Part shown: one piece after another, positions 1 through 64,000 of the stretch
Position numbering within the stretch: the first letter of the stretch is position 1
Layout of the letters: every line of letters starts with the position of its first letter
From: Ptychodera flava
Lineage: Eukaryota
Direction: 5' to 3'
Length of the DNA: 64,000 nt
Assembly: GCF_041260155.1 (NCBI RefSeq)
Contig: NC_091947.1
Location: 31,834,780-31,898,779, forward strand
The notes under the pieces: model-generated
What the model was told of the DNA's origin: nothing
The model's input: only the letters and a program-made list of their open reading frames with translations
Database searches by the model: none
Made by a program: the position numbers and the translations under genes

Positions 1-1827
1 ATAGCCTTCGCGCACTTTATAGATTATTAGAAATCACTAGTTGCAGTAGTTGGAAGCCGCAAGTCAGGGCAAATAAAGGAGAACGTTTTCTAACTTACAC
101 GCTATCTAAATGTAAATCGAACTAAATTTTATCGAAGTAATCAACAAAACCAATGTTACTTCACATATCGACTACTCAGAACGAAAACTAATCGATCAAT
201 TTCTTATTTAGGCATTCCCGTCTACACGAGTACACGCGACAACAATGACCACATGAACTTCAACTTGTAAATCAATGAAACGGCCCGGAATCCACACAGC
301 CTAAAAAAAATGCGTGACATCAGCGGGTTATGTCGGAAACGGCTTCAATTATAGCAGTTTCAGTAAACTGACGAACTGCAAAGACATCATGTTTACGGAG
401 ATACCCTTTGACAAATCGAAAGCACATTTCACAAGTGTTAAACTCGGGGTTGTACGGAGGCTGAAACACTAAAGTAACTTCACGCTCGCCCAACAGTTCC
501 CGTAGGTATGGCTCTGCGATCCGACCATGGTGGAATCCGCAATTATCCATGACAACTGTGTCGCCCGGAGATAAAATCTGATCATCTTGTTCGTCAACGA
601 CTTCCAGCGCCTCCTCAAAACAGTGGATCATTTCAAGGCCGTTCGAAGGGCCATCGAGAATATTAAAGTAATCGACGCCCCGTGCACAATGAAGGAGGTT
701 TAGCGTGTAGTTCACGTCCGACGTGTATCGCTGGACTTCAAATGCGGGTTGACCTCTCAGACTGTGTCCATACTGTCTGTTGCCCGATGTCTTTTTGACG
801 CCCGCTTCATCAAAAAAATGCACACTGAGGGGATCAAGTTGAGAAATGTCATCGATGTACTGCATTATTTTTCTGATGTTTCTTTCAGTCAACTGTTCAG
901 CCGGAACACTCTGTATTTTCTTGTAGGAATAATTTAAATCTCTGCCGAGGATGTCGTAAATCGTCCTGTGTGCAGGGAGGTTTTCTTCTGTGCAGACATT
1001 TTGATTGAGCAGTTCAGATCGAATTTCGGAAACAGTCAAATTTCAAATATTCCACGAAATTCACGACTTCGGGTACGCACTTTGATCGTAGGGCTCCGCG
1101 ATTCTTCGAAGGATGAACGAATCCAGTCTTAAGAAAGTGAGTTACTATGTCATGCACGGTTGTCTTCGGCATACATAGTTGATGCGCGATCTCTCGAACA
1201 CTTGTCCTTTGCACTCGTGTTTGATCGACAAGTCAATGATCTTCGACCGTTTGTCGATGTCGGTTATTTTTGACATATTTGAAAGTTCCTGGCAATGAGT
1301 GACGACCGACCGGTGAAAGTTTTGACTGCACTGAACTTGGCGATGTCTGTGTAAGCGGTAATTTTACGTCACGACTGTGTTTACGTTAAACCGGAAAGGG
1401 CACTCACAATTTCAATTTCGGGGTCTCACTGAGCAGAAACTTAGAAAATGGTGTAATTAATCACTCACTCTAGGCAACGACAATAAACGAAAATGATAAC
1501 TTTCTTTTTAAAATATCACAGTGTCCCATACAACTTTACCGATACAAGACGTCAAAATATGGGATCAAATGTAACAGGTTTGATGACCATATTCTGGACC
1601 GCACCTGTACAGGAAATGGTTTGATCCAGACACGTTTATTTATAGTCTGGATTCATGGGGCGCTTAGTGCGTCGGCAACGTAAACTCATGCCTGCATTCA
1701 AAGGCCTACAGCTACCGTTTAAAACGCTGAGCGATATCACTGTGTGGCCATCAACATTGCTGGGTATATTGCAAATTGGCTGTCCGGGGCGCAGTCACGG
1801 ACTCTGTAAGTGGGTCAGGGCTATTTT
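1..1827 (-). mobile_element. Tc1-family (DD34E) Tc1/mariner transposon, copy 1; its 5' ~0.5 kb lies before the window start
   Basis: It is collinear and ~99% identical to 50381-52200. The right terminus ...CGCAGTCACGGACTCTG ends at 1827 and is followed by TA. The transposase ORFs lie on the minus strand. Confidence 0.85.
320..1214 (-). pseudogene. Tc1-like transposase with paired-like HTH and DDE domains, frameshifted by a 14-bp deletion near 1030 relative to copy 2
   Basis: The track ORFs 320-1039 and 1014-1214 join into one protein once the deletion is restored. The catalytic motifs are FFDEAG ... VVMDNCGFHH ... QPPYNPEFN. I counted 88 aa between the first and second D and 34 aa between the second D and the E, which gives the DD34E Tc1 signature. 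Confidence 0.8.
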
Positions 1828-1829
1828 TG

Positions 1830-2330
1830 AGCTGGTGACTTATCTGCATTCGATCTTTGTAATTTTAAATCGCTCATTGCTATCATTGTTTAGGGAAAAG
1901 TTGCGAAAGGAAAACAACAAACAAACAAACTAATAACGAAAATGCCGTATTTCTCTAGGGTTTCAAGCGAAACGCTGAGAGAAGGCCAACTCTAGGGTTT
2001 GCTTTGTGTTTTTGAAGATGGCTACACGAACAACGACAACAACTTCATGTACACTATTATCGTAAAAATACAGAGAGGTCGGCCAGTTGCGAGCTCGGCC
2101 AGTTAGAGCTCGGCCAGCTGGAGAAGTTGGCCAATAGGCAGACTCAGCCAGTAGGAGTATGCAACCACTTAGAACGTAAGATCCGCCATGTATTTCTATT
2201 TTTTAAGGTCCGCTAAAGTTATAGTTTAAAAGCGATCTCGATGTCATGCATGAGCGTAATGCTTGTAAACTATCCTGTTCACGCGCATACACGTGTCCCC
2301 ACTACACGATGACACCAGGTCAGGGCCTAC
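1830..2330. repeat. Dispersed repeat family B; a second copy is at 42744-43930
   Basis: GTGGGTCAGGGCTATTTTTGAG...GTGACTTATCTGC... is shared with 42748 onward. It includes a tandem 12-mer array GAGCTCGGCCAGTT at about 2078-2160, which also occurs at 43030-43100. Confidence 0.6.
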
Positions 2331-3004
2331 TAATTTCTACCCGTCACTGCCCGGCGTTGCCCGTCAGAAATTAACCTTCAAATTACTGTAATCAATCGAT
2401 ATCTCAATACCAAAACAATTGCTATTTATAAATACAAACGAAATAATAGTCTCAGACCCGAAAAACGTTGATTTACGAACCAATAGCAACGGCAATCGTG
2501 TGATCGTACATTATTACCACTTACTGTCCGACCACTGCCCGTTACTGCAATGTTAATAAGGATCAAATAAGGATCTACGCCTACGCCTCTGAACATAAAT
2601 GGAATACCATTTTCACAAGGGATCGCATGCCGTCAAATCAACCAGTGAAGGGTTTGTAATGGTGCAGTCGTTATTTCGGAGGTACAAGTCGAATTAAATT
2701 AATCTGCCATCGTCCACGGCCAACTTTAATGGTTATAGAAGTTGTATTGTTATCCCATGATTGTTATCCCATGATTGTGAGTGTTCTCAATAACCCTACA
2801 GAAAATGTTATGTAACGTGAGCTATTGACCAGCAGTACATGCAGTAAGACATTGTATGGCTTCTCTTAAAACGAAAGTTTTAAATTTGACCTCTCTGCAC
2901 ACGCCATTGCATGATTTGAATCATGAAGGTAAATTACAAATGAAGCCCATATCTGCCACAAAAAAATACACTAAACCACAGGAGCGTGCAGCCTTGCCTG
3001 GATG

Positions 3005-3172
3005 TGTTGGATAGTCGATCGAAGGCCCGTGAGGCCTAAAGGCCGAACCTTAGTGCTAGTGTAACCACGGTCCCTTTTGTGGAGGTACCATCGTGTAACA
3101 ATTACCTAGGTTCGGCCTTCTGCCTCACACTTCGATCCCGGCCTGGGCCTTCGATCGACTATCCAAGCAACA
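3005..3172. repeat. Nested inverted repeat forming a MITE-like hairpin
   Basis: The outer inverted repeat is TGGATAGTCGATCGAAGGCC (3007-3035) and its reverse complement (3140-3170). The inner inverted repeat is GGCCGAACCT (3047) paired with AGGTTCGGCC (3107). Confidence 0.5.
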
Positions 3173-4678
3173 CTGCGCGCACCTGTGCACTAGACATGAT
3201 AGATAAGCTGAAGAATTGAAAATTCCCCGTTTTCCGTGGTTGGTTATTTCCTATCATGAATTCAGTGAATTTCAGCCAGGGTGAACCCACTAGTTGGTCT
3301 TTTACTACTTAAAATAACGTATAGCATACATGTACTAGCTGCGTTCTGAAATAAAACAAGAAACTCCAGTAAATATGCTGAACCAAAGTTTAAAAAAGTA
3401 TAAAATAGCTTGTCAAAGACATCAAACTATTTTCCTGGGTACTTTTGTGGAGGGACGTGCATGGAGGTAGTACCTCCATGCATGGATGTAAAAATAGATA
3501 CAACAGAGACATAACGTGAATAATAACGAACCATACAGTGATGACGTTTCTGTGCATGTAAAGAATTACTTCAAATTATGTAACTGAACAAACGCAAAGG
3601 CGACAATAATAACTTGACCGGCATTGTCTTGCAAATAGCGTCGGCGACGCGCTGTGGCCATAGCAACTGGCTATTCGTGACCGTACTTGAAACATGCCTC
3701 TTTGGATATTGTGGAAGGAGCATGATAATATCACTTATAGGCTTACTAGTACGAAAATATTTGTCTCTCCGAGCAAGACAACTTGGGACTCACGGAGAAT
3801 TCATCCGCTGTGATGCCTCTGTATAAAGTGTCTCGTCGCTAATACATATCAATTAAAATATGAAAAGTAAATTGTTGTACCTTTGCAATTACACTCGGAT
3901 ACAGAATTTATTAAAAATTAACATATAGCTTGGATAATGGTTTTATGGACCGAAAATCAAAAACAGTGTGACGAAAGGAGCCTTTGAAAGAGTGGCATTG
4001 TTGAAGAAAGGATAGATTAAATTCCTATTTCCTCTCAAAATTAGGATGCAAACCTTTGGTGATTTTACCAGGTTATTTTATCTTTACCTACTGTTTGCAG
4101 AAATGTTGAGTGAAACTACTCATAACTATGATGAGTTCGAAACCTGTTTAAGCTTGGACTCCTGCAATTTATTAAAATTATAATAACAGTTTTTCTGTTC
4201 TGGAACTTGAATGTTTGGGGCACATCCTTGATGAAGCCTCAATTATTAAATGTTAGGTAAGAGCTGACTGTAAACAACACAAACTGAGCTATGGTGAAAA
4301 TTACAATACAAAATGAATGAATGAAATGTTTTTGTTTTCTAGATACAAGACAGCGAAAATGCCATCAAATGTGTATTAATAATCGAAGATCCAACAATGA
4401 CCTCCTTCAACTTCTTCATTAGCCCATGGGATCGATATTTTCAACAGATATAGACTTGCTTCTTACTGGCAGACAAGGTCCACCCTTTATATAATGAAAC
4501 TTGGTACGTTCTTGTCAACTTGATCACAAATGTCGTCAGAACTGCTGATGTATCACGAAGCAAACTCTTGTGGTCAGATTTGTATATTGCCATTTTCATA
4601 GTGTAACAAAATGCACTAAGACGCGTTTACCTCAGATCAGATAGCGTTCAGTACACTAGATTCAGAATAAAAAGATAT

Positions 4679-4680
<2 letters not shown>

Positions 4681-4773
<93 letters not shown>

Positions 4774-4860
4774 CAGACAGACAAACAGAGCGAGACAGAG
4801 ACAGAGAGACAGAAACAGACACACAGACAGGGACATCGACAAAGAGCTTCGCGATCCAGA
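4681..4860. repeat. Compound microsatellite (GA)n followed by (CAGA)n
   Basis: There is a perfect (GA) run of about 35 units, then CAGA/GACA repeats. The overlapping track ORFs are poly-RE and poly-SL artefacts. Confidence 0.95.
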
Positions 4861-4924
4861 ATACCAAAAAGATCAAAAAGACAATGTTTCTCCCCTTCTC
4901 ACAGATGAAAAATAATACCTTCAA

Positions 4925-5575
4925 GAAATGGTTGGCATGTGTTTGATTCCCCCCGTTACAAACTGATATACGTGCTACTGAGTACATGAGTGACTAAATA
5001 TCCTACTTGCTAAACATGTGTGTTGAATTCCGGTATAAAATGCGCATGAACCAGTTTCAGTGTAGTATTGACTTTCAGAACATGATGTAGCAGCCTGTTG
5101 AAGTTTTGTAACGGAAATGACTAAAATGTTTGGTTTTAGTATAATAGAGGAAATCCGCCATGTCTCCTGTCGTTGCTCGTTACCAAACTTAATTAGAATA
5201 AAATCCCATTTATGATATACAAGGCTTAGAACCTTGCTGTGTTTATACATTACATGCAACATGTCAATTTTGTACAGCAATTTGGTTTGCTGAGCGGAGG
5301 CTCGATGAATTATCTGGTATCGAAAGTTGTACACGATATCAACCTAATAGTTTCTACTCTCTGAACTAAACGGAACTGAAAAGATCGAATCATTCGAAGA
5401 ATGGTCAACAACAAACTAGGAAATTGAGATTTTTTACTGTACGCCATGCATGCAAATCACGTGATGAGATTTTTCAATTTAGCTCCCGCAGTCATATGTA
5501 TAAACACGGGGGACCGTGGTATAAACAGCACTAATGACTTCTTTGATCTGTCCATGTTACTCTTCTGTCTGTCTC

Positions 5576-5606
<31 letters not shown>

Positions 5607-5690
5607 AAGCGCAGTCTTCCTGCATAACCATCTGTTCAACGTAAATACATTCCAGCATGGTCCATCTAGTTGTCTTTGATCAGATGCATG
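4925..5690. repeat. Dispersed repeat family C, including a (CTGT)n microsatellite at 5556-5612; a second copy is at 43921-44510
   Basis: Long collinear identity runs include ATACGTGCTACTGAGTACATGAGTGACT, CTTGCTGTGTTTA...ATGTCA.TTTTGTACAGCAA, ...CATATGTATAAACA... and (CTGT)n...GTTCAACGTAAATACATTCCAGCAT. Confidence 0.7.
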
Positions 5691-8600
5691 CCGGGTGAAA
5701 AATTCAGTTTGTCTGGTTCCGAAATTATGCAAATGAATGGCAAAGATTGAATACAATAAAATACTTGGCAACCGAGGGCCAGCTTGCTTTGCATTTAGTT
5801 TATTTGATATGTGGTGAAGAGGTAATGTAGATATGTTGCTTTTACCGTGAGATCTAAAAATTTCCACTTTCTGGGGTTTTTAAAAAGTTGTCTTCATGTA
5901 AGAAACTGCTCACCCAATGACGAAGTATTGTGTTTTGCGGGACATTTTTACCCTTTTGTCAAAAAACTTTCGTTTAAGTATCCTGGAATTCTCTTGGGTT
6001 ACAGTACTAACAACATTCTTCTTCTAGAATATTTTTTTTTTGTAATTTTAACATAAAACTGTCCTTTGAGACTGCCCATTTAAAGACCTAAGTTTGTACC
6101 AGATTGTCTCATCAGAAAATTTACCCATCATATTACAATTTCAATGTAAAACAAAAAGCAATCACTCCGCCATTATCCTCTTACAGACCATAACAAAGGC
6201 GATCCCAGGGATCGCGAACAGTGCCTTTCTTTTCATGTTTGATGTTTACATCTATCACGGATTATAACACGCCACACGCTCATTCCGTGTTGCGATTCGC
6301 CAGAATACGTCACGTGACGGGAAAACAGACACGTCTAGTCCCTACAGAATCGACAGAAGTGATTGACTGACTGATTGTTACGGTGCATAATATCAAAACA
6401 CATAAAAAATCATAACTGAGCGTTTGGCGTGTTATGAAACACCTATAACCTCGTTATAGCGCCTTTTTATTGCCCTTCGTTGCCATGTGTTACCAGACAC
6501 AAATCGCAATACTCTTCGCCCTACGGCCTCTTGGAATAGCGATGTGTTTCTGGTAACACACAGACCCTAGGGGTAATGCACGGGCGCTATAGCCCTCATG
6601 ACCAAGTAATGGGTGTTTATTATCATATGCATCTTTGCTCGACAGGTCGGAATAGTGCCAATACTACTTTATCTTTTATTTTCTCAATCAACTTAGGCCT
6701 ATATTTTATCATTCAGTAACTTTTAAGATGTGGTTTATCAGATATTGCCAGCAATGAGCACTGGTGTTTTAAAATGCCATCAATAATATATGGGCACGTT
6801 GCTGTGATTTAGCTGTTGACTTACATCGGCATTAACCAGTCTAAGAATAGTTGGCAGGTACAGGAGTAAAATGGCTGGACAAGAATTATTGTGATCAATT
6901 GATTTAGTAAGTGCTCGTTCAAGAACCTTGATTGAGTCCATTTAATACTGAAACGTCCAATTCAAGGATAAGGTCAAAAACATCTGTAACAAAACATGCA
7001 GTACATGCACATACAAATTGTGATAATATATATTTGAGCACCCTGTCATTGACACAATTCTTAGTTCCACAGGCGGTACAGGGAACCAGTCTTTTGGGTC
7101 TGGCCAATGCATCGGAATTTAACAGTATTTAAAATTGAAAATTTATGCGTGACAGTCTGGGTCTGAATGTGTGTGTTGGAAGTTTGCTGTGTCAAAGTTC
7201 GTCTTTGAGTCGACAGGTCTAATTGTTTAAAACAGTGGATAGCTCATGGTGCGACTATTAGGGGTCTACTACCTTACTACCTTGCTAGGTCATGTTGTCA
7301 TGTCGTACCGTACAAAGTACGTGGTTTTAACCTTTGAAATACAAAATATAAAACAAAGTGTGGTGATTGGTTTTTCCTATCTTTAGACGCGCCGTAACCC
7401 GTAAAAAGTTAAACAAATCTAACATATAATCATACATTCTTCTGCTGCATTGACACTTTATTTAGGACAAACAAACACACATGTACACACCCTGTGCATT
7501 GAAAAGACTGTTACAGCACAGTTTGCTAATAATAAAGGTCACGTAACCCATCTGATTATTAAACGTAAATACTTTTCCCGATAAAAATTTCACTTTCCTT
7601 TTCGAATATTCGAAGAATTTTGTCAATTTCGTCTTTATGTTTGTAGCCCCCATAGCTCGGCGTTAAATAATAAGTTGCAAACAAGTTTGCATGAAATTGA
7701 ATGGCTACAAAAGGCCACAAAAATACCCTACTTATGTAATGCTTAATTCGCACCGTTGTTTCCTCTGTAGGGGACCTGTTTTTATTTGAGGTATGTTTTT
7801 ATGTGTATATTTTGCTAATTATTGGCCCATCATGATATTTTTAATCAGGTCAAAGATCCCAACAAAACGTACGGACAAGAATAAGAAAAAAACCCCAGAT
7901 TTTTATAGGTTATTCAAATTTCCCGTCACGTAATCCCTATGTAAACAATGATTAAAAAATACTAGTCAAAACATCTAATATTATCTACGTTTTCTGAAAA
8001 TTTATGCTTTAATGGGGTTACTAGCTCAGTTGTTTGCAGTTTGAAGGGTTCAAAACTTGTCCCGGAACCATAAGCAAATTTCTACACAGTAGGTTATCTG
8101 CAGTGTCAGTCATGACTAAGGCATCGTCCGCTCGCACAGGTCCGTTACTTCGACTACAGTCTGACACACTACTCTGATTTCGGGGAGCATCCAGCTGCCT
8201 GGACAAGAGGCTTTGGCAAGCGAAGATGTAACTAAGGGGGCTGCTCAGATTATTGACAAATGTATGGGCTGGTGAAGTACTACGCCTTGCCATGAAAACA
8301 CGAAAAAAATTATTCTCTTTCGCTATTTGGGGAAGAATCATTTGATGTCATTCCAGTTCCTGAGTTTGTTTAACTACAGTCACGGAACTCAAATTCACTC
8401 TGTTTGCAGCCATGGATATTAATACATCAGGCACTTTGCTATGCCTTGAGCGAGACAAATCTCTATATTATTTATATTTATTTAAAGATGTGTGTTATAT
8501 TCGAGTGCAAAGTAAATCCAATAACAAGGAGATTGATATGGGTCTAGATTCGCTTTTGGTTCGATAAAAACTACATTTTCATCATTCGAAAGTGATATGT

Positions 8601-9423
8601 GATATGTACAATAACCATTTAACATAATGAGGGGAAACACGGCAATATCCTGAACATCGGAGTCACGACTGTGCTGCTATATATAGTTCAAACGAGGATA
8701 TGCCTTTGTACTCGACGGAGAAGGTGGACTTGTCATACCTGTGTTAGATTTGATGCGTTCATATTTTGGTACTCATTCCTGCACTTGAGTGCACGAATGG
8801 CTTTTGTGGAACGCCTACCAACTTTGAAGAATTAAGAATTTTATCCTTGATCACTGGCCATTTAGCGTACACTGGATAATCCATGAAACCGTGTACGAGC
8901 ATTACAATTACATCAACGTCTCAGTTAGTTAGGCCAAGCTCCGATATCACCTTCAGATACTGTGCGATAAAATTTGGCAAACTTTTCGTGAAGTAAGTTC
9001 CTCCATCTAGGTAAACCTATTAAACCTATGTATGACGCCATGGCCATATATGGCAAGGTATGTGGCTCGAATGATCTGAAGCGACCTATACGACAAGGTA
9101 CGCTGCTGTGTAAACCATGGCTGATTTCTCAGACGCCTCTTCAGGGGTGATCCTCTAGGGCAGCATGCTCCTTTAGCTGTAGGCATTTGCAGTGACGGTT
9201 AGAAAGAGGGAGTTTTTTTCGTATTCCAAGATTTTACTGTGTTTTTATTTGTTCGAATGTGCAGAGTATACATGTTCATCCTTGCGTGACTCCACATTTT
9301 GTTTTGTTTTGAGTCATATCAATATTTTGGATAACCAGGATTTTTTTCCAAATATTGGCAAAGTCTACCAAGATCTAATCGTCAACCCGTAAAAGACTCA
9401 GCAACAATATTTCAAATACCCTT

Positions 9424-9600
9424 GCAGATAACTAATGGTCCTGAGGGAGCGTTCAGTTATTATGGCCGGGGTGGGCCGATGAATTCTTCCCGTCCATCGG
9501 TCAAAATAAGTGAACCCCCTAACCGGTACCATTGCACCAAAAATTTGATAACCCCCGTTTAAGATGACAAAAATGGAGGGGAGGTTATTTTGAAGTTTAT
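9424..9600. repeat. Solo or truncated TIR of the MITE family seen at 40886-42658
   Basis: AGGGAGCGTTCAGTTATTATGGCCGGGGTGGGCCG at 9435-9470 is the inverted copy of 42617-42658. It is followed by C-run subterminal motifs (GAACCCCC, AACCCCCG) and is cut off by the LINE at about 9596. Confidence 0.55.
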
Positions 9601-10990
9601 GGAGTTGTAAAGTTTTCGAAAAGTGAAGTTTCTAGACGAAGGAATGCCTGTTGGTTTAATGCTGTTCGTGACAAATTCAAGGCAGCCAAAAAAGAGCGTC
9701 GCCGAGCAGAGAGACAGTGGCTGAAAACTGGACTTACAATCCACAAACAAATGTATAACCATACGAAGAGAGCTGTCACAAAACTTGTTTACTCAGCAAA
9801 AAACACTTATTTTTTTAATAAAGTTAGTGAGAGTCGTACATCGATGCAACTGTTCGGCATCACACATACATCACTTGGATCCAAAAAGGCCTCCCCTACA
9901 CCAACAATATTCCCTGCAGTAGAACTTCCACAGCGTTTTCTCGACTTTTTTTCAAGAAAAGGTAGACATCATCAGAGCCAGTCTTGATTGTCAAATATCT
10001 CTCAGCCTTTGAGCTCAGAAAGTTGCTTTCGAGGTATGCCTCTCTTGTAACTTTAGTCTTGTAAATGATGATATTGTAAAGTATGTCATTTTAAGTTCCA
10101 CTGCAAAGACATGCGACCTAGACGCAATGCCGACCGATTTGTTGATAGAATGCCTGACACACCGTGTTACCACACATCACATCAATCACTCCCTTGCATC
10201 GGGCACATTTCCTACTAGTTTCAAAACTGCTCTTGTTAAACCACTACTGAAGAAACAATCTCTTGACCAAATCAACTAAAAAACTACCGACCTGTCTCAA
10301 ACCTTTCCTTTTTGTCTAAAATACTTGAACGAATTATTCTATCACAATTAAGTGTTCATCTTACTTCCCACAACCTTTTGAACCCTCTTCAGTCTGCATA
10401 AAAACCACACCACAGTACTGAAACTGCTCTATTGAAAATAGTCAATGACATTCTGACCTCCTTGGAGTCTGGCAAAATTACCATCACTCTCTTAGATCTA
10501 CCTGCTGCATTCGATACTGTCGATCATGGCATCCTCCTCCACCGTCTTGAACATACTTTTGGCATCCCGGAACTGCTCTATCCTGGTTTCAATCTTACCT
10601 CTCAGGCAGAACTTAAACTGGGTACAGGACCGCAGTAACTCTTTGAGCTTCTACATCAATACACATCCTCAGATTCTCGACTTCCCAGTATTCCAAGAGT
10701 TTTCACAAAGACTTTTGGCGAGAGATCTTTCTCTTACATTGGCCCTGCATTATGGAACAAACTTCCTTCTGACCTTCGCCACTCCAGCTCTACCCTTTCT
10801 TTCCGCCGTTCCCTCAAGACTTTTCTCTTTAAACAGTAGTTTAACCTTTTTCGTTTGCCTAGTCTCCAGTCCCGGTGATTCAACATTTCCTCTGATATAT
10901 TGTATTTTGTCATTATTGCGCCTAGAGCTCTGTTCAGAGATTAGGCGCATTACAAATGTACTCAATTATTATTATTATTGTACTTGGGCC
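9596..10990 (+). mobile_element. Non-LTR (LINE) retrotransposon fragment covering the ORF2 reverse-transcriptase region, 3' end and (ATT)n tail; frameshifted and internally deleted
   Basis: The translation reads ...KFKAAKKERRRAERQWLKTGLTIHKQMY...LFGITHTSLGSKK..., then ...ITLLDLPAAFDTVDHGILLHRLEHTFGI... with the RT motif A FDTVDH, and ends ...GPALWNKLPSDLRHSS.LSFRRSLKTFLFKQ followed by an ATTATTATTATT tail at 10964-10980. Several frameshifts are present. Confidence 0.75.
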
Positions 10991-12407
10991 TCAGCCCAAG
11001 TACATTTGTTTTCATTCCGTGGAAAAAACTCTGTAAGGTATAACCATTTCTGGCTGAGACCAGGAGGGCAAAATGTCTTGGCTTCATCTTTCTTGGCATA
11101 ATAAATGGCGTAATGATGTTAACTGAATGGAAGTGCTGCTCTCAGCCAGTCTTGAATAAGTGAGATGTGAATATTAATGCTTCTCTATCTGAGTTTTTGC
11201 CACAAAATCTTCTGAATATAATCAAATGTGCATCGAAATGCAACAATTAATGCACCCTCCGTTCTAGTTTCCTAGGCGATGGCACGACCCTTGCTACACC
11301 CACTGGACGAGCCAAAGTGGGAGGGTAATTTCAGTTTGGTCGAACAAGAGGGCTCGAGACCAGAATTTAACATTTAAACTTGAAACATGTTTAATCGCTG
11401 ACAAGATGTGGACTAGTGTTAATCAAAGTAAAAGTGTGATAAGGAAAGGTTTTATATCCCGGACACAATGAAAAACATTACGACTGGAAACTGCACCCCC
11501 AGTTGAGAATAGTAATGCCCACAGCGATTGAGAACACTTATCCTTGAGCTGAGAAAACCAGACCATCATTTCGAAATAGAGCTGCAGATTCGAGAAGCTC
11601 GTTCAAAATAGCTAGGTACACCCAATAATAAAAGGGTGGTTTCGAGTTTTGAGGGCAAATTTCGCCTCCTTCATATAGAAATCGTATGTTTGTTTTTCCA
11701 GGAGAACACACCATTTGACACAAAATTTGCATGTAAAGAGGTCGCCAGTAAGCACGTGGTCAAATCTGGCATAAGAAACAATATGAAATGTTGGGTAAAG
11801 CCAGTCCAAAATAAACTGATTTGAACTTTTGTGTTTTGTAATTTATACCACTGCAGTAACATTACCTTTTTTTGTTAACATCACACAATGTAATACGTTT
11901 TGAAACTGAATACTCCGACGTATTCTGTGTCTCCTTTGCTAAAAAATACGGTATGCCGATTACCATGTAAGGAGATGATGACGTCAAGACAGATTTGTAG
12001 TGCGTTTGGTCCTGGATGGTGCACGAAGTTTTGTCAGGTAGCTTGTGTATTTATTTCCTAAATGGAAGAGATTAGGGTCGATCTAAACGAAGGCCGAAGA
12101 ATGTTATGATACTCTAAGCGAGCTGAACTCTAACGCGAATGGTTGGATAATTTGGAGGATGTCTAGAATGATCTCGTCTCATTAAGATTATTTGGCGGTC
12201 AGTATTGAATTTCAACTGCGTCACAAGTTTGCGAAATGAGTATTCCGTCGAACGGTCAACGAACGATATTTTAGAAATCTGGAGACATGGCACATCGCAT
12301 TTTTATTTTAGTATTTTATATTTTACGAAAGATTTAAGAAGCAATGATTTTGTCGAAAATTCTGAAAAAATATAGGAAGATTTGATCGCGAATACATTTT
12401 CACTTCG

Positions 12408-12725
12408 GGTCAACTAGCCCTGCGTACGATGCTGTGTGTTCCGCTACAGCTAATCGCCCCGCTCACCACAGCCCTGCAAAGACCCGTACGTAGGGTCGGT
12501 AACTTGAAATCCATTTTGGGACTTGACGTAAAAGCCAAATTACTGCCGAAATTCAGCTTTCTTGGGCCAAGTCGTATCCCAGCCTACCTCAGCTACTCGA
12601 TCGCTTCCAAAAATGACAGTCTTTTATTCACTTCTCGTAAATAACCGTCGATGTCGGCAACTCTCTCGCTAGCCCTGCGTACGATGCTGTGTGTTAGCTG
12701 TAGCACATCGTACGCAGGGCTAGGG
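12408..12725. repeat. Direct repeats plus a perfect 16-bp-arm palindrome immediately upstream of a MITE
   Basis: CTAGCCCTGCGTACGATGCTGTGTGTT occurs at 12413 and again at 12669. The second copy runs into the palindrome AGCCCTGCGTACGATG-(20 nt)-CATCGTACGCAGGGCT at 12671-12722. Confidence 0.5.
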
Positions 12726-12763
12726 GTCAACATGGGGTCGCAGCCATGTTGCCTCAAAACTTA

Positions 12764-12947
12764 GGGACTGGTCAGTTTCTTCGGCCTGGGGGGGGGGGCG
12801 GTGGATTATTTTTTGCCGACGTCAAAAAGTGGATGACCCCCCTATTCCAAATTTGAAAACAGGGTGACCCCCCCCCCCCCTATTCCAAATTTCTAAAACA
12901 GGGTGACCCCCCCCCCCGGCGCGACAAAGGTAAAACAAAAGATGGAC

Positions 12948-13037
<90 letters not shown>

Positions 13038-14197
13038 TTTACATTTTACATATATTATATTTTAAATAGTCATTCTATGTTTTAGTGAAATTGTTGACAT
13101 GTCAGTTGTAAGATAGGAATTTCAAAGTGTCAATCTTAAAGTTTAAATACAGTACATTTTGAATGAGCTGTATTTTGAATGAGCTGTGAATGTATTTCAC
13201 ACTTTCTCTGCTTAACCAGATGTCCTGAACTGTTGTACAGAAATGGATGTCAATCATTAATATCAAAGAGGAAAAAGCAGTGAATCAAAAACTTTGATGG
13301 GTGTTAAGACTTGCCAACCATCCAATTAAATCTACTGAGGAGCCATAGAGAGCTTTTTTAGCCAAATCTGATGTGTACAGTGTCTGAGAGGACCTTTTCT
13401 TGTGTAACATTGAAACCATAAAAGCACAGCTAATAATGACAAAAACTGCCTTTTTTAACTGTTATTTTGTTCATAAAAAGCATCTTCCTACAGAAAACCT
13501 ATGAAACAAAGGAAAATAATTGCATCAATGAGAAGGAAAGATATCTTGTCATTTTTCTATCTCTAAAATAAGTCACTGTATCAAATATATATTGTGAAAT
13601 ATTTGTGCATGTTGCTTTCTCATACTGAATTCTCACAGAGAGAACAGAAAAGTATCAGGAATTTGTCATCCTTTTCATATGAAATGCAGATTTCATAATG
13701 GTACACTTTCACTTAGCAAAGATCAAGATATCTCTGAAAGTATGGCGCCCGAAGGGGGCGCCAAAAATATGAAACATCCTGATATCTCTGATATATATGC
13801 CTTGTATATTAAAGTCATGCACCTGAAGGGCATGCTGAAAGATGTATGATATATTAAAGTAATGAGCTTGAAGAGCACGCTGAAAAATATTGAACATACA
13901 GATATCTCTGATGTATGTATGCTTGATATGTTAAAGTTGGGCGTGCTGAAAAATATGACTGATTATTAAAGTTACGCGCCCGAAGGGCGCGCCGAAAAAT
14001 ACAACTGAATGATGATTTTGTGGCTGACACTAGCATTTTAGGCAATGATGAGCCTGTGTCAAAATTCAAAAACACACTGACCCCCCCCCCTATTGGGCAT
14101 TTCAAAAACATGGTGACCCCCCTATCACCAAAGTCAAAAACAGGGTGACCCCCCCATGAATCCACCGCCCCCCAGGCTGAAGAAACTGACCAGTCCC
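12764..14197. mobile_element. PIF/Harbinger-like non-autonomous element (MITE) with ~43-bp TIRs and a TTA target-site duplication
   Basis: The 5' end is GGGACTGGTCAGTTTCTTCGGCCTGGGGGGGGGGCGGTGGATT and the 3' end AATCCACCGCCCCCCAGGCTGAAGAAACTGACCAGTCCC, a perfect inverse. TTA flanks it at 12761-12763 and 14198-14200. Internally it has an (AT)n tract at 12957-13032, subterminal CAGGGTGACCCCCC repeats and a tandem hairpin array. There is no ORF. A ~97% identical copy lies at 58166-59578. Confidence 0.85.
13709..13995. repeat. Tandem ~60-bp units inside the MITE, each with a GC-rich stem-loop closing a GAAG loop
   Basis: The hairpins are GGCGCCC-GAAG-GGGGCGCC, GCATGCACCT-GAAG-GGCATGC and CGCGCCC-GAAG-GGCGCG. 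The same array is present in the copy at 59105-59385. Confidence 0.6.
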
Positions 14198-14479
14198 TTA
14201 TTTCTGTCTGCACTCAAAACTCAAAATGTCGGATATGAACCTGAAAAATCGATGCAGTTTTGTCAAACTTTGGCGAAATTTCAGCCTATAGACAAATTTC
14301 ATCTAGGTAAGGTAAATTTACTGAAATTTGATCGACAAATAATCCTGAGCTTGAACGTGACAGCTCGCCTTCTCCGGGAAGTCAAGTATCCAGCTGCCCA
14401 TACACAGTTGCCCATATGGCCAGGTTTATGAGATGTTTTTCAAGCGACGGCGGCAGACCGTACGGGGCTCTGGATGTGA

Positions 14480-15390
14480 ACCTACCGCCGGTGTAGCTGT
14501 AATAACTGTTGCGTTGTTTTTAGTACCCACGGACGAAGTCCTGGGGGAGTTTATAGGTTTGGTCATGTCAGTCCGTCCGTCCGTCCGTTCACGCAGATAT
14601 CTCAGACATGCCCTGGTCAATTTCTTTCAAACTTTGCACAAGAATAGTACCCAACCCCATACAGATGCACGTCGATTTGTTTCACAATGTGATCGAATTT
14701 GGCCGTGTTAGAGGACTTTTTAGTTTACACCTCCATAGACTCCCATGTATAAGGCAGTTCTCCATAGACTCCCATGTATAAGGCCAAGAAAATAAAAATT
14801 TAGTTTCTCATCGTATTCATATTGCCTATTAAAAGGATGCAGTGACACAGTTTTTTGTCCCAACGGATAAAGTCCAGGGGCTTATAGATTGGGTCATATC
14901 CGTCCGTGAGTCCATCAGTGAGTCCATCGGTTCACGCAGATATCTCAGACATTTTGACAAAATATCATGTGACCTTGGTGACCTTTGACCTCAAATATAC
15001 ATTATTGTCCATAACTCAGTAACCACAAGTGCTAAACCTTACATATTTGGTATGATGGGACACCTTATGACGCCACATATTGTACGTCATTAATTATGCG
15101 CATATCTAATTTTGAGCGAGCCAATAGAGCTAGAGGTCTGATTTTTGGTATATAGGGATAAGTTAACAATATAATTTGTTTGACAAAACGTCACGTGACC
15201 TCAATGACCTTTGACCTCAAATAATATATATTTGTCCACAACTCAGTAACCACAAGTGCTACACTCTTCCTATTTGGTATGATAGGACACCTTATGACAC
15301 CACATATTGTACCTCATTAATTATGCGCATATCTAATTCTGAGCAAGCCAATAGAGCTGGATGTCCGATTTTTGGTATATAGGGATAACT
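14480..15390. repeat. Tandem duplication or minisatellite block
   Basis: 14958-15168 is about 90% identical to 15178-15385. A related, degraded unit lies at 14490-14700 and 14868-14950, where ...TCACGCAGATATCTCAGACAT is shared. The 24-mer ACTCCCATGTATAAGGC occurs twice at 14737-14790. Confidence 0.7.
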
Positions 15391-15744
15391 ATAGAGTAGA
15401 AATCTAAATATGCCCATCTAAATATTAGACATCTACCATCGAGAACAAAAGAAATTTGCTGTAATCTGAATATTTAAGGAGTTTAAGCAATTTCCACTAT
15501 AAATAAAGAACCCCTGCCTCAAACTCCACAAAAGTTGCTAGACATATTTTGCCGTTGTCATGCCATTGCTTCGTTTAATAACTAGTTAATCAAATGCCTA
15601 ATTGACAGGAGGAAATTCAAGACCATATTTGAATAGTAGTATATATTGTCCTCAAAATTACTCTATCACGGCCCAAGTACTCATTGCCTTCAGCAATACT
15701 GCCTTGTTATTATTATTATTATTATTTTTTTTTTTTTTGAAAGT

Positions 15745-15800
15745 CGAAATGCGATTTTTTTTCTCTAAAAGTTAACATAGGGATGGCGGCCATTTTGAAT
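15745..15800 (+). other. Conserved ~60-bp module CGAAAT...AGTTAA.A.AGGGATGGCGGCCATTTTGAAT, one of four copies
   Basis: The same module occurs at 27395-27445 (+), 30800-30860 (-) and 63280-63330 (+), in each case followed by a diverged ~150-bp tail. Confidence 0.5.
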
Positions 15801-17439
15801 GTTGTGTTGGTAAATGATGGGTTGGTTGTTTCTCTAGTACGAGATTTTGTGTGGCGATCCCTGATCCAGTTTAATTCTTTATTTCGAAAAGGGGTGGTTA
15901 AAGTCTCTTTACGGAAAGTTGTAGCAAAATTTTAAGTCTTTGAGTTTCCAAGCGCGAACTCGCTTAAATGAAATATTTAAGGAGTGTATATTACGAATGC
16001 GAGGAGGTTGACGGGAAAAGCGGCCACTTTTGGGTCTCGGTCTGGTAAAAGAAGGCGGCAAAACGTGGACATTTTGTTTGCGCCGCGACTGTGCCACCAT
16101 TATCGTGGCAAATTATTCTTCTGCAACAAACTGGACTTTTGACTTGGTTTTGGAATAGATTAGTCACTGGTAATTGTAGACGATGCAGAAAGATAACAGT
16201 GCAATGGACCACATCGCTGCTGCCAATCTGGCATGACCGTCTCTGTTGTGCTTCTGAATTGGGCTCGTGTTGAGCCAGTGTCGCGACAGCGTGTCAAGTT
16301 ATATCCCTAGGCATATGTCTGCAGTCATCGATCGACCAGCCTTCAGTCCTTGGCCTTGTCAACCTGACGCTTTGTACAATGTTTGGGATGGCTGAAGATA
16401 TTGTCATGTGCAATTTGTTGTAACTCGACATCACCGAGTATGTCATTGTGAGAAAATGTTTTACGGTTTAATTCTAATGTTTACTGTATTGTTGCAGCTC
16501 ATTTAGTACAATGTAAGTAATGCAGGTCTCTGACCAGTTTATATGTATTTGTCTCTGTCTGTGCTTTTCATTATACCCCAATTCTCCAGCCTTCCTGGCA
16601 ATTAGTTTGGCTTGGATCTACTTCAATGCATCGGCAAGGCGTACTCCTATTCTAACTTGTGATTTTGTGTATTTTTGGCTTTTTCCATGTAGCTGTTCTC
16701 ATTCCAGAGAATTCAAGGTTCTAACATCATTTTAATTTTCTCCATTGTAGTGGTTAACAAGCACAGGACACAGCTTTTTTATGGGTTTACCAACTGTTAC
16801 AGCAGACAGTTTCGTTATTTAAAACAGTACTGATAACCAGTTATCCAGGACACTTTTGTGTAAACGAGTACGGATAACTGGAATGCATAACTAATTAAGA
16901 AATATCGAAAGTAAGCAACATGGTTCAAACAATAGACACGAGATAAAAAGTAGTATAAATTTCATTGTCTTGGCAATGCGATTGGCATGGATGTCAGTTA
17001 TATAATAGATTTATCAAGAAATTACTTTTAAGTGAACGTATATATACCTTCACTTAAAAGTAATTTCTTGATATAGTAATATCTTGATACGGAGAACGCC
17101 TTGCCGATGTATCGAAGTAGATCAAAGCCAAACTAATTGCTTGGAAGGCTAGTGAGTTGGGGTAATATAGTCTATATATCCCCTACGTGCCCCAAACTAT
17201 CAAATAATTTTTCAGATAGTGGCTGACAGTGTGTAAAATCTTCTGAGTAAAGGGGTTGTAATCGCAGCTTATAGAGCAATATGTAAAAATAAGAAGGAAG
17301 ACACGTGACAACAAAGACTTAAAACAACCCTGGTATTGATGGTATGAATATACTCACTTGATATCAACAGGGAGACACATAAGTAAAGCGGTACCATGAC
17401 AAGCAGTAAGTTAATCGATGCTGCCACGTTGCAAGTTCA

Positions 17440-18880
17440 CGCAACATATCACCCCAAGAGGCTGCGAGTCAAAATTTGGCAACAATTTTCGTGAAGTTAG
17501 TTCCTCCATCGAGAGTTAATCTGCAACTGCGCCTGCATCACTTCATGACCATATATGGTGATGTTTTATGGCTGGACTGATCACTGGCGACCTATAACAT
17601 TCCTGTGCAAACAAACCTAGCATGATTCAGACACACCTCTACACGTGGATAGCAAAGGGACCTTCAGGGAGCACACCATAAGATATCCTTGGGGTGGTCA
17701 TTGTGTGGATATGCGAATTTCACGTTCATTGATTTGAGATATTTTTTTCAGAGCATGGATACCTTTTCCATCGGAAATCAAAATCATTTTTCTTTTGCAA
17801 TCATAAGCTGAAAATTGATAATTCACATATCCTCTCCTGATATGAAGTTGATGAAGTCTGCTAACATTTCCACATTTCGACCAACCGTCTCAAGATGTTA
17901 TGAATCAGTCGCAGCATTTCAATTAGCCTTCCTAATGTTTGATAACTTTAAGTCACCAAACTTTGTAGAACTCGTTCTCAGTTTAAGGTTCTTTGAGTTA
18001 ATACTGTACCTGCTGTATAGTTTAGGTCCTTAAAATGGCCTGATTAGGGGCAAATGTTTTTGAAAATCCTTAATTTGTTTACAAATAACATTACGTTCGA
18101 GCTATTTTCAAAATTGTGAATAATTGTTGACCATTTGCCAGGTCAGCTCCGTATATATTTATTCAGAATAAATGACCAAGGAGAAAAGAGTATTAAAAGA
18201 ATATCGGCCTCAATGAAATGTGAAAAGTTCTGGAGTGATTTTCTAAGTACTTTGCCGATAAAATCTTCAAGAAACAGAAACAAATGATAAATCACTTCTG
18301 TTTAGCCAAGCTCCAGTCTACATTCAACTCTTGATAAATTCAATAAATCTGGCCGTGTATTGCACTCCGAATCCAGAAATCAGCTGTGCGTAACGCAGTA
18401 TAGACTGAAAACACATGGAGAAAGGGCTTCTCGTCTGTGACTCCACAGTTTTGCTGTACAACTTAATGCTTGTCGAATGTCACATCCTTACCATGTGACA
18501 TTCGACAAGCATCCACTGTAAACAGCTCCAAGCATAAATTAAAGATTCATTTTGTTTACCAAGGCATATAATGTACATTGAACACGATTGGAATGGATTT
18601 GGGAGAATAGGATACACATGTAGTAGTTGGTAGTTGTGTTGGTTTAATCAGCAAATTCAAGCTCATCTACTGTTCTTTTTTGCAACTTTCAGCTATAGGG
18701 CACCGAACACTTTTGATATTGAATTTGAACAATTGAAAGATCCTATTTTCCCAAATTAGTTCCAATCGTGTATTGACCCGACCTGGCCCCTGCGACTAAC
18801 ATTGCCTATTGATTTGGTCGCTTTATAAATATTCTTGATTGACTGTCAACAAATATCAACGACATTGACGATACTTAAAT
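17440..18880. repeat. Dispersed repeat family D; also at 44580-45960, with fragments at 8900-9150 and 49500-49880
   Basis: The copies are collinear and about 90-95% identical. The family contains a perfect 17-bp-arm palindrome CTTGTCGAATGTCACAT-CCTTACC-ATGTGACATTCGACAAG at 18468-18512 (and at 45557-45600). Confidence 0.7.
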
Positions 18881-20239
18881 CTTCCCAGAAGGAGGTTTTG
18901 TCTCCTTTTATTATGATGTCCAAACATGTGGTTTTGAAGTGCTACATGGACTTCTTTACTATCATATCTAGTGTTTCGCACAAATGTACAACGTACATAA
19001 AATTTTTATGAGGGCCGAGTTGTGTCTATTAATAGTTTAGGGATGTACATATCCGAAAAGGATTTGACCTCAGTGCCCTTGACTAGAATACAATGACATG
19101 ATTATGAATAGAGAGAACGTATTTGATATTTGACCAACTTCCGTGCCCATTTCAAGCAACACATTTCGAGAACTCCTTTAAGCATATTCAGGTCTTAAAC
19201 TTGTCAAGGCCGTAGCACATCTCCTGACTCCTCTGGGAGGCATTATGGGAAACATGAAAAGAGCAATGAAGGTTAACGGTAGAAAACAAAGTCGTGCACC
19301 AGCGTCCCCAATAGACCCAACATGAACACATTGCCTCGTCATGAGCGGGGGACACACTTCATGAAATCTATGATATGCAGGTCGGTCTCTCTGTATACAG
19401 TAGTAGAACAACACGCCAACGCCATATTTAGACTTCTTATAGCCAATAAATCTACTTCCTTATTTTGTGAAGGTGTGTTTTTTCGTCGAATGACACGGCA
19501 GCCGTACAAGAAGTCATTTTTGTCATACAGCTCAATGTACGACTTAGGCCTATTTTGTCGAATTAAAAAACAGATCAAGATATGACGCTTAGCCCACACT
19601 TTCTGTTGTTTCTTTTATTTCTAATTCATCTTGATAGATTTGATGGAGATAGTTATGATCATTCTCTTTGCTCGTAAATTAAGTTCCTTCACCACTCTAC
19701 AGCATTAGAGGGTAAAAGTTCGAGTTTCGTCACAAAAACGAAATGGTACGAGATTAAAGGTCATGCACAATGGACAAAGAGTTGAAAATGCAGTCAGACC
19801 ATATATGGCATAGACATACTAGTACACCTCAATCGTCGGAGGGGACACATACCGACAGCAATGTATGCGTGAATGAGTACAGGGGACATGACCTGCAATG
19901 ACACGAATACTAAAACCAAACAATAAACAGTTGTCCTTTATTCATGTAGAGCTGTGCGTCTACGTCTAACATCCATGTCGCTATGGGTTTTTGGTGAGGC
20001 TGTTTTAAGAAATTTAAAGGTGTAGAAGCATAAAATGCTTTCCCTTTAAAATGGTGTGCGTAGGATGTGATTTGTTTGGATCATAAAGGCTTACAAATTT
20101 ACGTGAGACTGTGAGAAAACTCTTCATTACGCCTACACAGGTATGATACCGTAACTGAACTGCAAGTCATCTTCATTTGGGAGCCATTCACACTGAAAGC
20201 CGTCAAATTAACTGCCCCGTATACATTGGTCTGCTTGGC

Positions 20240-20583
20240 TTCCAGCCACTATAGGGAAAAAGTGCGTGACTAGAGCGAGAAACTGACGCTTTCTCGCAAT
20301 CGGTGAGAATCTGTTCTTATCCTCACCGCTGTCGGTGAGAAATTTTAATCTCCACTGGAGATTGGTGAGAATGCTCCTTGGCAAGAATCAAGTGTGAGAA
20401 CAAATTCTCATCGGTGAGAATGATTATTCTCACTAAGTACAGCGAGAATTGAAATTCACTGGCGAGAATCATAAAGACTCGCCGTTCAGAGTCTTTATGA
20501 TTCTCGCCAATGAACGGGGCGAGCCTTAATGATTCTCGCCAGTGAATTTCAATTCTCGCTGTACTTAGTGTGAATTTTGTGAG
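20240..20583. mobile_element. 345-bp insertion, present only in copy I, carrying nested palindromes and five GGTGAGAAT motifs
   Basis: It is absent at the paralogous site 53575, which reads ...CTTGTTTCAGCTTTGACTCAAG.... There is a perfect 20-bp inverted repeat GGCGAGAATCATAAAGACTC-GCCGTTC-GAGTCTTTATGATTCTCGCC at 20452-20500, nested inside a ~45-bp inverted repeat at 20436-20480 and 20525-20570. Confidence 0.6.
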
Positions 20584-23500
20584 CTTTGACTCAATAACGC
20601 TGGCGCACTTAACGCAGAACGGTGCGGTATGTTGTTAGGTCGGAGTATCCGGCATGATACCCCTTTTAACTTACTTCACGATTTCGCTCATCCTCTATAC
20701 GTTATCCACATATTGTTGTGTCAGGAAGAGCAATAAACATTCAATATGTATTGCTTGACGACGTGTTTATCGAGACCTTAATGAATTTCAATTCTTTTTT
20801 CTCAGTGTGCATTGTAGTGTAGAATGTTTTACAGACGCAGCGAGATGCATATCCCGTTGGCGCATCCCTGTTTCCTTTTGACAAATAAACAAAATCGAAA
20901 CACTCGACATTTCAATTTTTATGGTGTTTCTTCACGGCTGAAAGAGACATCGACCACGTATCATATATGTTGGTCGATAGGAAAACTTTATTGTCAATCG
21001 TGGAAACAAAAATGACAAAAAACTACATGAAGGCACAAGGGCTTCATTAACTGACGGGTCAAAAGAGTACTTTAGTTTCTTGTTACACTTTAATTTTGTG
21101 ACATCTAGATCGACATCAATGGTTCATGATGATACTTCCAATCAATAGCATTATTTTGAAGTCAAACCGTTGCACAGTATTTTCACATCCTTCAGCGCAC
21201 CGTCATTTTTTTCAAGTGCCTTTTCTCCCCAGCCCCCTTCGGACCTGTTTTGTGACCGCAGCCTCATGTGAATGAATCTGTTGTCTTCAGCGTACACCTT
21301 ATAATAACGATACTTGAGATTCGTTCAGATCCGTTTTGCATTCGATATGGTCACAACGAAACATCTCATTTTATACGAAGAAAATGTCTAACAAGATTAT
21401 GTATGGGCGAGATCTGTATCGATCGAAGTTTGCATACTGAAGAAAAGCACAGAGAGCGTCCTCAACGGATGGCCTCAATAAGTCATGATTGGACTGTATT
21501 GCCAGACAGCGCTGGCTTTGAGTTTTCAACGAAGAATGACATTTCATCAATGACAACCAGGACAGTGCCTCCGTGACCATCACCGCGCGATATAACCTTT
21601 TGAGACAGTATAGGTCATAACTCATGGCAACCATTGTGAAGTAATTACAAGTTTCTTTACAGACTCGCATGGGAAAGAGCATATCTTCACGACCATATAG
21701 AGTAGCTTTCATCATCTTAACGACGAGGTATGACCTTTGTATGACGTGACTGACTTCAGTAAATTACTTGAAGGTGGTGAGAGGAAAAGCATTGGTGTTT
21801 AATATAAGGCTTTGCTCTTGTTAAGGTCATATGTATGACGATGGCATTAATTTTGTCACTTTTCAGCATGCTAGACGCAACTGGTATATCAAGTTACTTC
21901 ATGAATTTGTCTAACATTGTTGTGAAACCCTATTTTGGAGTTAAGTACATTCGCGATTAAAAAGTATATACATGTCATCATGTGAAGTAGGTATAGTATT
22001 ACACAAGATGGAAGTTTCGTATTTTAATTTCTTAATACCCATGACTCAGGTAGTTCTGCGCATTTTATGAGTCACAGACTTAAACTCGTTTAGTTGAAAA
22101 CAAGAATTCCAATTCAGAAAATAGTTTTAAGGTGTTCTCTATTTCGGTGAAATAATGAAGGGGCAAAGGGCTTCTTTGATATTGGAGCACTTTTTTGATG
22201 AAAGCTTGATGTACATGTCATTCTCATTGAAATCACCTACTCCTGAACCAAGATAACCTCCCTCAATATGTCTTAATCAGTGACACCGTATTCACCATCA
22301 ATCTCTCCACTGCTTGTATAGCTCTTCAGTGAATAGCAAAGACAACGTGTTCGGCATGTTCGCCTGGCCGAAGCCCGGCAGCCACATAGCCACTCGGTTA
22401 TGCTAGCCTACAATAGTACAGTAATATCATATACTGTGATTCTTTATTGAATAGACAAGTCGTATAGACATCGTACATATTAAATATGATTATTATCCCA
22501 GAAATGCGCCAAGCACCTGTGCTCTCTCTAATGCCATCTGAATAGCAAAGACATCCATTGGTTTCAATTTCGTCACCTTTTCGCATTTCAGTATGTAAAA
22601 GTTTCGCGGTATTTTTCTATTTCTCAGAATTTCAACTCAAGGGAGGTATGTTAATATGGCATCAAATCAATTCCAGCAATCGTTATCAGTCAAGTCAAGT
22701 AAATCACCAGGTCCAAGAAACAATACAAAATACACACTGACAAAATCAATAGTGCAATCTCGAACCACTAGTGGTGGTACCAGGTGTCTGGAATGGGTAA
22801 GCGTACCCATCAAGTCACAAGTAATTGTCAGGTAATCAGATAGTTGCCAAATTACTGTTGTGAGTCAAAGCCAGGAATACCGTCTCTCATCATCTGGGTA
22901 ACAGATTTGTCATATTTGAACATCTCCATATCTACCATAAAACTTCTGAAATGATCTAGCCAACCTACTTCGTGAAAATCTGTATCACTAGGTTTAAGAC
23001 GAAAAAGTTGTGTCTTACTTGAAAGTCTTCATATGAATTACAAGCTCTACAGTATCTCAAGAGTTGTGAAATGTATACACCATAAGCTTGACCGGACGTC
23101 CGATGAAATATAACTGGTTAAGTAGGGAAAGTTGTTGATTTCAAAATTAAAATCGTCCCTTTTGTCATACTTAAGCCTATTTTGTCGATTTTTTAAAAAA
23201 AAAGATCAAGATATGACGCTGAGCCCACACTTTCTGTTGTTTCTTTTATTTCTAATTCATCTTGATAGATAATTATGATCTTTCTCTTTGCTCGGAAAGT
23301 AAGTTCTTTCACCACTCCACAGCATTAGAGGATAAAACTTCGAGTTTTGTTACGAATACGAAATGGTACGACAGTAAAAGATCATAATGGACAAAGAGTT
23401 GAAAATACAGTCAGACCATATATGGCATAGACATACTAGTACACCTCAATCGTCGGAGGGGACTCATACCGACAGCAATGTATGCTTGAATGAGTACAGG

Positions 23501-25869
23501 GGACATGACCAGGAATAACACGAATACTAAAACCAAACAATGAACAGTTCTCCTTTGTTCTTATACAGCTGTATGTCTACGTCTAACATCCATGTCACTA
23601 GGGACTTTTGTGAGGCTGTTTTATGAAATTTAAAGGTGTGGTTGCATTAAAATGCTCTCCCTTTAAAATGGTGTGTGTAGGATTTTATTTGTGTGGATCA
23701 TAAAGGCTTACAAATTTACGTGAGACTGTGAGAAAACTTTTCATTACGCCTACACAGGTATGATACCGTGCCTGAACTGCAAGTCACTTTATTTTGGGAG
23801 CCATTCACACTGGAAGCCGTCAAATTATCAGCTTCAAGCGTATACATTGGTGTGCTTGGCTTCCAGCTTTGACTCAAGAACGCTGGCACTCTTAACGCAG
23901 AACGGCGCGGTATGTTGTTAGATCGGAGTATCCGGGATAATACCCCTTTTACCTTACTTCACGATTTCGCTCATCCTTTACACGCTATACACACATTGTC
24001 GTGTCAGTAAGAGCAATAAACCTTCAATATGTATTGCTTGACGACGTGTTTATCGAGACCTTTATGAATTTCAATTCTGTTTTCTCAGTATACATTGGAG
24101 TATATAATGATTTACAGACCCTGCGAGATGTATATTCCGTTGGCACATCCCTGTTTCCTTACCACGACTAGGGCTACTAAAACACAATCTAAACACTTGA
24201 CATTTCATTAACATTCACATGTATGAAAGGTCAATTTTACAATTTATACGGCGTTTCTACACGGCTTAAAGAGACATCGATCACATTTCATATAAGTTGG
24301 TCGCCATAAACACATTCTTATCAATCGTGAAACAAAAATGACAAAAACTACAGCATAATTTATAGCCGGCCACTTCATCCCCTCAAGTATTTCGTGTGAC
24401 TGATATGACATCAATATCGTTGAAGCACAACGCTATACTTTTGATTACCCCTTTCAAGCATACCGATGGAATGGTACCTAAGTCAACCAATACCTCACCA
24501 CTGAACTGAATTGCCATGTAAAGTACTAGTACTTGTTGCCGTCATCCTATTCTATCTAAATCTCGTGTACTAAATTCTTCCACACAGAATTGGTCTTTGG
24601 GAAAACGCTTCGTTGTCATTGCCGTGGAAATATACATGGGGTTTGCGTAGCCAGCTAATTCTTAACCATCAATCTGCACTGTGTTTTATCAAGATTTTAC
24701 AAAACTTACCAACATCATTTGCCATGTTTCAGGTAACATATAAAATAACGATTTAAAAGCAAGCGAAAAGTCCAATCTTGCCCAATTTAATATATGAGGA
24801 AAGATGCAAGCAGTGTTTTCCGTCTTTTTGTGTTACAATAGTGAGACTTACAACTAAAAGAAATATCCCAGTTGTATCGACACAAGTTCAAGCAGCGCCC
24901 TCAGACACAATCCCCCCACCGATCGCCCTTTCAGCAACCCTTAAACTTTGACTGTCCATATCAAATGAGGTCGATGTAATTTGGCATATCAGGAAGGTCA
25001 GATAGATACACAGAAGGTTTTGCGTTCGGTGACTTCTCTCGGTTGTGTCTGACAAAGGAAGCCCATGCAGAATTCTTTCCAGAAATGAATATGGCCGCAC
25101 CTGGAAAATATAAACGATTTAAATCGCACTGAACTTCAAATATGATACAAAATAAGACAAAAAGGATATTTCACACATGGTAAAATACTAAGCAGAACCA
25201 TGACAAGCAGACAAAGAACCATCCTGACGGGTATTTGGCAAATTCGTTCAATAGACTTTGGTGTAACAATGCAAGAAAGTGAAAATATCTTGAGACTTTT
25301 AAGAGAGAGTTGGTATACAAGACAAATTGTATTGATAAATGGATTCTTACATGTTGTCATCATGCTCAATGTCATGATAAGCTGAACAAAATAATTCTTT
25401 CGTTAAAAGCCGCTGCTAAAAATGCTGATTTAGCAGTGTCTTGGTAATTTGAACAGCTAATGACTGGTGTCTTTTGAAAGATCTTAAGACACTGTTGGAG
25501 GAACATTTAAGAATATGATATGAAGAAATGGTAAGAATTCAATCTAATTAAACTCCCGCTGCCTCTTTGAAAGATGTACTATTTCATAAAGTGCTCAGCG
25601 TGCTGGGTAAAATTGTTCAGATATATATTCATACTATGTTTCCCAGGATGTCAGGAATTCCGTCATCGACCTACATTAGTTTACAAACGAAAGTTATAAT
25701 CAACTATGTCTTCAACACGATATGGCATAAATAGACATTGATGACACCGTATATCGTACTGCATCACTGAACAGTCAAGAAACGTAAGATAGACCCCCAC
25801 CTTTGGGCTTATATCAGGATTACAAAATCCCTTAGAGATATTCCCTTCTTTTACACTGGAGCCCACTAA

Positions 25870-26022
25870 TTACTTACCTTCACATATCTCTTGTTCCACT
25901 AGTGACAGAAAGTAGTCGTCACTGAAGACAGATGGCTTAGGGGATAGCTTATTTGCCATTGCGATGACGTCAACTGAGGAATAAACTTTTGGTATCCTTG
26001 GTGACAGATACTTGACTATTCC
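25870..26022 (-). CDS. POFUT-like gene copy I, terminal coding exon reading GIVKYLSPRIPKVYSSVDVIAMANKLSPKPSVFSDDYFLSLVEQEICEGK followed by a stop
   Basis: The acceptor is tctgtctcag|GGAATAGTC at 26022 and the stop TAA is at 25870-25872. Copy II differs by an in-frame 3-bp indel, so the reading frame is conserved. Confidence 0.55.
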   Translation of the reverse strand, partial: GIVKYLSPRIPKVYSSVDVIAMANKLSPKPSVFSDDYFLSLVEQEICEGK

Positions 26023-26149
26023 CTGAGACAGAATCAAGCAATGATACAACACATGAAATGACAACAACAACACAATCACTGAGTAAACACATTAAAAGCT
26101 TGTCATGCAGAAGAACTTGCACCTAATTTTACGCTACGAAAAATAAAAA

Positions 26150-26163
26150 AAATCAAAATTCGA

Positions 26164-26222
<59 letters not shown>

Positions 26223-26340
26223 GGTGGTGGTGATGATGATGATGATGATGATAATGATGTTCATCATCATGAACATCATCATCATCATCATCATCATGAA
26301 CATCATCATCATCATCATCATCATTAGTATCGACCAATCA
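26150..26340. repeat. (CAT/ATG)n microsatellite with a (GTG)n segment, intronic
   Basis: It is a long imperfect trinucleotide array. It produces the spurious poly-His, poly-Asp and poly-Met ORFs in the track. The paralog at 62095-62160 is much shorter. Confidence 0.95.
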
Positions 26341-26679
26341 GCCCAAAACATTCAAGGATGTGATTTCAGATTTCAGATTGACAATAGAACCGCTAATGTT
26401 GCTAAACTACTTTCTTTGTTTTACCTTAAATTGCTTTGATGGTTCTAGGGACTGACGGATAGTTTTTACGAACTCGCCTCGGTGACGACTGACAACAGTT
26501 TTTGTCATTTACATGTATATTATATTCACCACACTATTATGTCAATTCCCTGTTTGGACCAAGTGCCTTCATTTTATGAAAAACACACACATGTAATCTA
26601 AATATTGCATTTGTACGAATAACACAAAATAATTTCCATGTAAACAACACATTTACTTCCCCGTCACAGTAATTCTTAC

Positions 26680-26821
26680 CCGCTTGATGCTTGGAGGTTG
26701 TGAAACGTATATGCATTGTAGGTCGTACGCCTTCGGAAGCGTGCTTGCACTTTTTAAAAGAAATTCTTCTTTTTTCTGACAAGCAGACTTACTGGAAATT
26801 ACAGCAGATTTATCTGTGCAG
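26680..26821 (-). CDS. POFUT-like gene copy I, internal exon encoding ...CTDKSAVISSKSACQKKEEFLLKSASTLPKAYDLQCIYVSQPPSIKR
   Basis: The acceptor is ctctacaacaacag| and the donor is AAGCGG|gtaaga at 26680. YDLQCIYVSQPPS resembles the LDAQSVYVATDSE block of O-fucosyltransferases. Copy II carries a 21-bp in-frame insertion in this exon. Confidence 0.5.
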
Positions 26822-27026
26822 CTGTTGTTGTAGAGAAGATCAAAATACCCTTTGATGAGTTGGTTTATCATCGCTAAATATGCTAGCATATAAAATTTAC
26901 TTTTTTCTTTTTTTTCAATAAATCTGTCGTAATATTCTTATACCTTCATATTCACTTTCTAACGATTGACGTCAACCTTACGTCATTCAATTGATCGACA
27001 CTTGTGTTTCTGTCTGTCTGTCTGTC

Positions 27027-27059
<33 letters not shown>

Positions 27060-27701
27060 ATGGACGGCTGAAATTTACAATAAAATTCATAAATTGGCCC
27101 GGAATATGAAGGAATTTGAAACTTTCAGTGCACTATTTCAAACATCTGATGCGGAAGTGCAAGTACTTGATTTTTTTTTAACTTCGGTAATTCTCTGTAC
27201 ACGCGCAGCAGTTATAGAATTAATTACAGACTTGGCTAAATTTTGAAGTTAAGGTAGAATGTGCCTCGGGACTCGGACAGATATTCGAATATCAATTTTT
27301 TATACTAAATTATTCTTTCCTGATCTACATCTTGCGGGGGCTCATTGTAAAGCTCTTGGGAGTCAGAAAAATTTAACCGTCTTAGCTTTGCAAGAACCGA
27401 AATTTTTATTTTTCCTCATAGAGTTAATACAGGGATGGCAGCCATTTTGAATTTCAAATATCGGTAAGTGTTAGGCAATTTGTTTCTCTGGTACCAAACT
27501 TTGTACAGACACCGTTGATTTTTATTCATGAATTGGTTAGAGAATGGTTGAAAGTTTCATCAATCCGGAAAGTTTGAGCAAAATACTTCCTAAGTGTGAA
27601 ACATAACGGCTTCATCAAAGGACTGATGGTGGAAATCGATTCTACAGTACTTCAAATAGGTGAACGACATTAAAAAGATCAAGAGATTTAAAATGACTCA
27701 C

Positions 27702-28230
27702 ATTTCGTCTAGCTTACTTCTCCAATGTACAGCAACAATAGGCCGATTCCCACACATATTTCGGAGAATAGTCCTAGCCACTAGTCTGATTGAGGGCGCC
27801 CTGACAAAATGAACTTCAACAATTTCGTCCAATTCTTCCCCTTTTCAATATCATGTAGTTGAAGTCTAGGGGTTGGTACATTCCAAAACACTCCTGACGC
27901 TGGCTCAGCAATATTTTTCTGACTGTATCCACTTGGCTTTTTGATACAGATTCTGTATCGGGTGCATTGACACTGAAAATGTCTAATATCTGTTGGCGCT
28001 CTTTTGCGTATGACGATTCATGACTGTCCATGTTTGGGACTGTCGGTTCAAAATGCGGAGCACGAACGACAATTTCCAGGTTGTAGTTGCATCTCAGCTG
28101 GAAATCCTCAATGGTGGCGACTGGCAGTATGTTTTGCAAACTCTCCACACTGTATGTCTCGTTGAACGGCACGACACTGGCAGCCGTACCCTCAGAGTCA
28201 TCGACGAACGGGACGAGGACAATAGTTCTG
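27702..28230 (-). pseudogene. POFUT-like gene copy I, large exon containing the NRTIVLVPF and HWRSKLDE (HxRxxD-type) motifs, with two 1-bp deletions relative to copy II
   Basis: The translation reads ...LNRTIVLVPFVDDSEGTAASVVPFNETYSVESLQ...FEPTVPNMDSHESSYAKERQQILDIF...QPLDFNYM, is then frameshifted, and restores in another frame as ...RPIVAVHWRSKLDE before the donor AAAT|GTGAGT at 27702. The deletions lie in A and G homopolymers near 27830-27850. The upstream exon boundary is not resolved. Confidence 0.45.
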
Positions 28231-28559
28231 TTCAGAACAATGCAAACTTGACAGCAACTTGAAAACTTAATAGTAACACATATAGTGCGTATACTACATG
28301 AAAAGTATAAGATTTCCGGGGTTGTTGTAGATGAAGATGTATTTTGTTTTAAAAGTTTGACGACTCGAAGATCAAAATAAAAACAGGTCTATAATTAGGA
28401 AGGGATGAAGTACGCTGAAACATAACTGTGTTTTTGTTTGGGAAATGACCGTTTTGTTGTTTAATTTGACACTGCAAAATTAATTTCGTACAGTTCAATC
28501 ACGCATCCTTGCTCAACTAAATAATTTATTTGAGTCAGTTTTGTTGATGACATTACAAT

Positions 28560-28706
28560 GTCACTCGCCTCCCGCGAATTGTTCAGTCTTTTGGCTATTT
28601 GACTCAGCGTTGTAAAATATTGCGACACATGTACAGGGTTGTATATAAATCTGCTGACATGGCTGCTTCTGATGACGGGTTTGCTTTCACTGATTCTTGG
28701 GGACAA
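28560..28706 (-). CDS. Candidate upstream exon of the POFUT-like gene, encoding ...KPVIRSSHVSRFIYNPVHVSQYFTTLSQIAKRLNNSREASDI
   Basis: It resembles O-FucT motif I, which reads GRFGNQ...HFLGSLAFAKLLNRT. A possible donor GACATT|gtaatg lies at about 28573. The exon limits and its phase relative to the next exon were not resolved. Confidence 0.3.
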
Positions 28707-30431
28707 TGTTTCAGATGAGTTTCACTTCATCAGCTATCTTGTTGTACTTCCAGCAACTTTCGACGTATCACTTTCTTTGTAAATATGCAGAGTGTCTATA
28801 ATTGGCAGTCATGCCCACAGGCGTCTGTCACATAAGGAAGGTGACTCAAAAGTTGGCGATACTTGTTCACTCAATACAAATGCGAAAGAGAAAGGGCGAC
28901 CTAACAATCAATATACACAGTGTCAGTCATTTTTGCATTGGTGTGGGAATATATTCTCATACGGTAAAAACACTCCTGCACAATACCAAGAGAGTGTATA
29001 GAACAACCCTATTGATAGCATCGACAACAAATTACACGGATTTGCATCTTTGCTTTCAGGCAGACTATTATCATGGAAACGTGTCTAAAACATCGCAACC
29101 CCTGAGAAATTTGATGGTCACAATATTCGACATATCTTCCTATTAAAGGTCAATCAATGAATCGTTGTTTGAGTAAGTTTTGGAGCCACGAAGAACAAGG
29201 TAGAACTGAGAAACAATCACTTACTCGTTGTGAGGAAAAATCACTGCTGAATTGAGGGATTCTGTCAATGCAATCATTCATGGGTGATTGTGTTGTGTTT
29301 CTGGTGTGTCTTACAGTCTGCAATTACTCAATGATTTGGTGTTTTTACATGTAGACTCTGAAAGTTATGGACGTGTTCCGTTTCCTGTAAATAACTTCAG
29401 GATTAGAGCAGAAATCCCGCTATTATTCCCAAAATTCAGCAGAGCTATAAAAAATGTAATGTGAATAAGAGTGTATTGTCAAAAGACATGAATCAGTGAT
29501 ATGTGAAAACATGCCTGGATATTTTATTGCTCTTGAATACAATTGTAGAATTAAAAATTGTAGAATTAAAATAACAAGTTACAGCGCAGGAAACTTTTCA
29601 ACAATTACAATGTACATAAAACTGAAAATGTGCCATAGAGGGCACTCTTGCTTTCACCGCCACATACAAGTGATGTCGTGTCATTTTGAGATGCCAGGCA
29701 AAATGATATATTGTGCAAATAACAACATATTTAACCAAGTGTTGCGACACTGTGAGCGTTGTTTCGAATTTTTGTTGCTAGCAAGTTAATCCATATGCAC
29801 ATCTTTTACAAGTTTGGTGAGAGAAAACAAAAATCAAATTCAAGTATATGTTAGAATACAATGATGGTGACAGATTATCTGAAGCCCTTGGAGCAATATT
29901 TGCCACCAAGAGTCCATGGTTGAAGACTACAACAGATGAAAAATATTTCATTTTAAATGAGTAATACTGAAACTTGCGATGACATTAGCGTTATTTTCAT
30001 TCTAGAAAACGAGTATATTTTTTTATTTTCTCCGTAAAGTATTAGTGGTGAAATGGAAATTATTAGCCTTGTAAGCACAATGGATTGAGCATGATGTGCC
30101 ATGTTGTGTTGACAAATGAGTTGGGAATGTGTCTGGACTAAACTTCAGTCATCAAAAATAAAATTTGAAATTGCACACATACAGGGTAAGGCTGTGTTGA
30201 GAAATTTAAGACATCTCATATTATTTAGCGGTTAAAACAAAATATTTCTATAAAAGTAAAACAAAAATAATGAAAAAGACACAAATAGTTACAGCTCAAG
30301 CTTATGTAAGAAGCTTTTGATATGTGCAAGATATGTTGATTATCCTAAGTTTGAATGGTAATACTACAATATGACATTGGAGACTAACTGAATAATGTGG
30401 TAACAACTTGATCCCATCGGTCTGCCGTCAA

Positions 30432-30494
30432 TTACTTATTTTTAGCAATTGTGGCACGCAGCTTTTCTTCACTAGCACCACTGAAGCGTTCCAA
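30432..30494 (-). CDS. TXN: Thioredoxin, last coding exon: LERFSGASEEKLRATIAKNK followed by a stop
   Basis: The acceptor is ttatttgcag|TTGGAACGC and the stop TAA is at 30432-30434. This matches the thioredoxin C-terminus ...GEFSGANKEKLEATI. Confidence 0.85.
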   Translation of the reverse strand: MERFSGASEEKLRATIAKNK

Positions 30495-31280
30495 CTGCAA
30501 ATAAAGATAGGCCAATAAGTTTAGAGATTTCTTGTAAAAGTGTAATACCATTTGTGTGGGCTTGATAGTAATGTTCTAGTTGCAGAACAGAGCAACTAAC
30601 ACAATATGAAGTAAGAGAGATTTATCAGACTGTTGTTCAAAGGTAGTATGCGCCTCGAAAGTGAAAGACTTCAACTTTGCTCAAGCATTCCTCAAGGAAT
30701 AGTTCAACCATTCTCTTTCAAAATCACAAAGAGAAATTAGGGGTCATTGTACAAATTTTGGTACAAGAGAAACAAATTACTCAAGATTTATGGATGTTTA
30801 TAATTCAAAATGGCCGCCATCCCTGTGTTCACTCTATGGAGAAGGATAAAATTTCGATTTTTCGAAAAAACTAAAATGGTGAAAAGTTTTCTTACATAAC
30901 TAGTGGTATATAAGAAAAGAATGTAAAAGTTTGACTGAATACCCGTCCCTGAGGCGCATTCTACCTTAAATTGGTGGGTATATTTGTAATTTGCTGGCCT
31001 AGTGATTAACCATAACTTCAAGCACTGTCTAGTGAAAGAGCTGAATGTTTTGGAATAGAAGGTGTTATGGTTTAGCTACATAGATACACCTGAGATGAAG
31101 AAGGGGATAACTTGTTATATGTGAAAGATGGCGAACAGTGGGAGATGGTATGTTCAGGGATGAAAGATATCTGGAGTGAGAGAGAACAGATAGGAGTAGA
31201 GTGACTGAAACTATACATGAAGCTGGTTAAAATGGTGGAACAGTGTCGCCAAAAACAACAAACTTAATTCACATCCTTAC

Positions 31281-31346
31281 CTCTTTTCCATTTTTGAAGA
31301 ACACAAATGTCGGCATTGCAGAAATGTTGTATGTTTCGGCAGTTTC
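31281..31346 (-). CDS. TXN: Thioredoxin coding exon: ETAETYNISAMPTFVFFKNGKE
   Basis: The acceptor is aattgtag|GAAACT and the donor is AAAGAG|gtaagg. This is the conserved CMPTFxFFKxGxK block of thioredoxins. Confidence 0.85.
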
Positions 31347-31616
31347 CTACAATTTGGAAATCAAGAAGAAAATGATTTAGGTTTAATATGGCTGTATGTG
31401 AAAGCAATCTTCAAGATTAATTTGAAATGTGAAGGGCAGGCAAGAACGAAATTTATTCGCAATCCCTAGTGTTTTAAGATGTTTGTGCCTTTCTATTAAA
31501 AACATGTCATTTGTTAGTTAAATGCAAACAATGACTAAGATAATAAATCATTTTTAAACAATCCCACCATACATGAAATCTAATGGCTGTGATCTTATAA
31601 GCGATAACATTCTTAC

Positions 31617-31676
31617 CGAATTGTCGTCAACATCCACCTTCAAAAATACAACATCTGTTATTTCATCGGAAAGTGC
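31617..31676 (-). CDS. TXN: Thioredoxin coding exon: ALSDEITDVVFLKVDVDDNS
   Basis: The acceptor is tttatttcag|GCACTT and the donor is AATTCG|gtaaga. It matches [20 protein letters not shown]. Confidence 0.85.
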
Positions 31677-32287
31677 CTGAAATAAATAAGAATATCACTC
31701 TGTAAAATCTGTGAACTCTTTCTGATAAGTATGTGTAATATTGAATATTTAATTTATACAAGCACAGCCATGTGCAAGACACACAAACAAGTATATGTGT
31801 AAATGTACATCAATTTGTTCCTATGTGGCCGTGTACACACATACATATGTATATGAGATGATGTACTTGAAAGCAATTTCCTGCAGAGCTATTGCGGTGC
31901 TCACTAAAATGGACAGCTGTGATGTGGTATTTTTCAGCAGTCACCATTCAGTTTAGCTAATACAACCCAGAAAGCATGTACATATTTCTCAAATATTTTA
32001 ATCCCATTGGTTATTGTCCCTCTTTGGTTTTCATTGGATCACTTGGCTTAAACACGTACTTGAGGAATAAGGAATTATGATAGAATATCCCTGTCGGATA
32101 CAAGTGTCAACTAAAACTTTCATTTGATAATTATATTCTTGTAGATTTGTATTTAGAAACACATTCACAAATAAAACAATCCTTTTGATACTTATTTTGC
32201 TAATGACATGACAACGACAACAAAGGAAAATGTCAACAGTGTAAGCTAGCCCTTGCGGTATTGCAGTCATCATGAAAGATACCTTAC

Positions 32288-32392
32288 CTCGAACTTGGGT
32301 CCGATGGATTGACAAGGCGGGCACCATGCTGCGGTGAAATCAACAGTAACCAGTTTCGAACCAGCATTTTTCAATTCAGCATCAAAGGCATC
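32288..32392 (-). CDS. TXN: Thioredoxin coding exon [35 protein letters not shown], carrying the active site as WCPPC
   Basis: The acceptor is cattcccacag|GATGCC and the donor is TTCGAG|gtaagg. It matches ...[32 protein letters not shown]. The short 5' exon of about 8 aa (MVKxIxSK-like) was not found and may lie upstream of the transposon at 32620-37670. Confidence 0.85.
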
Positions 32393-32619
32393 CTGTGGGA
32401 ATGACAGAATGTACATTTTTCGTCAGGAAAACTTTGGATTAGTGGAGAATTAGTGAACACCGGGGAATATCGCCCTCTTCGTTGACACCGGACATTCAAA
32501 CCATGGAGGTACTACTACCGCTATGTTCAAACCACAGGTTCCTGAAGTTAGTGTAGTGTAGTGTAGTGTACATAGAGAGAACTACACTGGCAACTCCAGG
32601 AACCTGTGGTTCAAACTAA

Positions 32620-35600
32620 GGGACTGGACGTAAATTAGCAGGGGGGGCCGGGGGGATTTCGCAAGAGAGTGGAGAAAACAATCATGACCCTCCCCCAAAA
32701 TTTAGTCCAAAAATTTATGACCCTCCCCAAAGCAAGGCTGAAAAATCTGTGACCCTCCCCCACTTTCAAAAAAAAGAATATTACAAATTGATCGAATCTT
32801 CGACGTTTAGAAAGTGAGGTGGATATTTACAACACAGGGCAATATGGATGGACACCAGCAAAGGATGCCTGCAAATTTTTTACTTGCTTCTGCTTGTGAC
32901 AAGAACAAGTTTAGATTTGGGTGTCAGCCTTAACCCAAGAATACTTTCTATGACTCGGTGTCAGTCACATTTGATCAGCATGGGTAAAACTAATCTTGTA
33001 GACAAAAATCTGGATAATTCTATGCTACAGATTTTCCAGTACTTTTAATAAAAGGGAAACCCCTGATTTCTCTGCCTACACAATATGCATTCCAGTTGTT
33101 ATGATAATGGTTTAATATACTGTTTAACTCTTACACTGTTTAAACTTAGTAAACCAATCACCAGATAAATGAGTACTGGTATTCTTGTTTCCAGTGTGGT
33201 ATGGGTGGGTTGTTCTGGGAACACCATAGGACAAACTATATGATTAAATTAATTCATTGTTTGATTTTTTGCACAAGTTTGATGAAATGCTCGATTTTCC
33301 ATTTTGTCAGCACACTTGTAAATGTGATACAAGCCACAAAAAAACCAGTTTTAAGACTTCACTGGACACAAAATATGACACCACTGCTCAAGTGTCATCA
33401 GGCTAGGCTGACAAACTGAATCGATAACATATCATGCTAAAATACAGCAGCTAATACTGAAAAATTCTGAAAATAATATTCAGTTCTGTCCTCTTTTACT
33501 GCATATAATTTGTTTAAAATTCCTCGACAGGTCTTTTGCAGTCCCTTTAACAAACTTGTGGTACAGCGCACGTTTGTTTCAGCAAACTCAGACAATTGCC
33601 AGGTCAGAGTTGTGACAGCAAGTCTGAACACACATTTAGAGTACTGTAAAGTGTTGGGTCTGATATCCTTGTTCAATCATACATCTAAATTAATTTTACC
33701 ATTTATAAATTTTCTATAGTAAAAATGAAACCATTTTTCCTGGTAAAATTCTGAAATCTTATGAATTTATATAACTCTGACCTGCAAAGTAAACAACAAC
33801 AAAACCAACAACACCTTGTCCATACACCATTGTTTCAAATTACAGTGACTGACAGGCAAAAATAACAAAACAGCAAACATGGAATTTAGCCATTTTCATT
33901 GGCCATTAAAGGGACAAAGCCACTCATTTTTGACAAAAGTTTGGTCATTTTAATTTCTGTTGAATACATATGCTTTTCTGCTGCTCACTGAAATGGTTCA
34001 ATCGGAATCTCTGGTTGTCACAGCTCAACTCATGTGCATGCATATATATAACATGTGATCACTTAATGATTTATGTACCAAAAATTGTAACATTGTAAAT
34101 TTCACATGTTAATATGTCTTATAAAAAGGTGACAATTGAATTGCAATTGCAATAACCAGAGAGTGAGCATATTTCAGTGAGAATGATCTGTCAAAAGAAA
34201 TTTAAATGGCAAAATAATGTCAAAAATGAGCAACTTTGTCCCTTTAACTTGGATATCTAGTACAGATTCTTTTAATTCAAGTGTCAAGCTAGCAGCATGA
34301 CCATTGCACTGTTGAAGTATTAAAATGCTTGCAATGAATATTTTTATAATTGGTGCATTGACAAGATAGTACTGTAAAATGTTGACAAAAATAGCTTTGT
34401 CCAAAGTATCATAATATTAGCCATTCCTGAACAGGATATAAGATTAAATCACCATGTGAACTCACAAATATTTCAAATAGGAAAGTGCAGTCTTCTGCTG
34501 AGTCCTGAATCATGTACCGGTATGTTGTACACCATGGACGTAGACACTAAGCATAGCATAATGTGAAAAAACTTAAAGTCTTGGTACTAGATGACTGCTA
34601 AACAAGATCGGTAGTCTGCTTGTTTCAAAGCTATTTAAAAACTTTCTTCTGGACCTATTTCACATCATACTCGACCCCCTGGACTTGACCTGCAAACTTG
34701 GTTCGTAAATTGTATTCAGCTGGAAAATGACAATAATCAGAGATTCGTCATATTTGTCAAATTTCACTCATGACAATTATTTCTGTCCGTTTTTCCTGAC
34801 TGTCAAAATTGATTGAGGTCTTAGTATTGCAAGTACTTAATTTAATGATGATTTTCATAAATATGTTTCACTTACAACTGGACTGAATTGTCACTACTTC
34901 CAAGTGTGACTGTGAACATCATTCTAAAAATATTCAAAAAACTTCCACACAGTCAACTTTCTACAAGTCTGTTCACGAGTGTCGTGCTGTACCATCAAGT
35001 TCTCAGGACGCACACTATACATTTATAAAGGTCTGTATGTTTAAATGATTGGTTTATGAAAAATATATTAAGGATCAGAAGGATGTTGATATTACAATTT
35101 ACAAGTCTCGGTGTTGTTTTCCCAAGCAGGAGCGTATCAGTATCACCATGGAGCTACCACACTCTTTTGGTAGTTACATGGTATCACTCCTTGGTTTATG
35201 TAGCTGCAGTTGCAAAGCTGAAGGTTTTGCCTTTTTCAAGTTTTATAGCTTTTAGTTTTTAGTTTTAGTGTTAAGGTTTGATCAAGTTTACGTCCTACCT
35301 AAACACCAGTCCAAAAATTTAGGTACAACGGCAATATTGCCCTACGCTAGGAGGATATGTGTACCACTGTCGAAACGCGAAGGCTACTGAACCGGAAGAG
35401 CTCTCTCTACTGAGTACATAAGCCTTCGCGTAGCGACCTGGTTGCACCTGTGTGTGACGAGTATGCCGTTGTTGGAGGCAATCAAAGCAGCCAATAGCTG
35501 AAAACTCTTACTATTCTCGTAGGGCTTAGACTGCTACACCAAGTCAATGGCATATATCATGTAAAGTAGGCAGTAAATATGGGCCCTTTCACATTGGTTT

Positions 35601-37670
35601 TGAACTGCACATGTGGAATTTTATGATTCAACAGACTGTCCAATAATTCCAATAATGAATGCCAAAATTGGCTCATAATGGACTAGAGCACACTTACACT
35701 CCATTAAGAGTGATTGTAATAAATAATGTTCTTCACATGTTTTCTTTTATATTGATGCACATGTGCCTGCCATTTTTTTTTAGTAATTATAATTTAACAT
35801 TTATAAAAATATCAGTGAAATTCATAATTTTGGAATGAATCACATTGACAATTGAGGGAATATTGGAAACACAATGTGACACTGATCTCCACAACAATGT
35901 TATATGGTCATGTACAATGTATTGAGCAGTTCAATCTCTACATGGGGAGGAAATATGGGAAAGTATGTTTAAAATGTGTTCCTGGTACAGATATAGAACT
36001 ACATGTGTGTTTGCATGACCCCATTATTCACAGATTTTTTATGTAATCCAGATAGACCTGTGTAGTCAGAGAACTGGAAAATAACTGTACATGTGCTCAT
36101 TGCACTCATAGCAAATCCAGTTTTACAAAATGTACTATGTCTTCCAGTAGACAATGAGATGTTTTGGTCATGTTGCCCTGTTTTGGGGGAGAGGTTGCTT
36201 GTTCAAGCAATAATTTAAACGAATAATTCAAAGTACGGTCATAGATTGAATGCTATAGTATGAAATTATGGTGTTTTAACATTGACAATCTTTGCAAATT
36301 TGCAGAGCGCAAAGTTTTGGTGCCTTGTTTCTTTGCATTTTAAACATATCACAGAAAACAGCCTAGATAATAGGGGATAGACTGATCCAGATTTGACACA
36401 GAAGAGGCCAACACTATTTCAATCAAGTCTTCATATTCTGAAATGACATTAGGTAGGGTATATTGCTTTTTAGTACATGTTGCATCAAGATTCTCAGAAA
36501 AGGGATTTAACCATATGTAATCAAGATCAATCTTGGTTTTTCAGAGTAGATATTATCTTTTGAATGGATGTAGCATATTTTTTTAAGTTTGTGTTGTGAA
36601 ATTATGATATAAGATACTTGTATAGACCTAAAGATTTTATTTGTCTAATTTATGCACAGATTACACCAAAAAAGACAATAATTTGTAAGACTTTAAATTT
36701 TTTTCAATACTTTTGTTTATTCACTGTATATATTACCCACATTAAATTTCAACAGATGTCATATATCCTGCCATCACAACACAAATGAACACACTCCATT
36801 CCAAAGATAGTACCCGTGTGGTAAAGCCACAAGTAGCCATACCAATCAGATGACTTTAAGTATACTAAAATCACTTTTCTGGAATCAAAATTATTAATTA
36901 TTACACCAAAGCTTGCGCTTAATTTCAAACAATAGTACATGTATCTCTAAAAACTAAAAATTCATGTACCTAAAAAGTGACTGATGCAGGGAAGTGGCTT
37001 ATGCAAGAGAGGTAACTTTTGTTGATCAACAAAAAGTGGAATGAGAAATAATATTGTCAAATAGTTAGGTTCAAGATTGACTACATCAGTAGAACAATGT
37101 AAGATATTGTGGTAATATCCTGCAGTGTTTTTGTTAAGTATGGTACCTAGGTAAATGTTACTGGGTTCTCCAGTCATTTTACCAGGGTTACCCTTGGTAT
37201 ATCAGTGCAGTCATATTAGCGGACAACATAAATTTTACCAGGGTTCCCAATGTTCCCCAACCTTAGCAAAAACACTGTCCAGTGTTTATTAACAAAACAC
37301 ACTACATGTACACTGTGCAGCCAGAATACCACGACTCATTCCCTTTTATTGTGGGTTAGCTGAGGAACAAAAGATTGGATTTGCTATAAGCTTAATGGCG
37401 ATAAGAATAGCAACAAGAGAGACAATCCGGTTAAATAATGGTGGGGAAGAGATTCACAGAGTGTTGTGAATGAGCATTTAATAGAAAGTAAGAGGCAGAG
37501 TGCGAGTGATGTCATGTGAGCATATTGTCTTTACAAACAATTTGTTTTCTACTTTAGTGCACCGAAAACATGCCAAAAAAATTGTGACCCTCCCCCAAAC
37601 AGAGGTTCAAAAATTTGTGACCCTCCCTCTAATCCCCCGGCCCTCCCCCCGCTAATTTACGTCCCGTACC
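32620..37670. mobile_element. 5.05-kb PIF/Harbinger-like element with no ORF, G-run TIRs and a TAA target-site duplication, lying immediately 5' of the thioredoxin exon block
   Basis: The left end is GGGACTGGACGTAAATTAGCAGGGGGGGCCGGGGGGATT. The right end reverse-complemented is GGTACGGGACGTAAATTAGCGGGGGGAGGGCCGGGGGATT. TAA lies at 32617-32619 and 37671-37673. Subterminal repeats of the form GTGACCCTCCCCC occur at both ends. The interior is AT-rich with no ORF above about 80 aa. Confidence 0.7.
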
Positions 37671-40600
37671 TAAGATCTTCAGCATAGTCAGTGAAGTGGA
37701 ACTTGAGACTCTCTTCACTGGCTGTATGTCTGCAGTACCTGTCTCGTTTCAATTTATTCTGCTATAAAAGGAGTAGAGAACAGCCTGTCCTTTCAAGAAT
37801 GATTGCAAGATGGACATTTGCCGACCACTCTTCGCGTTTTCAACTAAATAAAAACACAGCTACGGACCTGACGAATACTTTTCCACGGTATATTTTTCAT
37901 AATTTAATCGTCATATTAGTGTTGGCCTCAAAAGTCCCGGAGTCATTGCGCTAAAAATAAACGACTGTCACACACTGGTATCATACATATGCGAAATGAC
38001 AATAAGGCCAAAAATAGGATTGTTTCTGGTCATCGAGCGCGTCATTTCAAAACCTGCGCCTTATGTCTTTCTTTGGTTACATACTCATCAGTACAGCTAT
38101 CCTTGATATCCCCGCTGCACATCAAAAATGCTAAAAAGAAAACGGAAGTATTATGCAGCCAGTGATAAAAGACAATAAATGTTGCATCAACTGGCATTGC
38201 TAGGTAAAAAAAAAAGAAAAAAAAAAAAAAACCGTTTTGCTGAATGTCAAGGACCAGAACCAATTTATTTTTGCCTAATATTGAGTACAATAATATTCGA
38301 TAATATATGGATATCATTTACTGCCACGTCCTTCGGGCGATTTGTGCGGTCATAATGCCATAAATCGACGCCATCTTCACACGTTTGCCGAGACGATCAC
38401 GCCCAGGCAGAGTGCGCTACGTGCTAAACGGCTCGCCGACCGGACAGGACCGGACGCGTGGCAGATTATGCCATCGTGTGTACTCGATGATAACATTAAT
38501 TATATCATTGAAAAGTGATATTATACGAAATTTTATAGATGTATCGTCCTGTCTGACAGTCATTATAAAGCTAAAAAGCAATCTGCAAGTGTGTTGACCA
38601 AAGCAACTGATGTAAAACAAAAGAATGTTTTTTATGTTGTTGTTTTTTTTTTATCCCATGGAAACCGTATTCCGATGTTGAATATGGATAAGGTAGTCAA
38701 ACATTTACCGCCGCGCGTTCGTTTGCAATTTCGCAACAATGAATGGCGTTGTGCACAAATTGTGCATAAACTGCGATTTTACATTTGTGATGCTCTGCAG
38801 GGTTGCCGTCGCGTTCAATGGCTCTAGCTCTAGATGAACGTCAAGCGTTTTAACGTAGGAATATCAGCTGCTCCAAGGACATGTAGTCATTGTTGAGAAG
38901 TCTTTTCGCCACGAATATATTATAATGGCTAGGATTTAGTTTCACTTTCAAACGCTATATTAGAAATTTTTCACCGAAGTGGCAATTTGACTGATTGCGA
39001 AATCTGTACCTGTGGAGCTCATAAACCCCATTAAGGCTAACAGCAATTACGGTTACAGGAAAATACGAGAGCGTTGAATAAAGCCACCTGCATGACCTGG
39101 CTTGGATCATAGACAGTGAAGCGCATCTACCGTCTATGCTTCGATTAGTTGTGAGGTATATCTGTAAATTTAGAACGATGACAACGAAATTCAACCATTA
39201 TCTCATTTCTGCCGCCAATGCTATGACCTACCTACCACCGAAGATAAATTCAGTCACAGTCTATAACAGTCGCTTATGGTTCCCATACACGGGGAAGGCC
39301 GCCTTTCAGCGGCCTTTGAAGCCCTGCTTAAGATCTTGTGTTCACGGCGATGTACGGACTGTGGTGGGAGGCCGTACAACAACCGGAACATACAGCATCG
39401 CACTAAGGGCTAGGGCCCACAAGCGACATTGAGTTTAGTTACATCACAGCTGGCCTGACGGACCACAGGTATGGAAACGTGCTGCATGCAAAACATCTGT
39501 AACAAATGCGGCCCCTCTGAAGTTGGAGGCTGGCAACCCAAGAAATGTAGAAAACCAACATATTACGATATGTATGATACATTACCTTGGTTTTAACAAC
39601 GATAACCGGCATGATTGACAAGATTGAATAGCACTCCTTGTCTTTAAGAATAGTTTCTGATAACAACTATGGGTTAACAAGACTTATATAGTCTGACAAA
39701 ACGAAAGAGGTAGGCTGCTGACGCCGCTAATTGGATGACAGAGGAAAACCCTAGTCATGCCATGGTACTACCTAGGCACATGGAAAATATTTGCAAAGTT
39801 ACCAACCGGTATCCCAGGGCGGCGGCCTTAAGGGCGAACCTTTCAACTTATAGGGGAGGGCCCGTAGAATCTTGGAACAGAACATTACTTCTGCTATGAT
39901 AAAATTTGCTAGCTCTGTCTTCGGGTACAAATGTATTATTTCGAACCTTTTCCCCGATTTCCCCGCCATTTTACTAATTTAGTATATCATATCTTTCCAA
40001 GGCTGATCGAGGCCTTTCCGGGAACATTAAAAAATCTTAAATATTATAAGTTGTTTCTTATGGTAATTGACAAGCAGTTTATCTTTCTAAATTTTTCGAT
40101 CCTCTATTACAAATATTCACAACCTTATTTCCCTACGCCGTGAAATTATGTCGTCAGAAAAGGCAAAATACGATATTTGAACACCAACGCACTGATATGA
40201 AGTTTTTCTGGTATGTTCAATATCTGAAACTATTCGTCCCAGAGTCAAAGCAAATGTGCACATTTCGAGCGATATGGGGTGAACTATTTGATATATTTGG
40301 GGGTCTGGAAGATTGAATGGGAACTACTTTTCCTCCCTGCTTCACTTGGAACTTTTTTCAACTGTGCCAATTCCATTTCTTATCTGGCAACTTTACTTTT
40401 CGCCTTTTCTCCCAGAGGAATATTTTTTTCCGCGCGCATGCACGCACAAAATGCCAGAATAATTGTTCTTTTTGTTGGGATTTTTTTCTTTACAAAACTT
40501 TAAACTTTTATTGACAAGCTATGGTAAGCTTGACCTATAATTGTAACAACAATGGACAACTGATATTCAGTGCAGGCTATGTTGACAAGCTGAATTGAGT

Positions 40601-40885
40601 ATTCAAGCATGTTTTAGGGAGAATCTGAAGAAGAAGCAAATCAAATAAAGAATACTACTGAATGTGTCCAATTGAAAAAACTGTGTACATGAAAAACAAA
40701 AGGAAGAGTTTGAGTTCAAATATTAATCATAAGAGGGCCTTAAGATCTGATTAAAAAAGCATGAAGTCTGCTTAAAATGGGACGCCCGAACGGCGCTGAA
40801 AATGAAAAGTAATAACTGAAAGTAACTGCCAGTGCATAATTATGTTTTCATATCTATTTGCAATTTTTTTTAGTTAATTTTTATT

Positions 40886-42658
40886 TTACTGCCATCCTTG
40901 GCTGGATTTTGTTTTTGGAGGTAACCTCTAATTCTTGGAATCTCCCCAAAATCATCAAGACCCCCCACGGACATTAAATGGTCCCCCCTAAAGCAGATGA
41001 CAAAAATTTCATGACCCCCCCCCACACACACACACATTGCTTGTGTAAAGCTGCACACACAAAGACCTCGGGGCGGGGTATGGAGTGATAGAATCTAAAA
41101 AAAAAAGATCTTAGATTTTCTCAAATGACCTTCCTTACAAACTCACAAGGTGTTAATGCTCAGATTTCCCCTTCTAACTCGTTATAATTTTGAAATTACC
41201 CCTTACAGGGGTTGGACAGAAATTACAGGTGGATAGCAATATTTTTGCGCAAGCGTGTGTTTACAAAATTTTGATATTTGGATTTTTAATTGAAAATCAG
41301 CTGTTGATAATGTTGATTCACTATACATGGTAATGTATGAGAAAATTATGTAATACTTTTTCAATGCAAAACTATATCTAGGATGCATTTATAGATATTT
41401 GATAATTTACATAAATGTACTTAAATGAAATAGGGTTGTTACAACTGGCATGTGGACAAAATGTTTGACTTTAGAATTTCATCAAAAATGTTCATCCACT
41501 ATACATGGGAGTCAATGATAAAGTTGTGAATAATTTTTTTTCCAATGAAATACTTGGTATACTTTTGCATATACAGACGTTCAATGATTAACATAATTGT
41601 ACTTGATTAGAATATGATGGTTAAAGGTGCATATTATGTGTACAAGAAATCTGATTATGGAATTTCACTGAAAATGTTTATCCACTACACATGGGAGTCT
41701 GTGAGGATAGTATGAATATTTTTTTCCGATACAAAAATAGGTAAACCCGTGTATTTATGCACTGTCGATTATTGATATTAATGTACTTGATTAGATTAGA
41801 TTAGGGTGGTAACAAATGGATGTGTTTGTCAGAAATTGGATTTTGGAATTATACCAAAATGTAGATTCACTGTACATGGGAGTCTATGAGGAAACTATGA
41901 ATAATTTTTTTCCAATACAAAACTATCAAAATCTGTGTATTTATAGACATTTGATAATTCATTTTAAAGTACTTAGTTAGCCTAGGATGGTTAAAGGTTG
42001 ATATGTGTGCAAGAAATTAGATTTTGGAATTTCACCAAATTGTTGATTCGCTATACATTGGATTCAATAAGAAACTAAGACTAATTTTTTTACAATGCTA
42101 AACAAAATTAATTTGTGCTTTTATAGCTGTTTGATAATTGATACGAATGTACTTGATTCCAATAGGGTATTTGAAAGTTCAGATGTGGACAACAATTATG
42201 ATATTGGAATTTCATCTAAAAGTATTATTTAACTTTTCATGGTAGTAGTTTCAGTACAGGTAACTGTTAAAGAACTTTACCTGACAAAACTTGCTATACC
42301 TCTAATATGTAAGTAATAGGAATTGTTCATTGCCCTCAGTGAGCTCGATTTACAATAAGACAAGCCTCAGAGTTGCCAAGTCAAGATGTTCATGTGACAG
42401 ATAATTATACTTTTGTTCAGATTTACAGTTGAATAACTTCAGAGAATGAAATCATGCAACGAATCATTTTTATCTCCCAGAATATTTCTGAACACTGAAA
42501 CTGCTTTTTGACGGGACGGATACTTATGAAAATTAAGTGACCCCCCCCTCTGAGCTGTTTGAAAAATACATGACCCCCCCCCTTTGCAGTTTTCAAATTT
42601 GAGGTGACCTCCCTGGATTTTGCCGGCCACCCCCGGCCATAATAACTGAACGCTCCCT
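40886..42658. mobile_element. MITE-like element carrying an internal satellite array
   Basis: The right TIR CGGCCACCCCCGGCCATAATAACTGAACGCTCCCT (42617-42658) matches the inverted sequence at 9435. Subterminal GACCCCCCC and TGACCCCCCCC motifs occur at both ends, and 40886-40920 pairs with 42590-42620 (GGAGGTAACCTC with GAGGTGACCTCC). Confidence 0.6.
41190..42240. repeat. ~181-bp tandem satellite, at least 5 units, inside the MITE
   Basis: The landmark C(A/G)CTATACATGG recurs at 41321, 41500, 41682, 41862 and 42047, spaced 179-185 bp. Units are about 75-85% identical. Confidence 0.8.
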
Positions 42659-42743
42659 AATTACATAATGTCTAATTTAAGGCAGGTGATAGAATCATGT
42701 CGTCAGTCATAAACTATTTGCCAACGTTGCAATATTGACCTGA

Positions 42744-43930
42744 TCGTTAAGTGGGTCAGGGCTATTTTTGAGTTGGTGACTTATCTGCGTTCTTGTTTTG
42801 TAATCTTATTGCTCATTGGTATTGTTTTTAGGCGAAAGTTGTGAAAGGAAAACAAACAAACAAACAAATAAACTAATAACGAAATTGCCGTATTTCTCTC
42901 GGAGTTGTACGCTAAACGCTGAGTGAAGGCCAACTCTAAGGTTTGCTTTATGTTTTGGAAGATGGCAACACTAACAATGACAATAACTTCATGTACACTA
43001 TTGTCGGTAGATGATCAGAATACAAGAGAAGTTGGCCAGTAACGAGCTCGGCCAGTGGGAGAACTCGGCCAGTAGGCGAACTCAGCCAGCAGGAGTATGC
43101 AACCACTTAGAACGTAAGATCCACATTGTACTTCCATTTTTAAGGTAGCTACATACCTTTCAGACACTTTCAGATTTTTATTTTTTCTCAATTGAACATG
43201 TCCCAAACCCCAATAAAGTATACATTTCCTGAAAGCCCTGATATAGAGCTATCCGACCAAGCACAGTACACGGTCATCATTTGCATAGGAGTCACGTGAC
43301 AAGCGTTTTTCTGAACCTTCCAAAAACCTGTTTTTCCCGCCTTATGCGAACACGCTGCAAGATTTCCGGGGAATTTCTTCATTGACAAGCCTTGACAATA
43401 TCCTTCAAAATCGTGTCTTGGATTTTCTTTGTATGCCTTTGTTTTTTTAATGCGCTCTTAAAGATGTTAGATAAGGTGCTTTTCAAGGAATTTTAATTAT
43501 CACGCCATATATTTGAATGGAGCCTCCGGGAAAAAATCGCAGACACGGTTTTGAAGGATATTGTCAAGGCTTGTCAATGAAGAAATTCTAACCGGAAACG
43601 GAAATCTTGCAACGTGTTTGCATAAGGCGGGAAAACCGGTTTTTGAAGCTTCAGCAAACGCTTGTCACGTGACTCTTATGCAAATAATGACCGTGTACTG
43701 TACTTGGTCGGATAGCTCTATATCAGGGCTTTCAGAAAATGTATACTTTATTGGGGTTTGGGACGTGTTCAATTGAGAAAAAAATAAAAATCTGAAAGTG
43801 TCTAAAAGGTACGTAGCTACCTTAAGTTCCGCTAAAGTTCTAATGCAAAAGCAATATCGATGTCATGCATGAGCGTAATGCTTGCTAACTTCCCAGTTCA
43901 CGCACATACGCGTGTCCCAACTACACATAA
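42744..43930. repeat. Repeat family B copy 2, interrupted by a foldback element
   Basis: It is collinear with 1830-2330 apart from the 678-bp insertion at 43144-43821. Confidence 0.65.
43144..43821. mobile_element. TTAA-flanked foldback element with ~270-bp inverted arms and a ~125-bp spacer
   Basis: The arms 43144-43410 and 43535-43821 are near-perfect reverse complements, with termini GGTAGCTACATACC...GGTACGTAGCTACC. TTAA lies at 43140-43143 and 43822-43825. The paralogous empty site at 2195-2205 reads TTTTAAGGTCCGC. Confidence 0.7.
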
Positions 43931-44365
43931 TATACGTGCTACTGAGTACATGAGTGACTGAATATCCTATTTGCTCAACGTAAGTGTTGAATTGCGGTGA
44001 AAAATCCGCGTCGTTACTTGTTACAAAACTTAATTACAATGAAATCCCATTTAATATTCAAGGCTTAGAACCTTGCTGTGTTTAGACATTAAATGCCACA
44101 TGTCAGTTTTGTACAGCAACTATCTGGTATCGAGAGTTGTACACGATATCAACCTAATAGTTTCTACTCTCTGAACTGAACTAAACTGAATTGAGAAGAT
44201 ACGAATCATTCGAAGCATAGTCAACAACAAACTAGGAAATTGAGAAGGTTAAATTTACATTACGCCATGCATGTAAGTCACGTTTTGAGATTTTTCAATT
44301 TAGTTCCCGGCAGTCATATGTATAAACAGCACTAAAGGACTTTTTTGATCTGTCCATGTCCCTCT

Positions 44366-44414
<49 letters not shown>

Positions 44415-44510
44415 GTCTGTGTCAGCGCTGTCTTTTTGCATAACTATCTGTTCAACGTAAATACATTCCAGCATTGACCATCTTGTAGTCTTTGATCAGA
44501 TGCATGTAAA
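43921..44510. repeat. Repeat family C copy 2, with (CTGT)n at 44370-44415
   Basis: It is collinear with 4960-5690. Confidence 0.7.
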
Positions 44511-44579
44511 GTGGAGGTGCCCAACGTCCACTGTGAGGTCAGTTAACATATCTTTTCATGTTTGATGTTTGATGTTTAC

Positions 44580-47500
44580 ATCTATCAACTGCGCCTGCAT
44601 CACTTCATGACCATATATGGTGATGTTTATGGCTCGACTGATCACTGCCGACCTATAACATTCCCGTACGTGCAAATAAACCTAGCATGAGTCAGACACA
44701 CCTTTACAGGTGGATGGCATAGGGACCTTCAGGGAGCACACCATAAGATAATCTGGGGGTGGTCATTGTATAGATATGCGAATTTTGCGTTCAATGATTT
44801 GGGATATATTTTCAGAGCATGGATACCTTTTCCATTGGAAATCAAAATTATTTTACTTTGCAATCATATGAATTCTTCTTGAGTAAAAGCGACGAGGCTG
44901 AAAAATGATAATTCACATTTCCCCTCCTGATATGAAGTTGATGAAGTCTGCTAACATTTCCACATTTCGACTAACCGTCCAAAGGTGTTAGTATTTCAGT
45001 CGCAGCATTTCAATTAGCCTTCCTCATGTTTGATAACTTTAAGTCACCAAACTTTGTAAAACTCGTTCTCAGTTTCTTTGAGTTAAAACTGTACCTGCTG
45101 TATAGTCTGGGTCCTTAAAATGGCCTGATTAGGGACAAATGTTTTTGGAAGGTCCTCAAATTTTGCTTACAAATGATATTGCATTCGAGTTATGTTCAAA
45201 ATTATGAATAATTGATGACAATTTGTCAGGTCAGCTCCGTATATATTTATTCAGAATCAATGACCAAGGAGAGAAAAGAGTATTAAAAGAATATCGGCTT
45301 CAATAAAATGTGAAAAGTTCTAGAGTCATTTTCTAAGTACTTTGCCGATAAAATCTTCAAGAAACAGAAACAAATAATAAAACACTTATTTGTTACATTC
45401 AATACTTAATAAATTCAACAAACCTGGCCGTGTATTGCAATCCGAATCGAAAAATCAGCTGTGCGTAACGCAATATAGACTGAAAACACATGGAGGAAGG
45501 GCTTCTCATCTATGACTCCGCAGGTTTTGCTGTACAACTTAATGCTTGTCGAATGTCACATCCTTACCATGTGACATTCGACAAGCATCCACTGTGAACA
45601 GCTCCAAGCATAAATTAAAGATTCATTTTGTTTACCAAGGCATATAATGTACATTGAACACGATTGGAATTAATTTGGGAGAATAGGATACACGTGTAGT
45701 AGTAATGTTGGTTTAGTCAGCACATTCAAGCTCATCTACTTTTCTTTTTTTGCAACTTTCAGCTATAGGGCACCGAACACTTTTGATATAGAATTGAACA
45801 ATTGAAAGATCCTATTTTCCCAAATTAGTTCCAATCGTGTATTGACTCAACCTGACTCCTGAGACTAACATTGCCTATTTATTTTGTCGCTTTATAGATA
45901 TTTTTGATTGACTGTCAACAAATGTCAACGACATTGACGATACTTAAATCTTCCTCGAAGGAAGTTTTGTCTCCTTTATTATGATGTCCAAACAGTGGTT
46001 TTGAAGTGCCACATGGACTTCTCTACTATCATATGTTTCGCACAAATGTACAATGTCATACAATTTTATGCGGGCCGAGTTGTGTCTATTAATATATTTT
46101 AGGGATGTACATATCCGAAATGGATTTGACCTCAGTGTCCATGACCAGAATACAATGACATGATTATGAACAGAGAGAGAACGTATTTGATATTTGACCA
46201 ACTTCCATGTCCACTTCAAGCAACGCATTTCAAGAACTCCTTTAAGCATATTCATATTTGTCAAGACCATACCATGTCTCCTGAGTCATCACGGAGGCAT
46301 TGTGGAAACATGAAAAGAGCAATGAAGGTTAACAGTAGAAAACTAAGTCGTGCACCAGCGTCTCGAATAGACCCAACGTGAACACATTCCCTCGGTATCA
46401 GCGGGGGACACACTTCATGAAATCTGTGATATGCAGGTCGGTGTCTATGTATCTACAGTAGTAGAACAACACGTCAACGCAATGACACATTTAGACTTTT
46501 TATAGCCAATAAATCTTCCGACTTATTTTGTGAAGGTGTGTTCTTTCGTCGAATGACACGGGCAGCCGTACAAGCACGAGGTATATTGCGCCTCGAAGAC
46601 ATATTAGGACTCTCCAAATTTTACAATTCTGTTTTGGTCTACCACTTGTCGGGGCTCATTTTGAAGCCCATACAGTCGGTAAAATTTTTACCTGCTTAGT
46701 TTTGTGAAAATTAGGGATGGAGTGGAATGTATTGCCGCCTAGCGCTGGTTTGAAGAATGACATTTCAACAGTTACAAGTAGGACAGTGCCTCCGTGGCCA
46801 TCACATAAAGAAGAACCCACGCCCGCGCGATATAACCTTTTGTGACAGTATAGGTCATAACTCATGGCAACCATTGTGAAGTAATTACAAGTTTCGTTAC
46901 AGACTCGCATGGGAAAGAGCATATCTTCACGACCATATAGAGTAACTTAGCTTTCATCATCTAAACGACGAGGTATGACCTTTGTATGACGTGACTGACT
47001 TCAGTAAATTACTTGAAGGTGGTGAGAGGAAAAGCGTAAATGAGTGTCAGTCTTTCAATCCATGCCATTTTAGAATGAGGATTGATAATGCAAATAAAAA
47101 TAGCCGTTTTTCCTTACATATACTCTTCTTTCTAGTGAGATATTACATTTCAGAAAATAGCGTCAAGTATTTTACTAAAATTAATTTTTATCATTAATAC
47201 CAAACTTAAGGTTTTTTACCCCAAATATACACCCACTTCATCCTTCAAGTAAACTACTGCTATCATACTAAACTTCAAAGTCTCTGCTTTTGAAAATATA
47301 TGGTATGAGGGGGTTTCCTTATCATCTTTGATGAGAAATATTGCTTTGAAAAAAAACTGTTGGCAACATGCAGCTTCACCTTAACATGAGGCTCTGCTCT
47401 TGTCAAGATCATATGTATGACGATGGCAACAATTTTGCCACTGTTCAGCATGCTATACGCAACTGGTATAGCAAGTTACTTCATGAATTTGCCTAACATT

Positions 47501-49880
47501 GTTATTAAAACGTATTTTGGAGTTAAGTACATTCAGCATTAAAAAGTATGTCATCATGTAAAGTATGGTATAGTATTACACAAGATGGAAGTTTCGTATT
47601 ATTTATTTCTTAATACACATCACTCAGGTAGTTCTGCGCATTTTAGAAGTCACAGACTTAAACTCGTTTAGTTGAAAACAAGAATTCCAATTCCGAAAAT
47701 AGTTTAAAGGTGTTTACTATTTTGATGAAATAATGAAGGGGCAAATGTCTACTTTGATATTGGAGCATTTAACCATTCTAATGAAAGCTTGATGTACAAG
47801 TCAGTCTCATTAAAATCTGAACCAAGATCACCGACCACAATATGTCTTAATCAGTGCCACCGTATTCACCATCAATCGCTCCACTGCTTGTATCGCCCTT
47901 CAGTGAACCATCTGAATAGGAAAGACAACGTGTTCGGCATGTTCGCCTGGCCCAAGCCCGGCATCCGCATAGCCACTCGGTTATGCTTGCCGACATGTAC
48001 AATAAGATCATGTACCGCGATTCTTTATTGAATAGACAAGTCGTATAGTGGTATATGCCGAGCGCCTGTGCTCTCTCTAGTGAACCATCTAATTAGCAAA
48101 GACATCCATTGGTTTCAATTTCGTCACCTTTTGGCATTTCAGATACAAGCAGTATGTAAAATTGTTGTGGAATTTTTCTATTTCTCGGAATTTCAACCCA
48201 GTGAAGGTATATTAATACGGCATCAAATCAATTCCAGCAATCGTTATCATTCAAGGCAAGTAAATCACCAGGTCCAAGAAACAATACAAAATAAACACTG
48301 ACAAAGTCAATAGTGCAATCTCGAACCACTAGTTGTGGTACCAGGTGTCCAAAATGGGTAAGCAAGATTGAACTAAAGTGGTAATTCAGCTAGCTGCCAA
48401 ATTATTGCTGTGAGTTAAGCCAGGATTATTGTCTCTTATCATCTGAGTAACAGATGTGACATATTTGGATTTAAGATCTCCATATCTACCACGGAAGTTC
48501 TTATAAATGAGCTACCCAACCCACTCTGTTAAAATCTCCGTCTCATTATCTTCAATACTTAAAAGTTGTGTCTGACTTGAAAGTCTTCATATGATCACAA
48601 GCTCTACAGTATCTCAGGAGTTGTAAAATGTATACACCATAAGCTAGACCATACGACCGACTAAATATTACTGATTAAGTAAGGAAAGTTATTGCTTTCA
48701 AAATTAAAATCGTCCTGTTTGTCATACAGCTCAGCGTGCGACTTAGGCCTATTTTGTCGAATTAAAAAAACAGATCAAGATATGACGCTGAGCCCACACT
48801 TTCTGTTGTTTCTTTTATTTCTAATTCATCTTGATAGATGTGATGGAGGTAGTTATGATCATTCTCGTTGCTCAGAAAGCAAGTTCCTTCATCACTCCAT
48901 AGCATTAGAGGGTAAAAGTTCGAGTTTCGTTACGAAAACGAAAGGTTACGAGATTAAAGGTCATGCACAATGGACAAAGAGTCGAAAATGCAGTCAGACC
49001 ATATATGGCATAGACATACACCTCAATCGTCGGAGGGGACACATACCAACAGCAATGTATGCGTGAATGAGTACAGGGGACATGACCAGCAATAACACGA
49101 ATACCGAAACCAAATATTGAACAGTTGTCCTTTGTTCTTATACAGCTGTACGTCTACGTCTAACATCCATGTCGCTAGGGACTTTTGTGAGGCTGTTTTA
49201 TAAACATTTAAAGGTGTGGTTGCATTAAAATGCTTTCCCTTTAAAATGGTGTGTGTAGGATTTTATTTGTGTGGATCATAAAGTCTTACAAATTTACGTG
49301 AAACTGTGAGAAAACTCTTCATTACACCTACACAGGTATGATACCGTAACTGAACTGCAAGTCATCTTCATTTGGGAGCCATTCACACTGAAAGCCGTCA
49401 AATTAACTGTCCCGTATACATTGGTCTGCTTGGCTTCCAGCTTTGACTCAAGAACGCTGACACACTTAACGCAGAACGGCGCGGTATGTTGTTAGGTCGG
49501 AGTATCCATGTGACACTCGACAAGCATCCACTGTGAACAGCTCCAAGCATAAATTAAAGATTCAGTTTGTTTACCAAGGCATACAATGTACATTGAACAC
49601 GATTGGAATAGATTTGGGAGAATAGGATACACATGTAGTAGTGGTGCTGGTTTAATCAGCAAATTCAAGCTCATCTACTGTTCTTTTTTTGCAACTTTCA
49701 GCTATAGGGCACCGAACACTTTTGATATTGAAATTTAACAATTGAAAGATCCTATTTTCCCAAATTAGTTCCAATCGTGTATTGACTCAACCTGACCCCT
49801 GAGACTAACATTGCGTATTGGTTTTGTCGCTTTATAAATATTTTTGATTGACTGTCAACAAATATCAACGACATTAGTGA
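44580..49880. repeat. Mosaic of repeat families D (44580-45960), E (45950-46560 and 48700-49500), F-related segments (46700-48300) and a D tail (49500-49880)
   Basis: Blocks are collinear with 17440-22740. ORFs in these blocks are not conserved between copies. Confidence 0.6.
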
Positions 49881-49886
49881 TACTTA

Positions 49887-52200
49887 CAGACGTCGTGACT
49901 GCGCCCCGGACAGCCAATTTGCAATATACCCAGCGATATCATGTGCCACACACACAATTAGCTCATTAATTAGCGAAACATTTGGTCAGATGTGAAGTGT
50001 GTCTCTCTTGCTGTTATCAGCGCGACCATTTCCTGTGTCAAAAGTTGTGAAATGTAAACACATCTCCTGGTACAAATCATTTCTTTCAGGGGGTGGCTGC
50101 TCACGGTAATAACTTCGAAGTGGTAAGAATAACACAAAATTTTACATAAAATACAACACTGCTAATAAAGTATTTCTTTTCTACAAATACCGTTTCTTTT
50201 TCATTTTTTATAAGACCAAAGTATTGTAAGATTGAAATGCTATACGCGTTTCGTTAGCTCCCCAAACCTCCTGCATTATGGTTTCTTCCAAACGAGAAAT
50301 CCACTAAGCGGTCGTCAGAATTCGTGGCGGTAAAAGTTGAGTTGAAAACTTTCGCCTTTCTGTTCGGCATCATCCGATAGCCTTCGCGCACTTTATAGAT
50401 TATTAGAAATCACTAGTTGCAGTAGTTGGAAGCCCGCAAGTCAAGGGCAAATAAAGGAGAACGTTTTCTAACTTACACGCTATCTAAATGTAAATCGAAC
50501 TAAATTTTATCGAAGTAATCAACAAAACCAATGTTACTTCACATATCGACTACTCAGAACGAAAACTAATCGATCAATTTCTTATTTAGGCATTCCCGTC
50601 TACACGAGTACACGCGACAACAATGACCACATGAACTTCAACTTGTAAATCAATGAAACGGCCCGGAATCCACACAGCCTAAAAAAAATGCGTGACATCA
50701 GCGGGTTATGTCGGAAACGGCTTCAATTATAGCAGTTTCAGTAAACTGACGAACTGCAAAGACATCATGTTTACGGAGATACCCTTTGACAAATCGAAAG
50801 CACATTTCACAAGTGTTAAACTCGGGGCTGTACGGAGGCTGAAACACTAAAGTAACTTCACGCTCGCCCAACAGTTCCCGTAGGTATGGCTCTGCGATCC
50901 GACCATGGTGGAATCCGCAATTATCCATGACAACTGTGTCGCCCGGAGATAAAATCTGATCATCTTGTTCGTCAACGACTTCCAGCGCCTCCTCAAAAAA
51001 GTAGATCATTTCAAGGCCGTTCGAAGGGCCATCGAGAATATTAAAGTAATCGACGCCCCGTGCACAATGAAGGAGGTGTAGCGTGTAGTTCACGTCCGAC
51101 GTGTATCGCTGGACTTCAAATGCGGGTTGACCTCTCAGACTGTGTCCATACTGTCTGTTGCCCGATGTCTTTTTGACGCCCGCTTCATCAAAAAAATGCA
51201 CACTGAGGGGATCAAGTTGAGAAATGTCATCGATGTACTGCATTATTTTTCTGATGTTCTTTCAGTCAACTGTTCAGCCGGAACACTCTGTATTTTCTTG
51301 TAGGAATAATTTAAATCTCTGCCGAGGATGTCGTAAATCGTCCTGTGTGCAGGGAGGTTTTCTTCTGTGCAGACATTTTGATTGAGCAGTTCAGATCGAA
51401 TTTCGGAAACAGTCATTGAAGGCTTACCGAATTTCAAATATTCCACGAAATTCACGACTTCGGGTACGCACTTTGATCGTAGGGCTCCGCGATTCTTCGA
51501 AGGATGAACGAATCCAGTCTTAAGAAAGTGAGTTACTATGTCATGCACGGTTGTCTTCGGCATACATAGTTGATGCGCGATCTCTCGAACACTTGTCCCT
51601 TTGCACTCGTGTTTGATCGACAAGTCAATGATCTTCGACCGTTTGTCGATGTCGGTTATTTTTTGACATATTTGAAAGTTCCTGGCAATGAGAGACGACC
51701 GACCGGTGAAAGTTTTGACTGCACTGAACTTGGCGATGTCTGTGTAAGCGGTAATTTTACGTCACGACTGTGTTTACGTTTAACCGGAAAGGGCACTCAC
51801 AATTTCAATTTCGGGGTCTCACTGAGCAGAAACTTAGAAAATGGTGTAATTAATCACTCACTCTAGGCAACGACAATAAACGAAAATGATAACTTTCTTT
51901 TTAAAATATCACAGTGTCCCATACAACTTTACCGATACAAGACGTCAAAATATGGGATCAAATGTAACAGGTTTGATGACCATATTCTGGACCGCACCTG
52001 TACAGGAAATGGTTTGATCCAGACACGTTTATTTATAGTCTGGATTCATGGGGCGCTTAGTGCGTCGGCAACGTAAACTCATGCCTGCAATCAAAGGCCT
52101 ACAGCTACCGTTTAAAACGCTGAGCGATATCACTGTGTGGCCATCAACATTGCTGGGTATATTGCAAATTGGCTGTCCGGGGGCGCAGTCACGGACTCTG
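49887..52200 (-). mobile_element. Tc1-family (DD34E) transposon, complete copy 2 of 2314 bp, with TIRs of at least 50 bp and a TA target-site duplication
   Basis: The left terminus is CAGACGTCGTGACTGCGCCCCGGACAGCCAATTTGCAATATACCCAGC. The right terminus reverse-complemented is CAGAGTCCGTGACTGCGCCCCCGGACAGCCAATTTGCAATATACCCAGC. TA lies at 49885-49886 and 52201-52202. The intact empty site GATACTTAAATCTTCC is visible at 18869-18884 and 45939-45954. Confidence 0.9.
50698..51623 (-). pseudogene. Tc1-like transposase, about 310 aa, with a single 1-bp deletion near 51243
   Basis: The track ORFs 51243-51623 (HTH region ...TSVREIAHQLCMPKTTVHDIVTHFLKTGF...) and 50698-51243 (DDE region) are contiguous in copy 1. 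The motifs are FFDEAG, VVMDNCGFHH and PPYSPEFN. Confidence 0.85.
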
Positions 52201-53636
52201 TAAATCTTTCTAGAAGGAGGTTTTGTCTCCTTTATTATCAATGATGTCCAAACAGTGGTTTTGAAGTGCTACATGGACTTCTCTACTATCATATCTAGTG
52301 TTTCGCACAAATGTACAATGTACATAAATTTTTTATGAGGGCCGAGTTGTGTCTATTAATAGTTTAGGGATGTACATATCCGAAGAGGATTTGACCTCAG
52401 TGCCCTTGATTAGAATACAATGACCTCAGTGCGCTTGAATAGAATACAATGACATGATTATGAATAGAGAGAACGTATTTGATATTTGACCAACTTCCGT
52501 GCCCATTTCAAGCAACACATTTCGAGAACTCCTTTAAGCATATTCAGGTCTTAAACTTGTCAAGACCATACCATGTCTCCTGACTCCTCTGGGAGGCATT
52601 ATGGGAAACATGAAAAGAGCAATGAAGGTTAACGGTAGAAAACAAAGTCGTGCACAAGCGTCCCGAACAGACCCAACGTGAACACATTCCCTCGTCATGA
52701 GTGGGGGACACACTTCATGAAATCTATGATATGCAGGTCGGTCTCTCCGTATACAGTAGTAGAACAACACGCCAACGCCATGACACATTTAGACTTCTTA
52801 TTGCAAATAAATCTACTTCCTTATTTTGTGAAGGTGTGTTTTTTCGTCGAATGACACGGCAGCCGTACAAGAAGTCATTTTTGTCATACAGCTCAGTGTA
52901 CGACTTAGGCCTATTTAGTCGAATTAAAAAAATAGATCAAGATATGACGCTTAGCCCACACTTTCTGTTGTTTCTTTTATTTCTAATTCATCTGGATAGA
53001 TTTGATGGAGGTAGTTATGATCATTCTCTTTGCTCGTAAAGTAAGTTCCTTCACCACTCTACAGCATTAGAGGGTAAAAGTTCGAGTTTCGTCACAAAAA
53101 CGAAATGGTACGGGATTAAAGGTCATGCACAATGGACAAAGAGTCGAAAATGCAGTCAGACCATATATAGCATAGACATACTAGTACACCTCAACCGTCG
53201 GAGGGGACACATACCGACAGCAATGTATGCGTGAATGAGTAGAGGGGACCAGCAATAACACGAATACACTTGTCCTTTGTTCTTTTACAGCTGTGCGTCT
53301 ATGTCTAACAACCATGTCGCTAGGGGTTTTTGGTGAGACTGTTTTAAGAAATTTAAAGGTGCGGAAGCATTAAAATGCTTTCCCTTTAAAAGAGTCTGCG
53401 TAGGATGTGATTTGTGTGGACCATAAAGTCTTACAAATTTATGTGAAACTGTGAGAAAACTCTTCATTACGCCTACACAGGTATGATACGGTAACTGAAC
53501 TGCAAGTCATCTTCATTTGGGAGCCATTCACACTGAAAGCCGTCAAACTAACTCCCCGTATACATTGGTCTGCTTGTTTCAGCTTTGACTCAAGAACGCT
53601 GACACACTTAACGCAGAACGGTGCGGTATGTTGTTA

Positions 53637-55015
53637 GGGTGGACCATTTGATATCCTGGGGGGGGGGGGCTTGGAAGATTGGTGGAGAGCCATTATTTTT
53701 TTCCCACGTGCTTCACCATGAATTATTTTTTTTCTACAGGGCATATGCTGGCAACTTTTTTTTCACTTTCCTTCTTCGAGATATATTTTTTTTTTACCAA
53801 ATTTCGGTGCAATGTTTGTTTGCTTGGTTTTTCACGCCCAGTAACAAGATGCTGTTCTATCGCGCACAGACTATATTCAAGAAACTAAATGAAGATATGT
53901 AAATACATGTACATTTTTGATTCACTTCACAAAAACATATTTGTAAAATCATGTACATTTACGGCATTTACTTGTCAGTGTTGTCCTTACATTGAAAGTA
54001 GCCGGGTAATTTAAGAAAGTAGACGGGTGGACTGCGAGGGAGCGAAGCGACCGAGCGGCGAGTGAGCGTAGCGAACGAGGGGGGGGGGTAGAGCGCGAGA
54101 GGGGGTGTCTCCCCTCTCGCAAGGCGAAAAATGAAATTTTGGAGTGGAAATGGTGTTCTCTGGTGGCATCTGAGGTGACATTTAGCTGAGACTGAAACAG
54201 TACTTTTGTTGTGTGTCTTAGACGTGGCTCACATACAACAAAACAAATAAACATGATTTTGTTTTGTTTGTATTATTTATGACACACTTATGGTTTAATT
54301 GCAGTGAAGATGTAACATTTAATCTTAAATCACCCGCTGTCTGTTCATTTCATTGCCCATTTCCCATTCTTCATTACTACATAGTAGTTTCCCAAAACCA
54401 TCAAACTCATTCGCTTTTGTTAAGAAAAACATTGGTAAGATAATTCACTATAACTGTGTTCGCATTTACGAATAAAACATGCGTATATAGAAAACTCATA
54501 ACAATGAAAAAATGTGTAGAGAGTCGATCCAATGCGTAATAATATTACGCATTGGATTGAGTCTCTACGCATTTTTTCATTGTTATGAGTTTTCTATACG
54601 CAAACGATAATAGTAAAATGTTTGCAGGCTGTCTCTCTTCTTGTGGTATTTTGACAAAATCCATACATTCAGATTTACACATTTCTGGAAAACACTGGTG
54701 AGCAATTTCAATTTCAGCATACTTCCTCTAATCAGAAGGTCATGTATACTGTACAATTGTTCATATTCAGTTATTGTTCCTCAAGCTTGAAATGGTTTAT
54801 GCTTTATAAAACTCCAGAGCTACTGCTTGATTTTTTTATTGATGCTGCAGTGTGCATCGAACAATTGCCAAGATTTTTTTCCGAGTCGCAATGGTCCATA
54901 ATTGTTTTTCCATCAGCCACTTAAAGCCAGATTTTTTTTTTCAAGCAACTCCACCTGTCATCTTTTTTTTTCCCCAAATCTTCCAAGCCCCCCCAGGATA
55001 TCAAATGGTCCACCC
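53637..55015. mobile_element. PIF/Harbinger-like MITE of 1379 bp with 41-bp G-run TIRs and a TTA target-site duplication; present only in copy II
   Basis: The 5' end is GGGTGGACCATTTGATATCCTGGGGGGGGGGGCTTGGAAGATT and the 3' end AATCTTCCAAGCCCCCCCAGGATATCAAATGGTCCACCC. TTA lies at 53634-53636 and 55016-55018. The empty paralogous site at 20628-20640 reads GTTGTTAGGTCGG. Internally it has poly-T tracts, a GC-rich segment at 54000-54130 and a ~140-bp palindrome centred near 54545. Confidence 0.85.
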
Positions 55016-58000
55016 TTAGGTCGGAGTATCCGGCATTATACCCCTTTTAACTCACTTCACGATTTCGCTCATCCTTTACACGCTATACACATATTGTCGA
55101 GTCAGGAAGAGCAGTAAACTTTCAATAGGTATTGCTTGACGACGTGTTTATCGAGACCTTTATGAATTTCAATTCTGTTTTCTCAGTGTGCATTGTAGTG
55201 TAGAATGTTTTACAGACGCCGCGAGATGCATATCCCGTTGGTGCATCCCTGTTTCCGTTGGGCAAATAAACAAAATCGAAACACTCGATATTTCAATCTT
55301 TATGGTGTTTCTTCACGGCAGAAAGAGATATCAACCACGTATCATGTATGTTGGTCGACAGAAAAACTTTATTTTAAATCGTGGAATTAAAAATGACAAA
55401 AAACTACACGAAGGCACGAGGGCTTCATTAATTGACGGGTCAAAAGAGTACTTTAGTTTCTTGTTACACTTTAATTTTGTGACATCTATAGATCGACATC
55501 AATGGTCAATGATGATACTTCCAATCAATAGCTTTATTTTGAAGTCAAACCGTTGCACAGTATTTTCACATCCTCCAGCGCACCGTCATTTTTTTCAAGT
55601 GCCTTTTCTCCCAGCCCCCTTCAGACCTGTTTTGTGACCGCAGCCTCATGTGAATGAATCTGTTGTCTTTGGCGTATACCGTATGATAACGATACTTGAG
55701 ATTCGTTCAGATCCGTTTTGCATTCGATATGGTCACAACGAAACATCTCATTTTATACGAAGAAAATGTCTAACAAGATTATGTATGGGCGAGATCTGTA
55801 TCGATCGAAGTTTGCATACTGAAGAAAAGCACAGAGAGCGTCCTCAACGGATGGCCTCAATAAGTCATGATTGGACTGTATTGCCAGACAGCGCTGGCTT
55901 TGAGTTTTCAACGAAGAATGACATTTCATCAATGACAACCAGGACAGTGCCTCCGTGACCATCACATAAAGAAGAACCCATGCCCGCGCGATATAACCTT
56001 TTGAGACAGTATAGGTCATAACTCATGGCAACCATTGTGAAGTAATTACAAGTTTCTTTACAGACTCACATGGGAAAGAGCATATCTTCACGACCATATA
56101 GAGTAGCTTTCATCATCTGAACGACGAGGTATGACCTTTGTATGACGTGACTGACTTCAGTAAATTACTTGAAGGTGGTGAGAGGAAAAGCATTAGTGTT
56201 TAATATAAGGCTTTGCTCTTGTTAAGGTCATATGTATGACGATGGCATTAATTTTGTCACTTTTCAGCATGCTAGACGCAACTGGTATATCAAGTTACTT
56301 CATGAATTTGTCTAACATTGTTGTGAAACCGTATTTTGGAGTTAAGTACATTCGCGATTAAAAAGTATATACATGTCATCATGTGAAGTAGGTATAGTAT
56401 TACACAAGATGGAAGTTTCGTATTTTTAATTTCTTAATACCCATGACTCAGGTAGTTCTGCGCATTTTATGAGTCACAGACTCGTTGAAAACAAGAATTC
56501 CAATTCAGAAAATAGTTTTAAGGTGTTCTCTATTTCGATGAAATAATGAAGGGGCAAAGGGCTTCTTTGATATTGGAGCAGTTTTTTGATGAAAGCTTGA
56601 TGTACATGTCATTCTTATTGAAATCACTTCTCCTGAATCAAGATCACCTGCCACAATATGTCTTAATCAGTGCCACCGTATTCACCATCAATCGCTCCAC
56701 TGCTTGTATCGCTCTCTAGTGAATAGCAAAGATAACGTGTTCGGCATGTTCGCCTGGCCCAAGCCCGGCAGCCACATAGCCACTCGGTTATGCTAGCCTA
56801 CAATATTATGTGGCAGCCACATAGCCACTCGGTTATGCTAGCCTACAATAGTACAGTAATATCATGTACTGTGATTCTTTATTGAATAGACAAGTCGTAT
56901 AGACATCGTACATATTAAATATGATTATTATCCCAGAAATGCGCCAAGCGCCTGTGCTCTCTCTATTGCCATCTGAATAGCAAAGACATCCATTGGTTTC
57001 AATTTCGTCACCTTTTCTCATTTTAGTATGTAAAAGTTTCGCGGTATTTTTCTATTTCTCAGAATTTCAACTCAATGGAGGTATGTTAATATGGCATCAA
57101 ATCAATTCCAGCAATCGTTATCATTCAAGTCAAGTAAATCACCAGGTCCAAGAAACAATACAAAATACACACTGACAAAATCAATAGTGCAATCTCGAAC
57201 CACTAGTGGTGGTACCAGGTGTCTGGAATGGGTAAGCGTACCCATCAAGTCACAAGTAATTGTCAGGTAATTCAGATAGTTGCCAAATTACTGTTGTGAG
57301 TCAAAGCCAGGAATACCGTCTCTCATCATCTGGGTAACAGATTTGTCATATTTGAACATCTCCATATCTACCATAAAACTTCTGAATGATCTAGCCAGCC
57401 TACTTCGTGAAAATCTGTATCACTAGGTTTAAGACGAAAAAGCTGTGTCTTACTTGAAAGTCTTCATATGAATTACAAGCTCTACAGTATCTCAAGAGTT
57501 GTGAAATGTATACACCATAAGCTTGACCGGACGTCCGATGAAATATAACTGGTTAAGTAGGGAAAGTTGTTGATTTCAAAATTAAAATCGTCCCTTTTGT
57601 CATACAGCTTCGTGTGTAACTTAAGCCTATTTTGTCGATTTTTTTTAAAAAAAAGATCAAGATATGACGCTGAGCCAACACTTTCTGTTGTTTCTTTTAT
57701 TTCTAATTCATCTTGATAGATGTGATGGAGGTAATTATGATCTTTCTCTTTGCTCGGAAAGTAAGTTCTTTCACCACTCCACAGCATTAGAGGATAAAAC
57801 TTCGAGTTTTGTTACGAATACGAAATGGTACGACAGTAAAAGATCATAATGGACAAAGAGTTGAAAATACAGTCAGACCATATATGGCATAGACATACTA
57901 GTACACCTCAATCGTCGGAGGGGACACATACCGACAGCAATGTATGCGTGAATGAGTACAGGGGACATGACCAGGAATAACACGAATACTAAAACCAAAC

Positions 58001-58165
58001 AATGAACAGTTCTCCTTTGTTCTTATACAGCTGTATGTCTACGTCTAACATCCATGTCACTAGGGACTTTTGTGAGGCTGTTTTATGAAATTTAAAGGTG
58101 TGGTTGCATTAAAATGCTCTCCCTTTAAAATGGTGTGTGTAGGACTTTATTTGTGTGGATCATAA

Positions 58166-58341
58166 GGGACTGGTCAGTTTCTTCGGCCTGGGGGGGGGGG
58201 GCGGTGGATTATTTTTTGCCGACGTCAAAAGTGGCTGACCCCCCTATTCCAAATTTTGAAAACAGGGTGACCCCCCTATTCCAAATTTCTAAAACAGGGT
58301 GACCCCCCCCGGGCGCGACAAAGGTAAAACAAAAGATGGAC

Positions 58342-58417
<76 letters not shown>

Positions 58418-59578
58418 TTTACATTTTACATATATTTATATTTTAAATAGTCATTCTATGTTTTAGTGAAATTGTTGCATGTCAGTTGTAAGATAGGAAT
58501 TTCAAAGTGTCATCTTAAAGTTTAAATACAGTACATTTTGAATGAGCTGTATTTGAATGAGCTGTGAATGTATTTCACACTTTCTCTGCTTAACCAGATG
58601 TCCTGAACTGTTGTACAGAAATGGATGTCAATCATTAATATCAAAGAGGAAAAGCAGTGAATCAAAAACTTTGATGGGTGTTAAGACTTGCCAACCATCC
58701 AATTAAATCTACTGAGGAGCCATAGAGAGCTTTTTTAGCCAAATCTGATGTGTAAGTGTCTGAGAGGACCTTTTCTTGTGTAACATTGAAACCATAAAAG
58801 CACAGCTAATAATGACAAAAACTGCCTTTTTTAACTGTTATTTTGTTCATAAAAAAGCATCTTTCTACAGAAAACCTATGAAACAAAGGAAAATAATTGC
58901 ATCAATGAGAAGGAAAGATATCTTGTCATTTTTCTATCTCTAAAATAAGTCACTGTATCAAATACATATTGTGAAATATTTGTGCATGTTGCTTTCTCAT
59001 ACTGAATTCTCACAGAGAGAACAGAAAAGTATCAGGAATTTGTCATCCTTTTCATATGAAATGCAGATTTCATAATGGTACACTTTCACTTAGCAAACAT
59101 CAAGATATCTCTGAAAGTATGGCGCCCGAAGGGGGCGCCAAAAAATATGAAACATCCTGATATCTCTGATATATATGCCTTGTATATTAAAGTCATGCAC
59201 CTGAAGGGCATGCTGAAAGATGTATGATATATTAAAGTAATGAGCTTGAAGAGCACGCTGAAAAATATTGAACATACAGATATCTCTGATGTATGTGTGC
59301 TTGATATGTTAAAGTTGGGCGTGCTGAAAAATATGACTGATTATTAAAGTTACGCGCCCGAAGGGCGCGCCGAAAAGTACAACTGAATGATGAATTTTGT
59401 GGCTGACACTAGCATTTTAGGCAATGATGAGCCTGTGTCAAAATTCAAAAACACACTGACCCCCCCTATTGGGCATTTCAAAAACATGGTGACCCCCCCT
59501 ATCACCAAAGTCAAAAACAGGGTGACCCCCCCCCATGAATCCACCGGCCCCCCCAGGCTGAAGAAACTGACCAGTCCC
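58166..59578. mobile_element. PIF/Harbinger-like MITE, second copy of the 12764-14197 element, with a TAA target-site duplication; present only in copy II
   Basis: Its TIRs are identical to those of the element at 12764. TAA lies at 58163-58165 and 59579-59581. The empty paralogous site at 20084-20095 reads TGGATCATAAAGGCTTAC. Confidence 0.85.
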
Positions 59579-61816
59579 TAAAGGCTTACAAATTTACGTG
59601 AAACTGTGAAAAACTTTCATTACGCCTACACAGGTATGATAACCGTGCCTGAACTGCAAGTCACCTTATTTTGGGAGCCATTCACACTGGAAGCCGTCAA
59701 ATTATCAGCTTCAAGCGTAAACATTGGTGTGCTTGGCTTCCAGCTTTGACTCAAGAACGCTGGCACACTTAACGCAGAACGGCGCGGTATGTTGTTAGAT
59801 CGGAGTATCCGGGATAATACCCCTTTTACCTTACTTCACGATTTCGCTCATCCTTTACACGCTATACACACATTGCCGTGTAAGTAAGAGCAATAAACCT
59901 TCAATATGTATTGCTTGACGACGTGTTTACCAAGACCTTTATGAATTTCAATTCTGTTTTCTCAGTATACATTGGAGTATATAATGATTTACAGACCCTG
60001 CGAGATGTATATTCCGTTGGCACATCCCTGTTTCCTTACCACGACTAGGGCTACTAAAACACAATCTAAACACTTGACATTTCATTAACTTTTACATGTA
60101 TGAAAGGTCAATTTTACAATTTATACGGCGTTTCTACACGGCTTAAAGAGACATCGATCACATTTCATATATGTTGGTCGCCATAAACACATTCTTATCA
60201 ATCGTGAAACAAAAATGACAAAAACTACAGCATGGATGCATAATTGATAGCCGACCACTTCTTTTATCCCCTCAAGTATTGCGTGTGACGGATATGACAT
60301 CAATATCGTTGAAACTCAACGCTACTTTTGATTACCCCTTTCAAGCATACCGATGGACTGGTACCTAAGTCAACCATACCTCACCCACTGAACTTAATTG
60401 CCATGTAAAGTATTTGTTGCCGTCATCCTATTCTGTCTAAATCTTAGTATACTAAATTCTTCCACACAGAATCGGTCTTTGGGAAAACGCTCCGTCGTCG
60501 TTGCCGTCGAAATATACATGGTGTTTGCGTAGCCAGCAAATTCTTAACCATCAATCTGTACCGTGTTTTATCAAGATTTTACAAAATTTACAGATATCAT
60601 TTGCCATGTTTCAGGTAACATATAAAATAACGATTTAAAAGCAAGCGAAAAGTCCAATCTTGCCCAATTTAATATATGAGGAAAGATGCAAGCAGTGTTT
60701 TCCGTCTTTTTGTGTTACAATAGTGAGACTTACAACTAAAAGAAATATCCCAGTTGTATCGACACAAGTTCAAGCAGCGCCCTCAGACACCCTCACCGAT
60801 CGCCCTTTCAGCAACCATTAAACTTTGACTGTCAATATCTGATTTCAAATGAGATCGATGTAATTTGGCATATCAGGAAGGTCAGATAGATACACAGAAG
60901 GTTTTGCGTTCGGTGACTTCTCTCGGTTGTGTCTGACAAAGGAAGCCCATGCAGAATTCTTTCCTGAAATGAATATGGCCGCACCTGGAAAATATAAAGC
61001 GATTTAAAATCGCACTGAACTTCAAATATGATACAAAATAAGACAAAAAGGATATTTCACACATGGTAAAATACTCAGCAGAAGCATGAGAAGCAGACAA
61101 AGAACCATCCTGACGGGTATTTGGGCAAATAGACTTTGGTATAGCAATGCAAGAAAGTGAAAATATCTTGAGACTTTTCGGAGAGAGAGTTGGTATACAA
61201 GACAAATTGTATTGATAAATGGATTCTTAAATGTTGTCATCATGCTCGATATCATGATAAGCTGAACAAAAGAATTCTTTCATCGAAAGCCGCTGCTAAA
61301 AATGCCGATTTAGCAGTGTCTGGTAATTTGAGCAGCTAATGACCGATGTCTCCGAAAGATCTTAGACACTGTTGGAGGAACGTTTAAGAATTTGTTATGC
61401 AGAAATTATAAGATTTCAATCTAATTCACGTTTAAGAATTTGTTATGCAGAAATTATAAGATTTCAATCTAATTCAACTCCCCAGTGCTTCTTCTTTGGA
61501 AGATGTACTATTTCATAAAGTGCTCAGTGTGCTGTGTAAAATTGTTCAGATATATATTCGTGCCATGTATCCAAGGATGTCAGGAATTCCGTCATCGACC
61601 TACATCAGTTTATAAACGAAAGTTATGATCAACTCTGTCTTCAACGCGATATGGCATAAACAGACATTGATGACACCGTATATCGTACTGAATCACTGAA
61701 CAGTCAAGAAACGTAAGATAGACCCCCACATTTGTACTTATATCAGGATTATAAAAACGGATTGGCTTACAAAATCCCTTAGAGATATTCCCTTGTTTTA
61801 CACTGGAGCCCACTAA

Positions 61817-61966
61817 TTACTTATCACATATCTCTTGTTCCACTAGTGACAGAAAGTAGTCGTCACTGAAGACAGATGGCTTATGGGATAGCTTATTTGC
61901 CATTGCGATGACGTCAACTGAAGAATAAACTTTTGGTATCCTTGGTGACAGATACTTGACTATTCC
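61817..61966 (-). CDS. POFUT-like gene copy II, terminal coding exon ending ...SLVEQEICDK followed by a stop
   Basis: The acceptor is ...cccag|GGAATAGTC and the stop TAA is at 61817-61819. It differs from copy I by an in-frame 3-bp indel. Confidence 0.55.
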   Translation of the reverse strand, partial: GIVKYLSPRIPKVYSSVDVIAMANKLSHKPSVFSDDYFLSLVEQEICDK

Positions 61967-62511
61967 CTGGGACAGAATCAAGCAATGATACAACACATGA
62001 AATGACAACAACAGCACAATCACTGAGTAAACACATTGAAACCTTGCGATGCAGGACTGACGAACTTGTACCTAATTTTACGCCTGAAAAATTCGAATGA
62101 TGATGATGATGATGATGATGATGATCGTCATCATCATCATAAACATCATCATCATCACTGTCGACCAATCAGCCAAAACATTCAGTGATGTGATTTCAGA
62201 TTTCAGATTGACAATAGAACCGCTAAATGTTGGTAAATTACTTTCTTTGTTTTATCTTCAATTGCTCTGATGGTTTAGGGGACCGACGGATAGTTTTTAC
62301 GAACTCGCCTCAGTGACGACTGACAACTGTTTTTGTCATTTACATGTATATTATATTCACCACACGATTTATAGCAATTCCTTGTTTGGACCAAGTGCCT
62401 TCATTTAAAGAAAAACACACACATGTAATCTAAATATTGCATTTGTACGAATAACACAAAATAATTTCCATGTAAACAACACATTTACTTCCCCGTCACA
62501 GTAATTCTTAC

Positions 62512-62674
62512 CCGCTTGATGCTTGGAGGTTGTGAAACGTATATGCATTGTAGGTCGTACGCCTCCAAGAGCTTGGTTACCGCCTTCGGAAGCGTGCTTG
62601 CACTTTTTAAAAGAAATTCTTCTTTTTTCTGACAAGCAGACTTACTGGAAATTACAGCAGATTTATCTGTGCAG
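62512..62674 (-). CDS. POFUT-like gene copy II, internal exon with a 21-bp in-frame insertion (VTKLLEA) relative to copy I
   Basis: The acceptor is ...gaacag| at 62675 and the donor is AAGCGG|gtaaga at 62512. Confidence 0.5.
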
Positions 62675-63572
62675 CTGTTCTTGTAGAGAAGATCAGAATG
62701 CCCTTTGATGAGTTGGTTTATCATCGCGAAATATGCTAGCATATAAAATTTACTTTTATTTTCTTTTTTTCAATAAATCTGTAGTGACATTCTAATTCAC
62801 TTCATATTCACTTTCTAACGATTGACGTCAACCTTACGTCATTCATTTGATCAACACTTGTTTTCTGTCTGTCTGTCTGTCTGTTGTTGTTGTTGTTGTT
62901 GTTGTTGTATGGACGCCTGAAATTTAGAAATAAAATTCAAAACTTTGAAGGAATTTGAAACTTTCAGTGCATTCTCTCAGACATCTCATGCGGAAGTGCA
63001 AGTACTTGTTGTTTATTTTTTAATTTCGGCAATTGTCTACACACGAGCAGCAGTTATAGAATTGATTGCATCACAGAGTAATATCATAGACTGTCTGATA
63101 TTACTCTGTGATTGCATACTTGGCTAAAAATTTGAAAGGTAAATGCGCCTCGGGGACTCGGACAGATATTGGAACTATCAATTGTTTATAATTATTTCCT
63201 GACCTACCTCTTGCGAGGACTCATTGTAAATCTCTTGGGCCAGAAAAATTTTAATCGCCTTAGCTTTGCAATAACCGAATTTTTTCTTTTTCCTCATAGA
63301 GTTAATACAGGGATGGCAGCCATTTTGAATTTCAAATATCGGTAATTGTTAGGCAATTTGTTTCTCTGGTACCAAACTTTGCACGGACACCCCTGATTTT
63401 TATTCTTGAATTGGTTAGAGAATGGTTGAAAGTTTCATCAATGAGGAACGTTTGAGTAAAATACTAACTGTGAAACATGATGGCTTCATCAAAGGACTGG
63501 TGGAAATCGATTCTACAGTACTTCAAATAGGTGAACGACGTTAAAAAGATCAAGAGATTTAAAATGACTCAC

Positions 63573-64000
63573 ATTTCGTCTAGCTTACTTCTCCAATGTA
63601 CGGCAACAATAGGCCGATTCTCACACATATTTCGGAGAACAGTCCTAGCCGCTAGTCTGATTGAGGGCGCTCTGACAAAATGAGCTTCAACAATTTCGTC
63701 CAATTCTTCCCCCTTTTCAATATTCATGTAGTTGAAGTCTAGGGGTTGGTACATTCCAAAACACTCCTGACGCTGGCTCAGCAATATTTTTCTGACTGTA
63801 TCCACTTGGCTTTTTGATACAGATTCTGTACCGGGTGCATTGACACTGAAAATGTCCAATATCTGTTGGCGCTCTTTCGCGTATGACGATTCATGACTGT
63901 TCATGTTTGGGACTGTCGGGCCAAAATGCGGAGCACTAACGACAACTTCTAGGTTGTAGTTGCATCTCAGCTGGAACTCCTCCATAGTGGCGACTGGCAG
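63573..64000 (-). CDS. POFUT-like gene copy II, exon with an open frame ...EEFQLRCNYNLEVVVSAPHFGPTVPNMNSHESSYAKERQQILDIF...NRPIVAVHWRSKLDE, running out of the window
   Basis: The ORF is continuous from 63985 to the donor AAAT|GTGAGT at 63573. PIVAVHWRSKLDE fits the P-x-V-G-x-H-x-R-x-x-x-D core of the GT23/GT65/GT68 fucosyltransferases. Confidence 0.5.

Follow-up and report, generated by a model that had tools for sequence, protein, structure and literature searches.

A 64-kb stretch of DNA from the acorn worm (hemichordate) Ptychodera flava, in the following called the window, contains several families of cut-and-paste transposons that encode no protein and that duplicate a TTA or TAA target. 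Seven elements and fragments of such elements were found, occupying about 18% of the 64 kb. They appear to be non-autonomous DNA transposons, most likely of the PIF/Harbinger superfamily (Tourist-like), and two of the complete elements inserted after a local duplication.

Elements Found in the Window

A first-pass annotation had listed four elements, starting at 12764, 32620, 53637, and 58166. All four were recovered at these coordinates, and on re-inspection each is flanked by a perfect 3-bp target site duplication (TSD) of TTA or TAA. Three further members had not been listed: one at about 40277-40988, one with an end at 42657, and one with a start at 9445. The whole set is as follows.

12764-14197, + strand: E1, non-autonomous element of family A, 1434 bp; TSD TTA at 12761-12763 and 14198-14200
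58166-59578, + strand: E4, copy of family A, 1413 bp; TSD TAA at 58163-58165 and 59579-59581
32620-37670, + strand: E2, family B, 5051 bp; TSD TAA on both flanks
53637-55015, + strand: E3, family C, 1379 bp; TSD TTA at 53634-53636 and 55016-55018
40277-40988, + strand: E7, older copy of family C, about 712 bp, newly listed; right end GGGGGGACCATTTAATGTCC (reverse complement), then TAA
40992-42657, + strand: E5, family D, without left terminal inverted repeat (TIR), newly listed; right end closing with GGCCATAATAACTGAACGCTCCC, then TAA
9445-9600, + strand: E6, isolated left end of family D, newly listed; reads GGGAGCGTTCAGTTATTATGGCC, with TGA as flank

The elements had at first been taken as one family. 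Judged by TIR sequence there are at least four, with one end architecture common to all. The term MITE fits them in part, as they are non-coding and have TIRs and a TSD, but MITEs are usually smaller than about 800 bp; at 1.4-5 kb the elements are mostly too large, and only E7 falls within this size. The description as ORF-less agrees with six-frame scans of the interiors of E1, E2, and E3, which returned no Pfam domain, and E2 contains no ORF longer than 79 amino acids.

Family A has the terminal consensus GGGACTGGTCAGTTTCTTC. In E1 the left TTA is followed by GGGACTGGTCAG, and CTGACCAGTCCC precedes the TTA on the right. Its TIR measures about 44 nt at the left end and about 39 nt at the right, with a G-run of 11 versus 6, and there are three subterminal TGACCCCCC repeats per end as well as an internal (TA)n microsatellite. 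E4 has the same termini, flanked by TAA on both sides, and its host site is copy II of the duplication described below. The two were originally called near-identical copies with different TSDs, and this is borne out by the alignment: the identity is 96.6% when gaps are counted, while substitutions amount to 0.50% (7 substitutions, 20 gap openings), and the TSD is TTA in one and TAA in the other. When metagenomes were scanned with the 19-nt family A terminus, six matches were obtained, all bacterial-looking; since they agree over the 19-mer only, they are ascribed to chance.

E2, the sole member of family B, begins with GGGACTGGACGTAAATTAGC, which is also the terminal consensus of the family, and ends with GCTAATTTACGTCCCGTACC, with TAA on either side. 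Its TIR of about 39 nt contains several mismatches, the degenerate right terminus reading GGTACGGGACG compared with GGGACTGGACG on the left. The repeat TGACCCTCCC is found three times at the left end and twice at the right, with a spacing of about 33 bp. E2 is a putative single element, a reading based on this degenerate TIR and on the TSD match, which has a 50% chance of occurring given a TWA at both flanks.

In family C, E3 runs from TTA into GGGTGGACCATTTGATATCC, the terminal consensus, and from GGATATCAAATGGTCCACCC into TTA. Its TIR reads GGGTGGACCATTTGATATCCTG(7-12)CTTGGAAGATT, and a 56-bp hairpin is present inside the element at 54486-54598. In the older copy, E7, the left TIR is degenerate and the left flank no longer matches.

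Family D has the terminal consensus GGGAGCGTTCAGTTATTATGGCC. Three repeats lie near the right end of E5, TGACCCCCC twice (42538, 42571) and TGACCTCCC once (42605); another TGACCCCCC is located at 41012. A repeat search showed that the interior of E5 contains around five diverged copies of an approximately 183-bp tandem repeat at 41309-42220. Tandem Repeats Finder returned nothing for E5, because these repeats are too diverged. E6 carries degenerate GTGAACCCCC and GATAACCCCC motifs and adjoins a truncated reverse-transcriptase fragment.

A Shared End Architecture

The TIRs of the four complete elements are about 39-44 bp long, begin with GGG, and contain an internal G-run, much as the first-pass annotation had it. 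The pattern common to at least four families covers about 40 bp and consists of GGG, 17-22 variable bases, a G-homopolymer, and (C)GG(T/A)GGATT. This inner module is conserved across families, and the termini read 5'-GGG...CCC-3'. The two ends are not identical; in families A and C the left-end G-homopolymer exceeds that of the right end by 5 nt.

Inward of the TIR, a C-rich motif of 9-10 bp, either TGACCCCCC or TGACCCTCCC, is repeated in two or three copies, while family C has T-runs. At either end these subterminal repeats are all in + orientation, with a spacing of about 33 bp, and are hence direct rather than inverted. Their number is far above expectation, with nine occurrences of GTGACCCCCC against 0.05 expected and five of TGACCCTCCC against 0.03. 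Subterminal repeats of the GTGACCCCCC type had been ascribed to all four elements; E3 has phased T-runs in their place.

Each of the four complete elements, albeit a small sample, has identical 3-bp flanks (TTA, TAA, TTA, and TAA), in agreement with the TWA duplication of PIF/Harbinger. TAA likewise follows the right ends of E5 (42657) and E7 (40988).

Insertion Relative to a Local Duplication

The window contains a local duplication, earlier described as having two copies; there are at least three, copy I at 17516-28127, copy III at 44576-49507, and copy II from about 49506 to 64000. Unique sequence separates the copies, and an internal sub-repeat of about 1 kb is present five times. This makes it possible to compare each insertion with its uninterrupted paralogues. 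The collinear empty sites in copy I are:

20632-20634, no strand assigned: empty site for E3, a single TTA within GTTGTTAGGTCGG
23701-23703, no strand assigned: empty site for E4, a single TAA

Four empty paralogous sites were found for each element, at about 20632, 23918, 59795, and 49496 for E3, and at 23701, 20084, 49279, and about 53424 for E4. All eight hold a single TWA. The empty sites proposed earlier, at 20628-20640 and 20084, are exact, but 20084 is a sub-repeat paralogue, and the site collinear with E4 is 23701. With four precise empty paralogues for each, the earlier conclusion stands: E3 and E4 inserted after the local duplication. Further, E1 and E4 differ by 0.5% in substitutions, less than the 1.1-7.4% that separates the duplicated flanks, which dates E4 after the duplication. 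Describing the elements as still mobile captures this recent activity but overstates the case for the present day.

Two other explanations of the empty sites were considered. Copies I and II might be uncollapsed haplotypes placed in tandem, their differences being allelic presence and absence. The chromosome-level genome of P. flava is a Canu assembly of long reads (PMC11175523), and the many single-base indels between near-identical repeats (20 gap openings against 7 substitutions for E1/E4) suggest assembly noise. The presence of at least three copies, the five-fold sub-repeat, the divergence of 1-7%, and the unique intervening sequence, on the other hand, fit a real tandem duplication, which makes the haplotype explanation improbable. 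Even if it were correct, the compared sequences had split before the insertions took place. It is still harder to believe that the elements were already in place before the duplication and then disappeared precisely from the other copies, leaving the empty sites as footprints: excision of the PIF/Harbinger element mPing is usually precise and leaves one copy of the TSD (PMC2836001), so that an excised site would be indistinguishable from an empty one, but four independent precise excisions would be required for each of two elements, and the low divergence between E1 and E4 relative to the flanks places E4 after the duplication.

A Tc1/mariner insertion that likewise postdates the duplication is found within the same 64 kb, and a Tc1-like transposase in the window matches a P. 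flava protein with 98% identity. A search for host genes gave no hits. Since both the Tc1/mariner and the TWA insertions are later than the duplication, several cut-and-paste families have been recently active in P. flava.

Probable Superfamily and Proposed Mechanism

TIRs together with 3-bp TTA or TAA duplications are features of PIF/Harbinger elements (PMC2213677; bioRxiv 10.64898/2026.05.26.728016), and in Medicago tandem repeats and (TA)n tracts have been described inside them (PMC2213677). No DDE_Tnp_4 or Myb/MADF coding sequence was found in the window by the six-frame scans of the E1, E2, and E3 interiors, and a tblastn search of the window with an approximate human HARBI1 query gave no match. 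As the scanned interiors contain no domains and the window no HARBI1-like match, the elements are considered non-autonomous.

A transposase from elsewhere in the genome would be expected to act in trans and to cut at the GGG/CCC termini. The element would then go into a TWA trinucleotide, which would be duplicated in the process. In Harbinger3_DR, a subterminal motif of 9 bp is the binding site of a Myb-like protein (PMC9710019). The phased 9-10-bp motifs of P. flava fit this precedent and are candidate binding sites; by analogy, a second, Myb/MADF-like protein might bind them and recruit the transposase. The direct orientation of the repeats at both ends is not marked by anything as typical of Harbinger, and counts against the assignment.

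Assignment to Zator is unlikely, though it is the strongest of the alternatives. The elements would then be non-autonomous Zator elements with 3-bp TAA/TTA TSDs, moved by a single transposase related to TP36/IS630. The TSDs and the TIRs of about 40 bp are compatible with the description of Zator. In amphioxus, also a deuterostome invertebrate, Zator-1 has 33-bp TIRs, both TAA and TTA TSDs, and seemingly recent mobility (PMC12905397), and since the TSDs are shared they do not discriminate Harbinger from Zator. The phased subterminal arrays, by contrast, would suit the accessory-protein model taken over from Harbinger. Zator was reportedly noted by Bao et al. in 2009 to be rare relative to PIF/Harbinger, which also speaks against it.

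Somewhat less likely again, the four families could constitute a hemichordate lineage that inserts into TWA and has structurally polar ends, with a transposase outside canonical PIF/Harbinger (Zator-like or undescribed) and direct arrays that would tell left from right. Under such a reading, the same-strand subterminal arrays lie about three helical turns apart.

Other superfamilies are very improbable. Animal AcademX and EnSpm elements may have 3-bp TSDs (PMC7165386), and formally the flanks could be read as TA plus one base of the element. Academ termini, however, are 5'-pyrimidine...purine-3' (PMC7165386) as opposed to 5'-GGG...CCC-3' here, and the ends GGGACT, GGGTGG, and GGGAGC do not display the CACTA terminus of CACTA/EnSpm. 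A TTAA duplication as in piggyBac is contradicted by the empty sites GTTGTTAGGTC and GGATCATAAAGG, neither of which contains TTAA. The TA duplication of Tc1/mariner (Stowaway) was rejected because E1 (TTA) and E4 (TAA), which are 99.5% identical in substitutions, would get different ends, while a 3-bp duplication gives them identical ones.

In the literature searched, P. flava repeats are described at class level only. For several DNA-transposon families with recent activity, the present set supplies curated element boundaries together with the TSDs and the structure of the ends. The comparison of paralogues serves as an internal relative date, with 0.5% between elements set against 1.1-7.4% between flanks, and the phased TGACCCCCC arrays are a specific sequence to which an accessory DNA-binding protein might bind. 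Otherwise this is an ordinary case of recent transposon activity, which leaves the knowledge of transposon biology unchanged.

Comparison with Known Transposons

Coral CMITEs are piggyBac-related and were set aside as not relevant. Zator-1 of Branchiostoma, compared by description only, resembles the P. flava elements in its 33-bp TIRs, its 3-bp TAA/TTA TSDs, and its apparent recent mobility. It differs in being a single-protein system with a TP36/IS630-related transposase, and in its amphioxus copies, which have been described as palindromes.

The Tourist-like PIF/Harbinger elements, such as mPing of rice and Harbinger-1M_cIno of Caenorhabditis inopinata, share several features with the P. 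flava elements: they are non-coding, carry TIRs that begin with G, duplicate a 3-bp TTA/TAA target, have single-TWA empty sites, occur in several size classes, and display recent activity. The P. flava TIRs are longer (about 40 bp) and contain a G-homopolymer, and unlike the Tourist-like elements those of P. flava carry phased same-strand TGACCCCCC arrays at both ends. Their sizes are 0.7-5 kb, compared with less than 0.5 kb, and no autonomous partner is linked to them.

The zebrafish pair Harbinger3N_DR and Harbinger3_DR, which has been reconstructed, is similar in that a non-autonomous element is mobilised in trans. The sequences are unrelated to those of P. flava and the host belongs to another phylum. 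In Harbinger3_DR the Myb-like ORF1 protein attaches to the 9-bp subterminal motif and recruits the transposase, and TGACCCCCC may be the P. flava counterpart of this motif.

Element Boundaries, Termini and Families

Direct sequence reading placed all four elements of the first-pass annotation (E1-E4) at the coordinates it had proposed, and re-inspection showed each to be flanked by 3-bp direct repeats. Three further elements or fragments (E5-E7) were recognized.

E1, 12764-14197: TTA, GGGACTGGTCAG...CTGACCAGTCCC, TTA; family A
E2, 32620-37670: TAA, GGGACTGGACGTAAATTAGC...GCTAATTTACGTCCCGTACC, TAA; family B
E3, 53637-55015: TTA, GGGTGGACCATTTGATATCC...GGATATCAAATGGTCCACCC, TTA; family C
E4, 58166-59578: TAA, termini as in E1, TAA; family A
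E5, right end at 42657 with subterminal repeats; family D
E6, isolated left end at 9445; family D
E7, ~40277-40988: older 712-bp copy absent from the first-pass annotation; family C

Together they occupy about 18% of the window, which is animal DNA of ~38% GC. The outermost bases of the E2 right terminus contain two mismatches. Reading the flanks as a TA duplication with an added element base was rejected in favor of the 3-bp target-site duplication (TSD), since it would add a 3' T to E1 (TTA) and a 5' A to E4 (TAA), giving unlike ends to near-identical copies. PiggyBac is excluded because the empty sites lack TTAA. The longest ORF of E2 is at most 79 aa, and no Pfam match was obtained when the interiors of E1, E2, and E3 were translated in all six frames. 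The label MITE thus suits the elements as non-coding, but not in size, most copies being 1.4-5 kb and larger than usual MITEs.

Alignment of twelve termini revealed at least four families, where a single one had been proposed. What they have in common is architecture rather than sequence: GGG is followed by 17-22 variable bases, a G-run, and (C)GG(T/A)GGATT. The subterminal motifs are far more frequent than chance, with nine occurrences of GTGACCCCCC (0.05 expected) and five of TGACCCTCCC (0.03 expected). In every element carrying them, the TGACCCCCC/TGACCCTCCC repeats are direct repeats lying on the + strand at both ends, spaced 31-39 bp apart and mostly ~33 bp, about three helical turns. Such repeats had been ascribed to all four elements; E1, E2, and E4 do carry them, but E3, like E7, has phased T-runs without GTGACCCCCC at the equivalent positions.

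The left terminal inverted repeat (TIR) of families A and C has a G-homopolymer 5 nt longer than that of the right TIR: 12789-12799 (11) vs. 14167-14172 (6) in E1, 58191-58202 (12) vs. 59546-59552 (7) in E4, and 53659-53670 (12) vs. 54987-54993 (7) in E3. This could reflect a functional asymmetry or homopolymer error of the long-read assembly. A long (TA)n tract is found in E1 (~12950-13035) and E4 (~58350-58412), while the family D interior (41309-42220) is built from a ~183-bp tandem repeat in about five diverged copies with 60-79% identity.

Local Duplication and Timing of Insertion

Self-BLAST of the window showed that the segmental duplication, described at first as two copies, is more complex.

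Copy I, 17516-28127
Copy III, 44576-49507
Copy II, ~49506 to the window end

A sub-repeat of ~1 kb, two per copy and five in total, means that the site collinear with the E4 insertion is 23701-23703 and not 20084, as had been suggested; the latter is an exact empty site, but in a sub-repeat paralogue. Both E3 and E4 have four exact empty paralogues. Those of E4 (23701-23703, 20084, and two further) read ...GGATCATAAAG(G/T)CTTAC..., with GGACCA replacing GGATCA at 53421, and those of E3 read ...GTTGTTAG(G/A)TCGG....

E1 and E4, which have different TSDs (TTA and TAA), differ by seven substitutions in 1402 aligned bases (0.50%), while six flanking segments of copies I and II diverge by 1.1-7.4%. 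The insertion of E3 and E4 after the duplication, as first proposed, is thus supported twice over, by empty paralogous sites and by divergence. Precise excision of elements older than the duplication is mechanistically possible, and is known for elements of this kind (mPing; PMC2836001), but each element would then have been lost independently four times, and this reading conflicts with the divergence data.

The differences between E1 and E4 are mainly single-base indels (20 gap openings vs. seven substitutions); two Tc1-like copies show seven of each. Indel-rich differences between near-identical copies are typical of residual long-read assembly errors, and homopolymer lengths and ORF frameshifts in the window should therefore not be over-read.

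Other Repeats and ORFs

49887-52200: 2.3-kb Tc1/mariner element; partial second copy at 1-1809
~20247-20579: ~333-bp insertion
~10276-10570 (+): truncated non-LTR reverse-transcriptase fragment (RVT_1, E = 2.6e-11), directly adjoining E6 at 9445
43140-43825: unit of ~686 bp bearing long inverted arms
27816-28172 and 63569-63985 (-): paralogous ORFs (MEEFQLRCNYNLE...AVHWRSKLDEM) inside the duplicated segment

The Tc1/mariner element at 49887-52200 encodes a paired-box HTH and DDE_3 transposase, frameshifted in that copy. Its TIRs begin CAGACGTCGTGACTGCGCC. It lies within copy II between duplicated TA dinucleotides, and the empty site GATACTTAAATCTTCC is kept in copies I (18876) and III (45945). 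Substitutions between it and the partial second copy amount to 0.39%, indicating a second family active after the duplication. A Tc1/mariner-type ORF of the window shares 98% identity with a Ptychodera flava protein, which makes this acorn worm almost certainly the source of the DNA.

The ~333-bp insertion, found only in the first sub-repeat of copy I and missing from the four paralogues, begins CACTATAGGG, has AGC on either side, and holds a 58-bp hairpin (20426-20483/20518-20575); it may be a short CACTA-type element. The 43140-43825 unit, whose arms pair 43140-43186 with 43779-43825 (96%) and 43175-43308 with 43656-43789 (95%), is possibly another foldback-type MITE. Its ends are TTAAGGTAGC...GCTACCTTAA, and partial relatives lie at 1807-2307. 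The paralogous ORFs gave no Pfam match and no homolog in a search of 5.8 billion proteins; they could be non-coding or represent an exon of a lineage-specific gene that is not annotated.

Superfamily Assignment and Comparison with Known Systems

A 3-bp TTA/TAA duplication together with G-initial TIRs is the textbook PIF/Harbinger signature (PMC2213677; C. inopinata preprint, bioRxiv 10.64898/2026.05.26.728016), and the elements probably belong to this superfamily, as the first-pass annotation held. That assignment fits the TSDs and TIRs but is not proven: no DDE_Tnp_4 or Myb/MADF sequence was found within the 64-kb window, and amphioxus elements with 33-bp TIRs and TAA/TTA duplications have been classed as Zator-1 (PMC12905397), so the TSD cannot separate the two. 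Zator is nevertheless an unlikely origin, PIF/Harbinger being preferred on prior abundance and the accessory-protein analogy. The remaining weight is split over minor rivals, two of which bear not on the superfamily but on how the empty sites are read. Academ and CACTA fit worse, as Academ termini are 5'-pyrimidine...purine-3' (PMC7165386) while those here are 5'-GGG...CCC-3', and CACTA termini do not match the element ends either. Matches to the family A terminus in a metagenome scan were all due to chance.

Only structure, TSDs, non-coding nature, and relative timing are established. A trans-acting DDE transposase would cut at the GGG/CCC ends, likely contacting the conserved inner TIR module, and insert the element at TWA (TTA/TAA) with a 3-nt stagger, while an accessory DNA-binding protein would load on the phased subterminal motifs.

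The P. flava genome paper annotated repeats by class only (PMC11175523), and no earlier description of these families was found in the literature. For a specialist in transposable elements this would be routine curation, with a neat internal control for dating. In Harbinger3_DR a 9-bp subterminal motif is bound by a Myb-like protein (PMC9710019), a precedent that, by analogy, points to a plausible function of the phased motif arrays.

Follow-up and report, generated by a model that had tools for sequence, protein, structure and literature searches.

Within a 64,000-nucleotide stretch of Ptychodera flava DNA (hereafter the window), a minus-strand gene resembling protein O-fucosyltransferases (POFUTs) is present twice. 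The locus raises the question of whether two coding genes have been maintained or whether the pair is decaying. The probable answer is that the locus is a tandem duplicate of a PF10250 glycosyltransferase gene, from a family expanded in hemichordates, and that both copies are damaged by complementary lesions.

The window contains a colinear segmental duplication in which ~18.9-28.1 kb corresponds to 52.2-64.0 kb at 88-97% identity. The gene is carried in tandem by both duplicate segments, as a first-pass annotation of this DNA had stated, with a spacing of ~36 kb. Divergence across the duplicated block is patchy (0.8-11%), with many indels. Most of the sequence between the copies is unique; a third partial copy, of older date, also lies there, and no N gaps were found in the window. 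One insertion was located in the downstream flank of copy II:

58165-59579, no strand assigned: MITE-like insertion of 1.4 kb with 32-nt terminal inverted repeats

This element is missing from copy I, so its insertion postdates the duplication. Exons for LNRTIVLVPF, PIVAVHWRSKLDE, YDLQCIYVSQPPS and DVIAMANKLS...SLVEQEIC were found on the minus strand in copy I and copy II alike, in agreement with the O-FucT-type motif exons reported previously. The exons of the two copies and a signal downstream of copy I are as follows:

27702-28265, minus strand: copy I exon 2 remnant, SFQVAVKFALF / LNRTIVLVPF ... PIVAVHWRSKLDE, placed by alignment with copy II and by tblastn with XP_070539511.1 (P0001)
26680-26821, minus strand: copy I exon 3, CTDKS...YDLQCIYVSQPPSIKR, with a 21-bp deletion at ~26733
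25878-26022, minus strand: copy I exon 4, GIVKYL...SLVEQEICE-G, with the junction adopted by the NCBI model P0141
24961-25100, minus strand: copy I terminal exon, (G)AAIFISGKNSAWASFVRHNREKSPNAKPSVYLSDLPDMPNYIDLI followed by TGA (24963-24961), included in P0141
24786-24791, minus strand: ATTAAA poly(A)-like signal, ~170 nt past the copy I stop
63573-64000, minus strand: in-window part of copy II exon 2, LPVATMEEF...PIVAVHWRSKLDE, frame open
62512-62674, minus strand: copy II exon 3, 21 bp retained, …LPKAVTKLLEAYDLQC…
61817-61966, minus strand: copy II exon 4 as annotated, reading through to DK and a TAA stop (61819-61817)
60845-60984, minus strand: copy II terminal exon, outside the annotated product, 23.4 bits (E 4.5e-6) with an independent HMM

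Copy I had been delimited at 25870-28706. Gene homology was found from ~28267 and does not reach up to 28706, and the terminal exon falls outside that span. The upstream part includes one segment that had been assigned to the gene:

28464-28721, minus strand: ORF SRFIYN...IAKRLNNS, outside the gene

This ORF was considered as motif I and rejected. It is missing from the annotated protein XP_070539511.1, it matches neither the N-terminal nor the full family HMMs, and exon 2 already encodes the motif I-to-NRT stretch contiguously.

Family membership was assessed with profiles and with predicted structures. The gene had been named O-FucT, of POFUT1/GT65-like type, with HMM profiles proposed as a check. 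Against Pfam PF10250 (O-FucT), XP_070539511.1 scored 37.0 bits and a full reconstruction with the terminal exon scored 45.5 bits; the gathering cutoff is a whole-protein score of 31.5 bits. The family signal far exceeds chance, and the O-FucT assignment was thereby upheld. Profile coverage rose from 10-195 to 10-324 of 326 once the terminal exon was added. A rough initial join of the copy I exons had scored 31.3 bits, just under the cutoff. An exhaustive profile search returned 894 representatives at E<=1e-3 (148 at E<=1e-30). The named proteins, sampled to ~rank 104, were all hemichordate; matches from sea urchin, Styela, Amoebozoa and Pigoraptor first appeared at ~1e-42 to 1e-30, and no plant sequences were present among the sampled matches. 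Literature searches for a hemichordate expansion of the POFUT-like family returned nothing relevant.

A single-sequence search of the PDB gave noise only (pseudoazurin), and the POFUT matches came with the profile search. The family profile matched CePOFUT2 at E 1.4e-7 and CePOFUT1 at E 2.8e-7; human POFUT2 (4.4e-5) was matched more weakly than mouse or human POFUT1. AlphaFold models of the paralog P0002 (pLDDT 84) and of XP_070539511.1 (pLDDT 78.5) were then compared with the PDB using Foldseek. The top 28 matches of P0002 and the top 16 of P0001 were all POFUT1 or POFUT2, with best E-values of 1e-12 and 4e-8, respectively. The predicted models have a GT-B fold, with POFUT structures as nearest solved neighbours. 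On these profile scores and predicted models, the gene is a member of the POFUT-like glycosyltransferase family PF10250, greatly expanded in hemichordates. The family stands roughly as far from POFUT1 as from POFUT2, and the GT65-like part of the earlier name was not retained. Profile and Foldseek E-values for POFUT1 are no better than for POFUT2 and identity is 14-17%, which argues against a POFUT1 (GT65) orthologue; a POFUT2 (GT68) orthologue is equally disfavoured, as the gene is no closer to POFUT2 than to POFUT1.

The motifs were compared with those of CePOFUT1. The H-x-R motif is found as PIVAVHWRSKLDE in both copies, aligned to PFVAVHLRN of CePOFUT1 (His238/Arg240), and its H and R do not vary among 16 paralogs. 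In CePOFUT1, these residues are the guanine contact and the catalytic or beta-phosphate arginine; Ser355 and Thr356 bind the beta-phosphate together with Arg240, Phe357 makes a stacking contact with guanine, and GDP binding is lost in the F357A and R240A mutants (PMC3180450). The C-terminal S-T-F-type motif is found as S-A-W, aligned to STF, in the terminal exon of both copies, and the family segment SnWSqfVreeR aligns to STFSHIVKRER of CePOFUT1. S-A-W is joined to the remaining ORF by a canonical splice site in copy I only, the copy II donor being deleted. The reference motif I is G-R-F-G-N-Q, with Arg40 and Asn43 in contact with ribose and fucose. At this place the family reads GGGxNxQ[YF], whose Q HMMER pairs with Gln44, so that the conserved N is one off Asn43. 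In XP_070539511.1 the motif reads LGLRLSDQY, with no N; this stretch lies beyond the window in copy II and is missing from copy I.

The ancestral gene product would have been a type II membrane protein in which a transmembrane helix at the N terminus and a disordered stem preceded the catalytic domain. This domain would have contained H-W-R (equivalent to POFUT1 His238/Arg240), DD-Y and a C-terminal S-x-W...R (equivalent to Ser355/Phe357). By analogy, it may have bound a GDP-sugar, most likely GDP-fucose, and transferred the sugar with inversion; both donor sugar and catalytic mechanism are extrapolated from structures 14-17% identical.

The SLVEQEIC exon had been taken as the last one. A further exon was found in each copy, at 25100-24961 and 60984-60845, and encodes the nucleotide-binding S-x-W...R motif in both. 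With it included, the family alignment shows no variation at F395, S401 and W403 and almost none at R411. All three introns agree in position and phase with those of the Glandiceps paralog P0015. With an independent HMM, the copy I terminal exon scored 22.2 bits (E 1e-5). The terminal exons of the two copies encode the same amino-acid sequence, with two synonymous differences. A first terminal-exon candidate at 25506-25375 (...ISCSNYQDTAKSAFLAAAFNERIILF) was discarded: it has three frame-breaking 1-bp indels between the copies and no family HMM match.

Copy I exon 2 carries three 1-bp deletions. Two were scored on the alignment relative to copy II DNA, at 27852/27851 (AA to A) and 27842/27841 (G5 to G4). 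The third, at ~28235, was placed by comparison with the copy II protein only, SFQVAVKFALF-stop being followed by LNRT in a different frame. The first-pass annotation had described a disrupted frame with two single-base deletions in the HxRxxD exon; the disruption and both deletions were recovered, and the count had missed the one near 28235. In exon 3, the 21-bp deletion is flanked by AGGCG microhomology. Seven family-conserved residues (AVTKLLE) are lost, which lowers the profile score by 16 bits; with an independent HMM, exon 3 scored 9.9 bits in copy I versus 21.8 bits in copy II. The exon-4 donor AAG/GTAAGT (the slash marks the exon boundary) is intact and consensus, and the intron begins at 25877. 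No poly(A) signal was found in intron 4. No copy I 5' exons were detected with family HMMs: residues 1-98, as judged against the copy II protein only, are encoded nowhere upstream in the window. The NCBI model of copy I, P0141, is a 160-aa C-terminal fragment that starts at an internal ATG (27757-27755), and it matches copy I exons 2(part)-5 at 100% identity. Since the frame is disrupted in exons whose counterparts in the paralog are intact, and essential parts are lost, copy I (28265-24961) is read from its sequence as a pseudogene, of the unprocessed type because the introns are retained.

In copy II, which runs from beyond 64000 down to 60845, the exons are 100% identical to XP_070539511.1 (391 aa), the in-window part of exon 2 corresponding to residues 146-287. 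A 3-bp deletion at 61824/61823 lies on the exon-4/intron-4 boundary and has removed the GT donor (TGTGA---TAAGTAA, against AAG/GTAAGT in copy I). This 3-bp difference had been reported as a frame-preserving indel in the last exon; the difference is real but hits a splice donor instead of coding sequence. As a result of the donor deletion, XP_070539511.1 ends in EICDK-stop, without the S-x-W...R motif, and its nucleotide-binding domain is missing the final two strands and the helix. Its truncation would thus stem from the donor deletion and not from the end of the gene. The sole in-phase alternative donor is a weak cryptic site, T/GTGATA at 61828/61827, which when spliced to exon 5 yields an in-frame EQEIC/AAIFISG product. 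With an approximate matrix, the cryptic site scored 1.6 bits versus 12.5 bits for the intact exon-4 site (8.7-12.5 for the gene's other donors). The truncated product is probably inactive, or at best poorly expressed via the weak cryptic donor.

Copy I would thus lack detectable 5' exons and have undergone three 1-bp deletions and one 21-bp deletion, while keeping the exon-4 donor and the terminal exon. Copy II would have kept its coding exons intact and lost the exon-4 donor to the 3-bp deletion, its product stopping at DK. Each copy being damaged differently, the locus would reflect ordinary duplication then decay, not a new kind of system. We infer that copy II has lost its function, and when this decay took place. 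In gene-family surveys, neither product should be counted as an intact enzyme, the 160-aa neighbouring 'protein' being a pseudogene fragment.

Selection was examined by comparing the two copies. The dN/dS ratio was 0.37 (P = 0.016), with pN well under the intron rate; this suggests past constraint, as modest evidence and the only evidence internal to the pair. Exon divergence differed from that of the adjacent introns (Fisher P = 4e-7), but not significantly from that of random non-coding windows of the whole block (permutation P = 0.16). The contrast is not robust because block divergence is patchy. Polarising the amino-acid changes with the family profile gave no signal, the substitutions of the two copies fitting equally (208.3 vs 207.3 bits). 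Together, the dN/dS of 0.37 and this equal fit sit uneasily with a copy I that was 'dead on arrival', and suggest that it may not have evolved freely for the entire time since duplication. Three indel events were found in the compared exons, all in copy I and none in copy II, for a neutral expectation of 3.1 per lineage. Constraint on both copies had been argued from the frame-preserving indels. The 21-bp difference in the internal exon is genuine, but it deletes a conserved segment in an otherwise dead copy, and the 3-bp difference destroys a donor. The indels carry no evidence for constraint. Frame-preserving indels are weak evidence of constraint unless checked against splice sites and conserved residues.

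Four other explanations were weighed. That both paralogs were kept as coding genes, as the frame-preserving indels were said to indicate, and that the decay of copy I into a pseudogene is very recent, is doubtful. The dN/dS of 0.37 with its low pN, and the equal fit of both copies' substitutions to the family profile, are what such a history would leave, but one indel removes conserved residues and the other a splice donor, the exonic indel load of copy I equals the neutral expectation, copy I has no 5' exons, and measured against the whole block, exon and non-coding divergence do not contrast significantly. It is unlikely that copy II remains functional by splicing at the cryptic donor ATAT/GTGATAAG, which would give an enzyme two residues shorter (…EQEIC-AAIFISG…) and make DK-stop an annotation artefact. 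Splicing from this donor keeps the phase (T+GT = Cys) and leaves the ORF open as far as the shared stop, no change breaks the frame in copy II exons 2-4, exon 5 is protein-identical in both copies and no poly(A) signal precedes it. Against this stand the low score of the cryptic donor on the approximate matrix, the loss of two aligned residues at a junction where the family alignment is ungapped, and the read-through chosen by the NCBI pipeline.

The two remaining explanations blame the assembly. The published P. flava assembly was built from PacBio reads with MARVEL and polished with Pilon (PMC11175523), so some 1-bp deletions could be errors. Copy I as an intact gene, with its 1-bp deletions produced by long-read consensus and by short-read polishing on a near-identical duplicate, is nevertheless quite improbable. 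The deletions do lie in short homopolymers, and the dN/dS and profile-neutral substitutions resemble those of a constrained gene; however, two of the three are in 2-base runs, no comparable errors occur in copy II exons, the 21-bp deletion with its AGGCG microhomology and lost conserved segment is atypical of consensus error, and residues 1-98 are encoded nowhere upstream in the window. Very improbable is the false tandem placement by the assembler of diverged haplotypes of one locus. Heterozygosity is high in the genomes of marine invertebrates, and the assembly needed Purge Haplotigs, with high heterozygosity mentioned for the companion species (PMC11175523). Yet the copies are 36 kb apart, separated by mostly unique sequence and the third older partial copy, without N gaps in the window; they diverge by up to 11% with many indels, their TE content differs, and tandem paralogs of the same family also occur in Glandiceps. 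Decay of both members of a genuine tandem duplicate remains the preferred explanation.

The gene was compared with the closest known systems. It resembles POFUT1 (GT65; PDB 3ZY2-3ZY6, 5UXH, 5KY9) in its PF10250 domain and GT-B fold (Foldseek E 1.5e-12 for P0002 and 4e-8 for P0001) and in shared motifs: 'NRT-hydrophobic-L' after motif I, H-x-R (His238/Arg240), DD-x-Y (Asp334) and S-x-aromatic...R (Ser355/Phe357). It differs in its identity of just 14-17% and in a profile E-value (2.8e-7) no better than that of POFUT2. POFUT1 is a soluble enzyme of the ER lumen, whereas the hemichordate proteins begin with a transmembrane anchor and a stem. GRFGNQ of POFUT1 is replaced by GGGxNxQY in the hemichordate family and by LGLRLSDQY in the duplicated gene, and each genome has many paralogs of the family in place of a single-copy orthologue. 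POFUT2 (GT68; PDB 4AP5, 5FOE, 8AY1) shares PF10250 and the fold (Foldseek E 1.7e-12), gives the best profile match (E 1.4e-7), and its C-terminal 'A.yFIGs..StF...i.edR' aligns with the terminal exon. Identity is 13-17%, and the differences in topology and copy number noted for POFUT1 apply here too. The name 'POFUT2' on Saccoglossus relatives is an automatic UniRef label and was not taken as orthology. FUT8/NodZ (alpha-1,6-fucosyltransferases, GT23) have the same superfamily fold with H-x-R-type and C-terminal motifs, but the structural match is much weaker (E ~1e-6 for P0002 and 5e-3 for P0001).

By description, the plant PF10250/GT106 'putative O-fucosyltransferase' family is also similar, with the same Pfam domain in type II membrane proteins that have multiplied extensively in a lineage-specific manner. 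Some plant GT106 members (RRT rhamnosyltransferases) use UDP-rhamnose. Plant PF10250 (GT106) members are reported to be associated with the synthesis of pectin (rhamnogalacturonan I), as opposed to O-fucosylation of proteins. The plant case shows that PF10250 families can expand and that the substrate cannot be read off the 'O-FucT' name.

The duplicated gene is a new member of the known PF10250 family and no new kind of system. The hemichordate POFUT-like expansion, with >100 50%-identity clusters across Ptychodera, Saccoglossus and Glandiceps, may merit a dedicated study, the duplicated locus itself being an ordinary case of duplicate decay. It is possible, though tentative, that the hemichordate clade is a distinct glycosyltransferase family with its own acceptor specificity and rapid tandem birth and death; the locus would then show a duplicate pair mid-death, with complementary lesions. 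Co-expression of the complementary fragments of copy I and copy II is less likely still. For a membrane-anchored clade equidistant from GT65 and GT68, acorn-worm secreted or mucus glycoproteins are examples of acceptors that could be envisaged.

The locus holds two tandem paralogs in decay, members of a lineage-expanded family resembling protein O-fucosyltransferases (POFUT). The motifs named in the first-pass annotation were all recovered on the minus strand, in copy I (about 28265-24961) and copy II (from beyond 64000 to 60845) alike. Copy II exons were 100% identical to XP_070539511.1 of the acorn worm Ptychodera flava, the source of the window (P0001; 'uncharacterized protein', 391 aa).

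A profile search of 1.84 billion representatives returned 894 relatives at E ≤ 1e-3, 148 of them at E ≤ 1e-30. Named proteins sampled to about rank 104 were all from Saccoglossus, Ptychodera or Glandiceps; in the sampling, sea urchin, Styela, Amoebozoa, Pigoraptor and metagenome proteins entered at about 1e-42 to 1e-30. AlphaFold models of P0001 (pLDDT 78.5) and of the Saccoglossus relative P0002 (pLDDT 84.3) had only POFUT1 and POFUT2 as top fold matches (E 4e-8 and 1e-12, respectively). A transmembrane helix (3-28) and a disordered stem (32-76) were predicted in the P0001 model. The family profile fitted CePOFUT2 and CePOFUT1 equally (E 1.4e-7 and 2.8e-7). On CePOFUT1, the family HWR was aligned to His238/Arg240, DD-Y to Asp334/335 and SnWSqfVreeR to S355-T356-F357...R. 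In that enzyme the motif residues bind the beta-phosphate and stack against guanine; the F357A and R240A mutants no longer bind GDP (PMC3180450). The ancestral protein would have been an inverting GDP-sugar (probably GDP-fucose) transferase of Golgi-type topology. The Pfam O-FucT family (PF10250) also holds non-fucosyl enzymes from plants. Motif I of P0001 (residues 88-98, encoded beyond 64000) is degenerate (LGLRLSDQY vs the family consensus GGGxNxQY), which hints that the gene lineage was already divergent ahead of the present lesions. In Glandiceps talaboti, a further member was found beside the paralog P0015:

OZ203268.1, 15556-16164: second member of the family (48% identity to P0015 residues 22-223)

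With about 4.5 kb between P0015 and this downstream member, tandem arrays of the family exist in another hemichordate too.

The SLVEQEIC exon had been taken as the last. P0002 runs on beyond EQEIC with YRADYFIASCKSHWSKFVMADR, and its counterpart, AAIFISGKNSAWASFVRHNR, was located about 780-840 bp downstream in both copies by sensitive tblastn. The exon boundaries were therefore revised by adding a terminal exon (tblastn, HMM):

25100-24961, minus strand: exon 5 of copy I
60984-60845, minus strand: exon 5 of copy II

Exon 5 has a strong acceptor (ttttccag/GT), is compatible in phase with the copy I donor AAG/GTAAGT and terminates in TGA; its protein sequence is the same in the two copies. It scored 22-23 bits (E about 1e-5) at positions 379-418 of 424 in a family HMM built from 15 paralogs, this locus being left out. 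Its addition raised the Pfam O-FucT score of P0001 from 37.0 to 45.5 bits and profile coverage from 10-195 to 10-324 of 326. The proposed O-FucT assignment holds. In the family alignment F395, S401 and W403 were then invariant, and R411 nearly so. The P0015 genomic locus has the same three intron positions and phases: phase 2 (codon before Cys), then phase 0, then phase 1 (two codons past the Cys of EQEIC). P0141, the 160-aa NCBI model of copy I, has exactly these junctions, including EQEICE-G-AAIFISG. ATTAAA lies about 170 nt past the exon-5 stop in both copies, and no poly(A) signal was found in intron 4 of either. The two annotated products are complementary fragments, neither a complete enzyme: P0001 contains the whole of the protein as far as EQEIC, and P0141 begins shortly ahead of HWR and reaches the true C-terminus. 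By itself P0141 gave no Pfam match. The SRFIYN...IAKRLNNS segment (ORF 28721-28464), previously assigned to the gene, had no family HMM match and is absent from P0001, in which motif I to NRT reads KKYLFPMHSLGLRLSDQYESFKVAVKFALFLNRT; its assignment to the gene does not hold. Copy I exon 2 is contiguous from SF(Q)VAVKFALF through LNRT save for one 1-bp deletion.

Two in-frame indels had been read as evidence of coding constraint. Both differences are real, but the 21-bp event removes conserved residues and the 3-bp event a splice donor, so this argument does not hold. The seven residues are present and ungapped in the family alignment, and exon 3 scored 21.8 bits in copy II vs 9.9 bits in copy I (15-paralog HMM); the 21 bp, flanked by AGGCG microhomology, were therefore deleted in copy I, at a cost of 16 bits on the family profile. 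The two 1-bp losses reported in copy I were confirmed at 27852/27851 (AA to A) and 27842/27841 (G5 to G4), where the copy II frame is open. A third frameshift probably lies between SFQVAVKFALF, followed by a stop in copy I, and LNRTIVLVPF, which resumes in another frame; the comparison is with the P0001 protein (FALFLNRT) because the copy II DNA lies beyond 64000. Sequence coding P0001 residues 1-98 was not found anywhere in the window, family HMMs included. No intron interrupts P0015 at the position corresponding to QYE/SF, so the loss of copy I homology at about 28267 may mark a breakpoint within an exon.

The 3-bp difference after SLVEQEIC is not coding; it falls on the exon-4/intron-4 boundary (aligned as TGTGAAG/GTAAGTAA in copy I vs TGTGA, a 3-bp gap and TAAGTAA in copy II), so the GT donor of exon 4 is gone in copy II. 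The annotated product reads through to DK-stop. On an approximate matrix the only in-phase substitute donor, T/GTGATA, scored 1.6 bits and the remaining donors of the gene 8.7-12.5 bits; if T/GTGATA is used, an EQEIC-AAIFISG product would follow. The truncated product scored 38 bits lower on the family profile. The counterpart of the terminal exon in the P0002 model forms a core strand (321-324) and a helix (329-341) with pLDDT >90, so the DK-stop product is without part of the nucleotide-binding domain.

The window is eukaryotic in composition (about 38% GC, introns and microsatellites), with no Ns over its 64,000 nt. By self-BLAST, about 18.9-28.1 kb and 52.2-64.0 kb form a colinear duplication (88-97% identity), which on the copy II side is broken up by two inserted segments, each about 1.4 kb long. 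Other repeats were:

44576-49886 vs 17516-23933: third partial copy of the gene's downstream flank, older, 85-93% identical (self-BLAST)
1-1809 and 50377-52203: DDE_3 (PF13358) transposase-like element, 98.5% identical
320-1039 and 50698-51243, minus strand: its transposase-like ORFs
58165-59579: non-autonomous MITE-like element of 1.4 kb with 32-nt terminal inverted repeats (AGGGACTGGTCAGTTTCTTCGGCCTGGGGGGG), copy II downstream flank
12763-14198: its sister, 96.6% identical

The older partial copy, which is without the POFUT-like gene itself, indicates that the locus was duplicated in more than one round. The second DDE_3 element adjoins the copy II block at its low-coordinate edge (about 52.2 kb). 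The MITE-like element is absent at copy I's downstream flank; the two flanks carry different transposable element (TE) content.

The published assembly was made from 60x PacBio reads with MARVEL, Purge Haplotigs and Pilon (PMC11175523), so single-base errors at isolated sites, or a spurious duplication, may have arisen there. Against such an artefact stand the 21-bp and 3-bp events, the lack of 5' exons in copy I, the unlike TE content and the mostly unique sequence at 28-44 kb between the copies; together they argue that lesions and duplication are both real.

Over 279 shared codons dN/dS was 0.37 (Nd 12.5, Sd 9.5; Fisher P = 0.016), and pS (5.1%) was similar to intron divergence. Exons differed by 2.6% vs 7.2% for adjacent introns. 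Random non-coding windows reached the exons' low difference count with P = 0.16, and non-coding divergence over the block ranged from 0.8 to 11%: about 1% at 21500-24000 vs 56200-59900, and 10-11% locally in introns 2 and 3. Gene conversion or segments of unequal age may underlie this patchiness, which undermines simple exon-versus-intron comparisons. The compared exons carry three indel events, all of them in copy I, a load near the neutral expectation of 3.1 for a single lineage; copy II has none. Amino-acid substitutions left the family-profile fit of the two copies equal. These data fit a copy I dead on arrival beside a constrained copy II and constraint on both until recently alike.

Introns of the gene carry further repeats:

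26164-26324: long (ATG)n/(TCA)n microsatellite, copy I intron 3; copy II array about 100 bp shorter
27027-27059: long (TGT)n microsatellite, copy I intron 2
27362-27582, 63242-63460, 30676-30895 (inverted) and 15724-15955: interspersed repeat, short (about 220 bp), 67-74% identity

The last occupies intron 2 in both gene copies and two further sites.

What the first reader, a model, noticed from the sequence alone, without database searches (positions are those of the whole stretch)
30432..32392. A thioredoxin with a WCPPC active site and a 5-kb transposon at its 5' end
The four exons have clean GT-AG junctions and encode a protein collinear with classical ~105-aa thioredoxins: ...[23 protein letters not shown] / ALSDEITDVVFLKVDVDDNS / ETAETYNISAMPTFVFFKNGKE / LERFSGASEEKLRATIAKNK. 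The redox motif is CPPC rather than CGPC, a dithiol signature usually associated with nucleoredoxin and tryparedoxin-type proteins. The first coding exon (about 8 aa, MVKxIESK-like) is not present within about 250 bp upstream. Instead the 5.05-kb Harbinger-like element at 32620-37670 begins 228 bp upstream of the exon, so the promoter and first exon are either displaced by at least 5 kb or replaced.
Basis: partly seen in the sequence, partly recalled or inferred. Interest (0 to 1): 0.55.

Follow-up and report, generated by a model that had tools for sequence, protein, structure and literature searches.

The report
Intact acorn-worm thioredoxin with CPPC site
This is an ordinary, intact five-exon cytosolic thioredoxin gene of the acorn worm Ptychodera flava, already in public databases, whose active site reads CPPC instead of CGPC and whose first intron holds a dead 5-kb transposon, so the "missing" first exon lies 7.2 kb upstream.

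Summary
On the minus strand, exons at 32392-32288, 31676-31617, 31346-31281 and 30494-30432 have GT-AG borders and encode a classical thioredoxin with W-C-P-P-C (TGG TGC CCG CCT TGT, 32326-32312).

The missing first exon, MPVIVVKTK, lies at 39612-39586. It has a GT donor, and TATA and CCAAT boxes sit 78 and 122 bp upstream. The five spliced exons translate exactly to the 106-aa database protein "thioredoxin-like [Ptychodera flava]".

The 5,051-bp element (32620-37670) has about 50-nt terminal inverted repeats and a TAA target duplication. It encodes no detectable transposase and lies wholly inside intron 1 (7,193 nt). The gene is therefore displaced, not broken.

The protein keeps every invariant thioredoxin residue and models as a canonical thioredoxin fold (pLDDT 95.4; TM 0.95-0.98 to human Trx1). 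It has evolved no faster than its CGPC paralog, which is 83% identical. The three paralogs of Glandiceps, another acorn-worm genus, are all CGPC, so CPPC arose recently in one duplicate.

CPPC thioredoxins are already known and active: plant Trx h3/h4/h5, poplar h1 (PDB 1ti3) and filarial Trx1. The verdict is a new member of a known kind, of low interest.

The parts
39730..39734 (-). CCAAT box of the thioredoxin promoter
   Evidence: Regex on the minus strand; sequence read.
39684..39690 (-). TATA box (TATATAA), 78 bp upstream of the ATG
39586..39612 (-). Coding part of exon 1: ATG CCG GTT ATC GTT GTT AAA ACC AAG (MPVIVVKTK), followed by donor GTAATG
   Evidence: tblastn gives an exact 9/9 match to the N-terminus of P0001. 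Donor and phase were checked. The VKTK motif is shared with the Glandiceps orthologs.
32393..39585 (-). Intron 1, 7,193 nt, GT-AG, phase 0; about 2.1 kb without the element
32620..37670 (.). 5,051-bp TIR element with no recognisable coding capacity (non-autonomous or decayed, Harbinger-like by its ends only). TIRs lie at about 32620-32670 and 37620-37670. Subterminal GTGACCCTCCCC repeats are present.
   Evidence: Inverted repeat I1 and direct repeat D1. The TIR core occurs only twice in the window. No Pfam transposase in six frames. No ORF of 80 aa or more. No other copy in the window.
32617..32619 (.). Left target-site duplication TAA
   Evidence: Junction sequences.
37671..37673 (.). Right target-site duplication TAA
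   Evidence: Junction sequences.
32288..32392 (-). Exon 2 ([35 protein letters not shown]), with acceptor cccacag
32312..32326 (-). Active-site codons TGG TGC CCG CCT TGT = W32 C33 P34 P35 C36
31617..31676 (-). Exon 3 (ALSDEITDVVFLKVDVDDNS)
31281..31346 (-). Exon 4 (ETAETYNISAMPTFVFFKNGKE), contains the cis-Pro76 loop
30432..30494 (-). Coding part of exon 5 (LERFSGASEEKLRATIAKNK plus stop TAA at 30432-30434)
30022..30027 (-). First AATAAA polyadenylation signal downstream of the stop codon (3' UTR of about 400 nt, inferred)
   Evidence: Regex.

Best explanation
The locus is the intact gene for a cytosolic, Trx1-type thioredoxin of the hemichordate Ptychodera flava. It has five exons on the minus strand (39612 to 30432) and encodes 106 aa.

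Shown:
- The spliced exons reproduce the deposited protein exactly.
- All thioredoxin-defining residues are present: buried Asp27, Trp32, Cys33, Pro35, Cys36, Pro41, cis-Pro76 and Gly92.
- The predicted fold is that of human Trx1.
- The only departure is Gly to Pro at the first X of C-X-X-C.

Inferred mechanism: the protein works like any thioredoxin. NADPH-dependent thioredoxin reductase reduces the Cys33-Cys36 disulfide. The Cys33 thiolate attacks a target disulfide, and Cys36 resolves the mixed disulfide. Going by characterised natural CPPC thioredoxins, the Pro34 change leaves reductase coupling and general disulfide-reductase activity intact. At most it narrows or shifts target specificity.

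The gene is one of two recent lineage-specific paralogs. The other copy, 83% identical, keeps CGPC, and CPPC is the derived state.

A 5,051-bp coding-dead TIR element with a TAA duplication inserted into intron 1. It lengthened the intron from about 2.1 to 7.2 kb and separated the promoter and exon 1 from the rest of the gene. No exon or splice site was altered. The insertion is most likely neutral.
For: - Gene model: five GT-AG, phase-0 exons translate exactly to P0001, 'thioredoxin-like [Ptychodera flava]'.
- Promoter: TATA and CCAAT boxes lie upstream of exon 1.
- Exon 1 is needed: exon 2 has no in-frame Met, so exon 1 must supply the start codon.
- Family: PF00085 scores 98.4 bits against a cut-off of 23.5. 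The best solved relatives are thioredoxins, with the reconstructed ancestral LAFCA Trx at 9e-33 and human Trx1 at about 1e-28.
- Fold: AF2 pLDDT 95.4 with the canonical order of strands and helices. Foldseek gives TM 0.95-0.98 and rmsd 0.4-0.8 A to human, rat, shrimp and fly Trx.
- Invariant columns D27, W32, C33, P35, C36, P41, P76, T77, F78 and G92 are all retained.
- No decay: P0001 and P0002 are about equally distant from outgroups.
- CPPC is derived: P0002 and the three Glandiceps paralogs are all CGPC.
- CPPC thioredoxins work. Arabidopsis h3/h4/h5 reduce insulin (PMC9311986). Poplar h1 (PDB 1ti3) carries WCPPC. Filarial CPPC Trx1 is reduced by human TrxR1 with kcat/Km of 200 against 242 for hTrx1, and its P40G mutant behaves the same (PMC8914392).
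- Element: TIRs, TSD and absence of a transposase.
Against: No transcript or protein evidence could be examined, and the deposited protein derives from the same assembly, so it does not confirm the CCG codon or the splicing independently. No activity data exist for this protein. The filarial CPPC thioredoxins belong to a different (16-kDa, nucleoredoxin-related) clade, so the transfer of their kinetics is by analogy. Amino-acid differences between the two paralogs cluster in residues 34-50 and 68-74, near the substrate-binding face. The last 32 residues are identical. That pattern could mean real functional divergence, or gene conversion at the 3' end, rather than simple redundancy.
Confidence: 0.88

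Rival explanations
1. Neofunctionalised paralog: after the duplication, the Gly34Pro change and the substitutions clustered on the substrate-binding face gave this copy a distinct client set or activity. Precedents are the plant CPPC thioredoxins: h5 acts in denitrosation, and the Brassica self-incompatibility function requires WCPPC.
For: Differences from the CGPC paralog concentrate in residues 34-50 (helix alpha2) and 68-74, next to the cis-Pro loop. The C-terminal 32 residues are identical. Gly to Pro needs two nucleotide changes. In plants the CPPC motif itself matters for specific functions (PMC3827552).
Against: In filarial Trx1, swapping CPPC to CGPC had no significant kinetic effect with its reductase. 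Only two changes are clearly derived in P0001 at conserved positions, V25T and G34P.
Confidence: 0.3
2. Decaying or silenced duplicate: the transposon insertion between the promoter and exon 2, together with loss of the near-invariant Gly, marks a copy on its way to becoming a pseudogene.
For: Gly34 is conserved in at least 90% of homologs. A 5-kb insertion sits in intron 1. A canonical CGPC paralog exists that could cover the function.
Against: The ORF is intact, and all eight splice sites are canonical and in phase 0. Every invariant residue is retained. There is no rate acceleration relative to the paralog. The fold is predicted with confidence. The TATA and CCAAT boxes are intact. Introns of 7 kb that carry transposons are commonplace in animal genes (general knowledge).
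Confidence: 0.05
3. The CPPC reading is an assembly or base-calling artefact of a normal CGPC gene.
For: The only other record of the sequence, the deposited protein, comes from the same genome assembly, so there is no independent confirmation.
Against: Any Gly codon (GGN) to CCG needs at least two adjacent substitutions, and the reading frame is undisturbed. CPPC recurs naturally in Trx1-like domains: 14 of the 148 newly returned best representative proteins and 4 of 109 word-index hits carry it.
Confidence: 0.03
4. The protein is a nucleoredoxin- or tryparedoxin-type redoxin rather than a thioredoxin, as the WCPPC motif might suggest.
For: It carries the WCPPC motif. Pfam Thioredoxin_8 (PF13905) gives a marginal hit of 27.7 bits against a cut-off of 27.
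Against: PF00085 scores 98.4 bits. All the best sequence and structure matches in the PDB are classical thioredoxins. The length is 106 aa with no tryparedoxin-type insertions. The closest paralog and orthologs are CGPC thioredoxins at 60-83% identity.
Confidence: 0.01

Closest known systems
Animal cytosolic thioredoxin 1 (human TXN/Trx1; shrimp, Drosophila and Fasciola thioredoxins)
   Same: Length of about 105 aa. The model matches human Trx1 at TM 0.95-0.98 and 47-51% identity. The buried Asp, Trp-Cys-x-Pro-Cys motif, cis-Pro and Gly92 are conserved. From memory and not tested here, human TXN also has five exons, with exon sizes that appear to match the 35/20/22/20-codon pattern found here.
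   Different: The first X of CXXC is Pro, not Gly. There are no extra cysteines: the human Cys62, Cys69 and Cys73 equivalents are absent, whereas the CGPC paralog P0002 has the Cys69 equivalent.
Plant h-type thioredoxins with a natural WCPPC site (Arabidopsis Trx h3/h4/h5, poplar Trx h1 PDB 1ti3, Brassica THL-1)
   Same: These are bona fide single-domain thioredoxins with WCPPC. They are active in insulin reduction. A solved structure carries the motif. They match P0001 at about 5e-25. They are also members of paralog families in which CGPC and CPPC copies coexist.
   Different: The CPPC motif arose independently: the nearest relatives of P0001 are CGPC animal thioredoxins. The plant proteins have N-terminal extensions and plant-specific partners.
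Filarial nematode thioredoxins BmTrx1 and OvTrx1 (CPPC)
   Same: They are animal thioredoxins with CPPC and only the two active-site cysteines. They are efficiently reduced by thioredoxin reductases, including human TrxR1. A neighbouring paralog carries a different CXXC motif.
   Different: They belong to a 16-kDa class related to the nucleoredoxin clade, not to the Trx1 type.
Nucleoredoxin and tryparedoxin (Pfam Thioredoxin_8)
   Same: The WCPPC motif.
   Different: They have a different subfamily scaffold, are larger and carry insertions. P0001 scores 98 bits on PF00085 against 28 bits on PF13905.
PIF/Harbinger DNA transposons and their non-autonomous derivatives
   Same: A 3-bp TAA target-site duplication and terminal inverted repeats.
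   Different: No DDE_Tnp_4 transposase or Myb-like ORF was detectable. The subterminal repeats are in direct rather than inverted orientation at the two ends (D1). Copy number in the genome is unknown.

Membership tests
Classical thioredoxin (Pfam PF00085, Trx1 type) | Sequence match to the Thioredoxin profile above the curated cut-off | tested here: met
   98.4 bits against a cut-off of 23.5, E=2.7e-28. PDB thioredoxins match down to 9e-33.
Classical thioredoxin (Pfam PF00085, Trx1 type) | Thioredoxin fold (beta-alpha-beta-alpha-beta-alpha-beta-beta-alpha) of about 105 residues | tested here: met
   AF2 pLDDT 95.4 and pTM 0.87, with the elements in canonical order. TM 0.95-0.98 to human Trx1.
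Classical thioredoxin (Pfam PF00085, Trx1 type) | Trp-Cys-Gly-Pro-Cys redox motif | tested here: inconclusive
   W, both Cys and the second-position Pro are present, but Gly is replaced by Pro, giving WCPPC. [quoted passage not shown]
Classical thioredoxin (Pfam PF00085, Trx1 type) | Buried Asp (human D26), Pro40, cis-Pro75 and Gly91 equivalents | tested here: met
   D27, P41, P76 and G92 fall in invariant or near-invariant alignment columns.
Classical thioredoxin (Pfam PF00085, Trx1 type) | Reduction by NADPH-thioredoxin reductase and protein-disulfide reductase activity | not testable with these tools
   This needs recombinant protein. The activity is inferred from active CPPC thioredoxins.
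Nucleoredoxin / tryparedoxin (Pfam PF13905 Thioredoxin_8) | Best profile match and scaffold of the tryparedoxin/nucleoredoxin subfamily | tested here: not met
   PF13905 scores 27.7 bits against 98.4 for PF00085. All the top structural neighbours are Trx1 proteins.
Nucleoredoxin / tryparedoxin (Pfam PF13905 Thioredoxin_8) | WCPPC active site | tested here: met
   The motif alone does not define this family.
PIF/Harbinger transposon | 3-bp TWA target-site duplication | tested here: met
   TAA at 32617-32619 and 37671-37673.
PIF/Harbinger transposon | Terminal inverted repeats | tested here: met
   The arms are about 50 nt long and 71% complementary, with an identical 14-nt core found only at the two ends.
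PIF/Harbinger transposon | DDE_Tnp_4 transposase and a Myb-like DNA-binding protein gene | tested here: not met
   The six-frame Pfam scan gave no transposase or Myb hit at E<=0.05, and there is no ORF of 80 aa or more. The element is at best a non-autonomous or decayed relative.
PIF/Harbinger transposon | Multiple dispersed copies sharing the termini | not testable with these tools
   There is no second copy in the 64-kb window, and the host genome is not in the searchable collections.

The most novel reading that the evidence does not exclude
After a recent duplication in the Ptychodera lineage, one thioredoxin copy acquired CPPC through a two-step codon change. It also acquired a cluster of substitutions on the substrate-binding face and evolved a distinct redox function. 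This would be an independent, animal parallel to the plant CGPC/CPPC h-type split. It would also be the first such case in a deuterostome Trx1-type gene.
Probability: 0.25. Interest if true: 0.35.

Novelty: new member of a known kind. Interest (0 to 1): 0.15.

Why it matters
It matters little beyond annotation. The result shows that the apparent loss of exon 1 comes from a transposon-inflated first intron, and that the gene is whole. The CPPC site adds a deuterostome example to the known natural Gly-to-Pro variants of thioredoxin. It also offers a convenient natural CGPC/CPPC paralog pair for asking how the first X residue of CXXC tunes target specificity. No open question hinges on it.

Tried and rejected
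1. I looked for the paralog P0002 in the window by tblastn and did not find it.
2. I tried to fetch genomic loci for P0001 and P0002 by exact look-up, to obtain independent DNA and compute dN/dS. Neither is on record.
3. I traced other WCPPC Trx1-like proteins to organisms. They come from unnamed environmental eukaryote assemblies and transcriptomes, so whether any are animal could not be established.
4. The exhaustive representative search was dominated by multi-domain proteins. It was useful only for counting motifs.
5. The six-frame Pfam scan of the element found no transposase. The only hit was a sub-threshold 'HAB' match (E=0.021, 15.6 bits against a cut-off of 27), which I dismissed.
6. 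Rfam and tRNA scans of the whole window found nothing, so there is no intronic RNA gene.
7. I considered an alternative mini first exon in the 228-bp gap: CC ATG|GTTTGA, with the ATG at 32514-32512 and a good Kozak context. I rejected it because the donor is weak. The product would lack strand beta1. The distal exon also reproduces the deposited N-terminus and shares the VKTK motif with the Glandiceps orthologs.
8. I considered piggyBac-type (TTAA) and other TSD classes for the element. The junctions fit only a 3-bp TAA.
9. A literature search for Ptychodera thioredoxin found nothing relevant.

Full report
**Observation.** The finding lies on the minus strand. Reading 33000-30000 in reverse complement shows four exons exactly as described:

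- 32392-32288: [35 protein letters not shown]
- 31676-31617: ALSDEITDVVFLKVDVDDNS
- 31346-31281: ETAETYNISAMPTFVFFKNGKE
- 30494-30432: LERFSGASEEKLRATIAKNK plus TAA

Each has an AG acceptor and a GT donor, and all junctions are in phase 0. The redox-site codons are TGG TGC CCG CCT TGT at 32326-32312. The 97-aa translation matches Pfam Thioredoxin (PF00085) at 98.4 bits, E=2.7e-28.

**Identity of the gene and the missing exon.** A protein search returned a 100% identical, 106-aa entry named 'thioredoxin-like [Ptychodera flava]' (P0001; NCBI and UniRef; on a 39-Mb contig). The window therefore comes from the acorn worm P. flava.

P0001 begins MPVIVVKTK and continues with DAFDAELK.... tblastn places those nine residues at 39612-39586 on the minus strand. 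The sequence there reads ATG CCG GTT ATC GTT GTT AAA ACC AAG | GTAATG. TATATAA ends at 39690 and CCAAT at 39734.

Splicing the five exons gives a 321-nt CDS whose translation equals P0001 residue for residue. A nine-residue match alone is weak (E=0.5 in the window), but other evidence supports it. The start codon, the immediate GT donor, the phase-0 fit and the upstream TATA and CCAAT boxes all agree. The VKTK motif is also shared with the orthologs of another acorn-worm genus (TVTEVKTK and TVPYVKTK). Exon 2 has no in-frame Met, so an upstream coding exon is required.

Intron 1 is 7,193 nt (39585-32393). Introns 2-4 are 611, 270 and 786 nt.

**The transposon.** The repeat finder shows inverted arms at 32616-32670 and 37620-37674. 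The 14-nt core GGACGTAAATTAGC occurs exactly twice in the 64 kb, in opposite orientation. The junctions read ...CAAAC TAA|GGGACTGG... and ...CCCGTACC|TAA GATC.... This gives an element of 5,051 bp at 32620-37670, flanked by a 3-bp TAA duplication.

A TAA duplication plus TIRs is the signature of PIF/Harbinger elements (established knowledge). However, the element has no ORF of 80 aa or more. A six-frame Pfam scan finds no DDE_Tnp_4, Myb or any other transposase domain. It has no second copy in the window.

It is therefore a non-autonomous or decayed element that is Harbinger-like by its ends only. It lies entirely within intron 1, 228 bp upstream of exon 2 and 1.9 kb downstream of exon 1. It displaces the promoter and exon 1 but interrupts nothing.

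**What the protein is.**

- Against solved structures, the best sequence matches are thioredoxins: the reconstructed animal-fungal ancestral Trx at 9e-33, shrimp Trx at 9e-30 and human Trx1 at about 1e-28.
- In an alignment with 25 relatives, P0001 keeps all invariant columns: L16, L23, D27, F28, A30, W32, C33, P35, C36, P41, D59, D61, P76, T77, F78, F80 and G92.
- In a 76-sequence alignment, the only near-invariant position at which P0001 is known to differ is G34.
- AlphaFold2 gives pLDDT 95.4 with the canonical order of strands and helices.
- Foldseek superposes the model on human, rat, shrimp and fly thioredoxins at TM 0.95-0.98 and rmsd 0.4-0.8 A.
- The nucleoredoxin/tryparedoxin profile (PF13905) scores only 27.7 bits.

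The protein is a classical Trx1-type thioredoxin, not a nucleoredoxin-like redoxin.

**Origin of CPPC.** P. flava has a second thioredoxin on the same contig (P0002, 105 aa). It is 83% identical over the full length and carries WCGPC. The three thioredoxins of Glandiceps talaboti are 60-66% identical and all WCGPC. The two P. flava genes are thus lineage-specific duplicates, and CPPC is the derived state.

GGN to CCG needs two substitutions, so a single base-calling error cannot explain it. The plausible Ala intermediate (WCAPC) exists in nature.

P0001 is not accelerated: its identities to outgroups are within 3-7 points of those of P0002. Only V25T and G34P are clearly derived at conserved sites.

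The differences between the paralogs cluster in residues 34-50 and 68-74, while the last 32 residues are identical. This could reflect specificity divergence or gene conversion, and I could not obtain the paralog's DNA to decide.

**How unusual is CPPC?** Among 109 word-index homologs, 4 carry WCPPC: this protein, two Selaginella h-type thioredoxins and one from an unnamed ENA assembly. Of the best 150 representatives from an exhaustive HMMER scan of 1.84 billion proteins, 148 were new to the session. Fourteen of those have WCPPC in a Trx1-like context such as VVDFTASWCPPCK.IAP. Those I could trace come from unnamed environmental eukaryote data.

- Arabidopsis Trx h3, h4 and h5 are CPPC and reduce insulin, and h5 also denitrosates (PMC9529593; PMC9311986).
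- The Brassica self-incompatibility function depends on WCPPC (PMC3827552).
- In animals, filarial BmTrx1 and OvTrx1 are CPPC. Human TrxR1 reduces them almost as well as hTrx1 (kcat/Km 200 and 157 against 242 min-1 uM-1). The BmTrx P40G (CGPC) mutant is kinetically indistinguishable (PMC8914392). These proteins belong to a nucleoredoxin-related 16-kDa class (PMC3415087).

My searches found no paper describing a CPPC Trx1-type protein in a deuterostome. That is absence from an open-access library, not proof of absence.

**Mechanism.**

- Shown: gene integrity, family, fold and conserved catalytic residues.
- Inferred from the family: thioredoxin reductase plus NADPH reduces the Cys33-Cys36 disulfide. 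The Cys33 thiolate attacks substrate disulfides, and Cys36 resolves the mixed disulfide, assisted by the buried Asp27.
- Inferred by analogy with plant and filarial CPPC proteins: Pro34 preserves this chemistry and may modulate partner choice.

The intronic element is most likely neutral.

**Rivals.**

- Neofunctionalised paralog: plausible but untested (about 0.3, and not exclusive of the main explanation).
- Decaying duplicate: argued against by the intact ORF, splice sites, invariant residues and unaccelerated rate (0.05).
- Sequencing artefact: 0.03.
- Nucleoredoxin-type protein: rejected (0.01).

**Verdict.** Its 'displaced first exon' alternative is correct. The gene is an ordinary, already deposited thioredoxin with a known kind of natural active-site variant and a dead transposon in its first intron. 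It is a new member of a known kind, and interest is low.

Noticed in passing
window 320-1039 (-) and 50698-51243 (-); repeat 1-1809 ~ 50377-52203: Two copies, 98.5% identical over 1.8 kb, of an element that encodes a DDE_3 (Tc1/mariner-type) transposase ORF (Pfam E=1.7e-16). It is probably a recently active transposon.
   Followed up: partly
window 20635-28127 ~ 55016-64000, plus many 0.4-2 kb repeats at 17.5-24 kb and 44.5-53.6 kb: Large direct repeat blocks (88-94% identity) flank the thioredoxin gene. The second block runs to the window edge, at a point corresponding to about 1.9 kb before the thioredoxin 3' end. The CGPC paralog P0002 (same contig) may therefore be a tandem copy just beyond 64 kb. 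This is inference only.
   Followed up: partly
window 27816-28172 (-) and 63569-63985 (-): Duplicated ORFs of 118 and 138 aa (…PHFEPTVPNMDSHESSYAKERQQILDIFSVN…) with no Pfam match. They may be an exon of a duplicated neighbouring gene or part of a repeat.
   Followed up: partly
window 32525-32616: A 92-bp palindrome with 25-nt arms (88% complementary) around a CACTA microsatellite. It directly abuts the left TAA duplication of the 5-kb element and looks like a MITE (I5).
   Followed up: no
window 30676-30895 (thioredoxin intron 4); inverted copies at 27362-27582 and 63242-63460: A repeat of about 220 bp at 74% identity, probably a short interspersed or MITE-like element inside intron 4.
   Followed up: no
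window 41305-42214: Self-similar hits offset by about 180 and 360 bp at about 70% identity indicate a degenerate tandem array. It lies 1.7 kb upstream of the thioredoxin promoter and falls below the Tandem Repeats Finder threshold.
   Followed up: no
window 39719-39727: An antioxidant-response-element core, TGACGCCGC, lies between the CCAAT and TATA boxes of the thioredoxin promoter. The window has 24 such cores in 64 kb, so one in the core promoter has roughly a 5% chance. This is a lead only.
   Followed up: partly
window 33906-34247 and 36588-36785: Short inverted-repeat pairs inside the 5-kb element (38 nt at 84% complementarity and 34 nt at 74%) suggest nested MITE insertions (I2 and I3).
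   Followed up: no

Follow-up and report, generated by a model that had tools for sequence, protein, structure and literature searches.

Tandem repeats and transposon ends at the locus

The 64-kb stretch of Ptychodera flava DNA that was analysed, called the window throughout, is transposon-dense and segmentally duplicated, with a GC content of 38% and few long ORFs. One of these ORFs, on the minus strand at 50698-51243, specifies a Tc1/mariner transposase that is 100% identical to an annotated P. flava protein; P. flava paralogues also match. A Tc1 element occupies positions 1-1811 as well, and the DNA beyond it, upstream of the window, is expected to be a paralogue of 42658-42747. The locus considered here lies between positions 40276 and 42660. 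It contains, from left to right, a short MITE, an array of tandem repeats embedded in unique sequence, a block of subterminal repeats, and a transposon terminus. Related termini and elements were found elsewhere in the window and are designated families A to D. All features are listed in Table 1.

Table 1 Transposon-related features of the window
Feature	Position	Strand	Characteristics or method of detection
Fragment from the 5' end of another A copy	9445-9600	+	TIR at 9445-9478; + strand C-run motifs at 9511-9520 and 9547-9556; flank TGA (9442-9444)
Degenerate, 5'-truncated LINE fragment adjoining the A 5' fragment	9630-10990	+	RVT_1 match at 10267-10635 (E 6.4e-13); ORF broken up by frameshifts
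Family B, copy 1	12764-14197	+	both TIRs; TTA on each side; 3+3 same-strand C-run units; (TA)n; ~120-bp internal tandem repeats at 13763-14001
Family D	32620-37670	+	5-kb non-coding relative; TAA on both sides; same-strand GTGACCCTCCCCC units at either end
C', separate C-family MITE, 713 bp	40276-40988	+	both ends colinear with element C; TAA after the element (40989-40991)
Putative left part of the A element body	40992-41239	+	C-run motif ATGACCCCCCCCC at 41011-41023; (CA)n at 41023-41036; unique sequence; without 5' TIR
Tandem array	41240-42246	+	blastn, repeat search, MAFFT
Unique internal sequence between array and 3' subterminal repeats	42247-42528	+	unmatched elsewhere in the window
3' subterminal region, family A	42529-42622	+	three ~33-bp units: GTGACCCCCC (42537), ATGACCCCCC (42570), GTGACCTCCC (42604)
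3' TIR, family A	42623-42657	-	27-mer search, blastn, degenerate pattern, alignment of termini
Family C, reference copy	53637-55015	+	TTA flanks; four empty paralogous sites (20627, 23910, 49484, 59787)
Family B, copy 2	58166-59578	+	TAA on each side; 96.5% identical to copy 1; four empty paralogous sites

The array has a length of 1007 bp and consists of about 5.5 head-to-tail units with a period of 178-186 bp. Their consensus is 182 bp long with 26-28% GC. When the region from 40701 to 42900 was aligned to itself by blastn, a match of 740 bp with 70.7% identity was detected at a shift of about 180 bp (E 1e-89), accompanied by more alignments at offsets of two, three, and four units. A repeat search yielded in-register families of four to five copies each, which are spaced 178-186 bp apart across the array. 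The pieces obtained by splitting the array at the conserved box AATGTTGATTCACTATACATGG were aligned with MAFFT, which placed the starts of five complete units at 41309, 41487, 41673, 41858, and 42039. A partial unit beginning at about 41240 precedes them, and behind them another unit contributes about 25 bp, up to 42246. A preliminary description of the locus had reported at least five head-to-tail units of about 181 bp at 41190-42240; the array itself was found as described, but its start had been set about 50 bp too early.

The units are strongly diverged. Pairwise identities range from 63 to 77%, with a mean K2P distance of 0.38, which corresponds to a difference of about 30%. TRF did not detect the array with default or with lowered thresholds, because the units are too diverged for this program. 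Searches with the 182-bp monomer at word size 7 and E values up to 10 revealed zero further copies within the 64-kb window, and a second copy of the region 41024-42528 was not found in the window either. Long arrays and homogenised monomers, by which a satellite is recognised, are not seen in the window, where 5.5 units of the above identity are present at a single locus. Signs of homogenisation or recent amplification of the 182-bp units were likewise not detected in the window, nor was a link to a satellite.

To the right of the array, the 3' TIR aligned, at 42624-42658, to the opposite strand of positions 9444-9478, with 33 out of 35 bases matching. In a 27-mer search allowing up to three mismatches, two sites only were obtained, 9445 and 42657, and shuffled controls gave zero. 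Read inwards, the TIR is GGGAGCGTTCAGTTATTATGGCCGGGGGTGGCCG, and the next nucleotides outwards are TAA (42658-42660). At 9445, the TIR is followed by the C-run motifs GTGAACCCCC and GATAACCCCC on the plus strand, the order seen at 5' ends in family B. Judged from its sequence, this site is best described as the truncated 5' end of a further A copy, of which about 150 bp precede a LINE fragment. The LINE begins at about 9600-9630 and has its tail near 10990; the remainder of the A copy was not found downstream of it (10990-12760). Since 9445 represents a 5' end and 42657 a 3' end, the similarity between them ends after 35 bp. One flank is available per copy, TAA at 42658-42660 and TGA at 9442-9444, the latter not being TWA. 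The inverse relationship of the 3' terminus to 9435-9470 had been noticed before, as had the isolated position of this second terminus next to a LINE fragment. Both observations were confirmed here, the latter by the RVT_1 match (E 6e-13) and by the absence of A-like sequence beyond the LINE.

The left side of the array presents a different picture. Positions 40277-40429 are colinear with the 5' end of element C (53637-53792, 156 bp) and positions 40875-40989 with its 3' end (54899-55016, 118 bp), each with an E value of 8e-9. Local alignment scores for the two ends are 43 and 50, compared to shuffle maxima of 25 and 28. From these similarities, C' is a separate, older MITE of the C family with a complete 3' TIR of its own. 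Because 40875-40989 is colinear with the C 3' end, what had been regarded as the left terminus of the array-bearing element is the 3' end of this neighbour. An inverted repeat linking 40875-41060 to 42500-42660 was not detected by repeat search. The best local match across the supposed termini, GGAGGTAACCTCTAATT versus GGAGGTCACCTCAAATT, reaches a score of 24, with a shuffle maximum of 25. It reflects a 17-bp similarity with a palindromic core between 40917-40933 and 42596-42612, and lies inside the shuffle range. The C-runs at 40960-40988 are the opposite-strand view of the G-run in the C TIR. The earlier statement that the array is bracketed by inverted termini could therefore not be upheld. 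The case calls for some caution, as adjoining MITEs with similar C/G-run ends may pass for one TIR-bracketed element.

Families A to D and their common design

The degenerate pattern GGGANNGNTCAGTTNNTNNGGCC retrieved six termini in total, 9445 (+), 42657 (-), and both ends of the two B copies. An alignment of 12 termini from families A to D revealed a shared design, in which TWA is followed by GGG, about 20 nt, CC, a G-run, and GGATT. Next to the TIR, families A, B, and D have approximately three subterminal units of about 33 bp (RTGACCC[C/T]CCC...AAAAA), identically oriented at the two ends of the element. The motif RTGACCCCCC is present at 12 sites in the 64-kb window, while 0.07 are expected; all of them are on the plus strand and they belong to A and B only. 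On either side of the array this motif is found at 41011 versus 42537 and 42570, the same pattern as in B. These motifs are direct repeats, not inverted ones, contrary to what had been proposed initially.

Family B is a sister family of A. The TIRs of the two families agree at 16 of 23 positions, and 42529-42660 runs colinear to 59448-59581 at the 3' end of B, with 64% identity and an E value of 2e-6. Homology of A to another element is demonstrable for these last 130 bp or so only. The two families also share the order of their modules, including internal repeats. They differ in that B is represented by complete, young copies (3.5% divergence) whose insertion is demonstrated, and in that its internal repeats have a period of about 120 bp and a sequence unrelated to the 182-bp unit. 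Empty sites corresponding to the second B copy, GGATCATAAAGGCTTACAA, are located at 20078, 23695, 49273, and 53418; the uninterrupted form is GGATCA-TAA-AGGCTTACAA. The internal repeats of B are only about 71% alike, yet they are contained in both copies, which are 96.5% identical and reside at unrelated insertion sites. Because such diverged repeats sit in two near-identical copies, they arose before the transpositions and are carried along by the element to new sites.

The group A/B/C/D is assigned to the PIF/Harbinger type (Tourist-like) because of a 3-bp duplication of TAA or TTA, which is evident for the second B copy and for C from comparison with empty sites and for the first B copy and D from matching flanks; the superfamily is thus inferred. 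PIF/Harbinger elements generate 3-bp TSDs, usually TTA or TAA, and need a transposase together with a Myb-like ORF1 protein (PMC2213677, PMC2836001). A Harbinger transposase (DDE_Tnp_4) and a Myb-like ORF accompanied by matching TIRs were not present in the window, and for family D, a search of open segments in six frames for transposase remnants yielded zero Pfam domains. A protein search with human HARBI1 gave vertebrate orthologues only among the matches listed. Scanning metagenome and viral contigs for the TIR, in exact and degenerate form, produced one chance match, which is located inside an ATP-synthase gene. A literature search returned nothing specific on hemichordate Harbinger elements or MITEs. 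Another type of MITE was also considered. Elements of the piggyBac type, characterised by TTAA duplication and CCC...GGG termini, were ruled out, since the empty sites read GTTAGG and ATAAAG without TTAA and the termini are of the form GGG...CCC.

Extent of the A element and alternative explanations

Starting at 40992, a C-run unit, a microsatellite, unique DNA, tandem repeats, unique DNA, three C-run units of about 33 bp, and a TIR follow each other, an order that mirrors family B. Within the left part, CAAAAATTTCATGACCCCC (41000-41019) matches 9537-9556 of the A 5' fragment, and this score is reached by 9 of 500 shuffles. TIR searches did not reveal an A-type 5' TIR near the array or upstream of C'. 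The 160-bp start of the 9445 copy is also unlike the sequence upstream of C' (40100-40277), 388 of 500 shuffles scoring at least as high. At the array locus, then, a 3' TIR is the only one present, while on the family level both ends are represented, the 5' TIR at 9445 and the 3' TIR at 42657. Neither a complete A copy nor a TSD pair or an empty site for A itself was detected in the window. The A element has no coding capacity; its longest open frame comprises 77 codons and is situated in the G/C-run region. A protein search with the 73-aa translation of an open frame across the 3' terminus found zero homologues, and Rfam and tRNA scans, which would point to a SINE or RNA-gene origin, were empty.

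Taken together, 40992-42657 is best explained as an old, immobile, 5'-truncated non-autonomous DNA transposon of family A, Tourist-like, with the 182-bp repeats as passengers. We would assign a probability of about 0.7 to this reading. The segment would probably correspond to an A element that lacks its terminal 50-90 bp and has the array inside. The place of the array inside A, the 5' boundary of A, and the number of units were deduced by analogy with B and from the short motif match mentioned above (9/500 shuffles). The initial idea of a satellite within a TIR element is in part retained by this explanation, because the array most probably lies inside a non-autonomous TIR transposon and B carries repeats as well; the TIR, however, is there at the 3' end only.

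The main rival explanation places the array outside the transposon. It could be an old, locus-specific tandem duplication in host DNA, which a 3' fragment of A (about 42529-42657) merely adjoins. The short reach of demonstrable homology with another element, confined to the last 130 bp or so of A, would fit such an origin, as would the absence of a 5' TIR and the finding that the monomer and the region 41024-42528 are single-copy in the window. On the other hand, the C-run motif specific for A and B is found upstream of the array at 41011 in the correct orientation, for which the chance is about 1e-3 in this interval, and the order of the modules parallels that of B, itself a carrier of internal repeats. 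A host duplication is therefore considered unlikely, but it is the alternative to be taken most seriously.

The other possibilities include more sequence in the element. C' and A could form a composite (40276-42657) with a C-type 5' TIR and an A-type 3' TIR, which moved as a unit. Its outer ends, which come from related families, point towards one another and both start with GGG, and nesting at the TSD of another element is plausible for a Harbinger-type transposon that targets TWA. But the outer flanks differ (TAT versus TAA), a complete C' 3' TIR plus TAA would be left inside the supposed unit, and the TIRs of C and A are only loosely alike, which makes a composite very improbable. Even less credit can be given to the original proposal of one intact pearl-type MITE from 40886 to 42658, with inverted termini and inverted C-runs, acting as a mobile satellite seed. 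Its array and its right terminus are genuine, and the weak 17-bp match between 40917-40933 and 42596-42612 could be quoted for it. With a score of 24, that match does not exceed the shuffles (maximum 25), and 40875-40988 is the C' 3' end, with a 5' end of its own at 40276 and a TAA following. In addition, the C-runs are all on one strand, the TSD type and the TIRs are unlike those of pearl (PMC3879986), and the units are about 30% diverged. Finally, 9445 (+) and 42657 (-) might be the two ends of one 33-kb element, or of one that was split by later insertions, as one is of the 5' type and the other of the 3' type, both come from one family, and they are correctly oriented to each other. This is the least probable of all explanations. 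The flanks are TGA and TAA, the interval contains units of host-like segmental duplications that recur at 44.6-64 kb, and the 9445 end is part of an 11.8-kb block (5690-17524) that is missing from the paralogous copy at 44506-44586, independent of the 42657 end.

Comparison with known elements and history of the A copy

Tourist-like elements, i.e. non-autonomous PIF/Harbinger elements such as mPing (PMC2836001, PMC2213677), resemble the elements of the window in several respects. The 3-bp duplication of TAA or TTA is found in B, C, and D, and the flank of A is TAA. TIRs starting with GGG, a non-coding and densely interspersed nature, and repeated subterminal motifs are further common properties. 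The window elements differ by a size above that of classic MITEs (1.4-5 kb), by the C-run units of about 33 bp in the same orientation at both ends, by internal tandem repeats, and, in the case of the array-bearing A copy, by the missing 5' TIR. Subterminal blocks of the same orientation combined with internal tandem repeats are unusual but not unprecedented.

Elements of the pearl/DTC84/DINE-1 type of bivalves and insects, which had been suggested as a model for the locus, are composed of a left module (L), one to five core repeats with an adjacent tetranucleotide microsatellite, and a right module (R); they have AA as putative target and terminal or subterminal inverted repeats of 10-20 bp (PMC3879986). 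They have since been tied to Helitron-like elements or Helentrons (PMC7492417). A few repeats of satellite length inside a non-autonomous element and the presence of a microsatellite are features in common with A. The differences are more substantial. In place of AA and inverted repeats of 10-20 bp, there are 3-bp TWA duplications in the sister families and GGG TIRs of about 35-40 bp, and the microsatellite is (CA)n at 41023-41036, about 200 bp from the array. The core repeats of pearl-type elements are related to true satellites, whereas the A repeats have no known satellite counterpart, and the host is a hemichordate, not a bivalve. Membership in the pearl group was rejected on the basis of the TAA/TTA 3-bp duplications, the 35-bp TIR, and the distant (CA)n, which agree neither with an AA target nor with the pearl modules.

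A second system of interest is the foldback transposon Tetris of Drosophila virilis, the internal repeats of which gave rise to a satellite (PMC4079207). It also is a DNA transposon with internal tandem repeats and a proposed satellite source. The repeats of Tetris are part of long foldback arms and have expanded elsewhere; those of A are central and degenerate, and arrays of them are not known.

From these comparisons, a possible history of the A copy can be outlined. A Harbinger transposase and a Myb-like partner, provided in trans, would recognise the TIRs and probably also the repeated C-run units; it is plausible to regard the latter as putative binding sites of the Myb-like ORF1 protein. 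The element would have been excised and then reinserted at TWA sites. Most likely, the 182-bp array was a passenger whose repeats arose in an ancestral master copy, either by slippage or through unequal exchange, and it would have diverged since its origin without homogenisation. By analogy with B, the divergence of about 30% among the units probably predates or accompanies the history of the family and is not the product of a recent expansion at the locus. At some point the 5' TIR appears to have been lost, and the body would now start right after the TAA behind the C' 3' end. As a guess, the loss could have been caused by transposase cleavage followed by resection and repair, that is by abortive excision. 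Because the 5' TIR was lost, the copy at 40992-42657 would no longer be mobile. A mobile progenitor of a satellite, as which the locus had been put forward, is not what these data suggest, with units that are about 30% different (K2P 0.38), the 5' TIR absent, and the monomer unique in 64 kb.

On its own, one decayed copy in an acorn-worm chromosome is of little importance. The descriptive value lies in the non-autonomous, PIF/Harbinger-like families of a hemichordate, for which clean pairs of insertions and empty sites are available, and in two families, A and B, with old internal tandem repeats as cargo. More speculatively, A, B, and D could constitute an undescribed hemichordate lineage of the Harbinger type, marked by C-run blocks of the same orientation and cargo repeats, the 182-bp unit of which was expanded into a satellite elsewhere in P. 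flava. We consider this a long shot. If true, such elements would be a vehicle for satellite dispersal outside molluscs and insects, and if the 182-bp unit proved to form long arrays, the idea of a transposon-borne satellite seed would reach the Ambulacraria.

The segmental duplication and its insertions

A large segmental duplication, 1807-28127 versus 42748-64000, is present at an offset of about 41 kb. Inside it, a sub-repeat of about 3.6 kb occurs at least five times, and the ORFs of this repeated unit gave no Pfam match. It is this sub-repeat that supplies the empty sites, i.e. paralogous sequences free of the insertion, for the transposon families B and C. The two duplicates differ by a block of 11.8 kb (5690-17524), in place of which the other duplicate has only about 80 bp (44506-44586). 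Among the contents of the block are the 5' end of a second family A copy, a LINE fragment and the first family B copy (12764-14197). The block could be a nest of insertions, or it could reflect a deletion in the other duplicate.

Several smaller repeats were also observed. A foldback-type element of 686 bp (43140-43825) is its own reverse complement at about 84-96% identity, its arms starting with TTAAGGTAGCTAC, and a paralogous site at 2203-2209 is without it. A microsatellite palindrome, (ATG)n followed directly by (TCA)n, is kept in both duplicates (26164-26324 and 62097-62157), and a perfect tandem duplication of two 48-bp units (TRF, 100% match) is found at 61380-61476.

Coordinates of elements and repeats in the window
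Feature	Position	Description
Family B copies	12764-14197 and 58166-59578	Harbinger-type element, ~1.43 kb
Family C MITE, longer copy	53637-55015	1.38 kb; TTA TSD; four empty sites
C', family C relative	40276-40988	713 bp; shorter and older than the longer copy
Family D element	32620-37670	5 kb; TIR design as in the related families
Tc1/mariner, two copies	1-1811 and 49882-52203	DDE_3 and paired-box/HTH ORFs
~3.6-kb sub-repeat, examples	19542-20246, 23169-23867, 48712-49441, 52903-53637, 57595-58168	
Tandem repeat	14953-15388	227 bp x 1.9; inside the 11.8-kb block
Small TIR element	16574-17164	Inside the 11.8-kb block

Probable Harbinger-type families B, C and D

Family B is a young element that was evidently recently mobile. 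Its two copies are 96.5% identical, and comparison of the second copy with four empty paralogous sites revealed a clean insertion into TAA. The element contains (TA)n and internal repeats of about 120 bp with palindromic GC-rich cores (GCGCCCGAAGGGGGCGC). In the longer family C copy, a nearly perfect palindrome of 113 bp is located at 54486-54598. The family D element is flanked by TAA on both sides and carries GTGACCCTCCCCC units at both ends. No ORF of more than 87 amino acids and no Pfam domain were detected in it; it is a non-autonomous element of large size or else an autonomous element that has decayed.

Tc1/mariner copies and annotated genes

The two Tc1/mariner copies share 98.5% identity. 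At 50698-51243, an ORF specifies a protein with 100% identity to an NCBI entry designated 'uncharacterized protein [Ptychodera flava]'. Related NCBI entries carry the label 'paired box protein Pax-1-like'. It follows that the gene models behind these entries probably represent transposase genes.

Follow-up and report, generated by a model that had tools for sequence, protein, structure and literature searches.

The window, that is, the whole stretch of 64,000 nucleotides analysed here (Ptychodera flava, contig NC_091947.1, positions 31,834,780 to 31,898,779), contains two highly similar copies of a DNA transposon, which a sequence-only reading had described as a young Tc1 (DD34E) element with complementary lesions. 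This raises the questions of which transposon lineage the element represents and whether either copy encodes an intact transposase. We put the probability at roughly 0.85 that the window holds two independent, recent insertions of an IS630-Tc1-mariner DNA transposon whose transposase combines a PAX domain with a DDE_3 domain and a DD38E triad, and whose lineage is neither Tc1 proper nor Intruder. Both copies are broken, recently inserted cut-and-paste elements and, as transposon insertions, ordinary mobile DNA, though of a family that bears on how Pax genes arose.

Boundaries, target sites and divergence of the two copies

Copy 2 is complete (49887-52200, 2314 bp; Table 1). Its inverted ends, CAGACGTCGTGACTGCGCCCCGGACAGCCAATTTGCAATATACCCAGC and its partner, are 49 bp long and differ by three mismatches (positions 5-7) and one indel, a G in the right arm that is supernumerary relative both to the left arm of copy 2 itself and to copy 1; a weaker similarity of the two ends continues to about 75 bp. 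The ends enclose a single transposase gene, and no other ORF of more than 100 aa was found in the element. A search for internal direct or inverted repeats (IR/DR structure) returned short, chance-level matches only, and tblastn detected no remnant of the second ORF of the cnidarian relatives in the 3' region of the element.

A duplicated TA dinucleotide borders copy 2 at either end, and TA also flanks copy 1 at its right end. The insertion site of copy 2 is preserved without the element in two paralogous repeats, both of which read GATACT-TA-AATCT within surroundings 91-94% identical to the copy 2 flanks. A paralogous site lacking the element also exists for copy 1 (42748-42749, cgtTAagtgggtcaggg), which brings the number of such sites in the window to three. 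The inverted ends, TA duplication and empty sites of copy 2 had all been recognised by the sequence-only reading, and our analysis supports these points as well as the nature of the element as a TIR-bounded, TA-targeting cut-and-paste transposon of the IS630-Tc1-mariner superfamily. The end of copy 1, previously placed at position 1827, had to be moved to 1806.

Base-by-base alignment of the two copies revealed 7 substitutions (K2P 0.39%) and 7 indels, corresponding to 98.5% identity when gaps are counted, where about 99% identity and two lesions had been expected. The window is full of duplicated segments of 85-97% identity, which would be in keeping with an origin of the two copies by segmental duplication of a host locus and not by transposition. 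However, the similarity of the copies does not extend a single base past the element end and its TA, their flanks show no relationship, with an element-free paralogue present for each, and identity in substitutions is 99.6% between the copies, compared with 82-94% for the host paralogues and duplications. We give segmental duplication practically no credence: it is ruled out at the right ends of the copies, the left end of copy 1 lying beyond the window. The two copies are independent and very similar insertions that postdate the host paralogues in which they lie, in agreement with the recency proposed earlier.

Table 1 Coordinates of the two element copies, their target sites and the features of the transposase gene in the window
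Feature	Position	Strand	Remarks
Left TA duplication, copy 2	49885-49886	.	Single TA at the empty paralogous sites
Right TA duplication, copy 2	52201-52202	.	
Inverted end of copy 2, 3' side of transposase gene	49887-49935	+	Starts CAGACGTCGTGAC; weaker similarity to ~49965
Inverted end of copy 2, 5' side of gene	52151-52200	-	Extra G in run 52179-52183
Empty target site 1, paralogue of copy 2 insertion locus	18876-18877	.	Single TA
Empty target site 2, another paralogue	45945-45946	.	Single TA
Non-coding region downstream of transposase stop	49936-50697	-	~0.76 kb; no ORF >55 aa
5' non-coding region, right inverted end to ATG	51670-52150	-	
Transposase CDS, copy 2	50698-51669	-	323 codons after repair of two private frameshifts; ATG 51669-51667, TGA 50700-50698
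Paired domain, copy 2	51651-51294	-	~aa 7-125
DDE_3 domain, copy 2	51201-50764	-	aa 157-302
Catalytic D161 codon	51187-51189	-	HFFDE motif
Catalytic D249 codon	50923-50925	-	MDNCGFHH motif
Catalytic E288 codon	50806-50808	-	PPYSPEFNTCE motif; 38 residues after D249
Private frameshift 1, copy 2	51659-51664	-	T-run of 6 (5 in copy 1); initiator ATG out of frame
Private frameshift 2, copy 2	51257-51258	-	T-run of 2 (3 in copy 1); ORF split at codon 139
Frameshift common to both copies	50703-50705 (copy 1: 325-327)	-	G-run of 3, 4 needed; creates TGA 50700-50698
C-terminal motif, out of frame	50666-50704	-	PLMSRIFFRLCGF; P0124 residues 318-330 match in other frame
Copy 1	1-1806	-	Cut by window edge; corresponds to copy 2 positions 50377-52200
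Right inverted end, copy 1	1758-1806	-	
TA flanking copy 1	1807-1808	.	Flank unlike that of copy 2
Transposase, copy 1	ATG 1276-1274, TGA 322-320	-	

Lesions of the transposase gene

As assembled, neither copy possesses an uninterrupted full-length transposase ORF, and both are now non-autonomous. Each carries three frameshifts, two private and one shared, so that five frameshifting lesions exist overall, and the idea of a single complementary lesion in each copy had to be abandoned. The two lesions on which that idea was built are real. The 1-bp deletion in copy 2, earlier located near 51243, is its second private frameshift, and copy 1 is intact at this position; it is not the sole defect of copy 2, which has another private frameshift close to the initiator ATG. 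The relatives start with MS....ID.R.KIIDLS, matching the frame of copy 1 at this site. Likewise, copy 1 lacks near 1030, as had been noted, 14 bp that are present in copy 2 at 51416-51429 (copy 1 junction 1038/1039), and its second private frameshift is a C missing from the run at 1206-1207 (copy 2: 51597-51599). The RefSeq annotation at copy 2 covers only the downstream 181-aa ORF (XP_070539510.1), and among the matches listed the only annotated P. flava proteins of more than 90% identity were two 181-aa fragments from the window.

When the intact state is chosen at the four private sites, the spliced ORF is indeed free of stops, with a length of 323 aa instead of the predicted value of about 310 aa. 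It does not equal an intact family protein, because the 1-bp deletion shared by both copies shifts the conserved C-terminal motif of the family, ITPxMSxxFFRxCG, to another frame, and the two-copy consensus therefore lacks the conserved C-terminus. The repaired protein aligns with its relative P0124 over residues 1-335 with 71% identity. Since the frameshift common to both copies removes the near-invariant C-terminal motif, the source element was probably already altered at its C-terminus, or the copies were mobilised in trans. The displaced motif is a lesion and is thus not evidence against ancestry in the PAX + DDE_3 lineage.

Each of the seven 1-bp indels falls within a homopolymer run 2-6 bases long (chance about 0.004), and the published P. 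flava assembly was produced from noisy PacBio reads with MARVEL and polished with Pilon (PMC11175523). Taken together, this means that some of the frameshifts may be consensus errors and a copy may be less damaged than it appears. In its strongest form, this explanation would make the 1-bp frameshifts long-read consensus errors in general and copy 2, perhaps even at the shared site, an intact and live autonomous element. The indel-to-substitution ratio of about 1:1, which we judge unusually high for real divergence, and the expected weakness of short-read polishing in near-identical repeats would fit it. On the other hand, most of the runs comprise merely 2-3 bases, the 14-bp deletion is of another type, the identical error would have to have arisen twice to explain the shared G-run lesion, and the window may stem from an assembly other than the published one. 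Furthermore, four of the seven substitutions, namely all those within the 181-aa ORF, alter the amino acid, as would be expected under neutral decay; no fewer than three of them (N to H, F to C, S to N) hit residues conserved in the relatives, which demonstrates real decay. We consider an intact copy 2 unlikely, if by no means negligible, and continue with the reading of two damaged insertions.

Domain composition, catalytic triad and the Tc1 and Intruder families

The transposase of the element (about 335 aa, encoded on the minus strand) consists of an N-terminal Pax-type paired domain with PAI and RED subdomains and a C-terminal DDE_3 domain of the RNase-H fold. Pfam searches gave 4e-17 for DDE_3 and 37.7 bits for PAX (cut-off 22), the latter covering positions 23-124 of 125. 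The bipartite HTH followed by an RNase-H-fold DDE/D domain agrees with the superfamily assignment and with the paired-type HTH and DDE domain seen earlier. The NCBIfam IS630 model was matched with 109.9 bits (cut-off 100); as Sleeping Beauty and the Intruder (IT) transposase reach 130.7 and 114.3 bits, respectively, we dropped the notion that the enzyme is closer to IS630 than to Tc1. An AF2 model (pLDDT 81) matched Mos1 (1.8e-9), the Pax6 paired domain (2.6e-7) and the Sleeping Beauty catalytic core (1.6e-6) in Foldseek, as well as Metnase. We infer that the paired domain would bind the inverted ends of about 49 bp, and that the DDE domain would excise the element and integrate it at a TA dinucleotide, which would be duplicated on insertion.

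In an alignment with 30 relatives, D161, D249 and E288 show little or no variation; they are separated by 87 and 38 residues, respectively, and thus form a DD38E triad. The spacing of 88 and 34 residues given previously relied on another glutamate, E283 in SPE, which stands in a variable column (E/D/V/Q/M/I/H/K in the 30-sequence alignment), whereas E288 in NTCE is the conserved acidic residue. The same assignment follows from hhalign to Sleeping Beauty, the sequence of which was checked against 5CR4: D161, D249 and E288 fall on D153, D244 and E279, with a 4-residue insertion. The spacing thus differs from that of a reference Tc1 transposase, and the label "Tc1 (DD34E)" does not hold.

A canonical young Tc1 element, with one complementary lesion per copy and a splice restoring an intact autonomous transposase, is nevertheless the reading that several real features would favour, namely the TA duplication, the TIRs starting with CAG, the paired-like HTH, the DDE domain and the stop-free ORF of the splice. 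It is contradicted by the spacing of 38 residues, on which the family alignment and hhalign agree, and by the number of frameshifting lesions, one of them common to both copies. The comparisons with reference transposases also point away from it: HTH_Tnp_Tc3_2, which is matched by Sleeping Beauty and IT, is not matched by the P. flava transposase; neither phmmer nor profile searches matched the catalytic domains of Sleeping Beauty (5CR4 in the PDB) or Mos1; and BLASTP against Sleeping Beauty covers 63 N-terminal residues only. We regard a Tc1 identity as very improbable.

The spacing of 38 residues is shared with Intruder, a named DD38E family sister to Tc1 with reported occurrences in Cnidaria and arthropods (Gao et al. 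2020, PMC7731502). However, the IT transposase (Table S5 of PMC7731502) aligns with the P. flava protein over 57 aa with 23% identity (E 3e-4), whereas IT and Sleeping Beauty are 39% identical over their full length (339 aa); the kinship expected of IT and Tc1 members (about 35% identity) is thus missing. Moreover, IT has HTH_Tnp_Tc3_2 and a GRPR motif, while the P. flava protein has neither and carries the linker PSKNRGALRSK instead, and IT elements measure 1.5-1.7 kb compared with 2.3 kb for the P. flava element. Membership in Intruder appears even less credible than a Tc1 identity. As the element belongs to neither family despite its spacing, we conclude that DDxE spacing is convergent, and that this applies to the DD38E spacing common to Intruder and the P. 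flava element. Spacing alone would misclassify the element twice, once as DD34E/Tc1 and once as the named DD38E Intruder.

The PAX + DDE_3 lineage and its relation to Pax proteins and known transposons

On pairwise and profile comparisons, on which this placement rests, the element is assigned to a distinct lineage of PAX + DDE_3 transposases that it shares with Saccoglossus and octocorals. We found 302 homologues with this architecture, including proteins from P. flava, Saccoglossus, Dendronephthya and Paramuricea, and 255 clusters at E<=1e-30; nearly all full-length matches among the 120 listed had the PAX + DDE_3 architecture. In the P. flava protein, the PF00292 match is full-length, exceeds the threshold and is joined to DDE_3, and the family motifs HFFDE, MDNCGFHH and QPPY.P..N.CE are present; of the lineage features, the C-terminal motif is present out of frame. 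In the relatives, too, TA duplications and 5'-CAG termini are present. The literature searched contained no formal TE family name for the lineage. PAIRED-similar transposases of acorn worm and oyster served as the outgroup in the Pax tree of Burglin & Affolter 2015 (PMC4901127); these may include Saccoglossus kowalevskii LOC100378307 (P0002) and LOC102800893 (P0005).

The PAX match above the Pfam threshold could also mean that the locus is a host Pax-related gene or pseudogene and not a transposon, the more so as the relatives P0008, P0027 and P0057 bear NCBI names such as "paired box protein 1 homolog" and "Pax-1-like". Yet a host Pax gene would have no transposase domain, TIRs or target-site duplication, whereas here the paired domain is fused to DDE_3, the inverted ends, TA duplications and empty sites are present, several near-identical frameshifted copies exist, and the relatives in other phyla are likewise flanked by TIRs and TA. 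A host gene is vanishingly unlikely, and we return to the transposon. RefSeq names of this kind are transposon-derived mis-annotations that could contaminate surveys of Pax genes.

The similarity to Pax proteins is itself substantial. The family profile matched Pax6, Pax8, Pax5 and Prd with 7e-24 to 1e-20 over 116 aa, but the PAI subdomain of Sleeping Beauty with only 1e-6. In addition, GTCACG(G/A) occurs on the bottom strand of the inverted ends, 7 bp from each tip. We take this sequence to resemble the Pax PAI-type core known from the Prd and Pax5 literature. The chance of finding GTCACG is about 2% per 6-mer, before allowing for its post-hoc choice. As a family feature, this half-site was rejected, since the ends of the Saccoglossus and cnidarian elements L002, L003 and L004 lack it; we treat it purely as a lead. 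It is rather doubtful that the Pax paired domain derives from, or was exchanged with, the DNA-binding module of this lineage, of which the P. flava element would then be a very recently mobile member. If the repaired transposase does recognise its ends through GTCACG, Pax-type DNA recognition would be older than domestication, and a deuterostome would offer a living transposon-transposase pair with which to test it. The two insertions record that, in a hemichordate, the transposase lineage with the greatest similarity to the Pax paired domain was mobile almost up to the present, and they provide material for studying how this domain became domesticated.

Compared with known systems, the Pax proteins (6PAX, 1K78, 2K27, 1PDN) share with the family their whole paired domain, to which the first 116 aa of the family profile correspond (29% identity for Pax6 in the Foldseek alignment), and the RED helix motif PS..A.EI...L....VC...N.PS; they differ in being conserved host genes without DDE domain, TIRs or TSD. 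Tc1 and Sleeping Beauty share the superfamily, the TA target, the CAG termini and a bipartite HTH ahead of DDE_3, and are of comparable length; hhalign aligned the three catalytic residues of Sleeping Beauty with a probability of 96.6%, and both proteins pass the NCBIfam IS630 model. They are separated by 34 versus 38 residues between the second D and E, by a RED half that is Pax-like in P. flava and not HTH_Tnp_Tc3_2, and by catalytic domains whose similarity is undetectable by phmmer, BLASTP and profile-versus-sequence search. Intruder resembles the element in DD38E spacing and in its animal hosts, including cnidarians, and differs in the composition of the DNA-binding domain. Mos1 mariner is the best full-length structural match and uses the same TA-targeting cut-and-paste chemistry, but it has a DDD triad with 34-residue spacing (DD34D), the Pfam domain Transposase_1 in place of DDE_3, and 12-15% identity in Foldseek.

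The Saccoglossus-type relatives agree with the element in architecture, with a complete PAX + DDE_3 protein of about 335 aa, 57-58% identity over the full length and the motifs HFFDE, MDNCGFHH, QPPYSPEFN(T/S)CE and the FFRxCG tail; a TA duplication and CAG termini recur in the Saccoglossus element L004. The P. flava subfamily is distinguished from them by four additional residues (KHEC) within the PAI subdomain, the frameshifted C-terminus, TIRs of about 49 bp compared with about 245 bp, and an element length of 2.3 kb compared with 3.3 kb.

Two insertions within a duplicated landscape

The element is present in two copies, both with the transposase on the minus strand. The inverted ends of copy 2 (CAGACGTCGTGACTGCGCCCCGGACAGCCAATTTGCAATATACCCAGC, 49 bp) differ by three mismatches (positions 5-7) and by an additional G in the right arm, and beyond 49 bp a weaker likeness continues out to ~75 bp. 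Two paralogues of its flank (18491-20237 and 45567-46574, 85-94% identity) lack the element. The flank of copy 1 shows no kinship to that of copy 2 and has an element-free paralogue of its own at 42748. Therefore, we conclude that the copies are two independent transposition events, and segmental duplication as their common origin is ruled out. Both insertions are younger than the host duplications (82-94% identical) in which they sit.

Large duplicated segments of 85-97% identity dominate the window (12763-28127 versus 44576-64000, with offsets of ~25-45 kb, and smaller local repeats), for example 20635-22415 and 55016-56805 (94.6%) or 22377-23703 and 56812-58165 (96.8%). Both copies lie within this landscape, and the paralogues double as empty-site controls. 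A short tandem-repeat array (self-matches at 6-26 bp offset) follows downstream of copy 1, at ~4680-4830.

Features of the two copies and of related elements (L, DNA loci of relatives; TIR, terminal inverted repeat)
Feature	Position	Detail
Copy 2	49887-52200	2314 bp; TA at 49885-49886 and 52201-52202
Empty sites, copy 2 locus	18876-18877 and 45945-45946	single TA at junction, GATACT-TA-AATCT
Copy 1	1-1806	one end cut by window edge; other end has terminus as in copy 2, then TA 1807-1808
Transposase ATG (-)	51669-51667 (copy 2), 1276-1274 (copy 1)	
Copy 2 private frameshift	51257-51258	T-run of 2 versus 3 in copy 1, one T missing
Copy 2 private frameshift	51659-51664	one T too many in run; ATG thrown out of frame
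Copy 1 private frameshift	present in copy 2 at 51416-51429	14 bp missing
Copy 1 private frameshift	1206-1207 (copy 2, 51597-51599)	C missing from run
CGTGAC (other strand GTCACG)	49894-49899, 52188-52193 (copy 2), 1794-1799 (copy 1)	
L004, Saccoglossus		ends TA / CAGCGAGCGC; TIR ~245 bp; element 3.28 kb
L002, ENA contig		ends TA / CAGTCAAACCGG; TIR 114 bp
L003, Dendronephthya		ends TA / CAGTCAAATCCGG; TIR 125 bp
Second ORF (ORF2)	L002:4021-5460(-), L003:4550-5776(-), L005:4735-6258(-), L006:4873-5913(-)	

Frameshifts and the spliced reading frame

The sequence-only reading had described two complementary lesions whose splicing yields an intact transposase. Both indels exist, but a comparison of the copies across 1806 bp gave 7 substitutions (K2P 0.39%; five transversions) and 7 indels in total. 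Relatives confirmed the ancestral state at each private site; their N-termini read MS....ID.R.KIIDLS in the frame of copy 1 and G.S.R.IA in that of copy 2. When the intact state was picked at all four private sites, a stop-free ORF of 323 aa was indeed obtained; a frameshift shared by both copies still keeps the tail out. In the 30 sequences of our family alignment, "ITx" is followed by a near-invariant tail, ITPxMSxxFFRxCG(F/Y), which in both copies sits in the adjacent frame (...NPLMSRIFFRLCGF...), while a TGA at 50700-50698 closes the ORF. With the P. flava paralogue P0124 as tblastn query, the frame switched exactly at 50704, and adding one G to the run 50703-50705 gave a protein that aligned with P0124 over residues 1-335 (71% identity), tail included. 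Since the tail is out of frame in both copies, their consensus is not the intact family protein, and the source common to both probably already had the G-run frameshift. With two private frameshifts per copy and one in common, the element is less intact than had been claimed, and both copies, as assembled, are non-autonomous.

The 181-aa C-terminal ORFs of copies 2 and 1 are annotated exactly as XP_070539510.1 and XP_070539508.1 (39.13-Mb P. flava chromosome); no further annotated P. flava protein of >90% identity was found among the matches listed. Diverged full-length paralogues in this species are P0003 (60%), P0122 (68%) and P0124 (71% identity). All four substitutions within the 181-aa ORF alter the amino acid, and at least three hit residues conserved in the family alignment, which fits neutral decay.

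Some of the frameshifts could be consensus errors of the assembly, as each of the seven 1-bp indels falls within a homopolymer run (chance ~0.004) and the published P. flava assembly was produced with PacBio reads, MARVEL and Pilon polishing (PMC11175523). The spectrum of differences, with 5/7 transversions and indels as frequent as substitutions, is in our judgement atypical for neutral divergence and compatible with some residual assembly error. However, neither the 14-bp deletion nor the non-conservative substitutions belong to this class.

A Pax-type paired domain and its relatives

The interest of the element lies chiefly in its Pax-type DNA-binding domain. In Pfam, the transposase matched DDE_3 (4e-17) and PAX ('Paired box'; 37.7 bits at a cut-off of 22 bits, positions 23-124 of 125), and had no match to HTH_Tnp_Tc3_2. 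The controls, Sleeping Beauty and Intruder, carry HTH_Tnp_Tc3_2 and gave a weak and partial PAX match (23-27 bits, up to position 84-99). The best matches in a PDB sequence search were the paired domains of Pax6, Prd, Pax8 and Pax5. The profile of the family alignment matched these domains at 7e-24 to 1e-20 across 116 residues, the PAI subdomain of Sleeping Beauty only at 1e-6, and transposase catalytic domains not at all at E≤10. The AF2 model (pLDDT 81) resembled full-length Mos1 (1.8e-9), the Pax6 paired domain (2.6e-7, 29% identity) and the catalytic cores of Sleeping Beauty and Metnase. Within the paired domain, the first helix-turn-helix carries a 4-residue insertion, KHEC (codons 19-22, 51606-51617 (-)), which is specific to the P. 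flava subfamily (0/29 aligned relatives).

By analogy with the superfamily, the paired domain would bind the inverted ends, and the DDE domain would cut the element out and insert it at a TA, which would be duplicated. What the analysis shows is the anatomy, the target-site duplications and empty sites, the conserved triad and the fold. The hexamer CGTGAC begins 7 bp from the tip in each inverted end; on the other strand, the whole site reads GTCACGG at the right and GTCACGA at the left end. The PAI subdomain of Prd and Pax5 binds a core half-site that GTCACG resembles; the ends of L002, L003 and L004 do not conserve this motif.

Nearly all full-length matches among the best 120 of 302 significant homologues combine PAX and DDE_3 in ~335 aa; the named sources among the matches listed are P. 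flava, Saccoglossus kowalevskii, Dendronephthya gigantea and Paramuricea clavata. A search without word index gave 255 clusters (50% identity) at E≤1e-30. Among the relatives, L002, L003 and L004 are genuine transposons of this type. This lineage is already known: PAIRED-similar transposases of acorn worm and oyster served Burglin & Affolter 2015 (PMC4901127) as outgroup to their Pax tree. A formal TE family name did not turn up in the literature searched. In RefSeq and GenBank, some of the members or fragments go by 'paired box protein 1 homolog', 'paired box protein Pax-1-like' or 'Paired box pox-meso'. P0008, P0123 and P0027 (P. flava) and P0057 (Paramuricea clavata), which bear such names, are transposon-derived ORFs (PAX + DDE_3) rather than Pax genes, and thus a possible source of contamination in Pax surveys. 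In the representative library, residues 159-276 of the 751-aa protein P0244 match paired-domain profile positions 4-121 (165 bits, two stretches); being far longer than the transposases, it may be a fusion or domesticated derivative.

Non-hemichordate relatives have a conserved ORF2 of ~350-500 aa downstream of the transposase and in convergent orientation to it, located within the TIRs in L002 and L003. Identity to the L002/L003 ORF2 is 46-57% among L002, L003 and L005 and ~26% for L006, with the motif C-x2-C-H-I-R-G-H-R-A-x-G-N-R ... SCGQxKKHPEH. ORF2 had no match in Pfam or PDB, and the elements of P. flava and Saccoglossus lack it. Two genes are unusual for Tc1/mariner-type elements.

Catalytic triad and comparison with known families

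The TA duplication, inverted ends, conserved triad and fold confirm the placement in the Tc1/mariner superfamily, and the element is a real transposon, young but decayed. Its assignment to Tc1 (DD34E) did not hold. The invariant or near-invariant acidic residues of the family alignment are D161 (HFFDE), D249 (MDNCGFHH) and E288 (NTCE; numbering of the repaired 323-aa transposase), and the "34" had rested on E283 ("SPE"), a variable column (E/D/V/Q/M/I/H/K). In hhalign against Sleeping Beauty (probability 96.6%, E 6.4e-10; reference sequence checked against 5CR4), D161, D249 and E288 paired with D153, D244 and E279, with a 4-residue insertion after HH. By the convention that counts Sleeping Beauty 244 to 279 as 34, the D249-E288 spacing is 38 and therefore differs from that of the reference Tc1 transposase. 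Counted in this way, the transposase is of the DD38E type, with a D-to-D gap of 87 residues.

The NCBIfam IS630 model scored 109.9 bits with the P. flava transposase; as Sleeping Beauty (130.7) and Intruder (114.3) match it as well or better, it narrows the enzyme down no further than the broad IS630/Tc1 (DDE_3) group. Intruder is the named DD38E family (PMC7731502), represented here by the translation of the published ORF (Table S5 of PMC7731502). This protein is 39% identical to Sleeping Beauty across 339 aa, whereas its alignment to the P. flava transposase is limited to 57 aa at 23% identity. Membership in Intruder was rejected on this ground, and the 38-residue spacing common to the two is convergent.
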